Positions 1-64,000 of a stretch of 64,000 bases of DNA are shown piece by piece (the first letter of the stretch is position 1; the number at the start of each line of letters is the position of its first letter). The position numbers and the translations under genes are program-made. The notes beneath the pieces are model-generated. The model was given only the letters and a program-made list of their open reading frames with translations, did not search any database and was not told the DNA's origin. This DNA is from Candidatus Latescibacterota bacterium (lineage in GTDB: Bacteria; Latescibacterota; UBA2968; UBA8231): positions 5,984,001 through 6,048,000 of the forward strand of contig OZ244561.1 of assembly GCA_965217585.1 (NCBI GenBank), in the 5' to 3' direction.

Positions 1-268
1 CGACGCGGCCTTGCCACTGGCGCACGTCTTGGGCGAATTGGCTGAGGGCGGCGTGGTCGCAGATGTCGAGGGCAGCGTGGTACACCTCACAGCCATAGGT
101 CTTTTTGAGATGCTCGGCGGTGGCTTGGGCACTGGCTTCTTGGCGCGAAGTAATGGCCAGATGGCAACCGGCGTCGGCTAGGCTTTCGGCCATGTCGCGG
201 CCCAAATCGCGGGCCCCGCCGATCACTACGGCAACTTGGCCGGTCAAGTCGAAAAGTTCTGTGCTCAT
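1..268 (-). CDS. Short-chain dehydrogenase/reductase (SDR), N-terminal part; runs off the window start
   Basis: Not in the ORF track. Manual translation from ATG at 268 gives MSTELFDLTGQVAVVIGGARDLGRDMAESLADAG..., a Rossmann GxxxxG-type SDR start. AGGAG Shine-Dalgarno (SD) lies 7 nt upstream. Confidence 0.85.
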   Translation of the reverse strand, partial: MSTELFDLTGQVAVVIGGARDLGRDMAESLADAGCHLAITSRQEASAQATAEHLKKTYGCEVYHAALDICDHAALSQFAQDVRQWQGRV

Positions 269-315
269 GGGGATGCTCCTAACGCGGGGCAATATAGGCG
301 TCTAAAGGTGGGGGA

Positions 316-1770
316 TTAATTAGATGGAGGCTCCCGAAAGGTCATTGCCGACCGCTGCTCCCAGCGGCACTGGTCGGGTGCGTTGGTCTGTTGGGCCCAG
401 TCGCGGATCAAGTCGATATCCGCCTGCCGCTCCTTTAGCCGCGCCGCGACCCGGGCTGGATCCCACCCGTCCAAGACCTGTTCGGTCAACTCGGTTACCA
501 ACTCTTGGCAATCCGGGTCTGCGGCCCGGTCCACTCGCTCTTGGGGATCCTCTGCTAGGTTGAATAACTGGGGCCGCTCCCGCCAATGGTAGACCAGTTT
601 CCACGGCCCGCGCCGCACCATGCGCTGCACTTGGCCCTCGCGCAGGGCGTATTCCGAAAAGGCTGTATCCGACCAATCGCCACGGCCCGTGCGCAGCAAC
701 TCCAGCGCTGGTCGGCCCGGCGAATTGGGTAAGGGCGGGGCACCTAGGGCTTGGAGCATGGTGGCGTTGAGGTCCAAGGCGCTCATTACCCGGTCGCAGC
801 GCATCCCAGCCGGCAAGACGCCGGGCCAAGAGACGATGGCTGGCACTTTGACCGACTCTTCGTAAAAAGTCCGCTTCATCCACAAGTCGTGCTCACCGAC
901 CAAATCGCCGTGATCCGAGCTGTACACCACCAAGGTGTTGTCGGCCAAGTCGTTTTCCCGCAGAGCCGTTAAAATGCGGCCGATCATGCCGTCCATTGCG
1001 GCGACCAAGGCCCAATAGGCAGCCCGAGCGTTGAGAATCCATTCCTCGGGTACATCCTGCAAATCGCCGTGGGCCCGCCACCAGTGGATCGCCGGGTGGA
1101 GGTGATCGCCAAAAGGCTCGCGCACTGCGGGCGGTCGAATTTTCGCTCGGTAGTAATCGTACAGGGGTCGCCGCGCCAAATAGGGAGAATGCGGCAGCAT
1201 AAAGCCGACGCTGAGGCTGAAAGGGCCTGCGGCTTGACCGGCGCGTTTTTGCACTCCCAGCCGATTTAAGAAATACACGGCCGCCGCGGTCACGTCCTCG
1301 TCGTGTTCTTGATACGCGCTCTGGCCTGGCCCGGCTTTCTCCAGATTCCCACGGCCAATGGCCGGGGCGACCCCCAAGCCGGGCCAATTGGAGCAGTGAT
1401 CGCCCACGGGCCTTGCGGCATAGCCGTGCAATTGGTCGGGACCTATGGAGTGCATGCGGCCGATCAGCACCGGTCGGTATCCGGCCGCCCCCATGGCGTG
1501 GGCCATCGTCGGCACCCCCGAATTGAGGATCTGATTGTTGGTCCACACTTCGATGTCGCTGGGGTAGCGCCCCGCGAGCATAGCCATGCGCGAGGCCACG
1601 CATACCGGCGACGGGCAGTACACCTGAGAGCATTGCACGCCCTCGGCGGCGAGGCGGTCCAAATGCGGCGTCTCCACCACCGGATCGCCGGCGCAGCCCA
1701 TGACGTAGGGATTGTGCTGGTCGGAGTGGATGTAGAGTAGATTGGGGCGCGGGTTGGGTGGTTGCTGCAT
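316..1770 (-). CDS. Sulfatase (choline-sulfatase-like, formylglycine-dependent)
   Basis: PNLLYIHSDQH N-terminal metal motif, CVASR active-site motif, GRMH, SSDHG, KRTFYEESVKVP, QLFNLAEDPQE. Start moved to the ATG at 1770, which follows AAAGGAGG. Confidence 0.92.
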   Translation of the reverse strand: MQQPPNPRPNLLYIHSDQHNPYVMGCAGDPVVETPHLDRLAAEGVQCSQVYCPSPVCVASRMAMLAGRYPSDIEVWTNNQILNSGVPTMAHAMGAAGYRPVLIGRMHSIGPDQLHGYAARPVGDHCSNWPGLGVAPAIGRGNLEKAGPGQSAYQEHDEDVTAAAVYFLNRLGVQKRAGQAAGPFSLSVGFMLPHSPYLARRPLYDYYRAKIRPPAVREPFGDHLHPAIHWWRAHGDLQDVPEEWILNARAAYWALVAAMDGMIGRILTALRENDLADNTLVVYSSDHGDLVGEHDLWMKRTFYEESVKVPAIVSWPGVLPAGMRCDRVMSALDLNATMLQALGAPPLPNSPGRPALELLRTGRGDWSDTAFSEYALREGQVQRMVRRGPWKLVYHWRERPQLFNLAEDPQERVDRAADPDCQELVTELTEQVLDGWDPARVAARLKERQADIDLIRDWAQQTNAPDQCRWEQRSAMTFREPPSN

Positions 1771-1786
1771 CGAGAAGCGTCCTCCT

Positions 1787-2911
1787 TTATAGAGACAAAC
1801 GAGCCCAGCGCACTTCCATGCAGGCGTCGTCGCCAGCGTAATAGACGACCATGACGTCGCCATCGGGCAGGGCTGCTGAAAAGGGCAGACCAAAACTCCA
1901 CAGGCCCATTTCGGCCAGCAGGTCGCCGGTGTCCCCTTGGCCGGCAGCGGTTTGCGAGGATTCGGCTGTCTGGCGGTATAGTTCTACTTCGGTGTCCGCG
2001 GCAAAAGGGGCGTCTGCCGCCGGGGCTAGACGGGCGCGGATCGAGTGCGATTGAAAGCGATTGACCCAAGCCAAGACCACACGGCCGTCGGGCAAAATGG
2101 CCGGATGCGCGGCTTGGTCGGGAAAACCGAGATCCTCGGGGGCAGACCAAGTGGCCCCTTCGTCTGCGCTGAGGTGGCGCTGGATATTGAGGTACTGGGT
2201 CGTCTGCCGGTCGTAGGTCCAAGTGAAGGTGACCACGCGGCCGTCGGGGCAGACGCCGGCGCGTTGGTCCCAGTTGAAGATGCGGCCGGTGGGGTCTTGG
2301 CAGGTGGTGACGGGAGCGCCCCAGGTCTGGCCCTGATCTTCTGAATACAAATACACCACCCGTTGCAGCCACTGGCCCCGGTCCAAATAGGTTTTATTGG
2401 TCTCGATGCTCAAGGCCAGCCGGCCGCTGGGCAGGACGAGTACGGGGTTAGTCAGGCTGGGTGGGCCGACATCCGGGGGGACGGATACGATGCGCCAGTC
2501 GGACCAGGTGCGCCCTAGGTCGTGGGAATCGGCTAAGACGATCTCCATGGGCAGGCAGCCCTCGGTCTCTTCGTTAAAGAGGGGCTGGCCCGGATAGGTC
2601 TGGCGGTCCACCCACAGGGCGGCTAGCAACAAGTGGCCGTTGCCCAAGTCGGTGATATAGCCCACCCGGAGCGAGCCGTTCAGCCCGTTCAAAGCAGTGG
2701 CAAAAGGGGTTGCGGGTGTGCTCCAAGATTGCCCGCCATCGTCCGAGCGCTTCAGTTCGATTGTGCCATCCGCCGAATCCTTGGTGCTGCCGACGCGGTA
2801 GGTGGCCAGTAGCGAGCCGTCGGCTAAGGGGGTAAGCGCGGGAAAGGTCGAAAAGGCGCGCGGCGTATTGGGCTCGCCGCGGTTGATGATGCCGCGATTG
2901 GTGATTTTCAT
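1787..2911 (-). CDS. BNR/Asp-box beta-propeller protein (sialidase-like glycosidase)
   Basis: Four Asp-boxes (SDDGGQSW, SHDLGRTW, SEDQGQTW, SADEGATW). Start at MKITNRG after a GGAG SD. Confidence 0.85.
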   Translation of the reverse strand: MKITNRGIINRGEPNTPRAFSTFPALTPLADGSLLATYRVGSTKDSADGTIELKRSDDGGQSWSTPATPFATALNGLNGSLRVGYITDLGNGHLLLAALWVDRQTYPGQPLFNEETEGCLPMEIVLADSHDLGRTWSDWRIVSVPPDVGPPSLTNPVLVLPSGRLALSIETNKTYLDRGQWLQRVVYLYSEDQGQTWGAPVTTCQDPTGRIFNWDQRAGVCPDGRVVTFTWTYDRQTTQYLNIQRHLSADEGATWSAPEDLGFPDQAAHPAILPDGRVVLAWVNRFQSHSIRARLAPAADAPFAADTEVELYRQTAESSQTAAGQGDTGDLLAEMGLWSFGLPFSAALPDGDVMVVYYAGDDACMEVRWARLSL

Positions 2912-3032
2912 TTTGATGCTCCAAGTTAGTCGCTTCTCATTGTGCGGTGCGTGTGTCTTATTATTCAAAGAGGCCGGGGTATAATAGCGATACTCGGGAT
3001 GGCTGGACAATGCCATAAAGAGGAGAACCTCG

Positions 3033-4217
3033 ATGCAGCAACCCCATTACAATAAAGACCTAGACGTCCGCCAGATAGGGCCGGAGGATTTATCCCATGC
3101 CCGCATGGTGGCCGGACGCGCCTTTATGGAACACGCCGAAGATTGGTACGGGGAGGATGAGACGGCGCTGGCTGGCTTTGATGGGGAGGGGACTTTGGTG
3201 TGCGCCTTGGGCTATCTGCTCGAATCGCTGTGGTGGGGCACGGCGCAGATCCCGGCCGGAGCCATCGGCGGGGTGGCTACCGATCCCAAGCATAAGCGGC
3301 GCGGTCATGCCGGTGGGCTTATGGTGCGGGCCATTCATATACTGCGGGAACGCGGTTGCTGTATCAGTCCGCTGTGGCCTTTTTCCTTTAGGTGGTACGG
3401 CAAGTTCGGTTGGGCTTGTCCAGCGCCGAGATTGGAACTGAAAGTATGGCCGGATTTGGTCCGCCAAGCCACGGCGACGGTGGGGGAGGTGCGGCGGGCG
3501 ACCGCGGAGGACGCAACCGCCGTGCATCGGTTGCACACCGAGGGGGCGCAGTTGCGGAATGGGCAGTCGGCGCGCTCGGAAGCGTTTTGGCAAAAGGAGG
3601 AGATACGGCGCGAGCTTTGGGTGCTGGAGGAGGACGGTGGGGGAGTGGACTGCTCCGCCTTGATCGAGATAGGGGATATGGGGCGCGCCCAAGGCAAACG
3701 CATTACCGTGCGGGAACTGCACGGGGCCTCTTTTGCTGCTCAATTGAAATTCGTACGGTCCTTGGCCGATATGGACGGGGTAGCCGCCCTAAAGTTAGAG
3801 CTACCGCCCGACAGTTTGTTGCTCCACGCTTTTCCAGAGCGCTTTGATGTTGTCGTGGAGTACGACCTAGCGCTGCGAGTGCTGGACGTGGGCCAAGCTC
3901 TGACGCATCTCAAGCCGCCCGAAAATCTGCGGGCGACGGTTGCGTTTGAAGTGGCCGATTGGGTGGTGAGTGCCGATAAGCCGCTGGCAGTGACAGTCCA
4001 AGCTGAAGGGGGTCAAGTGGAGGTCGAGGCCAAGGCAGACAAAGACGCGCTGCGCTGCGATATTAACACTTTTACCCAATTGTTTGCCGGCGGCTTGACC
4101 GTGGCCCAAGCCCGGGCCATGGGACGTTTGACCGGTGGCAATCCGATGGTGGGGGCGGCCTGCGATGCGTTGTTACACGGGCGCGTACCGTACCGCTCCG
4201 ATGTCGAGGCGGGGTAG
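3033..4217 (+). CDS. Eis-family GNAT N-acetyltransferase with C-terminal SCP2-like domain
   Basis: IGGVATDPKHKRRGHAG acetyl-CoA motif, LWPFSFRWYGKFGW, LRVLDVGQAL, and a C-terminal DINTFTQLFAG segment. AGGAG SD. Confidence 0.88.
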   Translation: MQQPHYNKDLDVRQIGPEDLSHARMVAGRAFMEHAEDWYGEDETALAGFDGEGTLVCALGYLLESLWWGTAQIPAGAIGGVATDPKHKRRGHAGGLMVRAIHILRERGCCISPLWPFSFRWYGKFGWACPAPRLELKVWPDLVRQATATVGEVRRATAEDATAVHRLHTEGAQLRNGQSARSEAFWQKEEIRRELWVLEEDGGGVDCSALIEIGDMGRAQGKRITVRELHGASFAAQLKFVRSLADMDGVAALKLELPPDSLLLHAFPERFDVVVEYDLALRVLDVGQALTHLKPPENLRATVAFEVADWVVSADKPLAVTVQAEGGQVEVEAKADKDALRCDINTFTQLFAGGLTVAQARAMGRLTGGNPMVGAACDALLHGRVPYRSDVEAG

Positions 4218-4250
4218 GGCTAGACACATAAGTCACGCGAGGAGAGAATT

Positions 4251-5009
4251 ATGGTTTTAGCGACAGAAATGCACCTACGGCAATACCGCGAAGAAGGCTA
4301 TTGCCTAGTCGAAGAATTGATTCCAGCCGATTTAATCGAGGCCGCACGCCAGCGCACCATGGAAATAGCCGGGGCCTTAGCTGACTGGCCGTCAAGGCAT
4401 TTCCAGGTACTCGATCCAGATCGTTATAAAGCCGCTGGGGGTAGTCCGCTGCCGGGCGGTATTCAGCAGCCGGCCAGCCAGGAGGATGTGTTCGCGCGGA
4501 TCACCGACCATCCGCGCTTGGCCGAAGTCATGGCGGCTCTGCTGGGAGGGCCAGTGGAACGCTTTACCGATCAGATAGGGGTCAAGCACGCTGCAGTCGT
4601 CGAAGAGCAAGGGGGCCGCAGCTATTTCCATCAGGATTCGTTCTACTGGAAAATAGCGCCAGAGTTGGGTTGCAACTGCTGGATCCCTTTGACGGAAGTC
4701 GGGGTAGAAGCCAGCGCCTTAGCCGTGATGCCGGCTAGCCATCAAGGTTGGCGGCTCATCGAGCACGAATCGTACTACGACGATCCGCCTATGGGTCACG
4801 TGGGCGACGACGGCTTCCAGCCCTTCAAACGCCATCGGGTGCCCCTAGAGCAGGTGGACTTTGCCCAAGAGAAGCTAATCGCCACTAGGCCGGGCGATGG
4901 GCTGTTCTTCAGCAATTACACTTGGCACCGCAGCGAGCCGAATCGCAGTGGCCGGTCGCAGGCTTTTTACGCCATTGCGTACCAGCGCCGCGCATCTAGG
5001 GCCACCTAG
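4251..5009 (+). CDS. PhyH-family Fe(II)/2-oxoglutarate dioxygenase (canonical HxD)
   Basis: YREEGYCLVE start, HQD, WIPL, VMPASH, TWHRSEPNRS..R. Confidence 0.9.
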   Translation: MVLATEMHLRQYREEGYCLVEELIPADLIEAARQRTMEIAGALADWPSRHFQVLDPDRYKAAGGSPLPGGIQQPASQEDVFARITDHPRLAEVMAALLGGPVERFTDQIGVKHAAVVEEQGGRSYFHQDSFYWKIAPELGCNCWIPLTEVGVEASALAVMPASHQGWRLIEHESYYDDPPMGHVGDDGFQPFKRHRVPLEQVDFAQEKLIATRPGDGLFFSNYTWHRSEPNRSGRSQAFYAIAYQRRASRAT

Positions 5010-5075
5010 TCGGCGTATCCTAGAGAACGACTTGCAGGAATGTCCCAATCTCGCCGTTAATCCGGCTTGTACATA

Positions 5076-7037
5076 ATGACAGGCCCCTCCTCCCAATCGC
5101 CTTCCGATCTGGCGTCTCCCCCTCTGATCACCTTACGCGCCTTAGTCCTAGGCGCTCTGACGATTGCCGCCATGTTCTACTACATCGTTCAAGTAGGGCA
5201 GGGTCGGGGCTGGGGCAGCTTTATCTACTCCCAGTACTCTATGGCGGCCTTCATGCCCTTTGTCCTGTGGCTCTTTCTCAACTGCCTCCTCAAGCGCCTG
5301 TGGCCCCGTCTAGCCCTGCGCCGCGGCGAAATTCTCACCATCTTTGCCATGACTTGGGTGGTGAGCAGCATGCCCCAGAAGGGATGGATGAACTACTGGC
5401 CTACCTCGCTAGCCACGCCCGGTTATTTCCTCACGCCCGATGGACCTTGGTACGAGACCATTCAGGCTCTCTTGCCCTGGCACGTTTTCCCCGATTCTTC
5501 ACCCCGGGTGATCGACACCTTTTGGCATGGTCTGCCCCAGGGCATGTCCATCCCTTGGGATGGCTGGGTGATCCCCTTCATTCAGTGGCTCAGTGTGTCT
5601 TTGGGCATGGTGCTCTTCGGTTTCTGCCTGATCGCTCTCTTTCAGCACCAGTGGGCCGAAGTAGAAAAACTCCCCTTTCCCTTGGCGCAGATGCCCATGG
5701 ACCTGACCGAGGGCATGGACGGCTCGCGCCGCATGCCCGACCTCTTTTGCTCACCTCTTTTCTGGCTCGGCTTTGGGACGGTCTTTTTGCCGATGCTCTA
5801 TAATATCGCCACCTACTTTGCCCCCGGTTTGCAGGCCGTGGAAATCTTCGTGCGATACAACCTTGCCATCGGCGAACACCTGCCTCAGGGCATCTGGTTC
5901 CGGATAGTGCCGCTGGGCTTGGCGGTGATCTATCTGTGCCCACTGGACATCCTAGGCAGCCTGCTGGTCTTCTACTGGCTGACCATCCCCAAGGAGTGGG
6001 TCATGCGGCGGACGGGTTTTACTATTGGGAGCGAAGGCCAGCAAATCGACGCTTGGGAGATCCTCTACATGGAGAGTTACGGCGCCTTAGTCTTCGTGGG
6101 CCTGTGGTCCATCTGGCTGGCGCGCCGCCACTTGTGGAGTGTGTGGCACATGGTGTACAGCGGCCAGGGAGATCCCCGCCAAGTCGCCCACTTTCGCCTA
6201 GTCCTGGCCGGCCTAGTGCTGTCGGCTGCCTATGTCGTCGGCTGGCTCATGACCATAGGTATGAGCTTACCTCTGGCCGTCGGCATGTTCCTGCTCATTG
6301 CGATTGTCTATCTAGTCACTGTCAAGCTCATCGCCGCCACCGGCTTTGCCTACCTCTTCCCCAACTGGGCGCATCTGAAGGGCGGCTCCTTTATCGTCGA
6401 CTTGGTCGGCACGGCCAACCTCTCGCCGCGCAGCTTGGTTGCGTACCGGTTATTCGACAGCAATCTTTTTTTTGGCACTTTTCGCCTGTTGGCTTGGCCG
6501 GCGATCACCCACATTTTGCGGATTTTCTCCTTGCGCAACCAGCCGCGCTATGTCATCGCGCTGGTCTTTGTCGCCTTTCCCGTGGGTTTCCTCGCCGCCG
6601 GCGGTGCCACCATCAAACTGGCCTATCAGAGCGGCGGGTTTAATGTGCTGGGAGGCGGTTCGGGCATCGTCGATGGCATCGGTCGCCTGCTGAGCAATCC
6701 CACCGTGCCGAACGCCGGCAAGTGGGCCGTCTGGTTGCTCGGCTTTTTCGAGGCGGCCGGCGTTGCTTTCCTGCGCGCCCGTTTCCACTGGTTCTCGCTC
6801 CATCCCATCGGTCCGGTTTTTCAGTATACCTATGGCGTGTGGCTCTACTGGTCCGGTCTTTTCATCGTCTGGCTGGTCAAATTCACCCTGCTGCGCTACG
6901 GCGGGATAAGGGCCTATCTGGCCGGCAAGCCTTTCTTCTACGGTCTGGCCATCGGCTATGTGATCGGGGTGATGCTCTCGAGTGTAGTGGATCTGATCTG
7001 GTTCCCGATGGAGGGCCACCGGGTACACGCTTGGTGA
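5076..7037 (+). CDS. Polytopic membrane protein, DUF6785/DUF6784-like putative transporter, paralog 1
   Basis: ~655 aa with many hydrophobic segments. Motifs ITLRAL, QWxxxEKLxFPLAQMP, RFHWFxLHPIG and KPFFYGLxxG are shared with three paralogs. Alternative TTG start at 5067. Confidence 0.8.
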   Translation: MTGPSSQSPSDLASPPLITLRALVLGALTIAAMFYYIVQVGQGRGWGSFIYSQYSMAAFMPFVLWLFLNCLLKRLWPRLALRRGEILTIFAMTWVVSSMPQKGWMNYWPTSLATPGYFLTPDGPWYETIQALLPWHVFPDSSPRVIDTFWHGLPQGMSIPWDGWVIPFIQWLSVSLGMVLFGFCLIALFQHQWAEVEKLPFPLAQMPMDLTEGMDGSRRMPDLFCSPLFWLGFGTVFLPMLYNIATYFAPGLQAVEIFVRYNLAIGEHLPQGIWFRIVPLGLAVIYLCPLDILGSLLVFYWLTIPKEWVMRRTGFTIGSEGQQIDAWEILYMESYGALVFVGLWSIWLARRHLWSVWHMVYSGQGDPRQVAHFRLVLAGLVLSAAYVVGWLMTIGMSLPLAVGMFLLIAIVYLVTVKLIAATGFAYLFPNWAHLKGGSFIVDLVGTANLSPRSLVAYRLFDSNLFFGTFRLLAWPAITHILRIFSLRNQPRYVIALVFVAFPVGFLAAGGATIKLAYQSGGFNVLGGGSGIVDGIGRLLSNPTVPNAGKWAVWLLGFFEAAGVAFLRARFHWFSLHPIGPVFQYTYGVWLYWSGLFIVWLVKFTLLRYGGIRAYLAGKPFFYGLAIGYVIGVMLSSVVDLIWFPMEGHRVHAW

Positions 7038-7119
7038 CGCCGGCCTGTCGAGCAACAACATCGTACTCTACTGGGTACTGAACAACGAGAAAAACCTGTT
7101 CACGGAAGCAGGTCAGTGC

Positions 7120-9102
7120 ATGCCCGAGCGTTCCTCTTCTGTCCACAGCCCAGCCACAACCTCCCGTCCCCCCGAAGAAACGGCCCCGCTCATCACCCTG
7201 CGCGCCCTGATCCTCGGCACGCTGACTATCGCCGCCATGTTCTACTACATCATCCAGGTGGCCGAGCGGTTGGGCTTGGGGAGCTACGTGCACTCGCAGT
7301 ACCCCATGGCCGCGTTCATACCCTTTGTCCTGTGGCTCTTTGTCAACGTGGCGCTCAAGAACCTGTGGCCGAACCTCGCCCTGCGGCGGGGAGAGTTGCT
7401 CACCATATTCACCATGACTTGGGTTGTAGGAACTATACCCCAGTTGGGATGGATGGATTACTGGCTCGCCATCCTGGCCCTACCTAGCTATAACGCCACC
7501 CCCGAAAACCAGTACGCCGAACTCCTTTTCGACTACCTGCCTTGGCACGTCTTTCCCGACACCTCGCCCCGCGTGCTCAATCCGTTCTGGCTGGGTCTGC
7601 CCGAGGGCATGGACATACCCTGGAAAGGCTGGGTGAGACCTCTGCTTCAGTGGCTCGGTGTATCCCTGGCTCTGGTCGTCTTCGGCTTTTGCCTCATCGC
7701 CCTCTTCCAGCGCCACTGGGTCGAGGCCGAGAAACTCACCTTTCCCCTGGCGCAGATGCCTCTGGACTTGACCCGCGGCTTTGATGGCCCCCGGCGCCTA
7801 CCCGACCTCTTCTGCACGCCCCTCTTCTGGATGGGCTTTGCTGCTGTTTTTGCACCTATGCTCTACAACATCGGTACCTACTTTAATCCCAGCCTGCCCG
7901 CTATCGAACTCTATTTGAAGTATCACTATGTTGAATTTGGCCCCGGTGCCGGTCTGCTGTTCCGGGTTGTACCGCTAGTGCTGGCTCTGACCTATCTGTG
8001 TCCCGTCGATATCTTAGGCAGCTTGTGGGTATTCCACCTGCTGGCCGTCCTCAAGGTAGGATTGATGGAGCGCGTTGGCTTTAGCGTGGGAGGGGCGGGC
8101 CAGGCTGTGTCCGGGGGGTTCATTATCTACATGGAGAGCTACGGAGCCACCATTTTCCTGGCCCTGTGGTCCTTCTGGCTGGGTCGCCAGCACCTGCGCC
8201 GGGTGTGGCATCAGGTGCGCACCGGCGCTGGAGATTCCCGCGAGGTAGCCCACTACCGCTTGGTGCTAGCCGGCCTAGTGCTCTCGGCTACTTACGTGGT
8301 GTACTGGCTCGTAGGCTTAGGCATGAGTTTGACCTTGGCGCTGGGTTCATTTGTGCTCATGACCTTGGTCTACTTCGTCATTGCCAAACTTGTCGCCGCC
8401 ACGGGCTTCACCTACCTTTTGCCGCGCGGTGTGGACATGAAGGGCCAAACCTTCATCACTGTGCTGATCGGTTCGGCCTACCTGCCGGTGCGCGACATGG
8501 TAGCCTATAAGCTCTTCACTAGTAAGGCATTCTTTGGCTACCAGCAGGTCCCGGCTTGGCCGGCGCTCACTCATCTCCTGCGCATCTTCTCCCTGCGCCA
8601 GCAGCCGCGCTGGGTGAGTGCAGTGGTATTCGTCGCTTTTCCAGTGGGCTTCTTGGTGGCCGCCTGGGCCGCCATTGATCTGGCCTACGATGAAGGCGGC
8701 GCTGTTTTCCTGTCGCACAAGGGGGACCGCGCTTACAACGACATGGTCCACAACATGCACAATCCCCGGTTGCCGGACCTGGGCTACTGGGGCATCTGGT
8801 TTGCGGGTTTCTTCGAAGCCGCGGCCATCGCCTTCATGCGCGGTCGTTTCCACTGGTTTCCACTGCATCCCATCGGGCCGGCCTTCCAGAACACCCACGG
8901 CATCCAGTTCTACTGGTTCAGTCTCTTCCTAGTGTGGCTCGTCAAGGTGACCTTGCTGCACTATGGAGGTGCCAAGGCCTTTCGCGCTGGCAAGCCCTTC
9001 TTCTACGGCTTGGGGATCGGCTACGTTATCGGCGTGACCCTTTCTGGCGCGGTAGACCTCATCTGGTTCCCGGTGGATAGCCATCCGGTCCACGGCTGGT
9101 GA
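7120..9102 (+). CDS. Polytopic membrane protein, DUF6785/DUF6784-like putative transporter, paralog 2
   Basis: 660-aa ORF collinear with paralog 1, with the same motifs. Confidence 0.8.
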   Translation: MPERSSSVHSPATTSRPPEETAPLITLRALILGTLTIAAMFYYIIQVAERLGLGSYVHSQYPMAAFIPFVLWLFVNVALKNLWPNLALRRGELLTIFTMTWVVGTIPQLGWMDYWLAILALPSYNATPENQYAELLFDYLPWHVFPDTSPRVLNPFWLGLPEGMDIPWKGWVRPLLQWLGVSLALVVFGFCLIALFQRHWVEAEKLTFPLAQMPLDLTRGFDGPRRLPDLFCTPLFWMGFAAVFAPMLYNIGTYFNPSLPAIELYLKYHYVEFGPGAGLLFRVVPLVLALTYLCPVDILGSLWVFHLLAVLKVGLMERVGFSVGGAGQAVSGGFIIYMESYGATIFLALWSFWLGRQHLRRVWHQVRTGAGDSREVAHYRLVLAGLVLSATYVVYWLVGLGMSLTLALGSFVLMTLVYFVIAKLVAATGFTYLLPRGVDMKGQTFITVLIGSAYLPVRDMVAYKLFTSKAFFGYQQVPAWPALTHLLRIFSLRQQPRWVSAVVFVAFPVGFLVAAWAAIDLAYDEGGAVFLSHKGDRAYNDMVHNMHNPRLPDLGYWGIWFAGFFEAAAIAFMRGRFHWFPLHPIGPAFQNTHGIQFYWFSLFLVWLVKVTLLHYGGAKAFRAGKPFFYGLGIGYVIGVTLSGAVDLIWFPVDSHPVHGW

Positions 9103-9132
9103 GACTCGCAATTTATTGGATTAGCACCAGTT

Positions 9133-11097
9133 ATGTCCGAGATCTCCTCGCAGTCAGAAAGCACAGCCGCAGCAGGTAAACTCTCTCCCGTCATCACCTT
9201 GCGCGCGCTGGTCTTGGGCGCGTTGACCATTGCCGTCACCTTCTACTGCATCCTCCACATTGTAGAGCGTCTCGGCTTGGGGAGCTACGTGCGCTCGCAA
9301 TTCCCCATGGCCGCTTTTGTCCCCTTTGTCCTCTGGCTTTTTCTCAACACCTTTCTCAAACGCCTATGGCCGCGCTTGGCCCTGAGCCGCGGCGAGCTGC
9401 TCACCATCTTCGCTATGCTCTGGGTAGTCGGCACCCTCCCTCAGTACGGGTGGATGAACACCTGGACTGCCATTATGGCCACCCCTCGCTACCACGCCAC
9501 CCCCGAAAACCGCTGGGCCGAGACCCTCTTTGAGTATCTGCCTTGGCACGTCTTCGCCGCCACCGAGTCGCGCGTAACCGAGACGTTCTGGTTCGGTCTG
9601 CCCGAGGGCATGGCCCTGCCTTGGGACGGCTGGGCAAGTGCCATTTTTCAGTGGTTGAGCGTTTCCTTTGCCATGGTCGTTTTCGGCTTTTGTCTCATGG
9701 CTCTCTTCCAGCGCCAGTGGGCCGATTCCGAAAAGCTCACCTTTCCCCTGGCGCAGATGCCCCTCGATTTGACCCAGGGCATGGACGGCGTGCGCCGCAT
9801 GCCAGATCTCTTTCGCTCGCCTCTGTTCTGGATTGGCTTTGGCGTGGTCTTCCTGCCCATTCTCTACAATATCGGTACCTACTTTGTATTCGGCCTGCCG
9901 CCATTTGAACTCTTTGGCGAGTTCTACTTCATAGAGTTCGGCTACTATGCCCGTCTGGCCTTTCGCCTGATGCCCTTGGTCCTAGCCGTGGCCTACCTGT
10001 GCCCGGTGGATATCCTCGGCAGTCTGTGGGTGTTCAACCTGCTTCACGTGCTCAAATTGTGGGTCGGCAACCGCATGGGCTTTTCAATCGGTGCTCAGGG
10101 GCAGGCCATGGTGACCTGGCATCTCATCTCTATGGAGGCCTACGGCGCCATGATCTTCGTGGCCTGCTGGTCCATCTGGCTGGCGCGGAGGCACCTGCGC
10201 CAGGTCTTGTACCTGGTGCGCAGCGGTCGGGGCGATCCCCGCGAGGTTGTCCACTATCGCATCATCCTCATCGGCTTGGTGCTCTCGGCCGCGTACGTCG
10301 TTGGCTGGGCGGTCTCGCTGGGGATGAACCTATTCGTGGCCCTGGGCTCTTTTACATTGATGAGTCTGGCCTATCTGGCCATCACCAAGCTCGTCGCTGC
10401 CACCGGCTTTGCCTATCTCTTTCCCAGATTTACCAAAGGGGAGCCTGTCATCGTCGACTTGGTCGGCTCGGTCTACCTCGCGCCGCGCACCCTGGTCGCC
10501 TTTAAAGTCTTCAGCAGTAGCGCCTTCTTCGGCAACACCCTCATTCCGGCGTGGCCTGCGCTGCCCCACATCCTGCGCATTTTCTCCCTGCGTCGCCAGC
10601 CGCGCTGGGTGGCGGCCGTGGTATTCGTCGCCTTTCCCGTGGGCTTTTTGGTGACCGCTGGGGCTACTATTGAGCTTTCCTATGACGAAGGCGGTGCCGT
10701 ACGCCTCGGCGGACAAGGCAGCGGCCTGTTCGACCGCATGGTCCACCTGCTGGAGAATCCCCGCATTCCGGACATGGGCAAGGGATCGATCATGCTCTTG
10801 GGCTGGGTGGAGGGCGCAGCCATTGCCTTCATGCGCAGCCGTTTCCACTGGTTCCCCTTCCATCCCATTGGCCTAGCTTTTCAGAACGGTTTGGGAACCC
10901 GGGCTTACTGGTTCAGTCTCTTTGTGGTCTGGGCCATCAAGCTCACGCTACTGCGCTACGGCGGGGTCAAGGCCTTTCGCGCTGGCAAGCCCTTTTTCTA
11001 CGGTTTGGGAATCGGCTACGTGGTTGGGGTAGTGCTCTCGGGAGGGGTGGATCTGATATGGTTTCCAGTAGAAGGCCACGAAGTGCACAGGTGGTGA
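9133..11097 (+). CDS. Polytopic membrane protein, DUF6785/DUF6784-like putative transporter, paralog 3
   Basis: 654-aa ORF collinear with paralogs 1 and 2. Confidence 0.8.
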   Translation: MSEISSQSESTAAAGKLSPVITLRALVLGALTIAVTFYCILHIVERLGLGSYVRSQFPMAAFVPFVLWLFLNTFLKRLWPRLALSRGELLTIFAMLWVVGTLPQYGWMNTWTAIMATPRYHATPENRWAETLFEYLPWHVFAATESRVTETFWFGLPEGMALPWDGWASAIFQWLSVSFAMVVFGFCLMALFQRQWADSEKLTFPLAQMPLDLTQGMDGVRRMPDLFRSPLFWIGFGVVFLPILYNIGTYFVFGLPPFELFGEFYFIEFGYYARLAFRLMPLVLAVAYLCPVDILGSLWVFNLLHVLKLWVGNRMGFSIGAQGQAMVTWHLISMEAYGAMIFVACWSIWLARRHLRQVLYLVRSGRGDPREVVHYRIILIGLVLSAAYVVGWAVSLGMNLFVALGSFTLMSLAYLAITKLVAATGFAYLFPRFTKGEPVIVDLVGSVYLAPRTLVAFKVFSSSAFFGNTLIPAWPALPHILRIFSLRRQPRWVAAVVFVAFPVGFLVTAGATIELSYDEGGAVRLGGQGSGLFDRMVHLLENPRIPDMGKGSIMLLGWVEGAAIAFMRSRFHWFPFHPIGLAFQNGLGTRAYWFSLFVVWAIKLTLLRYGGVKAFRAGKPFFYGLGIGYVVGVVLSGGVDLIWFPVEGHEVHRW

Positions 11098-11129
11098 GAA
11101 GCCGTCCTGAGATGCGGAGTTTGGGCGCA

Positions 11130-11531
11130 CTAGCTCAGCATTGCGAGCAGATCATCAGCCGCAAATCTGCGGCCGTTTATGACGATATCCGTCTCTCCAT
11201 TCCTGTAGCTCGAGCGGATATTGATGGATTTGTTGAGTTCTCTACCGCTGAAGGTGAGGTCGAAATCGGCCTTTTCTTGGTTGACTCCCTCAAAAGAACC
11301 GTTCATTCTGATGGTAGAACCAAATTTTTCAGCTTGGTAGAATGAGCCGAATCGGTCGGAATAGTAATTTTCAAAGATCAATTTATCTTCGGTGAGCAGC
11401 ACACCTGTTCCCTCAGTGACAACCTCTTTTTTTTCTGTATCTCCCATGCAAATGGTCACTACCAGTGTTTTAGAAAGAAAATCGAGACAATGCTTTATTT
11501 CTTCTTTTGTCGGTTCGTATAGATCGGCCAT
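11130..11531 (-). CDS. Hypothetical protein
   Basis: 133-aa ORF with AGGAG SD, directly downstream of the propeller gene. Visibly AT-richer than its flanks. No motif recognised. Confidence 0.7.
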   Translation of the reverse strand: MADLYEPTKEEIKHCLDFLSKTLVVTICMGDTEKKEVVTEGTGVLLTEDKLIFENYYSDRFGSFYQAEKFGSTIRMNGSFEGVNQEKADFDLTFSGRELNKSINIRSSYRNGETDIVINGRRFAADDLLAMLS

Positions 11532-11551
11532 AAGGATGAATCTCCTGCTGA

Positions 11552-13072
11552 TTAATAGAATGTGAAGTTACATCCCAAGCCTTCGGGTTTTACTTTATTT
11601 TCTGCCGACAGGTCGGGGTTGGTGTAGATATAGATCCACTGTTGCCTGAGTTCTCTGTCTCGCTTCCACTGATCTTGGTTTTCAGATCGCTCCTCTCTGG
11701 AGTAAACCGAGAGCACGATGTCTTGCGTTCCAGAGCCGGTACAATCTCCGACGCCCACCACCCAAGGCACTCTGTCTGCTGGAATTTCTAAATCGGCGAC
11801 GATATTGCCGCAGCCATCCAAAATCAGATGATCGTGGCCAAAGGCAATTTTGTCTTGCCCGTCATTGTCCCAGTCAACTGCTTGGTGATTTCTGGCGTAG
11901 TTAGTGATGTAATGCCCCAGTAAGTCGCCGTTTTCGTGGAATATGGCCAGTGGTTTTTCCAGACAGAAGGGTCTGATATGATCGTAGTCCACGACTAGTT
12001 GTTTGCCCTCCAGATCGTCCCTGAGATTGGCGGCACGCACCATCTCGCAATGGTAGCTCAACATCCGCTTCCAGAGGATATTCCCAAGACCGTCGGCATA
12101 GACTACCCCGTTGCCCGTACAGAGGGTGGCAGCTACCCGTATATTCGCCGGATCGGGATCCAAGTGTACGACTTCAAAATGATCGGGATGGCCGGTCTGC
12201 GTGAAGAAATAGAGGGCGTCTTCGTCGTATCGGTAGCGTCCTTGGGCGTAGGGTCTATTTATGTATTTCTCTGCGCCGAAGGGATCTTGCTGGTTGAAGG
12301 TTCTGACCAGAGCGGTTGCAAAGGGATTGCGGATTGCATTGGAATAGGGATCGATCCGCCAGATCGGTTTTCCTTGGTAGTTTATGCAGACGATGGCGTC
12401 TGTATGGTTGTAGCCCGCCTCCCCGTCCGCACCGCCAGCGGCGATCTCTTCGCGGCCGTCGCCGTCTATGTCCACCGGCGTGGTGGTGTGGCCCGCCCCG
12501 CCTTTCCAGTGCCAGAGCTTTTCTCCCTCTGCTGTGCAGGCGTAGACTTGGGTGTAGGCATCTTTGATGGCGATATCGGACCTGTAGCCTTTGCCTTGGA
12601 TATCGGCAAAGATCATCCGGTCGTTGGACAGTTCGTCGGGTAGTGAAAAGGAATAGCGCTCCGCGCCAGTCTTTCCCTCCAGCACATACATTTTGCCCTT
12701 AACGCCGACTAGGACCTCCAGATTGCCGTCGTTGTCAATGTCGTGGGCGCGGAAGGTTTTATCCACTCCTTCACAGCGGCCAGCGCTGGGGTCGCCCCAG
12801 GTCCACAGGACTGAGCTGTCCAGTTTCTGCACGCAGCAGGAAGAGATGTAAGTGCCTCCTGTAGAGGTTCCGGTGGGACGTCCCTTGGCCGACAAAACCT
12901 CCACTTCGCCGTCGCCGTCCACATCGGCTATATTGAACCAGTCGCCGCCGTACTCTCGGTTGATCGCGACGGTCTTCCACGGTTTTATTGCAACCGGTGG
13001 CTCTTGCTCTCTGTGGCCCTTGCGGATATCGGCCAAAAAGGGCGTGATGGCGCTTTTGTTGCTGTGTATCAT
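11552..13072 (-). CDS. FG-GAP/VCBS-type repeat beta-propeller protein (reminiscent of PL11 rhamnogalacturonan lyase)
   Basis: Ca-binding DxDxDG motifs: DVDGDGEVEV, DIDNDGNLEV, GHTTTPVDIDGDGREEI, DWDNDGQDKI, GDCTGSGTQDI. GGAGG SD before MIHSNK. Confidence 0.7.
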   Translation of the reverse strand: MIHSNKSAITPFLADIRKGHREQEPPVAIKPWKTVAINREYGGDWFNIADVDGDGEVEVLSAKGRPTGTSTGGTYISSCCVQKLDSSVLWTWGDPSAGRCEGVDKTFRAHDIDNDGNLEVLVGVKGKMYVLEGKTGAERYSFSLPDELSNDRMIFADIQGKGYRSDIAIKDAYTQVYACTAEGEKLWHWKGGAGHTTTPVDIDGDGREEIAAGGADGEAGYNHTDAIVCINYQGKPIWRIDPYSNAIRNPFATALVRTFNQQDPFGAEKYINRPYAQGRYRYDEDALYFFTQTGHPDHFEVVHLDPDPANIRVAATLCTGNGVVYADGLGNILWKRMLSYHCEMVRAANLRDDLEGKQLVVDYDHIRPFCLEKPLAIFHENGDLLGHYITNYARNHQAVDWDNDGQDKIAFGHDHLILDGCGNIVADLEIPADRVPWVVGVGDCTGSGTQDIVLSVYSREERSENQDQWKRDRELRQQWIYIYTNPDLSAENKVKPEGLGCNFTFY

Positions 13073-13251
13073 AGCTTCTTCCTCCATCTCCAACAGAGCG
13101 ATTCTCTCCCAGAAGCTGTCTGAAAATTTTCTGGCAGGTACTGCGATGGGGAAGTATAGGGAGTAAAAAAGAGGCGATCAAGGTCGTTGTGCGACTGCCG
13201 TGCTGCATTGTTTTCTCGTCTTCAGCCGCCAAAATTTGAACAGCACATTCC

Positions 13252-15255
13252 ATGTCTGGAAAGCAGAACAAAGCAGCACAGATCCACTCCCGTCCTGCTG
13301 GCAGCTCCAGCTTCAGGGAAGAGCTCGGCGCGGCTCCGCCTCTCATCACCCTGCGCGCCGTGGTCCTAGGCGTCCTGACCATCGGTGCCACCTTTACCTA
13401 CATCATCCAGATCGGACAGCGGCTGCGCATCGCCAGCTTTGTGCACTCCCAGTTTCCCATGGCCGCGTTCACGCCGTTCGTGCTCTGGCTCTTCCTCAAC
13501 CTCGTTCTCAAGTGGCTGTGGCCGCGTCTGGCCCTGCGCCGCGGCGAGCTACTCACCATCTGGGCCATGACCTGGGTGGTGGGCACCATTCCGCAATTGG
13601 GGTGGATGACCTACTGGACCACCTTCATGGCGGCACCGAACTACTTCACCATGCCCGAAAATCCGTGGTTCCAGACTATTTCCGACTACCTGCCTTGGCA
13701 CGTTTTGCCCGACCCTTCACCCCGAGTGATCAACGCCTTTTGGTACGGCCTTCCCGAAGGGGCGTCCTTGCCCTGGGACGGCTGGCTGGGAGCAATGGGC
13801 CAGTGGCTGGGGGTATCAATCGCCATGGTAGTATTCGGGTTTTGCCTGTTCGCGCTCTTTCAACGGCAGTGGGCGGAGGTGGAGAAGCTCACTTTTCCCT
13901 TGGCCCAGATGCCCCTGGACCTCACCCGTGGTTTCGACGAGCGGTGCATCCCCGATATTTTCCGCTCGCGCCTCTTCTGGATCGGCTTTGGTGCCGTCTT
14001 CCTGCCCATGCTCTACAATATGGGCACCTATTTTGTCCCCGACCTGCCCCAGGTAGAGCTCTACTGGAAACACTACAACCTCCCGATAGATCCGCACATT
14101 ACCCGGGGGATATGGTTCCGGGTGATGCCACTGGTCCTGGCCGTGACCTATCTGTGTCCGCTGGACATCTCGGGCAGTCTGTTGGTGTTTTACCTTTTGA
14201 GCCTGCCCAAGCAGTGGTTTATTAACCGTCTGGGGTTCAGCGTGGGTGCCGAGGGCCAGCAGATCGGGCACGAGTACATCCTCCACATGGAAAGCTATGG
14301 CGCCTTGGTCTTTGTGGGGCTGTGGTCCATCTGGCTGGCGCGCCGCCATCTGCGGGAAGTGTGGTTCAAGGTGCGCACCGGCGAGGGGGATCGCCGCGAG
14401 GTCGTCCACTATCGCCTGGTCGTGGCCGGATTGGTGCTCTCGGCGGTCTACGTGGTTGCCTGGCTCACCCATTTGGGCATGGGGCTGCCGCTGGCAATAG
14501 GTGCCTTCCTGCTGACGACCATGGTGTATTTCATCACCGCCAAGCTCATCGCCGCCACTGGTTTTGCCTACCTCTTCCCCAACTGGTCGCACCTCAAAGG
14601 CGGCGGCTTCTTCGTCGATCTGATAGGCACCATCCACTTATCGCCGCGCAGCTTGGTCGCCCTCCAAGTCTTTACCCAAGATACCTTCTTCGGCACCTTC
14701 CGCATCCCAGCTTGGCCGTCGCTCGCCCACATTCTGCGGATCTTCTCCCACCAGCCGCGCTGGGTGGTGGTCGCGGTCTTTACCGCCTTTCCGGTGGGCT
14801 TCTTGGTGGCTTCGGGCAATACCATTGCCTTGGCTTACGACGAGGGAGCAAGCGCGATCCTGGGCGGTGGCGGCTTTCGGAGCTTTGTCCGTACCACGAC
14901 CAACCTGCTGGGAAATCCCACTGTACCGGACCTGGAAAAGTGGGGACTCTGGCTCGTGGGATTCCTAGAGGCCACCGTCATTGCCTTCCTGCGGGCTCGC
15001 TTTCACTGGTTCTCGCTCCACCCCATGGGGCTGGCCTTCCAGAACACTTTTGGCACCTGGCTCTACTGGTTCAGTCTCTTTCTGGTGTGGATCGCCAAAT
15101 TCATCCTGCTGCGCTACGGCGGCATAAGGGCCTATCGGGCCGGCAAGCCTTTCTTCTACGGCCTTGCCCTCGGCTATGCGGTCGGCGTGGTGCTATCGAT
15201 GGGGGTGGATCTGATTTGGTTCCCGACTCAAGGACACCGCGTACACGGGTGGTAG
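13252..15255 (+). CDS. Polytopic membrane protein, DUF6785/DUF6784-like putative transporter, paralog 4
   Basis: 667-aa ORF collinear with paralogs 1-3. Confidence 0.8.
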   Translation: MSGKQNKAAQIHSRPAGSSSFREELGAAPPLITLRAVVLGVLTIGATFTYIIQIGQRLRIASFVHSQFPMAAFTPFVLWLFLNLVLKWLWPRLALRRGELLTIWAMTWVVGTIPQLGWMTYWTTFMAAPNYFTMPENPWFQTISDYLPWHVLPDPSPRVINAFWYGLPEGASLPWDGWLGAMGQWLGVSIAMVVFGFCLFALFQRQWAEVEKLTFPLAQMPLDLTRGFDERCIPDIFRSRLFWIGFGAVFLPMLYNMGTYFVPDLPQVELYWKHYNLPIDPHITRGIWFRVMPLVLAVTYLCPLDISGSLLVFYLLSLPKQWFINRLGFSVGAEGQQIGHEYILHMESYGALVFVGLWSIWLARRHLREVWFKVRTGEGDRREVVHYRLVVAGLVLSAVYVVAWLTHLGMGLPLAIGAFLLTTMVYFITAKLIAATGFAYLFPNWSHLKGGGFFVDLIGTIHLSPRSLVALQVFTQDTFFGTFRIPAWPSLAHILRIFSHQPRWVVVAVFTAFPVGFLVASGNTIALAYDEGASAILGGGGFRSFVRTTTNLLGNPTVPDLEKWGLWLVGFLEATVIAFLRARFHWFSLHPMGLAFQNTFGTWLYWFSLFLVWIAKFILLRYGGIRAYRAGKPFFYGLALGYAVGVVLSMGVDLIWFPTQGHRVHGW

Positions 15256-15346
15256 GACGGTTGGTTGCGCCCGTCGGCGCTACGTGCCCGGCCACTAGGA
15301 ATTTTCAGGCGGATTTTCAGGCGTCATTCCAGCGCGGGCTTTTTTT

Positions 15347-16216
15347 TTATCTGGCACTCAACCAGGTAGGCGAATCGTCGATTGCCGGACTGTGCGTCAT
15401 CCTGACCAGATTGGTGCCGTCGGCGTCCATGACGTAGATCTCCGCGTTGCCGTCGCGCTTGGACATAAAAGCAATCCTGCTCCCGTCCGGCGACCACGCA
15501 GGGGCGCCATCCATGGCCGGGTGGTGGGTCAAATTGATTGGATTGGCCCCGTCGGCGTCCATGACGTAGATCTCCGCATTGTCGTCGCGCTTGGATACAA
15601 AAGCAATCTTGCCTCCATCCGGCGACCACGCGGCGTGCGAATCAAATTTCGGGTGGTGGGTCAAATTGGTTGGATTGGCTCCGTCGGCGTCCATGACGTA
15701 GATCTCGGCATTGTCGTCGCGCTTGGACATAAAAGCAATTTTCTCGCCGTCCGGCGACCACGCGGGAGCCACATCGTATCCTTCGTGGTGGGTCAAGTTG
15801 ACCGGATTGGTGCCGTCCGCATCCATCGCGTAGATCTCGTAATTGGCACCGCGATCTGAACCAAAGGCGATTTTCTTGCCGTCCGGCGACCAAGCAGGGT
15901 GCTCTTCGTGCGAACCATGGCGGGTCAGGTTGAGCGGATTCTTTCCGTCCGCATCCATTACAAAGATGTCGAACCAGACCCCGCGGGCGGCTGCAAAGGC
16001 GATCTTCTCGCCATCGGGAGAACAGTCCGGCAATATATCAATCGCCAGGTTGTTGGTCAGATTGACCGGCTTGCCGCCCGCGAGATCTAGCGTGTAAATC
16101 TCAAAATTTTGCTCGCGCTTGGACATGAAGACGAGGGCGCTGGACTTGCTTCCACTCTCACATCCAGCGCCAACCATTACAGCTAGAGTGCTAAACAAAA
16201 AAACGATCCTGCGCAT
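15347..16216 (-). CDS. TolB-like PD40 beta-propeller lipoprotein
   Basis: Lipobox (VGAG-C) followed by about six 44-aa repeats of WSPDGxxIAFxSxRDxNxEIYVMDADG. Confidence 0.92.
   Translation of the reverse strand: MRRIVFLFSTLAVMVGAGCESGSKSSALVFMSKREQNFEIYTLDLAGGKPVNLTNNLAIDILPDCSPDGEKIAFAAARGVWFDIFVMDADGKNPLNLTRHGSHEEHPAWSPDGKKIAFGSDRGANYEIYAMDADGTNPVNLTHHEGYDVAPAWSPDGEKIAFMSKRDDNAEIYVMDADGANPTNLTHHPKFDSHAAWSPDGGKIAFVSKRDDNAEIYVMDADGANPINLTHHPAMDGAPAWSPDGSRIAFMSKRDGNAEIYVMDADGTNLVRMTHSPAIDDSPTWLSAR
15410..15940 (-). repeat. Intragenic 132-bp tandem repeats (PD40 blades)
   Basis: cggcgtccatgacgtagatctc recurs at 15421, 15553 and 15685 (exact 132-bp period); a more diverged copy follows. Confidence 0.9.
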
Positions 16217-16405
16217 TTGGAATCCTCCCCAGCCCAGCAGGCCGGCACCTTATTTACCGCTTTGCGGATTAATTGCAAATGATAGAGGTTGGCGATTGAC
16301 AAGGCAATGCCTTTTCGGTCTATTGGGGAGGCTCTCAAACCGGGTGTTTCCAGACTGGTAAATTGACCGGCGAACTTTTGGTCAGCGATCAGGTAAGGAG
16401 GCAAA

Positions 16406-17164
16406 ATGGAACAGGATCCCATCTTCTATCCATACGAATTCGGTGTCCCGGAAAGGGAAATCCTCAATCGCGACGGACACTTCGTGCTTCCCGGTATTAT
16501 CACCTCTTCTACCTGCGAGCGCCTTACCGAATCGCTCACCCTCGTCCAGCCCATGCGGGAGTCCCGCGATGAGCGAGTCAGGTTCTTCAGCTTTTACGCC
16601 GCCGAATACGACGCCTACTTGGCCAGTCTGATCGCCCATCCGCAAATGCTCGACTTGGCCCGCCGGGTCCTCGGTCCCGAAATACGCTTTGACCATTGCG
16701 TACCCATTGTCCGGCCGCCCAGTCATGGGGGTTTTGGCTGGCACAGTCACGAGTACGCCGATGATCGTCCGGAGTTGGGCCTGATGCGGATTTTCTTTTA
16801 CGTCAATGGCTTTTCTGTCGAAGACGCGGGGCTGAAGGTAGTACCGGGCAGTCATCACTACCGAGATTCAGCTATTGAGGGCCGTACGGACGAGGATCTG
16901 GGCGTTGGCTGGCTCGCCGGCAAGGAGCATCCGCTTACCGGCGAGGCGCTGGAGGTCCAGGCCCTTGAGGCACCTGCGGGAACGGTCATTCTGATGTGGA
17001 CGCATGCAGCCCATGCCGTCAGTGCCCGCAATCCCGACAGTCCGACGCGCTGGGCCGTGGTCTACGGCTATCGCAATCCCGGCGCTGAGTCTTCGGCGCG
17101 CTGTGTTACCACGTGGTTCGAGCAGCAACACACCGAGGCCGCTGGTCTCATGAGCCTCTACTAA
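16406..17164 (+). CDS. PhyH-family oxygenase (non-canonical HxH motif)
   Basis: RDGHFVLPG, WHSHE in place of HxD, IFFYVNG, LKVVPGSH, THAAHAV..R. Confidence 0.85.
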   Translation: MEQDPIFYPYEFGVPEREILNRDGHFVLPGIITSSTCERLTESLTLVQPMRESRDERVRFFSFYAAEYDAYLASLIAHPQMLDLARRVLGPEIRFDHCVPIVRPPSHGGFGWHSHEYADDRPELGLMRIFFYVNGFSVEDAGLKVVPGSHHYRDSAIEGRTDEDLGVGWLAGKEHPLTGEALEVQALEAPAGTVILMWTHAAHAVSARNPDSPTRWAVVYGYRNPGAESSARCVTTWFEQQHTEAAGLMSLY

Positions 17165-17177
17165 AGGGGAGACTTCA

Positions 17178-17999
17178 ATGACACCTGAACAGCGCTACCT
17201 ATTCGATGTAACCGGCTACCTCCAGCTCAAAGGCGTCCTCAGCGGCAGTGAATTGCAAAAAGCCCAAGAAGCAGTCGACGAGTGCGTCCAAACCCCGCCC
17301 GATAAGCTGCCGGCCGGCATGTCCAGTTCCTATCCAGGCACAGCGAAGGGCGTGGGGGGCATATCCAACGGCTTCTCCTTCAACAAGACCCTAGAAGCCT
17401 TGACCATGCATCCGCTCACTTGGCCGTTTATCAAGGAATTGACCGGTGACAGACCGCGCTTTGACCGGGGCACCTTGGCGGTCCATACGCCCGCAACCAC
17501 CCACAATACCGGACTGCACTGCGCCCGCGAAGACTTTGGCTGGCCGAGCACGCGCTACGAATGCAGAGATGGACGCATCTACTGCGATACCTTTGTGGTC
17601 TTCTTCTACTTCACCGATGTCTTTCCCGGCGACGGTGGCCTAGTCGTCGTCCCAGGCTCGCACAACAGCCGGTTTCAGCGCCCTGATAGTCTGGTATTGC
17701 CCGATCCCCAAGATCCCGACCCGCAACTCCATCCGGCCATCACCAACATCACTCCACGCGCCGGCGATGCAGTCATCATCTCCGAACTCCTCACCCACGG
17801 TGCGCTGGCCTGGAAGCCGCAGGACCGAGAGCGCCGCTTCCTGATCCTGCGCTACAACCCGCAGTCTTTCTACTACCGGAACGGTGTCGCCGACGAGACC
17901 CTGCCTCGCCTGTCGCCGGAAACGCGGGAGTTGATCGAGTTTGCCCCCTTTACCCACGTCAAGGAGATCGTCAAAAAGGATGTGATCACCCTGAGTTGA
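17178..17999 (+). CDS. PhyH-family oxygenase, MTPEQ subgroup (HCARE motif)
   Basis: MTPEQRYLFDVTGY, LHCARE, YFTDV..GDGG..VVPGSH, ELLTHG. Confidence 0.9.
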   Translation: MTPEQRYLFDVTGYLQLKGVLSGSELQKAQEAVDECVQTPPDKLPAGMSSSYPGTAKGVGGISNGFSFNKTLEALTMHPLTWPFIKELTGDRPRFDRGTLAVHTPATTHNTGLHCAREDFGWPSTRYECRDGRIYCDTFVVFFYFTDVFPGDGGLVVVPGSHNSRFQRPDSLVLPDPQDPDPQLHPAITNITPRAGDAVIISELLTHGALAWKPQDRERRFLILRYNPQSFYYRNGVADETLPRLSPETRELIEFAPFTHVKEIVKKDVITLS

Positions 18000-18067
18000 T
18001 GCAGGGTTAATGCAGCGGGGGAGATCTTCAATACAAAGCGATAAAAGATGTCCGGCCATCGCCCGGG

Positions 18068-18823
18068 TTATCGACTTTGGGCAGCCTGGGTCCAACTTCT
18101 CAAAGTCGCCGCTTCCCGGAGAAAGAACTCGGTAGACTCATCCTTGACGAATTCGATCATCACAGCGTGATCCCGACCGCTAGACTCAATTTTTTTTAGA
18201 TAGCGTTGCCAGTCCGCTTGGCCGTCGGCCATGAGCCGGCGCTCGCCATCGACGCTGTAGTAGGCGTGCACGTTGCGCAGCCAGGGCAAGACCGCGTCGA
18301 GCGCTTGTAGCGCGCTGTCTGCGTCGCCGTAGACCTGCCAGTAGGTTCCCAAATTCTCGTGAGCGACTTCCAGTAGCGCCTTGGCCGAGGCGGGATCATC
18401 CGTTAGGGTGCCGCTGTGGTATTCGTAGGCGACGAATACCCCCTGCGCTGCAGCCAGTTCGGCGATGCGGCGCGAGTCCCAAGCGACGAGATCGCGGTAT
18501 TCAGCATCGGCGTCGGCCGAACCGCGCCGGCCAGCCCACACGCGCAGGGTCGGTGCCCCGAGTTCAACCGCCGCTTCGAGAACGGAATCAAAGGTTGCGG
18601 GATCGTCGTGGGCGACGCGGTAGTAGGAGCCGTAGGAGAGCACCTGCAACCCCGCGTCGAGCGTCATCCGGTGCACCTGACGAGCCTTGGCCAGATCGCC
18701 GTGTGGCACGTGGATATCCCCGCCCCATTCGATGCCGTCGAGCTGGCTCTGAACGACGAGATCGATGATCTGCGCTGGGGACAGTTTCCTGAAAGTGACC
18801 GAAGCAAGACCTGAAAAGAGCAC
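18068..18823 (-). CDS. Sugar phosphate isomerase/epimerase (xylose-isomerase-like TIM barrel)
   Basis: SVTFR, DGIEWGGDIHVP, YGSYY, RVWAG, YEYHSGTL, NVHAY, MIEFV. AGGAGG SD before a GTG start. Confidence 0.88.
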   Translation of the reverse strand: MLFSGLASVTFRKLSPAQIIDLVVQSQLDGIEWGGDIHVPHGDLAKARQVHRMTLDAGLQVLSYGSYYRVAHDDPATFDSVLEAAVELGAPTLRVWAGRRGSADADAEYRDLVAWDSRRIAELAAAQGVFVAYEYHSGTLTDDPASAKALLEVAHENLGTYWQVYGDADSALQALDAVLPWLRNVHAYYSVDGERRLMADGQADWQRYLKKIESSGRDHAVMIEFVKDESTEFFLREAATLRSWTQAAQSR

Positions 18824-18923
18824 GCGTTCTTCCTCCTCGCGTTAGCTTGTTCACATTCTCGGCGAGATTTATAGTTACAGTAGTTATTTAGTCTTTTGAC
18901 CTCAAGAGAGGGGTATCGTTGAG

Positions 18924-20450
18924 ATGAAAAAACCCAACATAGTGTTCATTATGGCCGACGACATGGGCTACGGCGATGTGGGTTGCTACAATTCGGACTC
19001 CAAGATCCCCACTCCCAACATGGACCGACTCGCCCGCCAAGGCATCCGCTTCACGGATTTGCATTCGCCTTTTGCGGTGTGTTCGCCCACGCGCTATGGG
19101 GTTTTGACCGGCCGCTATTGCTGGCGCACGCCCCTAGGGCACGGCGTCTTCAGTTCATACGAGCCACCGCTCATCGAGAAGGACCGCCTTACCGTCGCCG
19201 GATTGCTCAAGCGCCACGGCTACACCACCGCCGCCATCGGCAAGTGGCACTTGGGGCTGGGCTACCAGGTCAAGGACGGAGAACAGGTCGAATTTCCGCC
19301 GACCTTCATCCGCACCACTGTCGATCGAGCGTTTGAGGAAAAGCTCGATTTCACCAAGCCGCTCACCGGCGGCCCGCTCGAACTGGGCTTTGATTATTTC
19401 TTCGGCACCTCCGGATGCTCAACTGGCGGCAAGCCGTTCGGTTTCATCGAAAACGACCGCTTTACGGAGGAGATGGAGTACTGCGAAGGGCAGGGCATGA
19501 CGGCCCGGGGCTGGCAAAACAAGGATGTGGATCCAACTTTTGCGCAAAAAGCCGTCGAGTTCATAGAGCGACAGGCCGGCCTGGACGATCCGTTCTTTCT
19601 TTATCTGGTACCCTCGGCGCCGCACGAGCCTTGCCGCAGGGAAGTAGTTCCCGAGTTCGCCCGCGACCGCAGCAGGGCCGGAGCGCGCGGCGATCTGGTC
19701 TGGCTGGTGGACTGGATGGTGGGGGAGGTGCTCGAAGCGCTGGAACGCACGGGCAAGGCGGAGGACACCCTGATCATGGTGACCAGCGATAACGGGGCCA
19801 CCCCGGGGGATTTCATAGACCCGGAGGAGGAGGGAAATCTGGGCGCTAGCCCGGACGATGACGAGGATGTCATCTGGCAGGATGAAACGGGTCGGACAAA
19901 GTGGCGGTTGTACGGACACAAATCGTGCGGCGATTGGCGCGGGTACAAAGCGCACATCTGGGAGGGAGGCCACCGCGAGCCCTTCATTGCCCGCTGGCCC
20001 GGCAAGATCGAGCCGGGAGCGGTCTGCGATGAACTGGCCGACCTGATCGATTTCATGGCTACCTGTGCAGCTTTAGTCGGCGACGAACTCCACGGCGAGG
20101 AGGGACAGGACAGCCGCAATATACGGCCCTTGCTGCTGGGCGAGCAGGTCGAAGAGCCGTGCAGGGATATGGCCATCTACCAGTCGTCGTACGGGGTGTA
20201 CGCCATCCGCAAAGGAGACTGGAAGTTCATTCAGGGCACCAAGGGATCTGGCGGTTGGGGACCGCCGAAAGGGGTGAGCCCCGTGCCTGGTGCGCCCGGC
20301 CAGCTCTACAACGTGAAAGAAGATCCCTATGAACAGAACGATCTTTTTGACCAAAGGCCAGAGCTGGTAGAGAAACTGACGCTTGAACTGGAAGCTCAGG
20401 TCGGGGAGGGTTACCCCGACAAAAGCTGGCTTAAGAGGAGAACAGCATAG
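18924..20450 (+). CDS. Arylsulfatase
   Basis: KPNIVFIMADDMGYGD, CSPTRYGVLTGRY, GKWHLG, TSDNG, KAHIWEGGHREP. Confidence 0.95.
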   Translation: MKKPNIVFIMADDMGYGDVGCYNSDSKIPTPNMDRLARQGIRFTDLHSPFAVCSPTRYGVLTGRYCWRTPLGHGVFSSYEPPLIEKDRLTVAGLLKRHGYTTAAIGKWHLGLGYQVKDGEQVEFPPTFIRTTVDRAFEEKLDFTKPLTGGPLELGFDYFFGTSGCSTGGKPFGFIENDRFTEEMEYCEGQGMTARGWQNKDVDPTFAQKAVEFIERQAGLDDPFFLYLVPSAPHEPCRREVVPEFARDRSRAGARGDLVWLVDWMVGEVLEALERTGKAEDTLIMVTSDNGATPGDFIDPEEEGNLGASPDDDEDVIWQDETGRTKWRLYGHKSCGDWRGYKAHIWEGGHREPFIARWPGKIEPGAVCDELADLIDFMATCAALVGDELHGEEGQDSRNIRPLLLGEQVEEPCRDMAIYQSSYGVYAIRKGDWKFIQGTKGSGGWGPPKGVSPVPGAPGQLYNVKEDPYEQNDLFDQRPELVEKLTLELEAQVGEGYPDKSWLKRRTA

Positions 20451-20456
20451 GGCTGA

Positions 20457-21263
20457 TCAAACTTGCGGTGCGCCCTCCAGTTTGACGATCTCCTTGACGT
20501 GGTGGTACGGGGCCGATTCGGTGAGTTCCCGGGTGGTCGGTGAGAGTCGGTCTTTGATCTCGTCGAAGAGGTAGGACGAGTTGCCGAAGTACTGAGGGCA
20601 GTAGCGCAAAGTCAGGGTGCGGCGGTCGCGATCTTGCGGTTTCCAGGGCAGAGTGCCGTGCGTGAGAAGTTCGGAGATAATCAAAACGTCGCCGGCGCGC
20701 GGGGCGAGATGAATCACGCCAGTGGGAATCTCGGTGACATCGTAGTCGTCCCGGCCAACATTGGGATAGAAAAGATCTCTGGGCCGTTCAAAGTGGGATT
20801 TGTGCGAGCCGGGGACCACGATTAGGCCACCGTCGTTAGGGTACACGTCGGTCAGATAGGGGAAGATGACGAAGTTATCGCAGAAGATGCGGCCGTTCTT
20901 GGCGATGAATTGCGTCGTCTGCCAGCCGAAGTCCTCGCGGGCGCAGTGAAGCGGATTGAAGGGGTGGTCGTGGGTATCGATCAGCATAGTGCCGCGAGCA
21001 AAACGCGGCTTGTCACCGCTCAATTCCTTGATGATGGACCAGTAGGCCGGGTGCATGGTCAGGGCCTCTAGCGCCTTGTCAAAGGCAAAGCCGTGCTTGT
21101 GGCCTTTGCCGGCGAACTCGAACCCGGGCGGCAGTTCTTCTTCGGGCGTAGTGCGGAAACGCTCGGTGGCTTCCCAAGCTTTTTGTACTTCTTCTGTGCT
21201 GAGAACGTTTCTCAAGTGGAGATAACCACTTGTGTCGAATAGGTACCTCTGTTCTGGGGTCAT
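20457..21263 (-). CDS. PhyH-family oxygenase, MTPEQ subgroup (HCARE motif)
   Basis: MTPEQRYLFDTSGY, LHCARE, YLTDV, VVPGSHK, ELLTHG. AAGGAG SD. Confidence 0.9.
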   Translation of the reverse strand: MTPEQRYLFDTSGYLHLRNVLSTEEVQKAWEATERFRTTPEEELPPGFEFAGKGHKHGFAFDKALEALTMHPAYWSIIKELSGDKPRFARGTMLIDTHDHPFNPLHCAREDFGWQTTQFIAKNGRIFCDNFVIFPYLTDVYPNDGGLIVVPGSHKSHFERPRDLFYPNVGRDDYDVTEIPTGVIHLAPRAGDVLIISELLTHGTLPWKPQDRDRRTLTLRYCPQYFGNSSYLFDEIKDRLSPTTRELTESAPYHHVKEIVKLEGAPQV

Positions 21264-21291
21264 TGAAATTCTCCTTAATTAGCTTGCCGAT

Positions 21292-21702
21292 TTACTGTGT
21301 GATCAGAATGGAATCCGGCTCCGAGGGCCGGCCCTGAAAGAGGTTTGCATCGGCCGAGCGCACGCGCACAAAGTACCAGACCGAATCTTCCGGGGAGCTG
21401 GGGACTACATCTAGTAGTTCGAAGTCGGTGGTAAAGCTGCGGGTAGAGGCACCAGGCACCAATTTCTCATAAAACGGTGCGGTAGTGTCCTCGATTGAGA
21501 CTACGAAACCCTGTACTACGCCGGCTGGATCGGTCACATCCCAAGTGACGGCGACGCGGTTGTCAGAGAGTAATTCCGCGGCCACCATAGTCGGGATGGG
21601 CAGGTCCTGGTGGAAGGCTTTGACTGGTGTGTAGTCCGCGTCGCAGCCCACTGTCAGCAAGAAGCCCAGAAAAGTGATGTGCCTTTTAGAGATCCCTATC
21701 AT
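21292..21702 (-). CDS. Small lipoprotein with fibronectin type III-like domain
   Basis: Lipobox LTVG-C; VAVTW...YFVRVRS...GRPSEP FN3-like pattern. Start overlaps the upstream stop (ATGA). Confidence 0.7.
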   Translation of the reverse strand: MIGISKRHITFLGFLLTVGCDADYTPVKAFHQDLPIPTMVAAELLSDNRVAVTWDVTDPAGVVQGFVVSIEDTTAPFYEKLVPGASTRSFTTDFELLDVVPSSPEDSVWYFVRVRSADANLFQGRPSEPDSILITQ

Positions 21703-23003
21703 TTGGTCGCGCTCTTGAAGGTGAAGGGATACACTACTACTACGTCCTGTTTGGCCGCCAGTTGCTGGGCTAGAACGGTTTCTTGGTCAGCCCCTCCTCC
21801 AAAGCTGTTCGCACCCCCGCCGATACCATCTTCTCCAGCGTCGACACGGCCTGTCTGGACCGGCGGTTGTTGGGCCGCTACACTGGCCAGCCCCTCTCCA
21901 GCGGGGCGGAAGCGCCAGCCCTTGAGCTGTTCGACCAAGCACTCGTCGACGCCGTCATTTTGCACATTGGACTCGACTACCTCGGCTCTGGTGACGCCGC
22001 CGCTAGGGGCGATGGTAAATTCGAGCACCACCGTGCCGGGAATGGCCTCGCCGGCGTCAAAAGCGGTGCTAAAGCAGCGATTGAGGGCAGCTTGTTTGGA
22101 CTTGACCATAGCGTTGATGGTGCTGGACGAGCGGGCGACGTCGCCGGGTAGATTGCCCGTCATTTCGCGCGGTCCTTTGGCGACCAGCCGGGTGCTGCTC
22201 CCTTTTTCTTGGGCGACGGTCTCGACGACCTCGGTGACTGCGACGTTCTGCAAGAAGTCGAAGGGAAGGTCCTTGGTTGCGAGGGGCCGGCCGAAACCGT
22301 CGAATTTGTGGACGAAGTCGCGGATCAAGAAGCGCACCCTTTCGACGTCGGGATGGAGGGTGTCGAAGACGATGAAGCCGTTGTAGTTTTCGCCCTTAAA
22401 GATCAGTTCGTCCTGCCCATAGTAGGTGCTGCGCAGCACGCCCATGCGGAAATCGAAGCGGTAGTATTCGTTGCCGCTCTGGCCGCGGCGACTGCGATAG
22501 TAGCGCTCTAGGCTCTTGCCGTGGGGAGAGGAAAGCAGGGAGATGCCGTAGGAGTGGAGCGTCTCCTGGCGGTCGGTCCGTAGGACGACCCCAATCGGGT
22601 CGAGTTCGACCTTGGCGTGCGTGTAGTTGTAGACCGAGACTTCGAACACGGTGAAGCGCTTGGGAATGTAGCCCTTGTCCGGGTCGACCCAGTCGCCGTA
22701 GGTGTAGGGGTTGGTCGAGTATTTGCCCTGGGAAGAGTCCTCGGGGAAGCGGCGGTTCAAATCTTCATCGCTCAAGGAGCGCACATCGATGCGCAACCCC
22801 TCTTCCTGGTACGACACGGTGCCGTCTTCCCGCAGCCGATAGATTCCCTCAGAGTTCTGGAACTCTTCACCGCTGATGGCCGAGGTCAGATTGGAGCGGT
22901 ACTCCATTTTTTTGGGAAAGAGCAAGCAGCCGCCCAAAAACAGGACCCCGGCCAGGACCAGAGGTGCCCGGGATTTTTTCTCTCTGTGGGGATGCGAAGA
23001 CAT
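21699..23003 (-). CDS. Lipoprotein with AgmX/PglI-type (TonB-like) C-terminal domain
   Basis: Lipobox LGG-C. C-terminal INAMVK..ALNRCF...GTVVLEFTIAPSGGV...DECLVEQLKGWRF...VVVYPFTF. Confidence 0.75.
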   Translation of the reverse strand: MSSHPHREKKSRAPLVLAGVLFLGGCLLFPKKMEYRSNLTSAISGEEFQNSEGIYRLREDGTVSYQEEGLRIDVRSLSDEDLNRRFPEDSSQGKYSTNPYTYGDWVDPDKGYIPKRFTVFEVSVYNYTHAKVELDPIGVVLRTDRQETLHSYGISLLSSPHGKSLERYYRSRRGQSGNEYYRFDFRMGVLRSTYYGQDELIFKGENYNGFIVFDTLHPDVERVRFLIRDFVHKFDGFGRPLATKDLPFDFLQNVAVTEVVETVAQEKGSSTRLVAKGPREMTGNLPGDVARSSSTINAMVKSKQAALNRCFSTAFDAGEAIPGTVVLEFTIAPSGGVTRAEVVESNVQNDGVDECLVEQLKGWRFRPAGEGLASVAAQQPPVQTGRVDAGEDGIGGGANSFGGGADQETVLAQQLAAKQDVVVVYPFTFKSATK

Positions 23004-23016
23004 GCTCACGCCCTCT

Positions 23017-24276
23017 CTACCGCGTATCGGCGTGTTCGTAGAAATCGATGTGCTGCTGCGCGATCGAGCCCTGCTGGGTGAGCGCAAATATCACCATGTT
23101 GATACCAATTTTCAACTGCGGTTCGTTTTCGTACTCGCGCTCCCAGTATTTGCCATAGGCCTTGTTGGCGTAGATGGCCACCAGGCGCTCATCTAGATAG
23201 ACCCCCTTGAGGAAGGCCTCGGGCTGGGAGTAGAAAGCACCGGAGGTAAATCCGTGGGTGGTGCCGCCCGATTGGACCAGGATGATTTGGTTGACCTCTT
23301 CTCCGGGTGGCGGGCCGCCGTCGAAGTCGAAGAAGCTGTGGTAGATCGGGTGGGAATTGGGCAGGTTCTCAAAGCGAGCCTGCTTGCCGAGGACCTGCTT
23401 GAACATCTTGCGCAGGGAGGCTTCGGCCGGCCCATAGTCCAAAGCCGGCTCGCCGTTGTCGGCCAAGATGAAACCGCCTCTATCCAAGTAGCGGCGCAGA
23501 TTGTCTATCTCTTGGGGGGTCAGGACAAAGGCCTCGTCCGAGGTGATGTACACGAATGGGGTTTCCATCATCTCCTTAGAGTCGATGAAGAGATGGTTGT
23601 CGACGCGGGCGTTGATCTGGGTGTAGCGGTTGATGGCCTCGACCAGTTGGGGAATAGCTCTGGGCGCATTGGGTTCCAGATCCGTGCCCCAGGCCAGCCC
23701 GAGGTGGACAAAGCCGGTAATGTTCCGTTTGTCGGCGGGGTCTTGGATGACTAGGGCTTTGTACTGGCCCGTGTCGAGGGCGTCCAGGTCGAGGAATTCC
23801 TCCTGCATGCTGATGCGCTTGTCCGGCTCCTTGAGGCTGGTGACGCTGACCGAAGCCAAACGCGGCATCACGACTGCGGTGCCGATGCCGTCGCTATTCT
23901 CCACCGTGTAGGAGAAAGTGGCGACCGTGCCGAATACGTCCGGGCTGTGGATGCGCGCACTCGTGGTGCGGACCTGCTTGGGTTTGGCCGCGGAGACCTT
24001 GCGCGTCATGACGCGCAAGGGCACCCGCTTCTTCTTGAACTCGAAGGGCTTGGTCATGCGCGGGGTGCGCACCATAAACTCGATGACCGGAGGCTGGGCT
24101 ACTTTGGCTTCTTTCTGGGTAAGTTCTAGGGAGCCAATGATAGTCAGATGCGCGATGATCGAGCCGATCAGGCCATAGTAGACGTACTTGCGGGTTCTTC
24201 TGTGAAGATCCCGCAGGTCCAGTCTATCGCTGGGGGAGGAGAAACGTCCGTGCACCATGTCTGTATGTTGGGTCAT
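23017..24276 (-). CDS. DUF4159-domain protein with N-terminal membrane anchor
   Basis: TM segment (GLIGSIIAHLTII), basic linker, then PFVYIT, LRRYLDRGGFILADN, HPIYHSFFDF, KIGINMVIFALT. Confidence 0.8.
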   Translation of the reverse strand: MTQHTDMVHGRFSSPSDRLDLRDLHRRTRKYVYYGLIGSIIAHLTIIGSLELTQKEAKVAQPPVIEFMVRTPRMTKPFEFKKKRVPLRVMTRKVSAAKPKQVRTTSARIHSPDVFGTVATFSYTVENSDGIGTAVVMPRLASVSVTSLKEPDKRISMQEEFLDLDALDTGQYKALVIQDPADKRNITGFVHLGLAWGTDLEPNAPRAIPQLVEAINRYTQINARVDNHLFIDSKEMMETPFVYITSDEAFVLTPQEIDNLRRYLDRGGFILADNGEPALDYGPAEASLRKMFKQVLGKQARFENLPNSHPIYHSFFDFDGGPPPGEEVNQIILVQSGGTTHGFTSGAFYSQPEAFLKGVYLDERLVAIYANKAYGKYWEREYENEPQLKIGINMVIFALTQQGSIAQQHIDFYEHADTR

Positions 24277-24315
24277 GCCTGTCAGCTCTCTGGGCCGAAT
24301 ACGCGGACTAATGTA

Positions 24316-25615
24316 CTTGAATTCGACAGGTAGGTTGATATTTAGGCTCGAACAGGCATCGGAGTCTCCCTATTTTGGGATAGCTTGATTCACCGCCATG
24401 GATCATCTACCCCAGGGAAACTCCGATGCTGAACCTGACTCGCTTGCCTGTGAACCTTCGTTATTTTTTGCGTGGGACTCAACATTTTTTTCGTCATCGC
24501 CATCATCTGGTGTTCTGTTGGAGTATGACGCTGTTGTTAATCTATCAAGATAAAGCGACGCTGTGTGGTTTAGCCCGCTTGGGGCCTAACCATATAGCGG
24601 AATGGCACTTACGTCGCTTGCTGAGTGCGACCTACTGGAGTTGGCGGTTGCTGTTGGGGTACTTGGTTGATGCGGTGATCGCCGGGCTGCCACCGGCGGA
24701 AGACGGTCGGGTGTTGGTGATCGTCGACGGGACCTACAAAGCCAAGGTGGCCAAGAAACATCCGTTGGTGCGCAAAGCCCGCGCCGATGGCTATAGTCCC
24801 TTTCTGTGGGGGTTTGAAGTGATCCTGGTCATGCTGCAGTGGGGCAATTATCGAATCCCTATCGATTTCGAGTTGGTTCGGCGTAAAGAAGACCCGGCCT
24901 ATCAGAAGCCCAATGTGTTGTTTCGTCAGATGCTGACCGCCTTGGTACCACCGGCTTGGGCCCAGCAAGTGATCGTGGTCGCCGATGCCGGGTTTCCCGC
25001 TAAAGAAACGCTGCACTTGATCCAGCAACGAGGCTTCTTTTTCGTCATGAGTCTGCCCCGCACCTGGAAGTTTGAAGACGGCCATACGCTCAAAGATTGG
25101 GTCCATCATACGCGCCATACCTGTTATCGAAAAATCTGGTTTCGTCCGCACGGCTCCCGTCGGCGGGTCTATTGGGTCTACCGCGGTCGTAAACGCCTGC
25201 GACACATCGGAGATGTCACGTTGGTCTTGAGCAAGAAACGGCGCAACGATTCGCCGAAACAAACCAAAATCCTGGTGACCAATCTACCGGACGTGACCGC
25301 AGGCCAACTCGTCGTGTTGTATACCCGCCGCTGGCACGTGGAACTGCTCATCAAAGAATTGAAAGGGGCCACCGGATTAGGACAAGCCCAGGTGACCAAG
25401 CAGACCCAACGAGTCGAACGCTCCGTCGCGTTGTCCGTTATGGCCTACTTGGTTTTGATCCATTTTCGGCAGCGGGATATTCCCCACCAAGGACCGTGGA
25501 GTGCGTTTACCCTCAAGCGAAATTTTGCTTGGGAGTGTGCGCGAAAACAGATTGAACATAACCAAAAACGAACCTACACAAAGGCCGCCTAAGACAACTA
25601 CCTGTCGAATTCAAC
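24316..25615 (+). mobile_element. Insertion sequence, IS4/IS701-like, ~1.3 kb, apparently intact
   Basis: Perfect 17-bp inverted repeat ttgaattcgacaggtag (24317-24333) / ctacctgtcgaattcaa (25598-25614). Flanking direct repeat (c)taatgta at 24308-24315 and 25615-25622. Confidence 0.92.
24426..25592 (+). CDS. DDE transposase (IS4/IS701-like)
   Basis: IVDGT, VADAGF and YTRRWHVELLIKELK (Y-2-R-3-E-6-K signature). Confidence 0.93.
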   Translation: MLNLTRLPVNLRYFLRGTQHFFRHRHHLVFCWSMTLLLIYQDKATLCGLARLGPNHIAEWHLRRLLSATYWSWRLLLGYLVDAVIAGLPPAEDGRVLVIVDGTYKAKVAKKHPLVRKARADGYSPFLWGFEVILVMLQWGNYRIPIDFELVRRKEDPAYQKPNVLFRQMLTALVPPAWAQQVIVVADAGFPAKETLHLIQQRGFFFVMSLPRTWKFEDGHTLKDWVHHTRHTCYRKIWFRPHGSRRRVYWVYRGRKRLRHIGDVTLVLSKKRRNDSPKQTKILVTNLPDVTAGQLVVLYTRRWHVELLIKELKGATGLGQAQVTKQTQRVERSVALSVMAYLVLIHFRQRDIPHQGPWSAFTLKRNFAWECARKQIEHNQKRTYTKAA

Positions 25616-25841
25616 TAATGTAATTCTGGCAGATTGGGGAATCAATACCATCCCCCCGTTTTGGGTGCAACTTCAATACCTTCTTATGCGGGGGAAGATC
25701 TGCTTTCATGCAGCAAAGCCACTGCTTGACACACAGTGGGAAACTTGACAGAGTATATGCATCATTTGCTGGCTGAGCATCGGTCCTCGATAAAAGAGAC
25801 TCCTTGTACGCTTTGATGAATGTTAATGTTTTGAGGCAGTT

Positions 25842-27911
25842 ATGAGGTTCTTAAACAGATTCCTGTTGGTCACCTTGTTATCAGCCGGGACGATTGATGC
25901 CGAGGTGCTGGAGATCACGCAGTGGGTCTCGACGACCTATTACCGCTACGACATTAGCAGCGAGGCGGGTGGAAGCGGGATCATTCGCATCACGGCGGTG
26001 GACGAGTACGAACTCTTCCTGAACGGAAGCCGGGTGGGCGCAGATGCGGATTGGGAGACGATGGAGGCCTACCAAGTGAGCCTGGAAAACGGCAAGAATT
26101 CCATTGCTGTGGTGGTGCAGAACCAAGGCGCTGGTCCGGGCGCCGGTTTAATGCTCGAAGTAGAGGTGGGAGACGAGCAGTTTGCCAGCATGACCAATCA
26201 GCCGTGGTTCTGGACGGGAACGCCGCCCGAGGACGACGGCTGGCAGACGGCGGATGTGACCCGAGACGAGGCGTGGACGCGGGTGCAGGATGGGAGTGCG
26301 GGGCTGGGTGCGGTCGCGGGATTTCAGAGCCTGGCGGTGGCGTCCATTGCCGGATTCCCAGGCGGCGTGGACGCGAGCCGGGACAGCGCAGGCCTTTTGC
26401 AAATGCGCCGGGTGGAGGGGGAGAATTTGGCTTTGGGCTCCTTTTCACGCCCTCCGGGCTTGGCCGATGGCTCTCTACTGACCTTTTGGAGTGCGGGAGC
26501 CGGAGCTTTGAACGAACCCGGGCGTTTGGACTTGGGACGCCGCATAGAGGTCAATCGGGTGCGGGTGATCACCCAAGGCAAGAAGCCCCAGGACTACGAG
26601 GCCAATTCGCTGCGCGGCTACTCGGTACAGATCAGCGACGACCTTTCGCGCTGGACCGAGGTGACGTCCATCTTTGGGATCACCAGTTTCAGGGAGACCG
26701 ATGTTTCCTTTCCCGAGGTAGAGACGCGGCACATCCAGGTGGTGATCGCCGAGGTGAGGCGAGGGCGGGGCTCCAAGGTGGCGGAGATCGAGGTCTTTGG
26801 CACGGGCTTCGCCGAGGAAGGTCAGTACACTTCGGAACCCTTGAACTTTGGCAGTTCCACGGCCCTAAAGAATTTCGGCACGGTGAGTTGGGACGCGGAT
26901 GTACCCAAGCGCACGAGCATGGAACTGCAATTTTGCAGCGCGGGGAGGGATCAAGTGTGGAGCGCATGGAGCGACCCAGTTAGCGAAAGCGGCGTCGCTG
27001 CGAATGTGCCCGAGCCAGCGATATTTCTGCAGTACCGGGTGAATTTTACCACCAGTGATCGGCGGCGTTCGCCCGTGCTGCGCTCCCTGCAGATCGAATT
27101 CGATACAGACGCCACGCCCGTGCGGCAGGCACTCGGCTCGGTGCAACCGCTGCGGGTACCTCTGGGCAGAGACACCACCTTTGTCTACACCTTGGATCTG
27201 GATGTGACCGATCCCGGAATAGAGAAGATCGGCATTGACGTGCCGAGCTGGGCTGAGTTGGCCGGACCGGTGGAAGGCTTGGGCAGTTCCTCTATCCAGG
27301 CCACGGCGGCCTACGATCCGGAGCGGCAGCAGCTCACAGTGAGCTTTGACCCGGCGATCCAGCCCTCCGACGATATATCCAGCCTCACCATTCCGTTTTC
27401 TACGGCCCAGTACATCCCCCTCTTCAACTACGTGGCCCACATTTTTGCCCCCGGCTCCGAAAACCCGGTTACCGCGTCCGAGAACAGGGTGGTGGATGTG
27501 GAGAGCAGCACAGTACTGCAGTCTTGGTCAGTCGTCATCTCCCAGTCGCTGGACCAGGTGTTGCTGCGGGTGCGTCCCAATCCGCAAGTCTTTACCCCCA
27601 ACGGCGACGACCGCAATGACTTCACGGTGATTGAATTCGTTCTCGCTAAGGTCTCCAAGCGCCAGAACGTGGATATAGCGATCTTTGCCTTGGACGGCAG
27701 CAAGGTGCGCAGCCTGCGAGGAGGCAGCCTGCAGGCGGGAACTTACTTTCATCCGGGCACCGCGGAGCTTGCTGCGAGTGCACCGGGCCAATGGGACGGC
27801 AAAGATGACGACGGCAACACAGTGCCGCCGGGCATCTATCTCTACCAGGTCGAAGTGGGTCTGGACGGTAGCAAAGTGCGACAGGTCGGAGCCGTGGGCT
27901 TGGCATACTGA
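25842..27911 (+). CDS. Secreted multidomain protein: lectin/discoidin (F5/8)-like domains plus C-terminal FlgD-Ig/T9SS-type sorting domain
   Basis: Signal peptide; ITAVDEYELFLNG; LDLG..VNRVRV...YSVQISDD..W...EIEVFG discoidin pattern; C-terminal PNPQVFTPNGDDRND...WDGKDDDGNTVPPGIYLYQV. Confidence 0.8.
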   Translation: MRFLNRFLLVTLLSAGTIDAEVLEITQWVSTTYYRYDISSEAGGSGIIRITAVDEYELFLNGSRVGADADWETMEAYQVSLENGKNSIAVVVQNQGAGPGAGLMLEVEVGDEQFASMTNQPWFWTGTPPEDDGWQTADVTRDEAWTRVQDGSAGLGAVAGFQSLAVASIAGFPGGVDASRDSAGLLQMRRVEGENLALGSFSRPPGLADGSLLTFWSAGAGALNEPGRLDLGRRIEVNRVRVITQGKKPQDYEANSLRGYSVQISDDLSRWTEVTSIFGITSFRETDVSFPEVETRHIQVVIAEVRRGRGSKVAEIEVFGTGFAEEGQYTSEPLNFGSSTALKNFGTVSWDADVPKRTSMELQFCSAGRDQVWSAWSDPVSESGVAANVPEPAIFLQYRVNFTTSDRRRSPVLRSLQIEFDTDATPVRQALGSVQPLRVPLGRDTTFVYTLDLDVTDPGIEKIGIDVPSWAELAGPVEGLGSSSIQATAAYDPERQQLTVSFDPAIQPSDDISSLTIPFSTAQYIPLFNYVAHIFAPGSENPVTASENRVVDVESSTVLQSWSVVISQSLDQVLLRVRPNPQVFTPNGDDRNDFTVIEFVLAKVSKRQNVDIAIFALDGSKVRSLRGGSLQAGTYFHPGTAELAASAPGQWDGKDDDGNTVPPGIYLYQVEVGLDGSKVRQVGAVGLAY

Positions 27912-27926
27912 GCAGGAAAAACAACA

Positions 27927-30662
27927 TTGAGCGAATCCAAGCTCATTATCAATAGATTGCGAAATGCTCTAGATGGGACGCGGGAGGTCGGCCGCCGACT
28001 TCGCACAGCACTGCCAATAATAGGGATCGGCATCGGACTGAGTTCGGGCCTGGCACAGGAGGCCGACGCCCAGTTCCTCAACCGCGGCGAGTACCCCCTG
28101 TGGCAGCGGGAGGCCTACGAGAACTACGCGGACATCAGCTACCTCGACTACGATATTGAGCGCGAACGGCGCACCTACGACGCCTTTGGAGCCTTCATGC
28201 TCGATGGCGTCGATCTCCTGCGCATAGAGGAATACCGCACGATACATCCTTTCAACGGCAGCATCATCTTCGAAAACCCCCTCAACCGCAACCTTTTTCA
28301 AAACTTGGTCGTAGTCGGCGACAGCTACGCCAGTTGGAACACCCGGCTGACCGTGGGCCGCGCCGTCGACGCCCACTTCACGCCGCTGACCTTGCACGCC
28401 TCGCGCCTCAACGGCGTGCGCTGGGATGCGGCCACCCGCAGAAATCGCTTCTCGGTGGTGGCCTCGCGCATATCGAGCCCGCTACTTGGCTTTGGACAAC
28501 GCACTCGCTCGTTTGCCAATTATCTCTACGGCGGCCGCTGGGAAGGTACCGTGGGTGGAATCCTCACCTTTGGGGCCTCCTACGTCAACCTGCACTACAT
28601 CGACAGTTTGAGCGGTCGCAAAAAGGTTTCGCAGAAGGGCAATGTGCCCGAGCGTTTACTACCGCCCCAATCGCTGTACGTCGCAGTATACGACGATTCT
28701 CCGGGCGATGACTCCGGGGCGCGGGTCCACGATATCACAGTACTCGTGGACGGGGTGCCGCAGCCGGATATAGAACCCGAGGTGATCAGGGTCGCCGATG
28801 TCGCCGGTCAGCGAGAACTCACCTCGGCAGACATTGACCACCTGCGGCGCTACGGTTCTTGGTTGGGAGCGCTCATGTCGTGGCGCACTTTCAGCAAGAT
28901 GATCGGCCGAGCAGACCCCGTCGAAGCAGGGGATGAGGATTTCCTCGAAGCCAGCGGCACGGATGTGCTGGTCTATCGCTTCGACGTGCCCGCAGAGGCC
29001 GGGTCGGCGGCATTTGACGCCACGGTCTCGAACGACTACAGCATAGATGTGGCCGCGCCTATTGGCCAGCGCGGGGTGGCGGGCATCACCTTTGACGACT
29101 GGCACAATGTTCGGCGCGCGCGCGGCAATCCGCGCAACGACTCTCCTCAGCAAGAGCATTTCCGCTACGGGTTGAACACCGGCGTGGTCACCTATGGAGC
29201 GGATGTGAAACTCGACTTCCACGATCTGACGGTGGAAGCCGAGTATGCGCGCAATTTCTCGCACTTCCAGTACCCCGTCTTTGAAGGCCGGCGCTCCACG
29301 GGCCAGCGCGACGCCTATTTCGTCGCCGCAAATCGGCCCTTTGGGCGCTGGAACTTAGGGGGGGAATTCTTTCGCCTGCCCGCCACCTTTGCCACGGGCT
29401 TCACGTACTGGCGTCCCGAGGGCAGCTCCTTTGAGACCTTTGAACTAGTCGAAGACAACGACGACCGCGACCAGTGGCCCGACGCCTGGGAACACTGGGA
29501 TCCGCTGGATCCCGCATTCTCCCTCGACATCGTGGCGCGGGCCACGCCCGAAGCCAAGGACAACCTAAGCCCGGAGCCCAACAAGGCCATTGGTTTTGGC
29601 GTCTTCCCCGGACTTGATGAGGACCGCGACGGCACGCAGGACACCAATGTGAACGAGAATCGCCTGCCGGACTACGAGGAACCCTTCCTGATGTACTATG
29701 TCGATCCCGACGACTTTGTCTTTGGCGACGATTTCAATAACAACAAGATTGTCGATGCGCGCGAAAACGACAATCTGCCGGACTACCCCTACGAACTGGA
29801 CTCCAAAGGCCCCCACCTCTTTGCGAGCTACAATCCCTTGGACAGCCTGAGTGTAACCGTGGGCTACTACGATATCGAGCAGATTGCCGGCGGCGGCGAG
29901 AATCGCACCGCTTATACGCGGGTACTCTACCGCTGGCCGCTGTCGAGTTGGGGGCAGCTAAACCTCAACTATATTGGCAAGCGGGTGCGCGACAACATCC
30001 CCACCTCGACCTACCAAGTAGTCGTCGACCCGCGCGTGCTGGAGAACTTCTCCATCGAGATCCGGCCGGACCCGCTGGAGATGCGCAACAGCTTGGCCAA
30101 CACCTTTTTCGGTCGCACGCGCTTCCACTTGGTCGATCACCTGCGGGCCGAGACTATCCTGCGCTTTGATACCAACAAGCAATTCGCAGAGCAGGAGGGA
30201 GATTCCCTCATCCAGGAGGAGGGAACCCGCAACGCTTGGGCCTTGGTGGCCAAGGCCGATTATACCTATGACTGGGGGCCTTTCAGCCTCCTGCCAATGT
30301 TCAAGTTCACCATGCAGAAGCAAACCTTCTCCAACGTCGACGCCTCCTTGGTGGAAAACCGCAGCATGTTTCCGATTGTGCGCCTCGACTACCGGGCTTC
30401 GGAGCGCACTGTCATCCGCGCCGGGCTACAGGGATTGCCGTTTTTCAAACACCGCTGGCGCAATCAAGTCGATCCCTTCGAAGACTTCGATGCGCGTCAC
30501 TGGATCTTGGTGCTGCAGACCCGAGACAACTACGTCGGATACGATCTCAGTTTCCTCTTGGGCTTCCGCTCGAGCCGCTTCAAGTTTTTAGAACTGGAAG
30601 CGCCGGAGGGCGATCCCACCGAGCGGACCAGCGAGATGTTCCTGCAGATACGAGTTGGGTAG
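27927..30662 (+). CDS. Uncharacterised ~910-aa exported protein, putative outer-membrane beta-barrel with Asp-rich loop (member 1)
   Basis: Signal peptide. Motifs FTPLTL..NGVRWD and DNDDRDQWPD..FPGLDEDRDG..PDYEEPFL..DxNNNxxxD..PDYPY. Amphipathic beta-strand C-terminal half ending MFLQIRVG. Confidence 0.75.
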   Translation: MSESKLIINRLRNALDGTREVGRRLRTALPIIGIGIGLSSGLAQEADAQFLNRGEYPLWQREAYENYADISYLDYDIERERRTYDAFGAFMLDGVDLLRIEEYRTIHPFNGSIIFENPLNRNLFQNLVVVGDSYASWNTRLTVGRAVDAHFTPLTLHASRLNGVRWDAATRRNRFSVVASRISSPLLGFGQRTRSFANYLYGGRWEGTVGGILTFGASYVNLHYIDSLSGRKKVSQKGNVPERLLPPQSLYVAVYDDSPGDDSGARVHDITVLVDGVPQPDIEPEVIRVADVAGQRELTSADIDHLRRYGSWLGALMSWRTFSKMIGRADPVEAGDEDFLEASGTDVLVYRFDVPAEAGSAAFDATVSNDYSIDVAAPIGQRGVAGITFDDWHNVRRARGNPRNDSPQQEHFRYGLNTGVVTYGADVKLDFHDLTVEAEYARNFSHFQYPVFEGRRSTGQRDAYFVAANRPFGRWNLGGEFFRLPATFATGFTYWRPEGSSFETFELVEDNDDRDQWPDAWEHWDPLDPAFSLDIVARATPEAKDNLSPEPNKAIGFGVFPGLDEDRDGTQDTNVNENRLPDYEEPFLMYYVDPDDFVFGDDFNNNKIVDARENDNLPDYPYELDSKGPHLFASYNPLDSLSVTVGYYDIEQIAGGGENRTAYTRVLYRWPLSSWGQLNLNYIGKRVRDNIPTSTYQVVVDPRVLENFSIEIRPDPLEMRNSLANTFFGRTRFHLVDHLRAETILRFDTNKQFAEQEGDSLIQEEGTRNAWALVAKADYTYDWGPFSLLPMFKFTMQKQTFSNVDASLVENRSMFPIVRLDYRASERTVIRAGLQGLPFFKHRWRNQVDPFEDFDARHWILVLQTRDNYVGYDLSFLLGFRSSRFKFLELEAPEGDPTERTSEMFLQIRVG

Positions 30663-30666
30663 AGCT

Positions 30667-33375
30667 ATGTCGTCTAGACTGCACAACTCATGTCGGCTTT
30701 GCGCCATTGCTTGCTTGGTGCTACTGGTCATTGCCGGTGGGGCGGCCGGTCAGTTGCTCTTCAAGGAAAAGCCGCGCTACGAAAACTACGGCGAGCAGGG
30801 GTATCGCCAATACGGTCGGGGCCTAGTCGGGCGCTCCACCGAGTATCTCTTCGACGAGATGGGGGAGTTCCTCATGGACGGCGTCGAGGTCTACTCCCTG
30901 CGCGAAGACAGAGTAGAGGCCGAGCGGGTGCCAGCGGGCAGCACTATGCGGAAGCACGATTTCTACTACCGCTTCATCAATGGCCTAGCCATTGTGCGCG
31001 ACCGCTACAAGGGTTTTACCACCCAGTTGCTGGTCGGCGATCACATCCGCACTCACTTTACCCCGCTGACCCTCGATCTAGCGGCGCTGAATGGAATCCG
31101 CTGGGATCTACAGGGCAAGGGACACCGCTTCAGTCTGCTGACCTCGCGCCGCGATCGGCCCGGATTTACCTTGAAAGGCGCGCGCGCTACGCGTCGGTTG
31201 AATTTTGCCACCTACCTGCTGGGCGGCCATTGGGAAAGCAAGTTGGGGCCGATCAACTTGGGAGCCACCTTTACCAATCAGTACCGGATCGACAGTCTGG
31301 TAGGCACCGAGGGCAGCAGCATCAGGGGCATGATCCCGAGCAACGTCGAGGATCAGCAGTTGCTGGTGGTAAAGGTCGCCAATGCGCAGGAGAGGCTGGG
31401 TGACCACGTGCGCGTGTACGACGTCATTTTGACCCTCAATGGCGAGCAAAGGGATATAAAACCAAAAGTAACCCGCCACGACGAGCGGGAGATTGACCCG
31501 CTCTACCCCAACGGCGACCGCGGCTTTCCCGAGTGGCAGTCCATCCCGCCTTACAAGCAGTTCATCTTGGAACAGTTGCCCCTCGAAGACCCCGGACCCG
31601 AGGGCGATTTCCGCGCCAGTGATACCGAGTACTTGCTCTTCTGGTTCGAATTGCCCGATCCCAAAAAAGAGGAGGATATCCAGCAGGCGAGCTTTGATAT
31701 ACTGGTGGCCGACAATTACGAAGTCTGGGTTTCCGAGGTCTATATCGAGGTGCCTATTGCGCAGAAGATCGATCCGGGACAGCGCAATCGCGTTTCTTAT
31801 TTTTCCAAGGTTGCCGGAAATGACAAGGCGGTTGTGGACCGCTCCAACCTGCGATGGGTGCGGTTTGAGTACGGGCGCCAGACGGGCAATATGGTCTTTG
31901 GCGCGCACGCCGAAACCCATGTTAAGGGTTTCGAGTTCGGAGCCGAGTACAATGTCAATCTGAGCCACTTGCAGTATCCCGACCTAGCGGGCACGCGCCA
32001 GCGGCGCACGGGCGTTGCCTACTTTGTCAAAGTCGAGAAATCCGTCACTTCGCGCGCCTCGGCTGGGGGCGAGTTCTTCAATATCGACCCCGAATACAGC
32101 ACCAAAATCACGGTGCAGGACGATGGCTTTGAATCATTGGCCGGCGTGTCGGGCGCGCCGTACAATACCGAACTTCCCCAGGGATTCGGCGGGCACTACA
32201 ACAACACCATGGAAATGGACACAGTGGATGACAATGACGACAAGGATCCGTTTCCCGACTTCCACTGGCTGGTGCACGAAAGGGATACGGACGGCGTTTT
32301 CCCCGGCCTGGACGCCAATCTGGACGGCCGGCCCGATATCAACGAGAACGACAATGCCCTGCCCGATTATTACGAACCCTTTCTGCTCTACAACGTGGAC
32401 CCGGACGACTTTGTCTACGGCGACGATCTAAACAACAACGGCATCATCGATGTGCGCGAAAACGACCGCAAGCCGGACTATCCCTACGATCAAAACCGCC
32501 GCGGCTGGCATCTCTTTGCCACTTGGCAGCCCACTCCACCACTGAAGCTGATAGCGGGTCGCTACGACACTTGGCAGTTGTGGGGCGGCGGCGCGAACAA
32601 TGTGTCCTATGCCAAGCTGGAACTGCACCGCGACTTGCCGGCACTGGCGACGTTTCGGGTCGTCGACTTCTTCAAGCGGGTGGAGGACAATATCCGCGAC
32701 GACGCCTTCCGCATCGCCCGCAACACCTCGGGCCTCTTCAGCCTGCCTTTCAGCACTGCCGGTTTTAACCGCGTTTTTGCCGAGGATCCTCTGCTCATGC
32801 AGGATAGCTGGGTGAACACGGCCTTTACCGAGATTAAGCTCTACCGCTTCCGGCCCCTGCATCTGCGCTTTAATGGCCTTTGGGAAACGAACCGGCAGGG
32901 CGCCACGGATTTCAGGGGGGACAACTGGCTGCGGCGCTGGTCCATGGTGCTGCGCAGCGACTACACGTGGAGCCGGGGCAATCTGTCCGTAATACCGCAG
33001 GTGAAGTTCATGGCTCAGAAGGTTGTGGACGACGAGGGTGAGGTGGCACCGGTACACGAGTCTTTTTTCTACCCGATCTTCAAAGTCGAGTACCAGATGA
33101 CGCGGGATACGGTCGTGCGGGTGGGGGCACAGGGATTTCCCTTCCTCAAGAGCCAGTACCGCAATCTCTGGCAGCGGGATACCAGCTTTTCCACCCAGGA
33201 CTACGTAGTCAGTCTGACGAATGTTTCGAGCTACAGTGGATATCAGCTCGGCATCAACGTGGGCTATCAACTGCACCTGCGCCGGATGGTGGACCGGGCG
33301 CGCAGGTTTGAGGATCGCGATTACACCTTTTTCTTTTTGCGCATGGTCGCTGGCTTGCGGCCTACGAACTACTGA
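30667..33375 (+). CDS. Uncharacterised ~900-aa exported protein, putative outer-membrane beta-barrel with Asp-rich loop (member 2)
   Basis: Signal peptide and the same motifs (FTPLTL..NGIRWD; DNDDKDPFPD..FPGLDANLDG..PDYYEPFL). ATG is 4 nt after the member 1 stop. Confidence 0.75.
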   Translation: MSSRLHNSCRLCAIACLVLLVIAGGAAGQLLFKEKPRYENYGEQGYRQYGRGLVGRSTEYLFDEMGEFLMDGVEVYSLREDRVEAERVPAGSTMRKHDFYYRFINGLAIVRDRYKGFTTQLLVGDHIRTHFTPLTLDLAALNGIRWDLQGKGHRFSLLTSRRDRPGFTLKGARATRRLNFATYLLGGHWESKLGPINLGATFTNQYRIDSLVGTEGSSIRGMIPSNVEDQQLLVVKVANAQERLGDHVRVYDVILTLNGEQRDIKPKVTRHDEREIDPLYPNGDRGFPEWQSIPPYKQFILEQLPLEDPGPEGDFRASDTEYLLFWFELPDPKKEEDIQQASFDILVADNYEVWVSEVYIEVPIAQKIDPGQRNRVSYFSKVAGNDKAVVDRSNLRWVRFEYGRQTGNMVFGAHAETHVKGFEFGAEYNVNLSHLQYPDLAGTRQRRTGVAYFVKVEKSVTSRASAGGEFFNIDPEYSTKITVQDDGFESLAGVSGAPYNTELPQGFGGHYNNTMEMDTVDDNDDKDPFPDFHWLVHERDTDGVFPGLDANLDGRPDINENDNALPDYYEPFLLYNVDPDDFVYGDDLNNNGIIDVRENDRKPDYPYDQNRRGWHLFATWQPTPPLKLIAGRYDTWQLWGGGANNVSYAKLELHRDLPALATFRVVDFFKRVEDNIRDDAFRIARNTSGLFSLPFSTAGFNRVFAEDPLLMQDSWVNTAFTEIKLYRFRPLHLRFNGLWETNRQGATDFRGDNWLRRWSMVLRSDYTWSRGNLSVIPQVKFMAQKVVDDEGEVAPVHESFFYPIFKVEYQMTRDTVVRVGAQGFPFLKSQYRNLWQRDTSFSTQDYVVSLTNVSSYSGYQLGINVGYQLHLRRMVDRARRFEDRDYTFFFLRMVAGLRPTNY

Positions 33376-33399
33376 GGTGGTCGACTCTCAGAGAAAGGG

Positions 33400-36300
33400 G
33401 TGCATGAAGTGAATTTCGGATGGTTGGTTCTGGGCTATTTGGCGACTTTGATTGGGGTCACGCGCACGGTGCCCACGGTCGAAGAGGTGGCGTGGTCGTT
33501 TGAGCAGGGGCAGAAGTTTTACGCCTCGGGGGCCTACGACCAAGCCATAGACAAATACGCGGAAATCATCGCCATAGAGAGCCAACTCTTGGAGACCGCG
33601 GAGATCGAGTACTCCATCGGCGATGTCACGGCGCCGGTGCAGGACGCGTCGCGCTATCAAGCGGGCAATTCCCATCTCAAGATAGCCGAAGAACAATTCT
33701 TCCTCGGGCGCTCGCGGCGGAGCGAAAAGGAACGGCAGGAGTACGCGGAAAAGGGGCGTGAGAATCTGGAGCAGGCCATCCACTTTTTTGCAGAAGCTGA
33801 AAAGCACACGCAAGTGCCCAAACTGAAAGAATTGGCCCGCAACCGCATAGTTCAGGCTTGGTATAAGGCGGGCGATTACCAGCGCACCATCGAGGAAGGA
33901 AGGGCGCTCATCGAAAAGTACCCCGAGAGCAGCTACGTGCTCGTGGCCATGTACGACATCGGTTGGGCGTACTACGAGCTAGAGGAATACGAGCAGAGCG
34001 TGGCGACTTTCAAGGCACTGGTCGAGCGCTTCCCCGATGGCTACAAGAGCGATCGGGCACTTTTTCAGATCGGCGAGAATTACTATAAGCAGGAGCAGTA
34101 CGAGGAGGCCCTCCCCTACTTCCAGCGCCTAGTGGAACGGGCGCAGCTCGACCAACTCACCGACAAGGAAATCGCCAAGATGCGGCGGGAGAAAATTGCC
34201 GGGCTGGTGGACGAAACCGGGCTGGAGCTAGCGCTCAAGTCGCAGATCAAAGTCGGTGCTTGTCATGCGGAGCTGGGCCAATACGACCAGGCGGCCGCGG
34301 CCTATCGCAGCGTAGTGGGGTTGTTTACCAACGAACGCCTGCTGGCCGAAGAAGCCTACCGCCGCATGGCCGATATGTACTACGAGGCCGGCGACTTTGA
34401 ACGCTCGGTGCAAACCTATCGCAGTGCCATTGACGAGGTTACAGATCCGGTGTTCCGGGCACGCATGCACTCTCTGTTGGCCGAGCGCTACTACAACGAC
34501 GGGCGCTATGCCGAGGCTATCGAAGAGTATCGGCTCTATATCAAGGCCTATGCCGACGTGGCCGGGCGCGCTGGGTTTGGGCTGGACGAAGCGAGTTACA
34601 AGATCGGGCGCTCCTTCTTCGATATGGCCGAAGCGGAGCGGGGAAGGGGAGACACAGCAGCGGCCGCAGCCAATTATGGCCGGGCTATTGCCGAGTACGA
34701 AAAAGTGCTGGAGGAGTACCCAGATAGCTGGCTCAAGCTGGCCTGCATGTTCAGCATTGGCCTGTGCCAACAGATGATAGATACCGAAGAGTCGCGGGCA
34801 CAGGCGCTAGCGCACTTCCAGAACTTGGTCGAGGAGTATCCGCACGAAGAGTACGCGCAGAGTGCCTTCTTCCAGATCGCCCGTATCCACTACAGCCGGA
34901 AAGAGTACGCCCGCGCCATCGAAGTTTACCGGGAAATCATCGACCGGTACGGCGATTTTTCGCAGGTGGATATGGCCTATTTCGAGCTGGGCATTGCCCA
35001 GCGCCGCCACGAGGCCAAGGAGGAGGCCGTGGCCAGCTTCCTCAAAGTGCGCCCTAGTTCGGATCTCTACTCCAAGGCGCTGCAGGAAGCCAGCCAACTG
35101 CTCATGGCCATGGAGGAGTTCGACCGCGCGCTGGAGATTTTGCAAGAGGGCGCGAAGGTGACGGCCGATGATCGGGGGAAAGCCCAGAATCACTATCTGC
35201 AGGGCAAGGCCTTTGTGGGCAAGGAGGCCTACGCCGAGGCCATTCCCCACTTCGATCGGGTGCTGGCACTGAGCGCGGATCCGCAGATTTTGGAGAGCAG
35301 TCTCTACAGCCGTGGAGTGTGTTATCTCAGCCTGGAGCAATACGCTCGGGCCGAGGAAGACCTAGAGCAACTGACCCAAGCGGAAAACGCCAAGGTGCGG
35401 CGCTCGGCGCAGCGCATGCTGGGCATGGTGCGCATCCGGCAGCAGAAAGAAGCACAGGCCATTTTCAACTACCAAGTGCTGGCAGAGGAGGCTGCAGACG
35501 AGGCCGAGAAAGCCGAATATCTGCTGCTTTTGGCCGAACTCTACCACGGTCTGGGGCGCAATGAGGAATCAGCGGAAGTGGCGCGTCAGACCATTGATTT
35601 ACCGCTCGAAGATTTGCGCGCCGGGGGGGGCACCTACTCGGTTAAAGAGCGGGCGTTTTACCTGTTGGGCGACACCTACCTGCAAAAGGGTCAGTTTACA
35701 TCCGTGGTGGAGGTGTACTCGCAGGCCCTGGAACTCCATCCCGATGGTCACTATGCCGCGGATATGGTTTTTGCCATTGGCTCGGCTCATTTCGAACTAG
35801 GCGAACTCGACCGGGCTGTCGCGGTACTCGAGGCCTTCATAGACCGCTACCCCGACAATCCCAATCTGCCCCATGCTTACTACATTGTGGGATACTCCTA
35901 TTTCAACCAGACGCAGTTTGAGCCGGCCGCGGCGTCCTTTGCAGAGGCAAAGCGGTTTACCGAACGAGAATTCGTCGTGGACGCGCTGTACCGGGCCGGC
36001 GAGAGTTACTTCAATCTGGGACAATTCGATCGGGCCCTGAATCTCTATCGGGAGATTTTGGCGAAACATCCGCACGCCGAAGAGGCCGACGACGCGCTCT
36101 ACAATATGGGCTGGGCCCAACTGGAGTTGCAGCGGGAAGATCAGGCCATCGCTTCCTTTGAGGAGTTGGTAATGCGCTATCCCGCCAGCGAGTTCAGTCC
36201 CAATGCCCAGTTTTCGATTGGCGACTACTACTACAACAAGCAGGATTACGCCAAGGCACTGAGTGCGTACGAAACGGTACTGGCGCGCTATCCAGACGAT

Positions 36301-36666
36301 CCACTGGCCGAGAAGGTGCCGGAATTGGTCGCCGACCTGCGCGAGATCATGGCCTATCTGGACTACGAGCAGGCCATGGTGCCGTTCAGAGTGGCCATGG
36401 ACAGTAAGAATCCAGCCGAACTCACAAGGGAAAAATTTGGCGAGACCATACCTCTGCTGCGGGAAATCGTCGACAAGTATCCGGGCACGGAGACACAGAT
36501 CGGGGCGCTGATCAATTTGGGGATCTGCTATGAGAGTTTGAGTCGTTGGAAGGAGGCAGTGGCGGTGTACGAAAGAGTAAGCCAGGAATCCGGGAGCCAG
36601 GTCTCACCTGATGCGCAGCAATTTGCCCAGGCTCACAAGGACTGGATCGTGGCCAACCGGCTCTAG
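33400..36666 (+). CDS. Large periplasmic TPR protein (YbgF/BamD-like repeats)
   Basis: N-terminal hydrophobic segment and many TPR units of the form A.Y.IG..YY...Y..A...F..LV..YP.S over 1088 aa. Confidence 0.9.
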   Translation: MHEVNFGWLVLGYLATLIGVTRTVPTVEEVAWSFEQGQKFYASGAYDQAIDKYAEIIAIESQLLETAEIEYSIGDVTAPVQDASRYQAGNSHLKIAEEQFFLGRSRRSEKERQEYAEKGRENLEQAIHFFAEAEKHTQVPKLKELARNRIVQAWYKAGDYQRTIEEGRALIEKYPESSYVLVAMYDIGWAYYELEEYEQSVATFKALVERFPDGYKSDRALFQIGENYYKQEQYEEALPYFQRLVERAQLDQLTDKEIAKMRREKIAGLVDETGLELALKSQIKVGACHAELGQYDQAAAAYRSVVGLFTNERLLAEEAYRRMADMYYEAGDFERSVQTYRSAIDEVTDPVFRARMHSLLAERYYNDGRYAEAIEEYRLYIKAYADVAGRAGFGLDEASYKIGRSFFDMAEAERGRGDTAAAAANYGRAIAEYEKVLEEYPDSWLKLACMFSIGLCQQMIDTEESRAQALAHFQNLVEEYPHEEYAQSAFFQIARIHYSRKEYARAIEVYREIIDRYGDFSQVDMAYFELGIAQRRHEAKEEAVASFLKVRPSSDLYSKALQEASQLLMAMEEFDRALEILQEGAKVTADDRGKAQNHYLQGKAFVGKEAYAEAIPHFDRVLALSADPQILESSLYSRGVCYLSLEQYARAEEDLEQLTQAENAKVRRSAQRMLGMVRIRQQKEAQAIFNYQVLAEEAADEAEKAEYLLLLAELYHGLGRNEESAEVARQTIDLPLEDLRAGGGTYSVKERAFYLLGDTYLQKGQFTSVVEVYSQALELHPDGHYAADMVFAIGSAHFELGELDRAVAVLEAFIDRYPDNPNLPHAYYIVGYSYFNQTQFEPAAASFAEAKRFTEREFVVDALYRAGESYFNLGQFDRALNLYREILAKHPHAEEADDALYNMGWAQLELQREDQAIASFEELVMRYPASEFSPNAQFSIGDYYYNKQDYAKALSAYETVLARYPDDPLAEKVPELVADLREIMAYLDYEQAMVPFRVAMDSKNPAELTREKFGETIPLLREIVDKYPGTETQIGALINLGICYESLSRWKEAVAVYERVSQESGSQVSPDAQQFAQAHKDWIVANRL

Positions 36667-36683
36667 TAGGCAAAGGGGCAACT

Positions 36684-37244
36684 ATGTACAAAGCTTGTGT
36701 TTATTTTTGTGTGCTGGGTGTTTTGGTTGTGGGGGCGGTCAATCCGCTCGCGGCCCAAGTCTTCAGCGACGATATTTTCACCGAGGAAAGGGTCGCGGCG
36801 CGCAACCGCGCCATCAAGATGTCCCTCCTCTTTCCCGGATTGGGACAGATTGCCCTGGGGAGCAAGGTGAAGGGGTTCAGTTTATTTAGCGGCGGACTGG
36901 TGTCGCTGGTGGCGGCCATCAACGGCCAGGAAAACCACAGCACGGTCAAGGGCCGCCACAAACAGGCTAGGGACAAATACTTGGGGCTACAACAGCGGGG
37001 CCGCTACGAAGAGGCGCAGGAGGTCTGGGAGGATATTCAGGACATGGAGGACGATCTGGACCGCTACAATACCATGCGGCAGATCATCTTTCTGTCGGCG
37101 GGTATCTATGCGTACAATGTCGTAGATATCTTGTTCTTCACTTCGCCGCAAGAGCGGGTTGCACAGACGCCGCGCCCGGGTTTCTCAGTGGCGGCGCAGT
37201 GGGTGAATGGCTCGCCGGGGGTAGGGGTGACGCGTCGCTTCTAA
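36684..37244 (+). CDS. Membrane/exported protein, DUF5683-like
   Basis: Signal peptide, SLLFPGLGQ, IYAYNVVD, coiled region, terminal beta-strand GVGVTRRF. Confidence 0.65.
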   Translation: MYKACVYFCVLGVLVVGAVNPLAAQVFSDDIFTEERVAARNRAIKMSLLFPGLGQIALGSKVKGFSLFSGGLVSLVAAINGQENHSTVKGRHKQARDKYLGLQQRGRYEEAQEVWEDIQDMEDDLDRYNTMRQIIFLSAGIYAYNVVDILFFTSPQERVAQTPRPGFSVAAQWVNGSPGVGVTRRF

Positions 37245-37247
37245 AGA

Positions 37248-40037
37248 TCATTCGACAGTGGAATTCGCCCTCAGGCGCGCCTGCCAGGTGCGCAGCTCTT
37301 TGCTCCAGGCCGCCTTGCGGACTTGGCTCATCTCGGTCGACGCTGAGAGCGCTTGGAGCGCATCCTCAATGGCCTGCCGTGCCGCTTCGCGGCGGCCCTG
37401 AACGAGCATGCACTGGGCCAGTTCGGTCAGAGCTTGGATGTCGCCTTGGCGGCCTCGATGCCGCAATTTGGGAAAATTCAGCAAGGCCTGCAGGGAGCGG
37501 TCGTCCGGCGTGAGCGCCAGAGCGCGAGTGTACCACTTTGAGGCCTCGATATACCTTCTGCGCTTGCTCTCAAAGTGTCCCTGCAAGATCAAGGGCATGG
37601 CGCGCTGATAGGCAGCAAAGTGTGCGCCCTCCTCTTCCGTTATGGAGTTCTGCCGCACCCAGTCCATTGGATTGGCGCGATGGCGCATCAGCAGGTCGAG
37701 ATTCTTCAACATCGCCTGTGAATCCCATCCTTCGAGCGGTCCGCGAAACTCGAGCAGAGGATGTTCCTCGGTGTTGAGGTCGCCCTCGCCGAGTAGGGAC
37801 GCTAGCTGCGGACCGGCGGTTACAAAAGTCGAGAGCAGCTTGTACGGATTTTCGAGGTGGATTTCAGCTAGGTCCGCAAGCACGTTCGGCTCTGTGAGGC
37901 GCTGCTGAAACAGCTCGAAGTCGATCTCCATCTCGTCGCGCCACCCCACCAGTAAAACATAGTGCGTGGCCTCGTTGTTCATATAGAAGACGGCCATTTC
38001 GGGGAAGGCGCGGTAGAAGGTGCGCAGCGTCATCAGGAAGAGGTCCTCGGAGAGGCCGCCAAGAGGCATCCATACCACTACCACTCCGCCGGGATTGAGG
38101 CGTGCGCGGGAGTGCATAAAGAACTCCAGATCGTAGAGGTTGGCGTTGGACTTGTAGCGCAGATCTGTACAGTCGGTGGCGATAATGTCGTAGGTTTCGT
38201 CGGTGTACTGCAGGTACGCACGGGCGTCGTCAAAGATGATTCTATAGCGTGGATCTGGGTGCTCGAGGAAGCGGTGGTTCGAAGCGCCCAAGTAGGATGC
38301 GGCTGCGACGATTTCAGGGGCAATTTCGACACAGTGTACTTTCTCGAGGGAGCTGTGCCGCAGGTAGGAATAGGAGGACCCCCCGCTGCCAAAGCCCACG
38401 GTGAGGGCCGCTTTGGCATCCCGCACTATACACATGGGGATGTGGGCGAGGGATTTCTGGTCGGTCAACATCGTCTGCGAAGTGCCAGCCACGCTCGCCT
38501 GGTCGACAAAGACATAACGAGCGCTTGACTGCGTCTCGTAGACGGCTATAGTGGCAACCGGTCCTTCGCGGTAATAAATCTGCTCTAGGTTTTTGGCGAT
38601 CGGAGCCCTGAGGTCGCCCCGAAGGGGCACGGAGAGCATGGTAAAGAGGCTAAAAGCGAAGGTAGCACCGATCGCTGCCATGGCATAGCGCCGTGCGGCA
38701 GGGCGCGACAACAGGACGATCACCCCGATAGTGACATCTATCAAGGCGAACAATTCGAAGGTGAACGTGAGCCCAACCGCGGGGATCAGGACGAAGCTCG
38801 TTGCGATCACTCCGAGGATCGCGCCGAGGGTGTTGAGCGCGTACACGACCCCCACGTCGCGTCCCACTTGGGAAACCGAGGCTGCCGACTTGATGGCGAG
38901 GGGCAAGGACATGCCCATCAGCAGGGTCGGGATCCCGATGGCGAACACAGTCTGCAGGATGACGTTGGCAAAGGCGAGGGCGAAGTCAAGTTCATAGGTT
39001 TCGCGGCTCAGGGGATCGCCGAGGATATTTCCCCCGGCACCACCATAGATGGTCAGCAGTGAGACGAGCAGCGATATCCCGAGCAAGGAAAGGAGCAAGC
39101 CGTAGAGCTTGAGGGGGTCGCCGTGGCGGTCTGCCAGAGGAGCGATCAGGACACTGCCGAGGGCGATGCCGCACAGGAAGACGCCCAGCAGGGCGCTGAA
39201 GCAGTAGGTAGTGCTGCTGAGGTACGCATAGGTGAACACGAGGGAGCGCGACCACAGGATCTGGCACCCCAGGGATACGAACCCGCTCAAGAAAGCAGCC
39301 GCCCACACCATGTGTACGAGCCGCGCTGAATATCCGCGGGAGATTTCTTCACCGACCGGTGCGGATTTTGTCTCGATATCCGCACTCTCTTGGTCGCGAA
39401 CCATGACCCAGAATACAAGCCCCAGACACGCGGCCACCAGGTTCAGCGCCACAGCCACGTACTCGCTGCCGTAGAGGCCAAATTCCTTGATTAAAAAAAA
39501 TCCGGCGCAGAATGCCCCGAGGACGGCCCCACCCGTATTGATCCCGTACAGCGTGGCGATGCGTCCTCCCAAGTGCGCCTCACTTCTCACAATGGCCCTT
39601 GAGAGCAGAGGCAGGGTAGCCCCCATCAGGAAAGTGGGAATTAGGAGTACGCCGATAGCGGCGATAAAGCGCCCGGCCGTAAGCAGGGCGAAGTTCTGCC
39701 CAAAGAGCGCAAAGTTGGCGCGGTCGACTAGGGAGAGGTGAGGCAGGATCAGGATCAAGAGCCCTCCCAGCGCCCCGATCGCTACCTCGATTGCGGCGTA
39801 GGCCAAAAGCGGGCTGCGCAAACGATCGCTTACGCGTCCGGCCAGTACAGCCCCGAGGGCGAGTCCACCCATGTACGCGACTACTACAGCGCTGAGGGCA
39901 TAGGTGCTCGTGCCGAACACATAACTGAGCATGCGCGTCCAGACGATTTCATAGATCAGCCCGGCAGCCCCCGACACAAAGAACATCAAGTAGACAGGCC
40001 ATGCTGTGATCGTCGGACGTATGTTCACAATTGGCAA
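37248..40037 (-). CDS. Fused MFS-like membrane domain / spermidine-synthase-like SAM-binding domain with C-terminal TPR (copy 1)
   Basis: SGAAGLIYEIVWTR and LYGINTGGA membrane repeats; VGFGSGGS, VEIAPEI, DDAR, DIIATDCTD, LNPGG..WMP; TPR tail. Start codon uncertain. Confidence 0.88.
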   Translation of the reverse strand: MPIVNIRPTITAWPVYLMFFVSGAAGLIYEIVWTRMLSYVFGTSTYALSAVVVAYMGGLALGAVLAGRVSDRLRSPLLAYAAIEVAIGALGGLLILILPHLSLVDRANFALFGQNFALLTAGRFIAAIGVLLIPTFLMGATLPLLSRAIVRSEAHLGGRIATLYGINTGGAVLGAFCAGFFLIKEFGLYGSEYVAVALNLVAACLGLVFWVMVRDQESADIETKSAPVGEEISRGYSARLVHMVWAAAFLSGFVSLGCQILWSRSLVFTYAYLSSTTYCFSALLGVFLCGIALGSVLIAPLADRHGDPLKLYGLLLSLLGISLLVSLLTIYGGAGGNILGDPLSRETYELDFALAFANVILQTVFAIGIPTLLMGMSLPLAIKSAASVSQVGRDVGVVYALNTLGAILGVIATSFVLIPAVGLTFTFELFALIDVTIGVIVLLSRPAARRYAMAAIGATFAFSLFTMLSVPLRGDLRAPIAKNLEQIYYREGPVATIAVYETQSSARYVFVDQASVAGTSQTMLTDQKSLAHIPMCIVRDAKAALTVGFGSGGSSYSYLRHSSLEKVHCVEIAPEIVAAASYLGASNHRFLEHPDPRYRIIFDDARAYLQYTDETYDIIATDCTDLRYKSNANLYDLEFFMHSRARLNPGGVVVVWMPLGGLSEDLFLMTLRTFYRAFPEMAVFYMNNEATHYVLLVGWRDEMEIDFELFQQRLTEPNVLADLAEIHLENPYKLLSTFVTAGPQLASLLGEGDLNTEEHPLLEFRGPLEGWDSQAMLKNLDLLMRHRANPMDWVRQNSITEEEGAHFAAYQRAMPLILQGHFESKRRRYIEASKWYTRALALTPDDRSLQALLNFPKLRHRGRQGDIQALTELAQCMLVQGRREAARQAIEDALQALSASTEMSQVRKAAWSKELRTWQARLRANSTVE

Positions 40038-40093
40038 TGGAGGGAGTGTTTGCCGAGCGGCGGGCGTGGGCCACCAGCCGCTCGGCCCTATCG

Positions 40094-40987
40094 CTAGGTC
40101 GCAGTAGAGATGGCAGCCCGGTATTCACCACTGGCGTCCCATCCGGGGTAGCGATCTTCCAAATCGCGTAGCGTATGCTCGCTGTAGTACGGATGGCCGA
40201 CGGGTGGGAAGTGGAAAAGTTCGCGAGTGCTGGGGTCCAAGCCGCTAATGAACTCCCTGAAGACCGGGTTGCTCCCAGCCATCACGTAATCCGACATCCC
40301 TTCCCAAGGGTGGTCGCGCCGGCCCCACCGCACGGTTAAGACGTAGCGCTCGCCACTCGTCTGGATGAAGTTGCTCCGCGAGTGGTTGGTGAAGATGGAG
40401 AAGATCGCCAGCGAACCGGCCGGCCCCGTAAACGTATGCTTGTCTCCCACCACGTGCGGGCCGTCGTCACCCCATTGGGTGGGCCAGAACGAGGTCGGTG
40501 CCATCCCGGGCTCGACATCGGAAAGGTAATACCAAAACTTGAGTTGGTTGTGGTCGCGGCTCGCCCTCACTGTCGGGAGTAGCGAGAATCCGTCCACGTG
40601 TCGGCCGGTGCTCTCCACAAATCCCGGGTAGCGAACAGAGCAGGCGCTGCCACGCATGCAGATTTGCGTTGTTCCCAACCAGCGTTTCGCAAGGGCGATT
40701 GTATCTGGGTCCACGATGGCCTGATTGAGGCACGGCTCCTCAAACGGAAAACTGGCGTTGCGAGTCGGTATAGCGTTCGGCTCCGGTAGGCTGCCCGGAG
40801 GTGGCAGTTGCTCGGGTGGGAGATCAGACCAAGGTGGGTGGAGACGGCGCGCCGCCGCTACCAGGGCCTTGGTTTGTTTGGGGGACAGATAGCCCGGCAG
40901 GAGGCAAAATCCTTTGCTGCACAACTCGGTGAACACGCTCTCGTCCGTCAGTTTCCTCTGCGGTATCGATTCGACCATCTGTGTCAT
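40094..40987 (-). CDS. PhyH-family dioxygenase (HxD)
   Basis: KGFCLLPGYL, RHVDG, WYYLSDV, TGPAGSL..F...HSRSNF..ERY. GGAGG SD. Confidence 0.82.
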   Translation of the reverse strand: MTQMVESIPQRKLTDESVFTELCSKGFCLLPGYLSPKQTKALVAAARRLHPPWSDLPPEQLPPPGSLPEPNAIPTRNASFPFEEPCLNQAIVDPDTIALAKRWLGTTQICMRGSACSVRYPGFVESTGRHVDGFSLLPTVRASRDHNQLKFWYYLSDVEPGMAPTSFWPTQWGDDGPHVVGDKHTFTGPAGSLAIFSIFTNHSRSNFIQTSGERYVLTVRWGRRDHPWEGMSDYVMAGSNPVFREFISGLDPSTRELFHFPPVGHPYYSEHTLRDLEDRYPGWDASGEYRAAISTAT

Positions 40988-41071
40988 CGCGTTCCTCCCT
41001 TAAAATTGCGTAACGTTGCGTACTACGGCGTATTGCCTACCTATGTCGCTGAGAAGCTGTTGGCGTACTAA

Positions 41072-41171
41072 GAGATTCTAACAAAACCTGCTAGGCGATC
41101 CTCGGAACGCGGGTGTCCCGCCCGCCCATGTCATTCCCGCGAAAGCGGGAATCCAGTTTTGTTAGGGCCTC
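41072..41171. mobile_element. 100-bp MITE with IS5/IS1031-like ends carrying REP-like palindromes
   Basis: TIRs GAGATTCTAACAAAAC (41072-41087) / GTTTTGTTAGGGCCTC (41156-41171), 13/16 match, with TAA on both flanks. Internal hairpin gtcattcccgcgaaagcgggaatcca. Confidence 0.7.
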
Positions 41172-41282
41172 TAAGCGGCCACGTGAATATATCAAGATCA
41201 AAAGCCTCCGTCTATCGCTTGTAAGTATGGGAAATCCACGGTGACAGCCAGCCTACATCTATATGCCGATTGGCCAAAGAAC

Positions 41283-42093
41283 CTACTGGCGATAAAACCA
41301 GCTTTGTTGCTCCTCTGATAAGCTGGCCAAAAAGTCCGCTGGGGGCTGATAGACTTTCCAGTGTGGCCCCCAGCGATAGATCAGGACGCGGCGCACTCCG
41401 GGGTTGATCCTCCGGGCCGAGCCGTGCGCAATACAGTCTACAAACAACACGGCATCGCCGGCATTCAATTCGACTTCAACCGCGGCTTCCATTCCGTCCA
41501 GAGAGCCGCCTTCTACAAAGGTCGATCCACTGAATGCGGGATGAAGCAGGTTGGACTTGTGACTGCCGGGAACGACCATGGTAGCCCCATCGTTAGGGCC
41601 GATGTCATTGAGTGCCAGAATGATGTTGACTTCACCACAGCGGAATCGATTGTTGTGGAATCGAAATTGGGTATACATGCGTCGTTTATGCGCTCCGGAG
41701 TGCAAGCGGGTAGCAACACCAGGTCCGCGAATTGAGGCAGTCGCACCTTCTAGGACCGGGGAATCCCCGGTTCTTTTTGCATCGGCAGGATAATGCGTAC
41801 CTTCTGTGACAGGGGGATCCTCACTGCCGATGTATCGCTTCAGGTGTTGTGCCCAAGCCGGATGGTTGACCAATCTCAGAAAAGAGGGGTCTCTTTCTAC
41901 CACATTCTCGAAAGAGGCCGAAAAAGGGGGGTCACTTTGTCGCGCTTTTTCTCGCCACCTAGCATCCGCTACTGTAAGGGGGCCACTGGTCTATGACTGC
42001 GTTCATCTCGGACAGATGATCGGCGTCAACCGCTTGTGGCAAAATCAAATATCCCTGTAAATCAAACAGGTAATCTTCCATTGCGGTCGGCAT
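41283..42093 (-). pseudogene. Frameshifted PhyH-family oxygenase (HxG motif)
   Basis: ATG at 42093 gives MPTAMEDYLFDLQGYLILPQAV..QW. The frame breaks near the G5 run at 41978-41982, and the remainder (LHSGAH, LNDIGPNDG, VVPGSHK, IAHG) is ORF 41283-41903. Total 811 nt = 3n+1. Confidence 0.8.
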
Positions 42094-42253
42094 CAGATTA
42101 ACCTTTTCCCCTCACAATTTCTTTACCGTGGGAGAGTGCGCCTAAATGGGAGCGCAAATCGCCCAATGCTTGACTCTAAGCCGCATTCCCCGTATCAAAG
42201 TAGCAAATGCTTTCGGCTATGTCACAATATTTCATCGGAAAGGAGTACTATCA

Positions 42254-43117
42254 ATGGCCAAGACAGATCTCGCCGAATACCCAGTCCTGACCCAGGAGCA
42301 ACGCGCTTTTTTCGACGAAAACGGCTATTTTATCGTCGAAAATGCCATTCAACCGGTTGGTCTTGAGCGCGTGCGCCAGGCGTTTGCACGCCGCGAGGCC
42401 GAAACCAGGGCCGAGTGGGCACAGTCCGTCCGCGACGGCACTTTCAGAGCCGGGAATGGCAACGGTCCCAACGCCCATACCATCATTCCAGACTTCGACA
42501 GCGATATTACTATCCTCGACCTAGCCAACAACCCCAAAGTCATCCCACTAGTGCAACAGTCCATCGGCCCCGAATACCAGGTCATGGAAATGCTCTATCA
42601 CAACCACCACGCCGGTACATCCGCTCATACCAGATGGCACCGCGACTGGCCCCCTTGGTCGCATCCGACCTATTCCTTCAAGATCAAAGTCTTTTACTTT
42701 CTCGATGACCAGGACGAAACCATGGGCTGTTTCTCCCTGGTGCCCGGCACGCACAAAAGTCCCGCAGACCCTCCCAAAGATCAGTACACGAGCGAAAACC
42801 TCGAAACCATGCCTGGCTACAAAAAGATGGCGCTCAACGCCGGCGATGCCGTGCTCTGGAACGTCGCCTGCTGGCACACCGGTCTGGCCAACACCAGCAC
42901 CCGCGACCGCCGTTCGGTCGTTTTTGGCTACCAGCCTTTTTTCATCAAAAAATGGGGTGTCGAGCCCCCACCACAGACTATCGTCGATTGGGCTGATACG
43001 CCGTATAAACGCCAACTCATGGGCATCCACTGCGTGCATGGCCGCCGAGCTTGGGACCGCAGCGACGTGCCCTATCTGCTCGAACACGAAGAAATCGCAA
43101 TGGCAAAACCATTTTGA
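42254..43117 (+). CDS. PhyH-family dioxygenase (HxD)
   Basis: LTQEQRAFFDENGY, WHRDW, FYFLDD, LVPGTH, CWHTG..N...RRS. AAGGAG SD before ATG 42254. Confidence 0.92.
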   Translation: MAKTDLAEYPVLTQEQRAFFDENGYFIVENAIQPVGLERVRQAFARREAETRAEWAQSVRDGTFRAGNGNGPNAHTIIPDFDSDITILDLANNPKVIPLVQQSIGPEYQVMEMLYHNHHAGTSAHTRWHRDWPPWSHPTYSFKIKVFYFLDDQDETMGCFSLVPGTHKSPADPPKDQYTSENLETMPGYKKMALNAGDAVLWNVACWHTGLANTSTRDRRSVVFGYQPFFIKKWGVEPPPQTIVDWADTPYKRQLMGIHCVHGRRAWDRSDVPYLLEHEEIAMAKPF

Positions 43118-43237
43118 GCAGTTGCAATCGACAGGTTTGCCGTTAGAACATCCAACATTACCCAGCCTCGCCTGACGGATCGCACTCGCCCGAGCGGCAC
43201 CGACCCCACTCTGGCAACTGTTTGAAAAAGGAGGTAG

Positions 43238-43279
43238 GGCGCTGGGGACCGTCGCCTAAAACCGACGGTCCCCAGCGCC
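43238..43279 (+). repeat. Perfect 17-bp-stem hairpin (GTAG-type REP-like) between SD and start codon
   Basis: ggcgctggggaccgtcg-cctaaaac-cgacggtccccagcgcc, preceded by AAGGAGGTAG. Confidence 0.8.
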
Positions 43280-43287
43280 GAATTGTT

Positions 43288-45840
43288 ATGGAAATCGAGC
43301 GCCTCATCCCACCAGATGCTCCGGTCGCAACCAAACCCTTTACTGCCTGGAGCGGAAAGTGGATCTGGACGGCCGACCCCACCGAAGGGGAAGGCGATTT
43401 CGTCTACTTTCGGCGCGAGTTTGAGCTGTCGAGCGTTCCTCCAGCCGCGGTCCTGCGCAGCGCTGCGGACCGCGAATACGCCCTGTGGGTCAACGGACAT
43501 TTTGTGGGTCGTGGCCTGCTTTCCGACCCACGCTTCAAACGCTACGACACCCGCGATGTCAGTGCGTTGCTGCGCCGGGGCAAGAACTGCATTGCCGCTC
43601 TGGTGTACCACGATGTCTCGATCCACCGGTGGACCGTGTGTCCCGAGGCGCACGGCTTGCTGTGCCAACTGGAAGCGGGTGAGTTTACCCTCATTAGCGA
43701 TGAGGACTGGGCCGCGCGGCGCAGTGAAGCCTATCTCGCCGGAGTGCGCTTTGACGATACGACCATGGCGGAGATTTACGATAGTCGCCAGACACCCGCA
43801 GGCTGGGAGCAGATCGGCTTTGACGATACCCAGTGGCCGTGCGCTGTGGCGGTTATTGCAAGGGTACACCGCCTCTTCAGGGCCAAGAGGCCACAGGCCC
43901 GATTCTTTCCCTGGATTCACTTGGTGCCTGCGGATGTGGCCGAGCACGCGTACAAGCGCCGCCTCCCGGTCCGCGTAGTGCAGTGTGGAGAGGTCCTGCA
44001 GCGGCGGGAAGCCAGTCCGCAAGACGTCGCCGTGCGCTTGAGTCTGGAGCAGGTGGAGCCGTGCGAGAAAGCCAAGGTGGAGCACGTCGAAGCGCTGTTG
44101 GAGGATGGCGCATCTGCCGTCATCGTGCGCAATTCAGATCCAAATGAAAGCGGCGATACCTTTGATGGACTGCGCAATGCCACCGTGGTGCTGGACTTTG
44201 GTCAGCTAATGAACGCACGCCTAGGTTTTCGCCTCAAGGCACCGGCGGGAGCCAAGATCGACATTGGTTATTCCTATCGCTTGGAAGATGGTCGGGTAAT
44301 ACCCTATGTGTCTCTGCGCACACCTATGGCCGACCAGTACACCACTAGGGAAGGGGAACAGGAGTGGCAGACCTTTCAGTGGCGCCACTGCCGCTATGTG
44401 CAACTCACCTTCAGAGACCTGCACGGGGAGATCGAACTCTTCAATGTGTGGGCCGAGGAGGTGCGCAACCCCTTTGCGGAACGCGGCGAGTTCGTCTGCT
44501 GCGACCAACTGTTGAACCAGGCCTTTGTCATGTCGCGGCGCACGGCCGATCTATGCGTGGTGGACCACACTATGGACAATCCTTCGCGCGAGCGGCGGCA
44601 GCACGGCGGCGACTGCAGCGGTATCCTGCGGGTTTTCTGGGCTTGCTTTGGCGATGTGGCCGTGGGCCGCAAATACTTTGTGCAGCACATGGAAGGCCAG
44701 CACGGCACCGGAATACACCGGGGTGCCTATCCCGGCGTCGAAGAGGCCGAAGAGTCGCTCATGGGGCACACGCTCAGTTTCGTGCTGCGTCTGTACGAAC
44801 ACTACATGCTCTACGCCGATGCGGACCTGGTGGCGCGTCTGTGGCTGGGAATCGAGCGCTTGGTAGAAATGTGCCATTCCTTTCTGGACGAGGAAGGACT
44901 CATGCCGCTGCCGCCCTATGGGATCTTTTTCGACTGGGCCGATCTGCAGCGCGAGGACTACCCCTTTATCCTCAATGCTTGGTGCTGCGAGGTGCTGCGG
45001 CGCGCGGCGGTCCTGGGGGAGGCCGTGGGACGGACTGCGCAGGTAGCGCGTTGGCGCGCTGCAGAGCGCCTTCTCGCAGAAGGGCTGCGCGAGTGCTGGT
45101 GGAACGAGGAGCGAGGCGCGTTCTCCGACTGTCTGACCGACGCCAAGGCAAGCGAGCACATCAGTGAGCACGCCAATTCTCTGGCCATAATCTTTGGGAT
45201 TGCCACGAGCGCCCAGACGCAGCGGATTATGGATGCGTACTCAAAGGACCGCGCAGCCTTTGGAGCGGCATCGCCGGGCTGGATACACCTGCCGGAGGCC
45301 TTTATTCGCGCCGGACGCGTGGATTTGGCCATCGACTGGATCCATCGTCATTTCTCGCGTCTGATCGCCATGGGGTTGGAGACCGTGCCGGAGGTGTGGA
45401 CCCTCTACGGGGAGCAGACACCGGGCACGTGGCGCTGCCGCAATAGTCGGGCGGTGGCGCAGGGGGCGGGATTGGGGGTGCCGTGGGCGCTGTTGACGGA
45501 ACTGTGCGGCATCCAGCCGCTCGAGCCGGGATTCCAGACCGTGCGCTTTGCACCGCAGCCCGGTCCACTGGAGTCCTTCAGGGGTTCGTTTCCGGGCCCG
45601 GACGGAGAATACAGCCTGGCGTACGAGAAGCGCAATGGCGAGTCCGTTGTCGAGATCGCCTTGCCCAGGGAGAAGCCGGTCGTGCTGGACCTTCCCTTTG
45701 CCGCAGCAGGGGCAATCTTCGACGTCGATGGCCGGCGACTAAAGCCCGACGAGACGATTGAGATGCCCAATGGCGCACCCGCACCGAGGTTTCATCTGCG
45801 CGGCAGACGGGAGTACCAAATCGGGGTTATAGGGCCTTAG
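43288..45840 (+). CDS. Alpha-L-rhamnosidase-like glycoside hydrolase (GH78)
   Basis: KWIW, YFRREF, ADREYALWVNG, LDFGQ, DNPSRER..GGD, FFDWA, TVPEVW, GIQPLEPGF. Alternative TTG start at 43222. Confidence 0.88.
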   Translation: MEIERLIPPDAPVATKPFTAWSGKWIWTADPTEGEGDFVYFRREFELSSVPPAAVLRSAADREYALWVNGHFVGRGLLSDPRFKRYDTRDVSALLRRGKNCIAALVYHDVSIHRWTVCPEAHGLLCQLEAGEFTLISDEDWAARRSEAYLAGVRFDDTTMAEIYDSRQTPAGWEQIGFDDTQWPCAVAVIARVHRLFRAKRPQARFFPWIHLVPADVAEHAYKRRLPVRVVQCGEVLQRREASPQDVAVRLSLEQVEPCEKAKVEHVEALLEDGASAVIVRNSDPNESGDTFDGLRNATVVLDFGQLMNARLGFRLKAPAGAKIDIGYSYRLEDGRVIPYVSLRTPMADQYTTREGEQEWQTFQWRHCRYVQLTFRDLHGEIELFNVWAEEVRNPFAERGEFVCCDQLLNQAFVMSRRTADLCVVDHTMDNPSRERRQHGGDCSGILRVFWACFGDVAVGRKYFVQHMEGQHGTGIHRGAYPGVEEAEESLMGHTLSFVLRLYEHYMLYADADLVARLWLGIERLVEMCHSFLDEEGLMPLPPYGIFFDWADLQREDYPFILNAWCCEVLRRAAVLGEAVGRTAQVARWRAAERLLAEGLRECWWNEERGAFSDCLTDAKASEHISEHANSLAIIFGIATSAQTQRIMDAYSKDRAAFGAASPGWIHLPEAFIRAGRVDLAIDWIHRHFSRLIAMGLETVPEVWTLYGEQTPGTWRCRNSRAVAQGAGLGVPWALLTELCGIQPLEPGFQTVRFAPQPGPLESFRGSFPGPDGEYSLAYEKRNGESVVEIALPREKPVVLDLPFAAAGAIFDVDGRRLKPDETIEMPNGAPAPRFHLRGRREYQIGVIGP

Positions 45841-46673
45841 ACCGTTTTATAATCCCAGCACCCCGGAGTATAGGGTTTGCGCTGGAAAAGCTTTTGGCGA
45901 TGGGGACTTGCGTCTTCCAGCCATTCGGGAGAAATGGCTTGGGTGTGCAAGTGAGGGGGACCTGCTTCTTTGAAGATAAAGTTGGTTTGCAGCCGGTATC
46001 TCTGCGGGGAATCCAGAGGTTTGGACGCCACCCCGTGAAAAACTCGGGCGTTGAGAAAGACCATGCTGCCCGGCGGCAGCTCCAAGTGTTCTATTTTGAA
46101 CCGGTGCCCCGCTCGTCGGCCGTATTCCTCTGTGAGCAGTTGCTCGGGCGTGACTTCGAGCGGAGAGATCAAATGGCTTCCGGGGATTATGGACAAACTT
46201 CCATCGCCCCGCCTGAATCCGTTGAGATAGTAGAGCATCTGGATGTACCACTTGTGCCGCTCGGCGAGGTTGACGGGATTTTCGTGTTTCCAGTGGTGGT
46301 GGTCCTGGTGGAAACCAAGGCCCCCGGCACCGCGCATGTGCACATTGAAGAGCGAATGACAAAAGTGATACTCTGCGCCAATCACCGTCTGCAATAATGC
46401 GGTTACCAAGGGCGCGTCGAAGAGTTGCCTGGCACAAGGCCCCTTGTCGCTCCACGGCCGTTCGCCAAAGCGATTGGGCCTGGGCAAATTCGCGAGTTCT
46501 GCGGCGGTTTTGGCGAGAAATTCCGCGACCTGCTGGCGGCTGAGTATCTCAGCGGTCAATGCGGCAAGCCCCGCGTCGGTAAACACCGCGGGAAAGACGG
46601 CGTAGCCGTTTTCATGGAAAGCGTCTATAGCCTCTTGGGAAGGTGTTGCAATGCGAAACATAGCACCGACCAT
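45837..46673 (-). CDS. PhyH-family dioxygenase (HxD)
   Basis: AFHENGYAVF, FHQDH, LYYLNG, IIPGSH, ARVFHG..R. Start uncertain (46661, 46673 or 46700). Confidence 0.88.
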   Translation of the reverse strand: MVGAMFRIATPSQEAIDAFHENGYAVFPAVFTDAGLAALTAEILSRQQVAEFLAKTAAELANLPRPNRFGERPWSDKGPCARQLFDAPLVTALLQTVIGAEYHFCHSLFNVHMRGAGGLGFHQDHHHWKHENPVNLAERHKWYIQMLYYLNGFRRGDGSLSIIPGSHLISPLEVTPEQLLTEEYGRRAGHRFKIEHLELPPGSMVFLNARVFHGVASKPLDSPQRYRLQTNFIFKEAGPPHLHTQAISPEWLEDASPHRQKLFQRKPYTPGCWDYKTV

Positions 46674-46828
46674 ATTATTCGGAGTATTCCTTTCCCCCAC
46701 CGTTTTGTGGATTGATCAGTCGCTAGCGTCCCGGGATGGTCGTCGCCGGACCCTTCGTTAGCTTTTGCGTCTTTAGGCCGTAAATCCCAAGCCTTTAGGC
46801 TTTGGATATAAGGGTTTGGCTTTAGCCT

Positions 46829-46858
46829 TTCGTCCCCCATACGTTCGTCCCCCATACG
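46829..46858. repeat. 15-bp tandem duplication
   Basis: ttcgtcccccatacg twice. Confidence 0.85.
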
Positions 46859-46907
46859 GAGGACGGACTGCTCTGCAATTTTCCTCTTGTGCTCGTGGTA
46901 TTATTAA

Positions 46908-47010
46908 CTGACGTTACGCAGTAGCTCTCTATCTTGTGGTTTATCGCAGACTGTTGACCCAAGATGTTGGGGTGAAATCGAGAATTTTCTGAAAAACTGC
47001 GTAACATCAC
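46908..47010. mobile_element. 103-bp MITE nested in the IS200/IS605 element
   Basis: TIRs tgacgttacgcagt (46909-46922) / actgcgtaacatca (46996-47009), 13/14 match. 7-bp direct repeat ttattaa at 46901-46907 and 47011-47017. Confidence 0.75.
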
Positions 47011-47034
47011 TTATTAAGCTGTATCGTAATTGTT

Positions 47035-48156
47035 ATGCCTAAAGCGTATCAATATCGGCTGTATCCAAGCAAGCAACAAGCGCGTGTACTGGTTGAGCAC
47101 CTCGAAGCCTGCCGCCGCCTGTACAACTGCTTGCTCTGCGACCGAGTTCAGGCGTGGAAGGAGCGCCATGAGTCGGTTGGATACCTTGAGCAAAAGCGCA
47201 AGATTCCCTTTCTCAAGTCGGACTGGCCGCCTTTGGGAAAGGTTCATTCTCAGGTGCTGCAAAACGTGGCCATGCGTGTTGATCTGGCGTTTAAAGCCTT
47301 CTTCCGTCGCTGCAAAGAAGGTGAAGCCCCCGGCTTTCCTCGCTACAAGGGTGCAGGCCGATACGATAGCCTCACCTACCCACAACAGCCGGGATTCGAA
47401 CTCAAGGGCGAGAGGTTGCGCCTCGGTAAGGTTGGCTTGGTGAAGCTGCGCCTGTCCCGTCCGCTTGAAGGGACGCCAAAAACCTGCACTGTGCGACGTA
47501 GTGCTACGGGCAAATGGTATGCCTCGATAATCTGCGAGCAGGAAGCCAAGCCGCTGCCCGAATCGACCGAAGCGGTGGGCATTGATGTAGGGCTTGAGAA
47601 GTTTGCTGCCTTGAGCACAAGGGAGCAAATAGCCAACCCGCGCTTTTTTCGCACGGATGAGTGGGCACTAGCTAAAGCGCAGCGTAAGCTGGCTCGGTGC
47701 GAAAGGGGGACGCCGGAGCGAGCCAAGGCGCGGTGTCAGGTGGCGCGAGTGCATGAGCGGATTCGCTTCCGTCGGCTCGATTTTGCTCACCAGTTGGCGC
47801 GGAAGATGGTTGAACGCTTTGGCTTTATCGCGGTAGAGGATCTTAAAATCAATGGCATGGTACATAACCATCGCCTCGCTAAATCCATTCACGACGCGGC
47901 GTGGTCGCAATTTCGGCAGTGCCTGTCCTACAAAGCGGCAGAGGCTGGTAGGACGTTGGTAGCCGTGAATCCGGCCTATACCTCGCAGGATTGTTCTCAG
48001 TGCGGACACCGACAACGCAAGGCGTTGAGTGATCGGGTGCATGATTGTCCATGCTGCGGTCTTTCTATGGATCGAGATGAAAACGCTGCTTGTAATATCT
48101 TGAGATTGGGGCTGCAATCTCAGCCGGTTGAACCGGCAAGAATCCCTTGCCTTTAG
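47035..48156 (+). CDS. tnpB: RNA-guided endonuclease TnpB
   Basis: KAYQYRLYP HTH, RuvC-I GIDVG, RuvC-II AVEDL, zinc finger CSQCG/CPCCG, RuvC-III DRDENAA. Catalytic D-E-D intact. Confidence 0.96.
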   Translation: MPKAYQYRLYPSKQQARVLVEHLEACRRLYNCLLCDRVQAWKERHESVGYLEQKRKIPFLKSDWPPLGKVHSQVLQNVAMRVDLAFKAFFRRCKEGEAPGFPRYKGAGRYDSLTYPQQPGFELKGERLRLGKVGLVKLRLSRPLEGTPKTCTVRRSATGKWYASIICEQEAKPLPESTEAVGIDVGLEKFAALSTREQIANPRFFRTDEWALAKAQRKLARCERGTPERAKARCQVARVHERIRFRRLDFAHQLARKMVERFGFIAVEDLKINGMVHNHRLAKSIHDAAWSQFRQCLSYKAAEAGRTLVAVNPAYTSQDCSQCGHRQRKALSDRVHDCPCCGLSMDRDENAACNILRLGLQSQPVEPARIPCL

Positions 48157-48190
48157 GCTTGGGAACAGTCAAACAGTCAGGGTAACGTCG
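48020..48190 (+). ncRNA. Predicted omega/reRNA of TnpB (scaffold overlapping the tnpB 3' end; guide from the flank after TCAA)
   Basis: Inferred from known TnpB biology plus the right-end hairpin. The 5' boundary is a guess. Confidence 0.5.
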
Positions 48191-49026
48191 TCCATTTTGA
48201 CGACCTCTTTGACGTGGGTGTGGAACGCCGGCTCGGTCAGTTCGCGCGTCTCGGGTGAGAGGCGGTCGAGGACTTCCTGCGGAAACGGGTTGATACTGCC
48301 CCGATCATCGCGCCAGTCCTGAGTCTTATAGCGCAGGATGAGGAAGCGGCGATCGCGGTCTTGGGGTTTCCAGGTGAGGACGCCGTGGGTGAGCAATTCG
48401 CTCATGACCAGCATGTCGCCAGCGCGCGGGGTGATGTTGGCCAGCGCCGGGTGCAGTTCGGGCTCGCGGTCGTGGGGATCGACAAAGAATATCTGGTCGC
48501 GCGAGTCGGGGTGCTGGTGATTGTGGTAGCCGGGGCGTTCGAATTCGGCCTTGTGCGAGCCGGGCAGGACGACGATGCCGCCGTCGCCGGGAAAGACGTC
48601 GGTGAAGTACACGAAAACGATGAAATCGTTGCAGAAGATGCGGCCGTCGCGGACCTCGTAGCGCCGGGTCTGCCAGCCGCAGTCCTCGCGCGCGCAGTGC
48701 AACTGGCCGATGGTGGCATCTTCTCGGTAGCGGTTGACCACCAAGCTGCCGCGGTTGAGCCGGGGCCGGCCGCCGGTCAGTTCCTTGATGACGGGCCAAG
48801 AGGCCGAATGCATGGTCAGGGCTTCGAGCGATTTGTCAAAGGAGAAGCCGTTAGAGCAGCCACCACCGTCTGGGCCTTTGGCACAGCCGGGCGGCATTTC
48901 TTCTTTAGGGGTGTGGACTACACGCTCAACGGCCTCCTGGGCGTTGTTCAGTTCTTCCGCACTGAGGGCGTTGGGCAGATGAATGTACCCGGTTACGTCG
49001 AAGAGGTATCGCTGTTCGGGAGTCAT
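48169..49026 (-). CDS. PhyH-family oxygenase, MTPEQ subgroup (HCARE motif)
   Basis: MTPEQRYLFDVTGY, LHCARE, VLPGSHK, ELLTHG. AGGAGG SD; ATGA overlap with the upstream paralog. Confidence 0.9.
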   Translation of the reverse strand: MTPEQRYLFDVTGYIHLPNALSAEELNNAQEAVERVVHTPKEEMPPGCAKGPDGGGCSNGFSFDKSLEALTMHSASWPVIKELTGGRPRLNRGSLVVNRYREDATIGQLHCAREDCGWQTRRYEVRDGRIFCNDFIVFVYFTDVFPGDGGIVVLPGSHKAEFERPGYHNHQHPDSRDQIFFVDPHDREPELHPALANITPRAGDMLVMSELLTHGVLTWKPQDRDRRFLILRYKTQDWRDDRGSINPFPQEVLDRLSPETRELTEPAFHTHVKEVVKMDDVTLTV

Positions 49027-49844
49027 GGGGTTGCCTCCTCCTGAGGAGTCAGGGTGATTTGGTCTTTTTTGACGATTTCTTTGACGTGTTTATAGAATGC
49101 AGGTTCGGTCAGTTCACGCGTCTCAGGCGAGAGTCGATCGAGGATTTCCTGTGGGAATGTTCCCTGGCCAGCGTACTGGGGCTGGTATCTCAGGATGAGG
49201 AAGCGCCGGTCGCGATCTTTGGGCTTCCAGTGCAGGATGCCGTGCGTCAAAAGTTCGGAGATGAAGACCACGTCGCCGGCGCGCGGGGTGATATTGGTAA
49301 AGGCCGGATGTGGTTCGGGGTCGCTTTTATCGTCGACGGGTACGAAGAGATTCGCGGGACGTTCGAATTCGGCTTTGTGCGAGCCGGGGATAACCACCAG
49401 ACCGCCATCGCCGGGCAAGACATCGGTCAAATAGACGAAGGCGATAAACATATCGCAGTAGATGCGCTCGTCGCGGACCTCGTAGCGCGTACTCTGCCAG
49501 CCATACCCTTCGCGGGCGCAGTGCCAGACGCCGAAGTAATCGTGTTTGTGGGTGTTGACCGCCAAGGTGCCATTGTAGAGCCGGGGCTTGTCCGAGGTCA
49601 ATTCCCTGATGATGGGCCAAGTGACCGGGTGTAGGGCCAGGGCTTCGAGGGCTTTGTCAAAGGCGAAGCCGTAGATGTATTTCTCGGGGTTGTCTCCCTT
49701 GAAGCCGGGCGGCCGTTCCTCGTACGGGGTCTGGACATAGCGCTCGGCGGCCTCCTGAGCGTCTTGCAACTCCCGCTCGCTGAGGACATTTTGCAGGTGG
49801 AGATACCCAGTTACATCGAATAGATAGTGCTGTTCAGGAGTCAT
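49023..49844 (-). CDS. PhyH-family oxygenase, MTPEQ subgroup (HCARE motif)
   Basis: MTPEQHYLFDVTGY, WHCARE, VIPGSHK, ELLTHG. Confidence 0.9.
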   Translation of the reverse strand: MTPEQHYLFDVTGYLHLQNVLSERELQDAQEAAERYVQTPYEERPPGFKGDNPEKYIYGFAFDKALEALALHPVTWPIIRELTSDKPRLYNGTLAVNTHKHDYFGVWHCAREGYGWQSTRYEVRDERIYCDMFIAFVYLTDVLPGDGGLVVIPGSHKAEFERPANLFVPVDDKSDPEPHPAFTNITPRAGDVVFISELLTHGILHWKPKDRDRRFLILRYQPQYAGQGTFPQEILDRLSPETRELTEPAFYKHVKEIVKKDQITLTPQEEATP

Positions 49845-49866
49845 TTATTTTCCTTTCTAGCGGAGG

Positions 49867-52698
49867 TCAGGCACCGTAGCCGAGGAGGATGCGCAGGAAC
49901 ATGGAATGCACCTTGAAGTTGCGGCTCTGTTGGTGCGGGTCGAGGAAGCGAATCTTCTCGAAGGTCAGGCCGGCATTCATGATGAGTTCGTAGCCAAAGT
50001 ACTCGGAGCGATTGCTCAAGAGCAGGACGCGGTTTTGACGATCGAAGCTCTTGCTGGGGTCGGTCAAATCCCGGATCTGGTACTTGAGCCAGGGGAATCC
50101 CTGAATTCCACCTTTGACCGAGGTGCGCTCAGTCAGGCGGTACTCGGCTTTGAAGATGGGAATAAACTGGCGCTCGTGCTTCAGGGGAACATCGGTATGG
50201 CGGCGTTCCTTCTTTAAGTAGAGCACCTTGATCTGGGGGGCCACCCGCCAGTGTCGGCTTTCCCAGGTATAGCTGGCCTTGTGCACGCCGACCAAAAGGC
50301 GGATGCGGTCCTGGCGCTGGAAGGTGCCGTCGTCAAATAGGGTCTGGCGCTGGTCGTTGATTTCCAGCTTGATGCGGTTTGCCACCGCTAGTCTGGGCAG
50401 TCCGGTCAGGCGGGTGTTCAGGTAGGTGCGTTTTACCAAGCTGTTGCGATAGTTGAGCTCGTCGGCGATGTCGTCGGCGCCAAACTGGGGCTGGTAGTTC
50501 CCACCGCCCGCCGAGGCGAAGGGGCGGATCGTATCTTCTTTGAAGAGCAAGGTCTCATCCGGGATGTCGTCGCGCACCCGCTTGAGCTCGTGTTCCAGTT
50601 CAAAGGTTCCCAGACCGAATTGCGCCGTCCTGTAGTTGAGGCGCCCGTAGAGCATGTGGTTCCGTCGGCCACCGGCGATCTGTTCGGCGTGTAGCCGTCC
50701 CAGCATGAGCCGTAGCCGTGGCAGCGGCGCGAACCAGCCCATCAGGTGTGCGCCTTTGAGATCGAGATCGTAGGGATATTCGGGATCGAGGTCGTCCTCG
50801 CGTTCGTCCGGCACGTCGTTGTTGTCCATATCGGCCCCGTACACGTAGTTGTCCGACTCGACGTCGAACATCAGAAAAGGCTCGCGATAGTCGGGGATGT
50901 CATTGTAATTCTTGTTGGTATCGGGCAAACCATCCTGGTCTTCGTCTTTGCCCGGGAATATCCCGTCGATATCCTCGCTGTTGGGATTGCCGAACCAGAC
51001 ATCGGCATAGCGGTCGTGGTCGTCGTTGTCCTGGACGAGATGATAGACCGCGGATTCGTTGATGAAGCCCGTGCCCGAGAATCGCTGTTCGAGATTGTGG
51101 ACGGTCAGGAAGGTCTTGTAGTCGGGGCTCATGGAAAAGAGTTCGCCCCCCAATCCCCAGCGCTCAAAGTCCTTGGTGGCCACCGCGTACCAGGCGCGCG
51201 CCTGCTGGTTGTGCCGGGCACCGTTGAGGTCGATACCGGGAAACTGGTTGTGTTCCAAGCTGGTGGCGAATTCGCCCTGGATCTCGAGACCGCGAAAGTT
51301 GACGCTAGCGTCAAAGCTATAAATGGATAGCCCTGTGGGTGCCCCGTATTTGAACTTCACCCAGCGCACATTGGACAGATCTTGGACATTGCCCCGAGCG
51401 CGGGTGACCGTGCGGAAGAAGTCGGCGCGGAAGCGCCGCTCGTAGGGATCGTTGCGGGTCGTCTTTGGCTGTACGTCGGAGATGGATATATGGTAGTCGT
51501 TCCCCATCAGGAAGCCCAACTCCACTGCCTCGATATCTGCGAGATCGCCCAGATCAAAATAGTAGACTAGATAGTCCTCGCCATCGGCGGCATGTACTTC
51601 GTCGGCGAGGAGTTGCGCCCGGCTGGTCAGGCGTGGAATGCTGACCCGCCGGCTGACATCCACGCCGTCCAGATGGTCCTTCAAATACATATAGTCGGCA
51701 TAGAGCGGCAATTCCAATGGCACGGCCGCCACCTCCCAGATATCGCCGATTATTTCGCGGAAAGAACCAAATACCCTGTAGGTGGAATAGGGGGAAGCAG
51801 TGAACCGGTCGCCGACCGAAGTGCGCCCCACCGAGGTCTGCCGTGAGCTATAGCGCACTACGTCGGGACGTATATCCGGGCGTTCCCGGCCGCCAACCCA
51901 CACCTTCACATCAAAGACGCGCGGCCCGCCGCGGTCGTCCTCGGGCGATTCATCGGCGATTTTGACGGCCAGAAATCGGGGTATTCGGCGGGTGTTGGGG
52001 AAGGTGCCTTTGAGGCTCTCCTCGCCCCGGTCCAGATTCGTCGAGTGAATGTTCACGTAGGTAGCGCCGAGGTCGAACACCCCCAAACTGTGCTGGGCAT
52101 GGCCCCCCAGAATAAAGATCGGATTGAGCTTGTGACCGAGGCGCGAGCCGACGGTGGAAATCTGGGTGCGATCTTTCAGCCAATCGATCCGCAGGCCGTT
52201 AAACCCGCTCCAGTAGAGGGTGAGCGGCGTGAACATGGTGAGGATCTCATTGCCGTAGATGGCCCGCGCCGACCAGCCCTTGGCTGCATCGCTGGCCACG
52301 ATCACGCGGTCAAAGACATTGGCATAGCGTCCCTCTTGCAGTTCGAGTTCGCTCTGGCTGCGGCCCGTGGTGGTGCGGTCTTCCTGCCACTGGACCACGT
52401 CAAAACCGCTGATGAGGCGGTCGCCCAAAGGACCGTAAAAGGTGCGGCGCGAAGAGGTGTAGGGGAAAGACGCATCGTCGTAGTTGGCAAAGGGGTGGTG
52501 GGCGTACGTACTGAATCTGGGTGCCAGGGCCAGGAGAAGGGGGTGGGTGGGGTATATCTGCTCGACGGATACGTAGTCCTCTTCCGCTTCGTCTCTGTCG
52601 CGTCGCGAAGACTGGGCTGAGGCCGCGTCTGAACAGTACAGCATGGAAAGCGAGACGACGAGCACCAGACGCCGGATCACAGGAGCGTCAATCTTCAT
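49867..52698 (-). CDS. Uncharacterised ~940-aa exported protein, putative outer-membrane beta-barrel with Asp-rich loop (member 3)
   Basis: Signal peptide; FTPLTL..NGLRID; DNDDHDRYAD..FPGKDEDQDG..PDYREPFL; ends MFLRILLGYGA. Confidence 0.75.
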   Translation of the reverse strand: MKIDAPVIRRLVLVVSLSMLYCSDAASAQSSRRDRDEAEEDYVSVEQIYPTHPLLLALAPRFSTYAHHPFANYDDASFPYTSSRRTFYGPLGDRLISGFDVVQWQEDRTTTGRSQSELELQEGRYANVFDRVIVASDAAKGWSARAIYGNEILTMFTPLTLYWSGFNGLRIDWLKDRTQISTVGSRLGHKLNPIFILGGHAQHSLGVFDLGATYVNIHSTNLDRGEESLKGTFPNTRRIPRFLAVKIADESPEDDRGGPRVFDVKVWVGGRERPDIRPDVVRYSSRQTSVGRTSVGDRFTASPYSTYRVFGSFREIIGDIWEVAAVPLELPLYADYMYLKDHLDGVDVSRRVSIPRLTSRAQLLADEVHAADGEDYLVYYFDLGDLADIEAVELGFLMGNDYHISISDVQPKTTRNDPYERRFRADFFRTVTRARGNVQDLSNVRWVKFKYGAPTGLSIYSFDASVNFRGLEIQGEFATSLEHNQFPGIDLNGARHNQQARAWYAVATKDFERWGLGGELFSMSPDYKTFLTVHNLEQRFSGTGFINESAVYHLVQDNDDHDRYADVWFGNPNSEDIDGIFPGKDEDQDGLPDTNKNYNDIPDYREPFLMFDVESDNYVYGADMDNNDVPDEREDDLDPEYPYDLDLKGAHLMGWFAPLPRLRLMLGRLHAEQIAGGRRNHMLYGRLNYRTAQFGLGTFELEHELKRVRDDIPDETLLFKEDTIRPFASAGGGNYQPQFGADDIADELNYRNSLVKRTYLNTRLTGLPRLAVANRIKLEINDQRQTLFDDGTFQRQDRIRLLVGVHKASYTWESRHWRVAPQIKVLYLKKERRHTDVPLKHERQFIPIFKAEYRLTERTSVKGGIQGFPWLKYQIRDLTDPSKSFDRQNRVLLLSNRSEYFGYELIMNAGLTFEKIRFLDPHQQSRNFKVHSMFLRILLGYGA

Positions 52699-55546
52699 AG
52701 CCTAGGACGATGCGCATAAACATGGAGTTGATCTGCAAATTGCGGGTGCTCTGGCGCGGGTCGAGGAACTCGATCTTATCGAAGAGCAGGCCCGCGTTCA
52801 TGATGAGCTGGTAGCCGAAATACTCGGAGCGATTGCTCACCATGAGGATGCGGTTCTGGCGATTGACGCTCTGGCTCGGGTCGGTCAGATCCCTGAGTTG
52901 GTACTTGAGCCAGGGGAATCCCTGGATGCCGCCTTTGAACGAGGTTCTCTCGGTGAGGCGACACTCGGCCTTGAGGATGGGAATGAGTTGGCGCTCGTGC
53001 GTCAGGGGGACGCTGGTTTTCCGACGCGCTTTTTTTAGATAGAGTACCTTGAACTGGGGTGCTACTCGCCAGGGGCCGGACTGCCAGGTATAGCTGACCT
53101 TGTGCACTCCGGCCAGCAGGCGCACTTGGTCTCGGCGCTGGAAAGTGCCGTCGTCAAATAGACTTTCGCGCTGATTGTTGGTCTCCAGCTTGATTCTGTT
53201 GGTCACTTCCAGGCCGGGCACGGCCCGCAGGCGGGTGTCGAGATAGGTGCGGTGCACCAGACTGTTGCGATAGTTGAGTTCATCGGCCACGCGCTCGGAG
53301 CCGAACTGAGAACTGAAAAATCCGTCGCCAGCCGACTGAAAGGGGCGGTTTGTAGTCTCGCCAAAGCGCACGATCTCGTCTGCAATATCGTCGTGCACGC
53401 GCTTGACCTCGTGCTCCACTTCAAAGACACCTAAGCCAAAATGGGTCACGCGGTAATTCAAACGTCCATAAGCTACGCGGTTGTGGCGGCCGGCGGCGAT
53501 CTGCCCGCTGTGCAGCCGGCCCAACATCAGGCGCAGATGGCGCCAAGGCGCTACCCAGCCCATCAGGTGGGCCCCTGCGAGATCGAGGTCGTAGGGATAC
53601 TCCGGGTTGGTGTCGTCCTCGCGCACGTCGGGCACGTCGTTGTTGTCCATATCGGCGCCGTACACGTAGTCGTCCGACTCGATACCGAACATCAGAAAAG
53701 GCTCGCGGTAATCCGGCGTGAGGTTGTAATTCTTGTTGGTATCGGGTAGGCCGTCCTGGTCCTCGTCCTTGCCCGGAAAGATACCGTCGAGATCTTCGGT
53801 GCGCAAAAATCTGCCGGTTTCGCCGAACCACACGTCCGGGGCGCGGTCGTGGTCGTCGTTGTCCTGGACCAGCGGGTAGAAACCCGTGTCGTTGATCACC
53901 GCGCGGGTGTAGTCCCGGGCGGGGATGTTGGGCACATTGGCGATCAGGTAGGTTCTGTAGTCGGGTTGCATGGAGAAGAATTCGCCGCCCAGCCCCCAGC
54001 GCGCAAAAATCTTGTTGGCCACCAGGTACCAGGCGTGCCCCCGCTCGTTGAAGCGGTCGCCGGCGAGGTCGAGGTTGGGGAATTGATTGTATTCTAGGCT
54101 GCTGGCGAATTCGCCCTCAATCTCGAGGCCGTGAAAGTTGGCGTGGGCATTGACGCTGTAGATGGATAGTCCGGTGGGCGCGCCGTAGTGGAACTTTTCC
54201 CAGCGCACGTTGGACAGATCCTGGACATTGCCCGGGGCGCGAATAATGGTGCGGAAGAAGTCGGCGCGGTACTGGCGCTCGTAGGGGTTGTTGCGGCCCG
54301 CCTTGTTCTGCACCTCTGAGATGCTTATCTGATAGTCGTTACCCACTAGGAAGCCCAGTTCGACCGCATCGACTTCCTGCAGCTCCCGCATGTCGAAGTA
54401 GTAGATCAGATAGGCGTCGCCGTCGGCGCTGGCTACTGCGTCGGACACGATTTCAGCCTGCGCGGTCAGGCGAGGGATGTTGGCTCGCGTGCTCACATCC
54501 TCGCCGGCTAGGTGATCCCTCAGATAGAGGTAGTCGGCAAAGAGCGGGATCTCGCTTGGCTCGCCCAAGAGCCTGAAAACGCCGGGGGGGTTCTTGAACG
54601 CCGCGGAGTAGGGGTTGGGGGTGAAGCGGCCGTTCGCCGCGGTGCGGCCCACGCTCGTGTCCTTGGAGCGGTAGCGCACCACGTCGGGTCGGATGTCGTC
54701 GCGCCGCTCGCCGTTGATCCACACGGCCACGTCGAAGACTACGGGACCACCGCGCTCGTCTTCGGGCGACTCGTCCGACACCCTGATGGCCAGCCACAGG
54801 GGCGCTTTGCGGCTGGTGGGAAAAGCGCCCTTGAGACTCTCCTCTCCTTGGTCCAGGTTGGTGGAGTGGATGTTCACGTACGTGGCACCGAGATTGAGCC
54901 CGCCCAAGCTGCGCTCAAAGTGCCCACCCAAGATGTAGATTGGGTTGAGGTCGATGAAGGGGCCGGTGAGGCCCACCTCGCGAAAGGCGCCGCGCGGATA
55001 GCCCGGATGGCTGATGCGAGAGCTTATGACCGAGATTCGGTTCCGCTCGGTCATCCAGTCGAGGCGGATGCCGTTGAGGTTGGCCCAGTAGAAGGTCAGC
55101 GGCGTGAACATGGTCCTGATCTCATTGCCATATATGGCGCGTCCCGACCAACTCTTGGTGGCATCACTGGCGATGACCACATTGTCGAAGATGCCGTAGT
55201 AGCGGCCGTCGTGTTTGAAGAGCTGGCTGTCGCTGTCGCCGGTGGAAGAGCGGTTTTCTTCCCACCAGACTACGTCAAAACCGCTGATGAGACGGTCACC
55301 TAAAGGGCCGTAGAAGGTGCGGCGCGAAGAGGTGTAGGGGAAGTCCGAATCGCCGTAGTTGGTGAAGGGATTGTGGGCGTAGGTAGTAAAGGTAGGTGCT
55401 GGGTCCAAGAGTAAAAGGCGGGCAGGATAGACCTGCTCGACAGCGACGTAATCCTCGTCCTGCTTCAGACCTTGGCTGTAAGCTGATTCTGCGCAGTAGG
55501 CGGCGAGGAACAGGAAACTCGCGATTGTGGATCTTGTTCCTCTCAT
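52688..55546 (-). CDS. Uncharacterised ~950-aa exported protein, putative outer-membrane beta-barrel with Asp-rich loop (member 4)
   Basis: Signal peptide and the same motifs; ends MFMRIVLGYED. Overlaps the member 3 start by 11 nt. Confidence 0.75.
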   Translation of the reverse strand: MRGTRSTIASFLFLAAYCAESAYSQGLKQDEDYVAVEQVYPARLLLLDPAPTFTTYAHNPFTNYGDSDFPYTSSRRTFYGPLGDRLISGFDVVWWEENRSSTGDSDSQLFKHDGRYYGIFDNVVIASDATKSWSGRAIYGNEIRTMFTPLTFYWANLNGIRLDWMTERNRISVISSRISHPGYPRGAFREVGLTGPFIDLNPIYILGGHFERSLGGLNLGATYVNIHSTNLDQGEESLKGAFPTSRKAPLWLAIRVSDESPEDERGGPVVFDVAVWINGERRDDIRPDVVRYRSKDTSVGRTAANGRFTPNPYSAAFKNPPGVFRLLGEPSEIPLFADYLYLRDHLAGEDVSTRANIPRLTAQAEIVSDAVASADGDAYLIYYFDMRELQEVDAVELGFLVGNDYQISISEVQNKAGRNNPYERQYRADFFRTIIRAPGNVQDLSNVRWEKFHYGAPTGLSIYSVNAHANFHGLEIEGEFASSLEYNQFPNLDLAGDRFNERGHAWYLVANKIFARWGLGGEFFSMQPDYRTYLIANVPNIPARDYTRAVINDTGFYPLVQDNDDHDRAPDVWFGETGRFLRTEDLDGIFPGKDEDQDGLPDTNKNYNLTPDYREPFLMFGIESDDYVYGADMDNNDVPDVREDDTNPEYPYDLDLAGAHLMGWVAPWRHLRLMLGRLHSGQIAAGRHNRVAYGRLNYRVTHFGLGVFEVEHEVKRVHDDIADEIVRFGETTNRPFQSAGDGFFSSQFGSERVADELNYRNSLVHRTYLDTRLRAVPGLEVTNRIKLETNNQRESLFDDGTFQRRDQVRLLAGVHKVSYTWQSGPWRVAPQFKVLYLKKARRKTSVPLTHERQLIPILKAECRLTERTSFKGGIQGFPWLKYQLRDLTDPSQSVNRQNRILMVSNRSEYFGYQLIMNAGLLFDKIEFLDPRQSTRNLQINSMFMRIVLGYED

Positions 55547-55782
55547 GGCGGTACTCGGCTGGACTATTTGTCGGAGCCTTCAATCGCACCTGCGGGCACG
55601 CCCCTTCCGCAGGACTCGCGCCCAGCTCCAACTCGGTGCTGGCTATACAGCTATCTATCCAAATGCCTCTGGAAGCCTCTGTCAACGGTCGATGTAAAAG
55701 AAAGGTCACGGGACTCAGGCAAGCACGGGATGTTACAACAGGCAGTGGCGATAGCTCCGGCTGGCAAAGAAATAAAAATTTG

Positions 55783-55863
55783 TTGACTATCAGTAGGTAT
55801 AACTTTATATATAATATAGGCTGATATGTAAATGGGTTTACTGTTGCCTGCGTGTATACACGC
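55783..55863 (+). promoter_or_regulatory. Candidate sigma70-like promoter and palindromic operator in an AT-rich divergent intergenic region
   Basis: TTGACT (55783), 17 nt, then TATATA, with TATAAT at 55810. 14-bp palindrome gcgtgtatacacgc at 55850-55863. Confidence 0.4.
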
Positions 55864-55963
55864 GAAAAGGAAGACATAAAAAGCGGCATAAATAAAATTA
55901 GAACAATAAGTTGACCTATTTTCTTCCCAATCAATTCGCTTACTCCCAACAAGGAGGAGTATC

Positions 55964-57925
55964 ATGAGAAAGTGGAACCGTGCAGTTGCTTTAGTGGGAG
56001 CCTTGGTCATCGCCAGCGCGGCAGTGGCCCAGGACGAAATAGTGCCGAGGTGGGATCCGAACAACTGGAATAGCGGCGATCCCACGCCGATGTCGCTAGA
56101 AGTGACAGAAAGTCTGCCGACTTATAGCGGCAGTGGTTCGGTGGAGATTCCCTTTACCATCGACCAGCCCGCGGCCGTGCATGTGGCCGTCTACTCCACC
56201 GGGGCCAATCCCGCGCCGCGGCCCTTCATCCGCGACCAGCGCACCTTTGGCTATGACGGCCACTGGGATGGGGTCAACCAAGTCTATGTGGGCACCGAGG
56301 GCGGCATTGCCCGCGGTGAGAATACCTTTATGGACACGATGGTGTGGCGCTCCCCGGACGAAAATCTCTACTTCGATGCGGGTTCGCACACGATCACTTG
56401 GCCCGGGATCGATATGAACAGCAACCAGATGCCGGCGGGTGACTATACATTCTACGTTCTCACCTTCAACGACCAGAGCGTCACTACCGTGGGTCGGGCG
56501 GCCGCGCAGTGGGGGGTGGAGTGGGAGATCAACTTCGACGCCGATCCGCCGGAAATCTGGGGCTGGGCCACGTTCGCCGACGGCAGTGATGCAGCCTTGA
56601 ACAGTACCTTTATAAAGAGCACCATTGGCACGGACTGGCGTTCCAGCCCAGATGCGTACGAGAGCTATACAGCCGGAGAGGTGTACACCGCCATCGCCAC
56701 GGCCAATGGCAACCCCGAGGGCGTGATCACTCAGTGGGGTTTCCTGATGGATCCGCGCGCCAAAGGCCGCGATTTCTACCTCACCGATTTCACCGGGCCG
56801 GCCCCGGGGCTCACTAAGGTGCGGCTGAACGACGACGGAGTAGTCGAAGCGGTTAGCGAATTCGGCGAAAACGGGTACGTGTTCCAGCCGGCGCGGACCT
56901 ACCAGGTCGAGTGGGTATTTGACCAGCTCATCAATATCGACGCCAACCGGACGGATCTCGTTGACGAGGTGATCTACAGCGATCCAGATACAGGAGAGCG
57001 CCTACGCGCCCACGATTTCACCGAGGTCTTCGGCGGCGAGGTCCTGCGCGACGACGAGCCGGTTCCCTTTGTGGGCGGCATGTCCTCCTTTGCCGTCAAT
57101 GAGAACGGGATCTGGGCCACGTCGCACTCGTCGCGCAGCTTCCACGTGTTGCGCGCCGATCACGATGGCAAGGAGATCTGGGTCAATGCCAACGGCGACG
57201 GCTGGATCGACACCATCTTGTGGGACCACGACGACGACCCGGAGACGGGTGTGGAAATGATCATCGGTGACCACTGCAAGGACTCGGCGGTGGGGACCTT
57301 CGACATGTACTTCTGCTCGCCGGGCACCCGCGGTTCGGGCGAGGGCAGAGTGGGGATCGTACTGGGGCCCGACGGCAGCGGCTTCGCGCGCTTGAAGATC
57401 CGCAATGCAGTCAACCTGGAATCCGAGAATTCCAACGAGTTGCAGTACCACGAATTGGGCGGCCCGTACGATGGCTGGTACAAGTCCATAGGCCACGATC
57501 CCACCAAGCGCCAGGACCAGATCGAAGCGAACGAGTTGCCCTATGAGCCCGCGCCGGGTTGGGTCGTCCACATTCCGGGTCGGATCCGCAGGGGTAGCAT
57601 TGGCGACGATGGGACTGCCGTGTTAGCGGTAAGCGATAATACGCCCGATTCTTATAGCCTAGGCAACGCCTATCCCAACCCGTTCAACCCGGAGACTACC
57701 ATCGAGTTCAAGCTGCCGCAGGCCGGCCACTCCGTGCTTTCGGTTTACAACGCGGTCGGGCAGGAGGTGGTGAGACTGGCGGACGAGCTCCTCGAAGCTG
57801 GCGTGTACCAGGCCAATTGGGATGGACGCGACAAGAGCGGTCAGCAGGTCTCGAGCGGCGTGTATATGTACACGCTCAAGGTCGGGGACTTCGCAGAGAC
57901 CAAGCGCATGACGTTGTTGAAGTAA
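55964..57925 (+). CDS. Secreted acidic protein with C-terminal T9SS type A/FlgD-Ig sorting domain and a second N-terminal FlgD-Ig-like domain
   Basis: AAGGAGGAG SD; signal peptide (AAVA-Q); C-terminal YPNPFNPETTIEF...WDGRDKSGQQVSSGVYMYTL...KRMTLLK; N-terminal IPFTI...AGSHTITWPGIDMNSNQMPAGDYTF. Confidence 0.88.
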   Translation: MRKWNRAVALVGALVIASAAVAQDEIVPRWDPNNWNSGDPTPMSLEVTESLPTYSGSGSVEIPFTIDQPAAVHVAVYSTGANPAPRPFIRDQRTFGYDGHWDGVNQVYVGTEGGIARGENTFMDTMVWRSPDENLYFDAGSHTITWPGIDMNSNQMPAGDYTFYVLTFNDQSVTTVGRAAAQWGVEWEINFDADPPEIWGWATFADGSDAALNSTFIKSTIGTDWRSSPDAYESYTAGEVYTAIATANGNPEGVITQWGFLMDPRAKGRDFYLTDFTGPAPGLTKVRLNDDGVVEAVSEFGENGYVFQPARTYQVEWVFDQLINIDANRTDLVDEVIYSDPDTGERLRAHDFTEVFGGEVLRDDEPVPFVGGMSSFAVNENGIWATSHSSRSFHVLRADHDGKEIWVNANGDGWIDTILWDHDDDPETGVEMIIGDHCKDSAVGTFDMYFCSPGTRGSGEGRVGIVLGPDGSGFARLKIRNAVNLESENSNELQYHELGGPYDGWYKSIGHDPTKRQDQIEANELPYEPAPGWVVHIPGRIRRGSIGDDGTAVLAVSDNTPDSYSLGNAYPNPFNPETTIEFKLPQAGHSVLSVYNAVGQEVVRLADELLEAGVYQANWDGRDKSGQQVSSGVYMYTLKVGDFAETKRMTLLK

Positions 57926-57976
57926 GGGACAGCTAATAGATGGGCGCTTAGCGCGTCCGACTTGTAGGTTATTTGG

Positions 57977-58018
57977 AAATCAGGAAGGGATTTGCGCAAA
58001 TCCCTTCCTGATTTTTTT
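57977..58018 (+). terminator. Rho-independent terminator
   Basis: 38-bp perfect palindrome aaatcaggaagggatttgcgcaaatcccttcctgattt running into T7, about 50 nt after the stop at 57925. Confidence 0.8.
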
Positions 58019-61000
58019 ATGGCAGACAGATTTGATCACTTTGGGGTTAGGGTTTTGTCCAGCGGAAACGACAGGGGCCAGTACATCAGACCGATCCTGA
58101 TGACGCTCTTCCTCCTTTCTGGGGGGTGTGGGCTGATCTACCAAGTGGTCTGGATGCGCATGCTGGGATTCGCAATGGGCAGTACTGTGCTCGCAGTGAG
58201 CACCGTACTGACTGCGTTCATGGCGGGATTGGCCCTGGGAAGTTTCTCTTTTGGCCGCCTTATCGACCGCCGCGCAGATGCCCTGAAGGCCTATGCTTAC
58301 TTGGAAATAGGGATCGGGCTTTGCGGCTTGGCCATGCCGACATTGCTGCTGGGATTGAGTCCGATCTATGTCGGGATGACTCGTCTCCTGGGCGACTCTT
58401 ATGCGGCGCTTTCTCTGGCGCGCTTTGGTCTGTGCTTTGCGCTGCTGGTGGTTCCCACGACCCTGATGGGAGGTACCCTGCCCGTTCTCAGCAAGTTCTT
58501 CGTGGCGCGCAAGGAGGTGCTGGGCTGGAATGTCGGGGTGCTCTACGCGGTAAACACGCTGGGGGCCGTAATCGGCTGTTTTGCCGCCGGGTTTGTGCTA
58601 ATCGGGACTGTGGGGGTGGTGGAGACGGTCTACATCGCCGCCGTGCTCAATCTTCTCGTAGCTGCAGGAACCCTGGTGCTCAGAGCGGTTGCGCCGGATG
58701 CGGAGAGCGGCCTAGAGGCAGAGCCAGCAGGGCAAAAACAGGAGCAGCGTCCCAGACTTCCGGGCCTAGCGCTTTTAATTTTGTGTGCTTTCGGCCTTTC
58801 GGGCTTTGCGGCGCTGGGCTACGAGGTGATCTGGTCGCGGATTCTGGTATTCTTCGTGGGCAATTCGACCTATGCCTTCAGCGCTATGCTGACGACCTTC
58901 CTGTTGGGACTGGCCCTGGGTAGTTTTGTAGCTGGCAAGCTCGCAGATCGCAGGGGCGATCTGGTTGGGGCGTTCGGTGTGGTGGAGATACTCATCGGGT
59001 TATCGGCCCTGGTGGGCATGGTGCTCCTGAGGGGAACCATAGCGGCAGAGGGCCTCTGGGTGATGCAGGAACAGACGGCTTTTAGCTGGTACGGCGAGAT
59101 CGGGAAGATGTTTAAGGCGTCCTTCGCGGTTATGTTCGTCCCAACCTTGTTTATGGGAGCGACCTTTCCGCTGGCCAGCAAGGCCTACGTGCGCTCCGTC
59201 CAGGAAGTAGGACGGGATATCGGTGCCGTCTACTCGGTGAACACCTTGGGAGCCATCCTCGGGGCCTTTATCTCCGGTTTTGCCATCCTGTCCTGGCTCG
59301 GCGTGCAGGGAGCGATCATCTTCCTGGCCGCGATCAATGCTGTGGTGGGCTTGGTTATCCTCTTGGTCAATCGCACTTCGACGGCCAGGCTGCGCTTCGT
59401 CGTTGCGCCGCTTCTGGGGGCTGCGGTCTTTATCACCGCCATCTTCCTTCCATCCCACTTTGTGTTGCCGAGCGACTTCGAGGGCAAAGAGGACGCCGTG
59501 CTCTTCTACCAGGAAGATCGGGCCGGCACCGTCAAAGTCTATCGCAAGCCGGATGGCCATCTGCTCATCAGCGTCGATGGCAACACCATCGGGGATACGA
59601 GGGACGATCTGGATGCCAAGCAGCGCTTGTTGGCCCATCTGCCGCTCTTGCTGGCTCCCGATCCCAAATCGATTCTAGTGGTCGGCCTGGGCAGTGGCAT
59701 TACGGTGGGCGCCATGACTCTCTACGAAGAGGTCGAACTCATCGACTGTGTCGAGATCGTGCCGGGCGTGGTGGAAGGGGCCAAGTACTTCGAGGCCCAC
59801 AACCGCGGTGTACTTAAGAAACCACAGGTGAACGTGGCAGTCGCGGACGGCATCAACTATCTGCTGACCTCCGACGGGAAGTACGACGTAATCTCTTCGG
59901 ATGCCAAGCTCAATCCAGCCTATACGGGCAACGCGGTCTTCCTCTCAAGCGACTACTACCGCCTGTGCCTAGAACGGCTCTCGGAGGACGGCATGATGGT
60001 GCAGTGGATCCCGCTGCATCTGCCGCAGGACAGCTACCAGATGGTACTCAGGACCTTCGCCGAGGTCTTTCCATACGGGACGATCTGGTTCTTCCCCGGT
60101 AAACACACCATCCTGATCGGGACCCGGCACAAACTGGAGATCGACTTGGCGCGCTTGTGGCGGCGCTTGCAGGTATCCGAGGTGCGGGGGGACCTAGCGC
60201 GCTTTGGCCTGGACCATCCACTGGCGCTTCTGAGCGGCTACCGGGGAAAGCGTGCAGACATCCTCCGCTACGTCGGCAGCGGCGAATTGAGTAGCTGGAA
60301 TCATCCCTACATCGAGTTCCAGACGCCGCGGGGCCTGGCGCTTGCGACGGGAAAGAACCAAGCTGGCAACCTGCGCGGGATAAGACAGATCAGAGGAGAT
60401 ATTCGCTCGCATCTTACCACAACTGCCGAGCATGAATTCGAGCAGATCCGGGAGCAGTTGCAGCGCTATGTCCAATCGACCGAGCTGCTCATAGAAGGTC
60501 TGGCGCAAGCGCAAGAAAGTGGCCTGCTGAGCTATGGAGAGGCTTTCTTCCGGCAGATCCTGCGCTCCCACCCGGAGGACAGGCGGGCGCAATACTGGCT
60601 GGCCCGTTCCATGCGGGAGCGCAGAGATGTCCAGAAAGCTACAGCCGGGGTCAGAGACGCTAGAGCTTATATAGTGCTGGGCAACACTTTTTTGACAGAG
60701 GGTGCCTTCACCAAGGCGCTGGAGGCCTTTGCGCGGGCAACCGAGATAGAGCCGGAGAATGCCGTGGCGCACTACCACTTGGGGGTGGTCAGCGAATACA
60801 GCGACGAGGGCCGGCGCTACGGTCCAGGCTTTGCGCGTGCCCGCGCCATTGCCGCGTACGAAAAGGCGATCTCGATTCGGAAAGACTACGTCGAAGCCCA
60901 CTACAACCTCGGCGTGGTCTGTCAGCATAATGAAGAGGGGAAACGCTATGGACCGGGCGCGCAGGTCGAGCGCGCCAGCGCAATCTTCAAACGGGTCGTA

Positions 61001-61168
61001 GAGATGGCACCGATGCACGCCGCGGCGCACAACAACTTAGGGGCGATCTACTTTCACCAGAAACTCTATACCAAGGCGAGAGCCGCCTGGGAGCAAGCGC
61101 TCAAAGGCAATCCGAATCTGCGCTCAGCGCATATCAATCTGGGCCTTCTGGATGAGAGGGGATGGTGA
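58019..61168 (+). CDS. Fused MFS-like membrane domain / spermidine-synthase-like SAM-binding domain with C-terminal TPRs (copy 2)
   Basis: SGGCGLIYQVVWMR, LYAVNTLGA, VGLGSGIT, VEIVPGV, ADG, DVISSD; TPR tail. Start uncertain (58019, 58055 or 58100). Confidence 0.9.
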   Translation: MADRFDHFGVRVLSSGNDRGQYIRPILMTLFLLSGGCGLIYQVVWMRMLGFAMGSTVLAVSTVLTAFMAGLALGSFSFGRLIDRRADALKAYAYLEIGIGLCGLAMPTLLLGLSPIYVGMTRLLGDSYAALSLARFGLCFALLVVPTTLMGGTLPVLSKFFVARKEVLGWNVGVLYAVNTLGAVIGCFAAGFVLIGTVGVVETVYIAAVLNLLVAAGTLVLRAVAPDAESGLEAEPAGQKQEQRPRLPGLALLILCAFGLSGFAALGYEVIWSRILVFFVGNSTYAFSAMLTTFLLGLALGSFVAGKLADRRGDLVGAFGVVEILIGLSALVGMVLLRGTIAAEGLWVMQEQTAFSWYGEIGKMFKASFAVMFVPTLFMGATFPLASKAYVRSVQEVGRDIGAVYSVNTLGAILGAFISGFAILSWLGVQGAIIFLAAINAVVGLVILLVNRTSTARLRFVVAPLLGAAVFITAIFLPSHFVLPSDFEGKEDAVLFYQEDRAGTVKVYRKPDGHLLISVDGNTIGDTRDDLDAKQRLLAHLPLLLAPDPKSILVVGLGSGITVGAMTLYEEVELIDCVEIVPGVVEGAKYFEAHNRGVLKKPQVNVAVADGINYLLTSDGKYDVISSDAKLNPAYTGNAVFLSSDYYRLCLERLSEDGMMVQWIPLHLPQDSYQMVLRTFAEVFPYGTIWFFPGKHTILIGTRHKLEIDLARLWRRLQVSEVRGDLARFGLDHPLALLSGYRGKRADILRYVGSGELSSWNHPYIEFQTPRGLALATGKNQAGNLRGIRQIRGDIRSHLTTTAEHEFEQIREQLQRYVQSTELLIEGLAQAQESGLLSYGEAFFRQILRSHPEDRRAQYWLARSMRERRDVQKATAGVRDARAYIVLGNTFLTEGAFTKALEAFARATEIEPENAVAHYHLGVVSEYSDEGRRYGPGFARARAIAAYEKAISIRKDYVEAHYNLGVVCQHNEEGKRYGPGAQVERASAIFKRVVEMAPMHAAAHNNLGAIYFHQKLYTKARAAWEQALKGNPNLRSAHINLGLLDERGW

Positions 61169-61213
61169 ATATGCAAGAATTCTTGGACATGAAGAAAACA
61201 GCCATGCTGTGCT

Positions 61214-64000
61214 CTATTCTTTGTAGCCCAGAATGACGCGCATGAACATGGCGCTGGTCTTGCGGTTGCGGGCGCGCTGGCGCGGGTCGACAAATTGGAT
61301 CTGCTCAAATGTCAGTCCCGCATTCATAATGAGATCGTAGCCGAAGTACTCCGAGCGATTGCTGACAAAGAAGGTGTGGTTCTGGCGATTGAAACTGTTG
61401 GCTTGGTCGGTCAGATCCCTGACTTGGTATTTGAGCCCCTTGAGCGGGAATCCCTGAATCCCGCCTTTCACCGAGGTGCGCTCGGTAAGGCGATACTCGG
61501 CCTTCACAATGGGCATGAGCTGGCGCTCGTGTCCCAGCGGTACGGCGGTTTCGCGCCGCTCCTTTTTCAGGTAGAGCACCTTGAACTGCGGCATCACCCG
61601 CCAGCGCCGGCCTTTTAAGCCATAGCTGACCTTGTGTACCCCGGCCAAAAGGCGAAGGCGATCCCGGCGCTGGAAGGTGCCGTCCTCAAAGAGGGTGCGG
61701 CGCTGCTCGTTGAGCTCCAGCTTGATGCGGTTCTCTACCACCAGTCCGGCCAACGGCGTGGTGCGGCTTTCCAAGTAGGTGCGGTGCACTAGGCTGTTGC
61801 GGTATCTCAGTTCATCCGCCACGCGCCGGGAGCGAAACTGGGCAGAGTACCACTGACCCCCGGAGCTAAAGGAACGACTTGAGCCTTCGTTGAACTGCAC
61901 GGTCTCATCGGCAATATCGTCGCGCACCCGCTTGATCTCGTGCTCTACCCGGAACGCGCCGATTCCAAAGGCTGCCCCCTGGTAACTGGCGCGTCCGTAG
62001 ACCATGCGGTTGCGGTTCCCACCGGCGATTTGTTCGCTGTGCAGCCGCCCTAGGGTCAGGCGCAGATGCCGCAGCGGCTCGGCCCAACCCAGCAGGTGGC
62101 CTCCCTGCAGATCGCGGTCGTAGGGATATTCGGGGTCGAGATCGTCTTCGCGATAATCCGGCACGTCGTTGTTGTTCAGGTCGGCCCCATAGACGTAGTC
62201 GTCCGACTCGACATCGAACATCAAGAAAGGTTCCACATAGTCGGGAAGGGGGTTGTAGTTGCGGTTGGTATCGGGCAGGCCATCATGGTCCTCGTCTTTG
62301 CCGAGGAATACGCCGTCGGGGTCTTCTTCGCCGGCGAAAACGTCTCCGAGTACCATGCCCAGCCACACGTCTGGAAAGCGGTCGTGGTCGTCGTTGTCCT
62401 GCACTAGGTGGTAGATGCCGGTATTATTGGCAAAGCCCCACTCGTTGTAGGTTTCAAAGTCTTGCGGTATGTGGGCGAACATGGAGGTCTTGTAGGCCGG
62501 ATTCATGGAAAAAATCTCACCGCCCACTCCCCAGCGCTCGGCGTCTTTGGTGGCCACCAGGTACCAGGCCCGCGCTCGCTTGTCGTGCCGGGCGCCATCG
62601 AGTCCGGGATTGGGGTACTGGTTGTGTTCGACGCTGGTGGCCCATTCGCCGGCGATATCGAGGCCGAGAAAGTTCAGATTGGCGTTGACGCTGTAGAGGG
62701 ACAATCCGGTGGGTGCCCCGTACTTGACCTTTACCCAGCGCACATTAGAGAGGTCCTGGACATTGCCCGGTGCCCGGGCGACGACGCGAATGATTTCGGC
62801 GGTAAACTGGCGCTCGTACGGATCGCGGCTCCTTCCCTGCTGGTGCAACTCCGAGAGGCCTATCTGGTAGTCGTTGCCCACCAAAAAGCCCAATTCGACG
62901 GAATCGACCGCCTCGACATCGCGCATATCCAGATAGTAGATCAGGAAGTCGTCGCCATCTGCCCGGTGCACCTCGTCGGGCGGCAACAACTCGACGTTGG
63001 CGGTGAGGAGTGGGACGCTGACTCGCTTGCTCACATCTGTGCCGCGCAAATGGTCCTGCAAATAGAAATAATCGGCAAAGAGCGGAATCTCCAGAACCTG
63101 ATCTGCAACCCGAAAAAGAAAACCCCTGTGAGCCTCGTTCGGACTGGCCGTAGTGTAAAACCGCGAGGCATAGGCATTGGGCGAAAATCGGCCCGTCCCG
63201 GCACTGATGCGTCCCACCGCCGTCCGCACGGTCCTGTGGCGCACCACCTCGGGCCGCAGGTCGTCGCGCCGCTCGCCATTGACCCACACCGCCATATCGA
63301 AGACCACCGGCCCGCCGCGGCCGTCCTGCGGCGATTCGTCTGCTATTTTGATGGCCAAGATGTCCGCCGGGTCGCGGCTTATGGGCAGCGACCCCCGCAG
63401 TTCTTCTTTGCCTTGGGCGACGTTGGTGGAGTGGATGTTGACATACGTGGCACCGAGGCGGAGCAGTCCAAGGGCACGCTCGGCGTGTCCCCCTAGGATA
63501 TAGACCGGATTGAGGTCTCTGAACTCCTCGCCATCGTGTTCGCGGAAGGGGCCGTGGGGATAGCCAGGCCGGCTGACGCGCGAGCCGATGACCGAGATCT
63601 GGGTGCGCTCGGCCATCCAGTCCAGGCGCAGACCATTGAGTCCGGCCCAGTAGAAAGTCAGGGGCGTGAACATGGTGCGGATTTCATTGCCAAAGATGGC
63701 CCGCCCCGACCACCCGGCCGCGGCGTCGCTGGCCACTATCACGCGGTTGAAGATCGAGTAGTAGCGGTTGTCGCTCTTGAAGATCCAGCTATCGCTGCCC
63801 TGCTCCGCGGAGCGGTTTTCCTGCCACCAGGCCACGTCAAAGCCGCTGATCAGCCGGTCGCCCAAAGGTCCATAGTAGGTGCGGCGCGACGAGGTGTAGG
63901 GAGGGACCGCGTCGTCGTAGTTGGCAAAGGGCGTGTGGGCATAGCTGGCAAAAGCGGGGGCCGGGTCCAGCAGGAAGGGGTGATGAGCGGGGTAGATCTG
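61214..64000 (-). CDS. Uncharacterised exported protein, putative outer-membrane beta-barrel with Asp-rich loop (member 5); N-terminus beyond the window end
   Basis: Frame is open to 64000 (QIYPAHHPFLLDPAPAFASYAHTPFANY..., collinear with members 3 and 4). Same motifs; ends MFMRVILGYKE. Confidence 0.78.
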   Translation of the reverse strand, partial: QIYPAHHPFLLDPAPAFASYAHTPFANYDDAVPPYTSSRRTYYGPLGDRLISGFDVAWWQENRSAEQGSDSWIFKSDNRYYSIFNRVIVASDAAAGWSGRAIFGNEIRTMFTPLTFYWAGLNGLRLDWMAERTQISVIGSRVSRPGYPHGPFREHDGEEFRDLNPVYILGGHAERALGLLRLGATYVNIHSTNVAQGKEELRGSLPISRDPADILAIKIADESPQDGRGGPVVFDMAVWVNGERRDDLRPEVVRHRTVRTAVGRISAGTGRFSPNAYASRFYTTASPNEAHRGFLFRVADQVLEIPLFADYFYLQDHLRGTDVSKRVSVPLLTANVELLPPDEVHRADGDDFLIYYLDMRDVEAVDSVELGFLVGNDYQIGLSELHQQGRSRDPYERQFTAEIIRVVARAPGNVQDLSNVRWVKVKYGAPTGLSLYSVNANLNFLGLDIAGEWATSVEHNQYPNPGLDGARHDKRARAWYLVATKDAERWGVGGEIFSMNPAYKTSMFAHIPQDFETYNEWGFANNTGIYHLVQDNDDHDRFPDVWLGMVLGDVFAGEEDPDGVFLGKDEDHDGLPDTNRNYNPLPDYVEPFLMFDVESDDYVYGADLNNNDVPDYREDDLDPEYPYDRDLQGGHLLGWAEPLRHLRLTLGRLHSEQIAGGNRNRMVYGRASYQGAAFGIGAFRVEHEIKRVRDDIADETVQFNEGSSRSFSSGGQWYSAQFRSRRVADELRYRNSLVHRTYLESRTTPLAGLVVENRIKLELNEQRRTLFEDGTFQRRDRLRLLAGVHKVSYGLKGRRWRVMPQFKVLYLKKERRETAVPLGHERQLMPIVKAEYRLTERTSVKGGIQGFPLKGLKYQVRDLTDQANSFNRQNHTFFVSNRSEYFGYDLIMNAGLTFEQIQFVDPRQRARNRKTSAMFMRVILGYKE

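Follow-up and report, generated by a model that had tools for sequence, protein, structure and literature searches.

In the window (the whole 64-kb stretch of DNA that we analysed), we found five genes that are predicted, from an AlphaFold2 model together with features of their sequences, to encode Sec-exported outer-membrane β-barrels with a fold remotely similar to that of SlpA-type giant barrels. Comparison with related loci places these genes in three ancient paralog classes, normally co-transcribed in the order A-B-C, and by their sequences member 1 is assigned to class A, member 2 to class B, and members 3 to 5 to three diverged copies of class C outside the operon. Latescibacterota and related lineages are widespread organisms, so far uncultured, that degrade complex glycans, and to our knowledge almost nothing is known about the passage of material across their outer membrane. 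The barrel family and its system appear to be undescribed so far. Building on the family, its fold class, its class structure, and its gene linkage, we propose, with about even confidence, that the barrels form a hetero-oligomeric outer-membrane channel in a pmf-coupled envelope system, most likely one for glycan capture and uptake.

Members of the barrel family

Member 1, of class A, lies at positions 27927 to 30662 on the plus strand and comprises 911 aa from a TTG start; its mature N-terminus is probably near residue 49-50, at QFLNR. Member 2, of class B (30655 to 33375, plus strand; 906 aa), has its likelier start at an ATG at position 30667, 4 nt past the stop of member 1. Both were delimited by ORF, alignment, and tree. 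The other three genes, all of class C, are on the minus strand. Member 3 (49867 to 52698; 943 aa; ORF, model, and tree) is the protein modelled by AlphaFold2, and member 4 (52688 to 55546; 952 aa) overlaps its start by 11 nt. Member 5 (61214 to 64000) has its 5′ end past the window, which leaves 928 aa visible, and its aligned homology to members 3 and 4 extends to the final codon of the window. We rejected as spurious an ORF at 55296-55952 on the minus strand that overlaps the start of member 4, is of low complexity, and lacks a family match.

The original prediction described a five-member family with a common architecture and no recognizable annotation, in which members 3 to 5 are close to each other and members 1 and 2 are distant, and our analyses bore this out. 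All of the motifs that it listed are invariant columns of a five-way alignment. In the N-terminal part, these are Y67, Y75, G88, and G94, followed by F151-T-P-L-T155 and N162-G163.R165.D167. Further invariant columns comprise G216-A217...N221, V267.D269..G276..D281..P284.V286.R288, and G478-G479-E480.F482, and then D510-N-D-D513.D515, a long Asp/Asn-rich stretch to about residue 622, and F905...G911. Identity to member 3 is 66% for member 4 and 64% for member 5, compared with 31% for member 1 and 30% for member 2. Even the distant pairs are related far above chance, as seen for members 1 and 3 (351 bits, E 1e-110, 30% identity over 933 columns), and members 1 and 2 match with 359 bits (E 6e-114). 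Signal-peptide-like N-termini are visible in members 1 to 4, as had been claimed, and the N-terminus of member 5 is beyond the window end. The C-terminal β-signal is loosely typical, with endings such as MFLRILLGYGA, LRPTNY, and QIRVG. Conservation is concentrated in the ∼100-aa Asp/Asn-rich segment, which is the best-conserved part of the family: residues 555-651, ∼10% of the length, hold 26 of the 74 columns that are invariant or at least 90% conserved.

No strong full-length match to a described family was found in Pfam, NCBIfam, or PDB sequences. None of the five members matched a Pfam family at E≤0.01 or an NCBIfam family at E≤1, and profile searches of PDB sequences returned noise only, with E 1.3 for a 5-sequence profile and E 0.046 for a 63-sequence profile. 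Curated Pfam and NCBIfam profiles of SprA, LptD, and other named giant barrels were unmatched as well, so that resemblance to these is by fold only. Grouped at 50% identity, the family itself forms 796 clusters or more. We found nothing relevant in the literature on Latescibacteria outer-membrane β-barrels, and among the matches listed for novel AlphaFold barrel families, the barrel family is not described. The papers listed for DUF4159 and DUF5683, two domains encoded beside the barrels, likewise contained nothing relevant to the barrel system (including PMC13744359).

Predicted fold

The AlphaFold2 model of member 3, built from a 63-sequence alignment, is nearly all β (pLDDT 83.3, pTM 0.82) and predicts a single large β-barrel of about 26 strands, a number that, like the sidedness of the inserts, was derived by hand from the DSSP string of the model. 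The model carries two inserts, a ∼230-aa β-rich domain and a ∼100-aa Asp-rich segment. In the DSSP string, short turns (2-6 residues) alternate with longer loops, and the two inserts are placed on the long-loop side, which would be extracellular or luminal. The Asp-rich segment may be a Ca2+-stabilized pore insert. When we searched the PDB with Foldseek, the top matches were all outer-membrane barrels, led by SlpA (8ae1_A, E 5e-8), MtrB (6r2q_B, 2.6e-6), and LptD (5iv9_A, 1.7e-5). SlpA entries 8ae1, 8agd, and 7zgx gave the best fold matches (E 5e-8 to 4e-7), and SusC and TonB-dependent transporters (∼1e-4) as well as SprA (6h3i_A, E 8e-4, and 8gl6_A) followed lower down. Foldseek TM-scores to named giant barrels are only 0.15-0.25.

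Additional evidence came from the amphipathicity of the strands. Over 24 model strands, the period-2 hydrophobic moment of the family profile was 0.54, compared with 0.40±0.045 for random windows (4 of 2000 reached 0.54) and 0.38±0.033 for within-strand shuffles (0 of 2000), as calculated with Wimley-White values. A single-sequence Kyte-Doolittle odd/even alternation was too crude to discriminate (strands 1.55 vs random windows 1.45±0.21). Apart from the signal peptides, we found no hydrophobic helices in family members. Taken together, the signal peptides, the nearly all-β model with its barrel matches, the amphipathic strands with a moment above controls, the short turns and long loops, and the absence of transmembrane helices agree with the assignment to outer-membrane barrels made in the original prediction, the barrel being putatively closed.

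Paralog classes and neighboring genes

Our comparison set consisted of 52 related loci, mostly from Latescibacterota, which are not independent samples since many are orthologous and from close genomes. Three tandem barrel genes occur in 37 of the 52. A FastTree phylogeny of 75 rows yielded three clades that correspond to array positions 1, 2, and 3 (21, 21, and 28 rows, support 100 each). Member 1 falls in the position-1 clade, nearest to the position-1 gene of locus L001 (59% identity), member 2 falls in the position-2 clade, nearest to the position-2 gene of L034 (60% identity), and members 3 to 5 form one clade within class C. A single genome can carry several loci, and each of these has a separate lectin gene; for instance, L007, L010, and L022 are on one chromosome.

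The operon in the window is a conserved one with the order lectin-A-B-TPR-DUF5683. Its first gene (25842 to 27911, plus strand), which ends 15 nt before member 1, encodes a lectin-type surface protein of 689 aa, identified by Pfam, PDB lectins, and AlphaFold2. The protein consists of a signal peptide, a lectin-like domain (residues 29-146) that matches PDB lectins 6t0q, 6t1d, and 6kbj (E 4.5e-8), an F5/8 type C domain (206-305), further β-sandwiches, and a C-terminal CHU_C/FlgD_ig domain of the type IX sorting type (CHU_C 30.8 bits, cutoff 27). Its AlphaFold2 model is all-β (pLDDT 88.3), and we found no adhesin-like repeats apart from the β-sandwich modules. Among loci with at least 2.5 kb upstream, 43 of 47 have a homolog of this gene directly upstream of the barrel array. 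For the sorting domain (570-689) and member 1 (residues 50-911), complex prediction returned a score of 0.00, which speaks neither for nor against a contact. A 1088-aa TPR protein (33400 to 36666, plus strand; Pfam TPR/YfiO) is encoded 24 nt past member 2, and its specific NCBIfam matches are all sub-threshold, for example PorW/SprE (94 bits, cutoff 250). The final operon gene (36684 to 37244, plus strand) encodes a small DUF5683 membrane protein (Pfam) with two hydrophobic segments. In fully flanked loci, a TPR homolog adjoins the barrel array in 14 of 23, DUF5683 is present in 5, and one or the other is present in 17.

Upstream of the operon, two genes on the minus strand encode a 419-aa DUF4159 protein (23017 to 24276; Pfam, with a match to PDB 4i66 at E 1e-11) and a TonB_C-like protein (21699 to 23087; Pfam TonB_C). 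The former has a single N-terminal transmembrane helix (residues 32-50) and a basic linker, and this N-terminus may act as a TonB/TolA-like anchor. The latter combines a lipobox-like N-terminus with a C-terminal TonB_C or AgmX-PglI-type domain (NCBIfam myxo_SS_tail 66 bits, cutoff 40; tonB_Cterm 33.8 bits, cutoff 27.1), and its start is probably an internal ATG near 23006. All 23 fully flanked loci have a DUF4159 or TonB_C-like gene. The DUF4159 gene adjoins ExbB/ExbD in L052 and L020, and ExbB and ExbD homologs are found in the flanks of 19 and 10 of the 52 loci, respectively, across several differently ordered locus types. Genes for ExbB/ExbD are absent from the 64-kb window.

Divergent from member 4, a gene at 55964 to 57925 on the plus strand encodes a secreted 653-aa protein with a FlgD_ig/type IX type-A sorting domain (TIGR04183 35.6 bits, cutoff 23; FlgD_ig 59.6, cutoff 27; CHU_C 35.8, cutoff 27; Pfam and TIGR04183). 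Homologs of this FlgD-CTD gene occur in 20 of the 23 fully flanked loci, and the divergent arrangement with a class C gene on the minus strand recurs in L010, L014, L015, and L037. The sorting-domain cutoff for type IX cargo is reached by this protein and by the lectin-type protein, not by the barrels. In the nearest relatives, L001 and L002, a FlgD-CTD gene stands at the place that an insertion sequence occupies in the window (24314 to 25617, plus strand, with a DDE transposase at 24426-25592 inside 20-nt inverted repeats). The linkage of the barrels to lectin, TPR, DUF4159, and TonB_C genes holds across at least six gene orders. Enzymes for glycan degradation are absent from the related loci themselves, in contrast to typical polysaccharide utilization loci. 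Sulfatases are numerous in the window, where Pfam also identified a GH78-type rhamnosidase and a BNR protein.

Proposed envelope system and alternatives

In the channel system that we favor, A, B, and C would assemble into one hetero-oligomeric channel complex, for which the SlpA homotrimer suggests a heterotrimer as the simplest case. Within a larger system that spans the envelope, this complex would be the outer-membrane module. Another module would consist of lectin-type surface proteins that reach the surface by type IX secretion, further modules would be the ∼1080-aa periplasmic TPR scaffold, the membrane-anchored DUF4159 protein, and the TonB_C-like protein, and the ExbB/ExbD proton channel, cluster-encoded in several relatives, would supply the energy. 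Such a system would most likely serve to capture large glycans and take them up in an energy-coupled manner, making it a functional analog, not a homolog, of SusCD and TonB-dependent uptake. A link to glycans is suggested by the lectin-like and F5/8 type C domains, the presence of a lectin at each of several loci per genome, and the sulfatases, rhamnosidase, and BNR protein of the window. As in SusC/SusD and TonB-dependent uptake, a surface glycan-binding gene is directly upstream of the barrels, TonB_C, ExbB, and ExbD are linked, and several paralogous loci occur per genome. However, Plug and TonB_dep_Rec are absent here, the partner is a sorting-domain β-sandwich lectin rather than a TPR-like SusD lipoprotein, and the set has three barrels, a giant TPR protein, and DUF4159. 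A fuller version, which we hold only tentatively, is that a heterotrimeric A/B/C giant channel is the outer-membrane end of an undescribed pmf-driven machine in Latescibacterota and in allied lineages of the FCB group. In this machine, a DUF4159 transducer with a TonB-like anchor and the TPR scaffold would couple ExbB/ExbD to the channel, and lectins displayed by type IX secretion would feed it. If true, energized outer-membrane transport would have a third solution, evolved independently of TonB-dependent transporters and type IX/gliding motors. Should the set be one machine, it would represent a new energized transport architecture and give names to hundreds of “hypothetical proteins.” On a minimal reading, the barrels are a new and well-defined giant-barrel family with a strongly conserved acidic insert, predicted to be located in the pore, and deserve a family model and a structure.

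The main alternative, which we consider unlikely, is that the barrels serve at the outer membrane in a machine for export or surface motility, either type IX-like or similar to Agl-Glt of Myxococcus, with an ExbBD-type motor that moves or anchors sorting-domain proteins or polymer outwards. Two proteins with type IX sorting-type CTDs are beside the barrels in most loci, and the cluster shows a machine-like conservation while lacking catabolic enzymes. The type IX translocon and attachment proteins (SprA, PorV, PorW/SprE, and PorU/PorZ) likewise combine a giant barrel, matched here by the fold of SprA, with a TPR protein, for which the sub-threshold PorW/SprE match is suggestive, and with sorting-domain neighbors. 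However, SprA is about 2.5 times longer than the family barrels, and with the exception of the sorting domain itself, the curated type IX models are unmatched here. We found no literature that links Latescibacter to type IX secretion, and for type IX secretion in Latescibacteria, Gemmatimonadetes, and Fibrobacteres, none of the matches listed was relevant by its title or abstract. Agl-Glt of Myxococcus and its Nfs paralog pair an envelope-spanning TolQR/ExbBD-type motor with TonB-like, TPR, and outer-membrane barrel proteins, the Glt outer-membrane proteins being small. The component set is similar, and the best NCBIfam match of the TonB_C-like protein is to the AgmX/PglI/GltG-type tail. Against this, nothing in the present data connects the system to motility, and no protein of the barrel cluster reaches an equivalog cutoff for Glt or type IX, the matches being limited to generic sorting and TonB_C domains. 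The presence of several paralogous loci in one genome, with a separate lectin at each, is also more reminiscent of substrate-specific uptake sets, and the lectin protein is without the repeats expected of an adhesin.

We regard it as quite improbable that the barrels are passive giant porins or outer-membrane stabilizers of the SlpA/OmpM kind with unrelated neighbors. Like SlpA of Deinococcus radiodurans and OmpM, they are very large single-chain barrels with long acidic insertions, SlpA leads their fold matches, and 7 of 34 distinct homologs show sub-threshold SlpA_C matches (16.7-28.3 bits, cutoff 35) at one consistent location. SlpA is reported to be a homotrimer whose barrels have 30 strands each and whose pore insertions contain metal sites coordinated by Asp (PMC9388160), a feature that the Asp-rich segment may share. 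Nevertheless, none of the five window proteins matches SlpA_C (PF21620) at E≤0.01 or reaches its gathering score of 35 bits, and SlpA was unmatched when PDB sequences were searched with either the 5- or the 63-sequence profile. Pfam detected no SLH domain, and a long coiled-coil stalk is absent, the only long helix of the model being residues 5-41 in the signal peptide region. The DSSP count suggests about 26 strands as opposed to 30, and three co-encoded paralog classes stand in place of one homotrimer-forming gene. Furthermore, the family occurs in FCB-group candidate phyla, as opposed to Deinococcota or Terrabacteria. Lastly, the barrels, unlike SlpA, are embedded in a lectin/TPR/DUF4159/TonB_C/ExbBD cluster, and linkage maintained through at least six gene orders is unexpected of unrelated neighbors.

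Very improbable is the view that these are highly divergent but strict TonB-dependent receptors, with a 22-strand barrel and an N-terminal plug. TonB-dependent transporters and SusC are among the fold matches, TonB_C, ExbB, and ExbD genes are linked, and in the ESM Atlas, where the clusters are otherwise unnamed ones from Latescibacterota and Gemmatimonadota, the nearest named cluster is a “TonB-dependent receptor-like” DUF6029 group (0.88), which we treat as a lead only. However, even at E≤1, neither the five members nor 29 distant homologs match Plug (PF07715), TonB_dep_Rec, or DUF6029, and we dropped the relationship to DUF6029 on the 0 matches among those 29. Only about 50-80 residues separate the signal peptide from the first confident strand of the model, and the DSSP strand count is above 22. 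We also rejected a TonB-box reading of the N-termini. The conserved motifs, FL.R..YP and Y.NY, stand right at the mature N-termini, differ between classes, and are unlike a TonB box.

The tandem pairs of the original prediction hold for members 1 and 2 and for members 4 and 3, whereas member 5 is alone within the window. Their interpretation as heterodimers or halves of one split larger barrel, which the 4-nt spacing and the 11-nt overlap might suggest, is hardly tenable, since the members have signal peptides of their own, member 3 models as a complete single-chain barrel, a search for fused or longer relatives of member 3 (1652-4715 aa) found none, albeit as weak evidence, members 3 and 4 are both of class C rather than complementary, and the unit in relatives, which is the ancestral one, is the A-B-C triplet, of which members 1 and 2 are A and B with C missing from the operon. 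Here, class C is uncoupled from A-B and occurs in three copies, an arrangement that is not needed for a strict 1:1:1 complex and is a point against the proposed channel.

Five barrel genes and their fold

ORF scanning placed barrel genes 1 and 2 on the forward strand (27927-30662 and 30655-33375) and genes 3, 4 and 5 on the reverse strand (49867-52698, 52688-55546 and 61214-64000, the last continuing beyond the window end). All motifs listed in the original prediction are invariant columns of the five-way alignment, confirming a five-member family. Member 1 matched members 2 and 3 over nearly their full lengths by BLASTP (E = 6e-114 and 1e-110). Identity to member 3 is 66% for member 4 and 64% for member 5, versus 31% and 30% for members 1 and 2, in agreement with the proposed split into a close and a distant group. 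Since DNA identity among members 3 to 5 is only 67-80%, they are not recent duplicates. Profile searches of Pfam (E ≤ 0.01), NCBIfam (E ≤ 1) and PDB sequences gave no meaningful match, so the description of the family as lacking recognisable annotation holds.

We modelled member 3 with AlphaFold2 from an alignment of 63 sequences (mean pLDDT 83.3, pTM 0.82). DSSP gave a single signal-peptide helix followed almost exclusively by long β-strands, with ∼26 membrane strands (±∼2, as counted from the DSSP string alone). Strands are joined in alternation by turns of 2-6 residues and by longer loops. With a periplasmic C-terminus, the orientation of known outer-membrane barrels, the long-loop side would carry the two large insertions, a β-rich domain (∼residues 220-452) and an Asp/Asn-rich segment (∼residues 535-646). 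This acidic segment is the most conserved part of the family, with 26 of the 74 columns that are invariant or ≥90% conserved falling in ∼10% of the length, and its DxDxDG-like motifs suggest possible Ca2+ binding. The best Foldseek matches in the PDB were outer-membrane barrels throughout, led by Deinococcus SlpA (8ae1_A, E = 5e-8), MtrB (2.6e-6) and LptD (1.7e-5), with SusC, TonB-dependent transporters and SprA ranked lower; TM-scores were low (0.15-0.25) and therefore identify the fold class, not family membership. The period-2 hydrophobic moment of the family profile over 24 model strands was 0.54 versus 0.40 ± 0.045 in random windows (4 of 2000 reached 0.54) and 0.38 ± 0.033 in within-strand shuffles (0 of 2000); a cruder single-sequence amphipathicity test was uninformative. 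Besides signal peptides, no hydrophobic helices were found in the five window proteins. Taken together, the model, the Foldseek matches, the lack of further helices and the moment bear out the predicted outer-membrane β-barrels with amphipathic strands: these are real, unannotated giant barrels.

The closest known parallel is the SlpA-type giant barrel, which this family would resemble in how it works. Sub-threshold Pfam SlpA_C matches recurred at one position in 7 of 34 distinct homologs, a pattern consistent with remote kinship, and the family may be remotely related to SlpA-type barrels. It has no above-cutoff profile match, SLH domain or coiled coil, and by these testable features falls outside the SlpA type. 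No curated model supported an identity as TonB-dependent receptor, LptD or SprA. We found no paper describing the barrel family or the cluster in the openly accessible literature, and regard both the giant-barrel family and its system context as new.

Three classes in a fixed gene order

A word-indexed search returned 73 barrel relatives, named, if at all, "hypothetical protein". An exhaustive profile search gave 796 representatives with E ≤ 1e-3, of which 554 remained at E ≤ 1e-10 and 268 at E ≤ 1e-30; matches in the ESM Atlas were only to unnamed clusters from the same phyla as the related loci. Of 364 candidate stretches in a species-level genome collection, 219 proved genuine, and the best 80 yielded 52 loci (L001-L052). 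Most are titled Candidatus Latescibacterota, with some Gemmatimonadota or Gemmatimonadaceae MAGs and one each of Handelsmanbacteria, Kryptonium (L052) and Bacteroidota (L051). Several genomes carry two or three barrel loci (L007, L010 and L022 share one chromosome).

Three family genes stand in tandem in 37 of the 52 best-match loci. We built a FastTree phylogeny of 75 rows from 25 of these loci and the five window proteins, leaving out ORFs under 800 aa and trimming over-called starts to the last 960 residues. It resolved three clades that correspond to array positions 1, 2 and 3 (21, 21 and 28 rows; support 100 each), that is, three ancient classes, A, B and C, in fixed gene order; the single or double copies in the Kryptonium and Bacteroidota loci and in L042 and L044 make up a small fourth group. 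Member 1 belongs to class A (nearest relative the position-1 gene of L001, 59% identity) and member 2 to class B (position-2 gene of L034, 60%), and members 3 to 5 form their own clade within class C beside the position-3 genes of L001 and L034. In the window operon the lectin, A, B, TPR and DUF5683 genes follow one another at distances of 15, 4, 24 and 17 nt, which leave no room for a class C gene. All three class C copies lie outside it, two of them as a tandem that diverges from a FlgD-CTD gene (55964-57925), an arrangement of extra class C copies also seen in L010, L014, L015 and L037. The tandem pairs of the original prediction are adjacent as described, but by class and layout they are A+B and C+C, which largely refutes both two equivalent heterodimers and one barrel split in halves. 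No fused longer relatives were found, which is weak evidence. The triplet class structure is the main correction to the earlier reading.

Conserved neighbourhood

In 43 of the 47 sufficiently flanked best-match loci, the gene directly upstream of the array encodes a secreted lectin-type protein of ∼690 aa (25842-27911 in the window). Its lectin-like domain matches PDB lectins 6t0q/6t1d/6kbj (E = 4.5e-8) and is accompanied by an F5/8 type C domain and a C-terminal CHU_C/FlgD_ig sorting-type domain; its model is an all-β sandwich string with no enzyme-like match. Among the 23 fully flanked best-match loci, 20 have the FlgD-CTD protein, a second with a sorting domain, 14 the ∼1080-aa TPR protein (33400-36666), 17 TPR or DUF5683 (36684-37244), and all 23 a DUF4159 (23017-24276) or TonB_C-like protein (21699-23087). 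The DUF4159 protein starts with one membrane helix and a basic linker, from which we infer a TonB/TolA-like anchor. The TonB_C-like domain passes the AgmX/PglI tail model (66 bits, cutoff 40) and tonB_Cterm (33.8, cutoff 27.1). ExbB and ExbD lie within the cluster in L052 and adjoin it in L020; flanking ExbB homologs occur in 19 and ExbD in 10 of the 52 best-match loci, and neither gene is present in the 64-kb window. Across at least six gene orders (L001, L007/L010, L009, L020, L045 and L052 types) the set of genes stays the same, which argues for functional linkage, with the caveat that many of the loci are orthologous, come from close genomes and hence are non-independent. The barrels are thus conservedly linked to lectin-type type IX cargo and to TPR, DUF4159, TonB_C-type and ExbBD-type genes.

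An intact-looking IS with a DDE transposase gene (24314-25617; 20-nt inverted repeats at 24314-24333 and 25598-25617, 95% complementary) separates the DUF4159 and lectin genes, where L001 and L002 have the FlgD-CTD gene. In the Kryptonium and Bacteroidota loci and L034, a ∼280-307-aa gene without Pfam match intervenes between lectin and first barrel (L052 9106-10029, L034 2349-3179); it is absent from the 15-nt gap in the window and may be a further facultative component. In L042, three tandem near-identical DUF4159 genes (15592-19757) follow a two-barrel array, so that the putative transducer is unusually amplified there.

Uptake, export and the wider setting

We favour uptake over export. 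A, B and C would form one hetero-oligomeric channel coupled to an ExbBD-type motor, with the lectins catching glycans. A heterotrimer would be its simplest form, because SlpA, the nearest structural relative, is described in PMC9388160 as a trimer whose acidic pore insertions bind metal. Uptake is favoured because the several loci in a genome each come with a lectin of their own, because that protein has two carbohydrate-binding-type domains, and because the setting is one of glycan catabolism, with two sulfatases (316-1893 and 18924-20450), a BNR protein (1787-3016) and a GH78-type rhamnosidase (43222-45840). The barrels have no recognisable plug or TonB box and their loci no catabolic enzymes, both of which count against it. 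An export or gliding machine is a serious alternative, to which the neighbours with sorting domains, the GltG-type tail and a weak PorW-like match of the TPR protein point. It is in our view less likely than not, though a real possibility, that the cluster in its entirety represents a distinct and undescribed kind of energised envelope machine.

The catabolic genes lie among ∼10 PhyH (phytanoyl-CoA dioxygenase-type) paralogs scattered through the window (4251-5009, 16406-17999, 20457-21263, 41283-43117, 45837-46700 and 48169-49844, the last comprising two genes in tandem that share 75-78% DNA identity), and together these give the impression of a strong setting for glycan or lipid modification. 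A TnpB/OrfB_IS605-type gene (47035-48156) with HTH_OrfB_IS605, OrfB_IS605 and Cas12f1-like TNB domains has no adjoining TnpA among the ORFs scanned. Two fusions of MFS-like, spermidine synthase-like and C-terminal TPR domains (37248-40037, reverse strand; 57992-61168, forward strand; NCBIfam MFS_SpdSyn, 134-140 bits) each adjoin a barrel locus and are possibly linked to the system; a clear homolog (424 bits) lies directly upstream of the L042 barrel pair, and the remaining loci gave weak matches through the TPR part (45-66 bits in 12 loci) or none. Of four paralogous DUF6785 + DUF6784 membrane proteins of ∼655 aa, three are encoded in tandem (5067-7037, 7120-9102 and 9133-11097) and the fourth (13252-15255) comes after an FG-GAP gene on the opposite strand; a homolog stands beside the L020 barrel locus (3316-5295).

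Follow-up and report, generated by a model that had tools for sequence, protein, structure and literature searches.

Evidence for a split lectin-barrel cassette, with a SpeE-like fusion protein as likely facultative accessory, in a Candidatus Latescibacterota genome

According to two reports (PMC9143113, PMC12618676), type-B cargo proteins of the T9SS and PorP/SprF-like proteins bind each other, by which the cargo is anchored, as in SprB-SprF of Flavobacterium johnsoniae and PG1035-PorP of Porphyromonas gingivalis. F. johnsoniae is reported to have twelve type-B substrates. A comparable layout, in which one to three giant barrel genes directly follow the gene of a discoidin protein whose T9SS tail is type-B-like, forms a genome-wide amplified system in a Candidatus Latescibacterota bacterium (GCA_965217585.1); two of its loci, A and B, lie in the window analysed here (64,000 nucleotides, OZ244561.1:5984001-6048000). 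The account favoured here, with rather more confidence than doubt, is that (i) the window carries a split cassette of this lectin-barrel system, (ii) the system operates by a proposed uptake mechanism, and (iii) a fused MFS/SpeE-like/TPR protein (S) is a facultative accessory.

Giant barrels and their tailed partners

The ~950-aa proteins of both loci are predicted from modelling to be a family of giant outer-membrane beta-barrels, of which a census of the genome counted 80 ORFs in 60 arrays. Searched against Pfam (E<=0.01) and NCBIfam, the five barrels of the window gave no match. The AlphaFold2 model of B3a (pLDDT 80.1, pTM 0.79) matched large outer-membrane barrels only, namely SlpA (8ae1, E 1.5e-9), MtrB, TonB-dependent transporters, LptD and SusC; no specific relative emerged from Foldseek or VIA-align, which returned generic outer-membrane barrels (Z 11.5-14.1, rmsd 5-13 Å). 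The barrels span ~900-1000 aa, with ~28-30 strands as counted from DSSP of the B3a model, and carry an inserted domain (about residues 235-445) and an Asp/Asn-rich loop. Plug and TonB-receptor domains of Pfam were found in none of the five window barrels, nor in a re-scan at E<=10. PF11751 (PorP/SprF) was absent from two barrels re-scanned at E<=10, and a whole-genome search for it returned no match, which is no proof of absence as the control was silent in every genome. SlpA_C (PF21620) reached 13.6 bits in B1 and 16.2-25.1 bits in three relatives, all below the cut-off of 35.

Directly upstream of the barrels, a same-strand gene for a tailed protein is present in 42 of the 60 arrays, and these 42 upstream proteins, once their tails are removed, form one blastp family. 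A gene of this partner family lies within 1 kb of 44 of the 51 barrel loci, and about 169 partner lectins are encoded in the genome. Among 20 partners scanned, 13 matched F5/8 type C and 15 matched CHU_C at E<=1e-3 (10 of the 20 above the 27-bit cut-off); no domains other than F5/8 type C and CHU_C/FlgD_ig, and in particular none like SusD, were seen in them. The partner of locus A (P) scores 43.5 bits for F5_F8_type_C_2 and 30.8 bits for CHU_C (both Pfam), 433.8 bits with the partner HMM, and 17.5 bits for TIGR04131 (cut-off 35). The T9SS translocon is present, with TIGR04189 (SprA) summing to 604.8 bits over one 2153-aa frame located at 3.68 Mb. In a different family of the phylum (genome G003), an HMM search of five loci detected no partner or tail match beside the barrels; thus, the lectin pairing may be confined to one lineage.

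Gene content and origin of loci A and B

Table 1. Features of the two loci and their flanks (window coordinates)
Feature	Position	Strand	Basis
DUF6785/DUF6784 inner-membrane transporters (four)	5067-7037, 7120-9102, 9133-11097, 13252-15255	+	Pfam
462-aa protein	21699-23087	-	weak TonB_C match (22.5 bits, below the 24.6 cut-off)
DUF4159 protein	23017-24276	-	Pfam, 115.8 bits
DDE transposase, between DUF4159 and P	24426-25592	+	Pfam DDE_Tnp_1, 51.5 bits
P, partner lectin, 689 aa, discoidin (F5/8 type C) domain and CHU_C/type-B-like T9SS tail	25842-27911	+	
B1, predicted position-1 giant outer-membrane barrel, 911 aa	27927-30662	+	family alignment, tree
B2, predicted position-2 barrel, 906 aa	30655-33375	+	tree
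TPR protein, 1088 aa, BamD/YbgF-type repeats	33400-36666	+	Pfam and NCBIfam TPR matches
DUF5683 small membrane protein, last gene of the cassette	36684-37244	+	Pfam, 30.4 bits
S_A, fused MFS/SpeE-like/TPR protein, 929 aa, convergent on cassette end	37248-40037	-	NF037959
PhyH genes (two), after B3b	49023-49844, 48169-49026	same as B3b	
B3b, predicted position-3 barrel, 943 aa, second in tandem pair	49867-52698	-	family alignment, tree
B3a, predicted position-3 barrel, 952 aa, chosen for modelling	52688-55546	-	AlphaFold2
X, secreted protein, 653 aa, type-A T9SS tail	55964-57925	+	TIGR04183
S_B, fused MFS/SpeE-like/TPR protein, 1058 aa	57992-61168	+	NF037959
B3c, predicted third position-3 barrel, 964 aa	61214-64000 (whole gene to 64108)	-	tree

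The five genes of locus B (49867-64108) are all present where the earlier note had placed them (Table 1). B3a and B3b overlap by 11 bp and are divergent from X across a 418-bp gap, S_B starts 66 bp past X on the same strand, and B3c extends beyond the window edge. The three barrels are 64-66% identical among themselves and 32-33% identical to the two of locus A. Directly upstream of B3c, beyond the window, a gene (L058:158-2533) encodes a 791-aa, (alpha/alpha)6 lyase/hydrolase-like protein with a Pectate_lyase_2 match of 102.7 bits. RNA-library contigs (four runs, three studies) touch each locus-B gene at an identity of at least 95%, and one contig of 2032 nt contains the whole of X, with 37 nt ahead of its start and 33 nt beyond its stop; the X-S_B junction is bridged by none of the contigs listed. 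As these contigs reveal neither transcript ends nor expression levels, nothing is concluded on co-transcription. When 55300-61400 was scanned for promoters and terminators, the counts were similar to those in shuffled sequences (3 vs 1.8 and 7 vs 4.9).

At locus A, P ends 16 bp upstream of B1, and B1 overlaps B2 by 8 bp. The 1088-aa TPR protein has 10 paralogues in the genome, seven of them within 25 bp of a barrel, and an orthologue (56% identity) at the equivalent position in a relative, G062; it belongs to the core of the full cassette. The G062 orthologues of P and DUF5683 are 52% and 45% identical, respectively, and two further DUF5683 paralogues terminate other cassettes (4.38 and 7.05 Mb). 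No orthologue of S_A was found in the G062 region, only paralogues of 30-33% identity. The DUF4159 gene and the 462-aa gene (21699-24276) are a conserved cassette flank: their G062 orthologues (68% and 55% identical) come after X, and DUF4159 genes flank barrels in G003 too.

X and P, the tailed proteins of the two loci, differ outside the tail. X scores 59.6 bits for FlgD_ig, 35.8 for CHU_C and 35.6 for TIGR04183 (T9SS type A sorting domain, cut-off 23), while its N-terminal 565 aa correspond to no known family, and a PDB sequence search with X returned nothing useful (best E 0.72). Leads for X from the Atlas were tailed and NHL-type clusters (0.85-0.90). The profile comparison of X and P gave an alignment limited to 75 tail columns. 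X is the sole outlier among 43 barrel-flanking tailed proteins and is missed by the partner HMM; its five paralogues lie 1.8-10.7 kb from barrels, and its G062 orthologue (44% identical) is divergent from P. X recurs as a neighbour of the cassette and is not the partner lectin.

The relative G062 carries a single locus in which X(+) is divergent from P-B1-B2-B3-TPR-DUF5683(-), every one of which has a counterpart in the window at 44-59% identity; the one B3 of G062 is the best match for all three locus-B barrels (53-55%). The barrel tree resolves position-1, -2 and -3 clades (supports 1.0, 1.0 and 0.91), in which B1 is sister to G062 B1 (1.0) within the position-1 clade (1.0), B2 is sister to G062 B2 (1.0) within the position-2 clade (1.0), and B3a, B3b and B3c are monophyletic in-paralogues (0.993), sister to G062 B3 (1.0). 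A paralogous cassette at 7.03-7.05 Mb runs X-P-B-B-B-TPR-DUF5683 on a single strand. Gene order and tree together point to loci A and B as two fragments of one canonical cassette composed of X, P, B1, B2, B3, TPR and DUF5683. The cassette is broken in this genome: locus A retained P-B1-B2-TPR-DUF5683, with the DDE transposase in the place that X holds in the G062 gene order, and locus B holds X and the three B3 in-paralogues. One relative and the paralogous cassettes are the basis for taking this order as ancestral and not as a fusion derived in G062.

The earlier note had taken locus B for a repeat of the locus-A module and the recurrence for a sign of functional coupling. By the G062 gene order and the barrel tree, B instead complements A, and two pieces of one ancestral cassette do not amount to independent evidence. 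The statement that the same three gene types occur in both loci holds for the barrels and the SpeE-like fusions and fails for the tailed proteins, as X and P have only the tail in common. The view that this is not a recent duplication was correct: the 32-33% identity of the barrels and the tree both speak against recent copying of A into B. For annotation, an apparent recurrence within one window may reflect a cassette that was split and not a repeated module.

The SpeE-like fusion protein and its distance from barrels

S_A and S_B share 32% identity, and both have a membrane domain, a SpeE-like domain and C-terminal TPRs. They pass the cut-off of 40 for NF037959 (fused MFS/spermidine synthase) at 133.7 and 139.6 bits, respectively, and S_B has a Spermine_synth (Pfam) score of 67.3 bits. 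For the SpeE equivalog TIGR00417 the two proteins score 81.2 and 71.1 bits, below the cut-off of 249.55. Nine S paralogues do not conserve the acidic motif that follows the 'YD.I' strand and has a catalytic role in SpeE. A helix count from crude hydropathy, in which one helix was missed and one Rossmann strand miscounted as a helix, would put the SpeE-like domain on the periplasmic side, where SAM is not expected. The S genes are not distinguishable from the NF037959 family; the novelty is that, in two lineages of this phylum, they lie statistically closer to barrel clusters than chance predicts. A literature search found no paper using the term 'fused MFS'.

In this genome (G000), five of the nine S copies lie within 10 kb of a barrel where 1.7 are expected (P 0.017), and all nine lie within 25 kb, a zone covering 0.33 of the genome (P 5e-5); these distance tests assume that paralogues and neighbours on the chromosome are independent, with S_A and S_B lying 18 kb apart. 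Control families were not enriched near barrels at 5, 10 or 25 kb (sulfatase 18/46 and PhyH 44/141 at 25 kb), which speaks against pure chance co-location of S and barrels. Within 25 kb of a barrel are six of 11 S genes in G062 and seven of 13 in G061. Linkage is tight in G003, where four of six S genes are within 5 kb of a barrel (P 1.7e-4, paralogues again counted as independent), corresponding to four of 10 barrel loci, separate from one another and differing in gene order. The S-to-barrel distances of 0.5-3.4 kb in the five G003 loci examined imply that S may be more integral than rated here. In G063, S sits between barrels, and in G055 it is 2.5 kb from one. Counted from the barrels, S is within 10 kb of only six of 51 loci and within 25 kb of only one of 10 TPR-type cassettes. 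The closest S_B orthologue is 33 kb from the orthologous cassette in G062, no barrel lies within 10 kb of the S_B orthologues (74-76% identity) of three Latescibacterota MAGs, and 26 loci of other genomes that carry S relatives all had barrel-free flanks. Within the phylum, S is present in 14 of 16 genomes of one family (f2), all 16 being free of barrels, and another (f8) has barrels in five of six genomes and S in none of the six. In a further family (f9), S genes and barrels were on different contigs among the matches listed.

These distributions bear on two other readings of S. An obligate module of barrel, tailed protein and S, with S performing a SAM-dependent modification coupled to capture or export, is improbable: although S is nearer to barrels than chance in G000 and G003, is flanked by barrels or 2.5 kb from one in G063 and G055, and follows X at 66 bp on one strand in locus B, it is missing within 10 kb of 45 of the 51 barrel loci and within 25 kb of nine of the 10 TPR-type cassettes. 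The 33-kb separation in G062, the phyletic decoupling in f2 and f8 and the barrel-free flanks of S relatives elsewhere also count against such a module, as does a SpeE-like domain far under the equivalog cut-off and, by the crude topology, probably periplasmic. The opposite reading, that S is functionally unlinked and its nearness reflects common accessory, envelope-gene-rich chromosome regions and inherited synteny, is unlikely though deserving of some weight. It would account for the usual distances of 6-24 kb, beyond operon range, for an S-barrel adjacency that is not kept between G000 and its closest relatives, and for an S family that is widespread in phyla without barrels, each family also occurring alone within the phylum; it does not fit the lack of enrichment of the sulfatase and PhyH controls (46 and 141 copies) or the return of tight linkage at the four G003 loci in another family. 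Under the favoured account of a split cassette, S lies outside the core, as a probable facultative envelope accessory tending toward cluster edges.

Of the three-part coupling suggested in the earlier note, the proximity survives (S is nearer to barrels than chance in G000 and G003), but S is no core part (6/51 loci, 1/10 cassettes). The tie of the barrel family to secreted tailed proteins, also suggested there, is upheld by the partner gene within 1 kb in 44 of 51 loci. Tested against chance, the partner adjoins barrels far more often than expected (42/60 arrays), and S lies within 10 kb of a barrel for 5/9 copies against 1.7 expected. As far as searched, barrel-linked S in G003-like genomes is the first reproducible genomic context of its family within the phylum.

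Proposed uptake route and comparison with known systems

The four DUF6785 genes of the window lie ~10 kb upstream of locus A, and a fifth lies 2.5 kb past B3c, beyond the window. The genome holds 77 copies, 36 of them within 10 kb of a barrel (2.75-fold enrichment, P 1.5e-9), and 32 of the 51 barrel loci have one within that distance; DUF6785 is a commoner third partner of barrels than S. The DUF6785 model (pLDDT 87.4) matches barley Yellow Stripe 1 (YS1) at TM 0.58-0.64; four copies gave no match to Pfam OPT (PF03169) at E<=10, and a PDB sequence search gave none. Atlas leads for DUF6785 were 'peptide transporter' clusters (0.77-0.79), later backed by the fold match. Glycan enzymes flank the loci, i.e., a rhamnosidase, sulfatases and the lyase-like gene directly upstream of B3c. 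Sugar capture and uptake are the probable role of the cassette.

In the proposed mechanism, the T9SS, whose SprA translocon is present, would export the lectin P, and the cognate barrel would hold it on the surface, as SprF holds SprB. The barrels, in which no plug domain was detected, may also let captured glycan fragments inward, and the OPT-fold DUF6785 permeases would carry the fragments over the inner membrane. S would most likely reach toward outer-membrane parts via its periplasm-facing SpeE-like/TPR module, and would not make spermidine. A bolder version, which is improbable, is an undescribed trans-envelope glycan-uptake machine of T9SS lectins on plug-less barrels and OPT-fold permeases, in which S, at a subset of loci, would bridge the periplasm with its outward-facing SpeE-like/TPR module and contact the barrel in the role that TonB plays in SusC systems. 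The reverse direction of transport is very improbable. If the barrels were exporters, a polymer would be secreted through a TPR-scaffolded barrel in the style of AlgK-AlgE, PelB or PgaA, and the scaffolding in the periplasm would fall to S or to the 1088-aa TPR protein. In favour of this, seven of 10 cassettes have a large TPR protein after the barrels. The PgaA, PelBC and AlgE barrels are also among the fold matches (Z 11.5-13.6), but ordinary porins listed with them match at least as well. The cassette showed no gene for a glycosyltransferase or synthase, the flanks are catabolic (sulfatases, rhamnosidase, lyase-like) or encode importers, and 80 copies suit substrate diversity better than polymer export.

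To our knowledge, polymer capture at the surface by FCB-group bacteria outside Bacteroidota is poorly understood. In the present genome, one recurring layout takes ~80 giant barrels, ~169 tailed lectins and 77 OPT-fold permeases. As in SprB-SprF and PG1035-PorP, a CHU_C/type-B-like tailed protein is encoded beside a dedicated barrel gene, the pairing is repeated often, and SprA is present. By contrast, the barrel is not a PorP/SprF protein; it has ~900-1000 aa, an inserted domain, an Asp/Asn-rich loop and no PF11751 match. Unlike in PorP/SprF pairs, each lectin is accompanied by one to three barrels, the copies number about 80 per genome, and the host is outside Bacteroidota. Similarly to SusC/SusD, a glycan-binding surface protein and a large barrel stand in tandem, in dozens of copies beside glycan-degrading enzymes, and SusC chains are in the B3a fold list (5fq6, 8aa0), with a TM of only 0.17-0.20 (TonB-dependent transporters, 0.17-0.22). 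Unlike SusC/SusD, the cassette is without plug, TonB-receptor and SusD-like domains, and the binder, encoded first, is a T9SS-tailed discoidin protein and not a lipoprotein. SlpA of Deinococcus radiodurans (8ae1) is the best Foldseek match of the barrel and, in VIA, the structure with the most aligned residues (408; Z 13.8), but at a TM of only 0.23, and no SLH domain or coiled-coil stalk was found in the barrel. DUF6785 resembles OPT/YSL transporters (barley YS1, 7wst) in a whole-length fold match (E 2e-8), its sole clear match, and differs in its 12% identity and its 77 copies in one genome. The layout as a whole has features of T9SS cargo-anchor pairs and of Sus-type loci alike, without qualifying as a member of either, and, if the mechanism is true, surface glycan capture would have had a second origin built on another protein chassis.

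Genes of locus B and the barrel family

All five genes named for locus B in the earlier note, which read this locus as a repeat of a three-part module of locus A (a ~950-aa family, here called barrels, a tailed secreted protein and a SpeE-like fusion), are present (see the table). The fusion protein S_B and its locus-A counterpart S_A pass NF037959 (139.6 and 133.7 bits, respectively; cut-off 40), in keeping with a second membrane-fused SpeE-like TPR protein in locus B. The strong divergence that had been noted between copies is also borne out, with barrels 32-33% identical between the two loci, compared to 64-66% among the three of locus B, and the two fusions 32% identical. Each gene of locus B is partly covered at >=95% identity by metatranscriptome contigs (four runs, three studies), although these contigs reveal neither transcript ends nor levels. 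Long RNA contigs (1065 to 2032 nt, two studies) cover the tailed protein gene X, over 55927-57958, at a word depth of 22-172, while the short contigs of its neighbours are at 2-7; contig depth cannot rank genes.

Features of the window
Feature	Position	Strand	Remark
Two sulfatases, BNR/sialidase-like protein	316-1893, 1787-3016, 18924-20450		around the loci
PhyH genes, ten	4251-5009, 16406-17999, 20457-21263, 41283-43117, 45837-46700, 48169-49844		
DUF6785/DUF6784 genes, four	5067-15255		
DUF4159	21699-24276		span includes the neighbouring 462-aa protein; flanks barrel locus
DDE transposase	24426-25592		between DUF4159 and P
P, partner lectin	25842-27911	+	locus A
Alpha-L-rhamnosidase	43222-45840		around the loci
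TnpB, IS605-type	47035-48156		OrfB_IS605 and Cas12f-like TNB domain
Barrel	49867-52698	-	overlaps next barrel by 11 bp
Barrel	52688-55546	-	first of the overlapping tandem genes
X, tailed protein	55964-57925	+	divergent from barrel pair, 418 bp gap
S_B, 1058-aa MFS/SpeE-like/TPR fusion	57992-61168	+	66 bp behind X
Fifth barrel	61214 to past window end		convergent on S_B; complete gene 964 aa

The window barrels have no match in Pfam and NCBIfam scans. An AlphaFold2 model of the tandem pair's first gene product (pLDDT 80.1, pTM 0.79, 52 aligned sequences) has some 28-30 long strands (counted from DSSP by the author), together with a signal peptide, an inserted mixed domain (residues ~235-445) and an Asp/Asn-rich loop (~560-655). 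Foldseek matches include SlpA (8ae1, E 1.5e-9, TM 0.23), MtrB, TonB-dependent transporters, LptD and SusC, while VIA-align gives Z scores of 11.5-14.1 to all kinds of porins, the longest alignments being to SprA (413 residues) and SlpA (408 residues). Since no structural match stands out, the protein is predicted to be a large outer-membrane barrel that belongs to no described family. Of 61 genomes sampled from the phylum, 36 encode the family.

A cassette probably split in two

The nearest S_B orthologues (74-76% identity) are from three Latescibacterota MAGs, and 80 kb of one of these, G062, was compared with the window. G062 holds a single locus, in which X (plus strand, 44% identical to window X) precedes DUF4159 (68%) and a gene of 440 aa (55%), and the minus strand carries, divergent from X, the lectin gene P (52%), the barrels of cassette positions 1 and 2 (59% each), the barrel of position 3, a 1081-aa TPR protein (56%) and DUF5683 (45%). 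This sole third barrel is the top match of all three locus-B barrels (53-55% identity). In a phylogeny of 26 barrels, made up of the three from G062 and those 23 from the window's genome that score >430 bits, positions 1, 2 and 3 form clades with support of 1.0, 1.0 and 0.91; the first and second locus-A barrels each group with their G062 equivalents (1.0 for both), and the locus-B trio (0.993) groups with the third G062 barrel (1.0). A paralogous cassette at 7.03-7.05 Mb has the identical seven-gene order with all genes on one strand, and 7 of the 10 paralogues of the cassette TPR protein lie <=25 bp from a barrel. Because of the G062 locus, the barrel tree and the paralogous cassette, the recurrence is attributed to one broken cassette, not two independent instances of a module; by gene order and phylogeny, loci A and B are most probably its halves, with the third barrel triplicated in B. 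The DDE transposase of the window stands in the place of X in G062. This gene and the TnpB gene flank edges of the rearranged pieces.

Partners of the barrel

In a census of six-frame ORFs of the whole 7.32-Mb genome, HMMs built from window genes find 80 barrels (60 tandem arrays, 51 loci), 271 C-terminal T9SS-type tails and 9 long MFS/SpeE-like fusions (S). With copy numbers this high for barrels and tails, chance needed an explicit test. Abundance, which the earlier note had held would undercut its reading, applies to the barrels and tails but not to S, and chance is still exceeded: S lies within 10 kb of a barrel in 5 of 9 cases, with 1.7 expected by random placement (P 0.017), and within 25 kb in 9/9, where the genome fraction is 0.33 (P 5e-5). 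Sulfatases (8/46) and PhyH (22/141), taken as controls, show no enrichment at 10 kb, where the genome fraction is 0.17.

Of the 60 barrel arrays, 42 are directly preceded by a tailed gene of the same orientation, in most cases <60 bp away. Compared without their tails, 42 of 43 flanking tailed proteins are a single blastp family (P); the sole outlier is X. The P-family HMM finds 175 ORFs in the genome (169 tailed), recovers the locus-A gene (433.8 bits) and misses X, and the profiles of X and P align over 75 tail columns only. Among 20 scanned P proteins, 13 match F5/8 type C (discoidin) and 15 match CHU_C (10 above cut-off); P tails carry 'FTPNGDG.ND', as do CHU_C tails, whereas that of X starts 'YPNPFNP' and passes TIGR04183 (type-A sorting domain). 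The SprA translocon is found in the genome. From the family, profile and tail comparisons, locus A has the true partner lectin and locus B another secreted protein; thus, of the gene types said to be shared by the two loci, the barrel and the fusion hold and the tailed protein does not. Functional coupling, deduced in the earlier note from recurrence, is retained for barrel and tailed protein, apparently via P rather than X, but the two loci of the window are not independent instances of it.

That S is a core third part is harder to sustain. Besides the proximity in the window's genome, on gene maps 6 of the 9 S genes border or fall within contiguous clusters of P, barrel and DUF6785 genes, and S is within 25 kb of a barrel in 6/11 cases in G062 (P 6e-4) and 7/13 in G061 (P 4e-3), related genomes that are hence not independent. 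In G003 (3.1 Mb, another family of the phylum), four of six S on the large contig are <=5 kb from a barrel (contig fraction 0.059, P 1.7e-4), and 4 of 10 barrel loci have S inside 5 kb; gene order differs among these four loci (in one, two barrels diverge from S across 312 bp), the HMMs of this analysis detect no partner or tail gene at them, and neighbours include DUF4159, CBM9-like and DUF6785 genes. Against a core role, S lies within 10 kb at just 6 of 51 barrel loci, and among the 10 TPR-type cassettes that of the window alone has S within 25 kb (35.8 kb being the next shortest distance). At 26 loci where other genomes encode relatives of S, the three close orthologues among them, flanks of up to 10 kb contain no barrel; a distance of 33 kb separates the S_B orthologue of G062 from the cassette, and no S_A orthologue is found in the compared region. 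Among the 61 genomes, one family has S in 14/16 and barrels in 0/16, while two others have barrels in 5/6 and 2/2 and S in none. S is read as a facultative accessory with lineage-dependent linkage. A genome of a further family has three consecutive fusion genes on a single contig (G040:C48:16599-31052), and G061 and G062 each have two S gene pairs, one 6-8 kb and the other a few hundred bases apart.

The two window S proteins score 81.2 and 71.1 bits with the SpeE equivalog model (cut-off 249.55). A glycine-rich motif and an acidic residue behind the second strand are conserved in all nine paralogues, but the acidic motif after 'YD.I', catalytic in SpeE, is not. With 13 hydrophobic helices ahead of the SpeE-like domain (a crude count, made by eye on the alignment) and alternating K+R counts in the loops, the SpeE-like and TPR parts would be on the periplasmic side.

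DUF6785/DUF6784 proteins (77 copies, nearly the number of barrels) are a commoner third partner: 36/77 are within 10 kb of a barrel (2.75-fold enriched, P 1.5e-9), and such a gene is present inside this distance at 32 of 51 barrel loci. Another copy, beyond the window, is at L058:2659-4677. Pfam describes a family of unknown function, and Pfam OPT does not match these proteins. Because the only whole-length fold match of the model (pLDDT 87.4, pTM 0.89) is the barley Yellow Stripe 1 transporter (TM 0.58-0.64, E 2e-8), they are predicted to be OPT/YSL-fold secondary transporters.

Neighbourhood and known systems

Uptake is favoured over export since the flanking genes are catabolic (sulfatases, a rhamnosidase and, immediately before the fifth barrel, a lyase/hydrolase-like gene); the sulfatases, of which the genome has 46 ORFs, and the rhamnosidase fit a sulfated-glycan-degrading lifestyle. 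DUF4159 also flanks barrel loci in G062 and G003, with three in tandem at one G003 locus; positions outside the window include L059:3404-7569 and L062:10534-11865. A 462-aa protein beside the window DUF4159 scores 22.5 bits with TonB_C, under the 24.6 cut-off; this protein may be what energises the system. PhyH (phytanoyl-CoA dioxygenase family; 141 ORFs by an HMM from eight window copies) is not enriched near barrels; still, two trail the tandem barrel pair of locus B on the same strand.

Literature searches, with subscription journals outside their scope, returned no paper on Latescibacteria or Latescibacterota with the T9SS and none with the term 'fused MFS'; a term search of the accessible text of Youssef et al. 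2015 (PMC4454575) finds type IX secretion and discoidin unmentioned. Although membership tests place the barrel in neither the PorP/SprF nor the SusC/SusD pair, the nearest described logic, in the accessible parts of PMC9143113 and PMC12618676, is that of type-B cargo with its cognate PorP/SprF protein, and the second nearest to the lectin-barrel pair is that of SusC with SusD.
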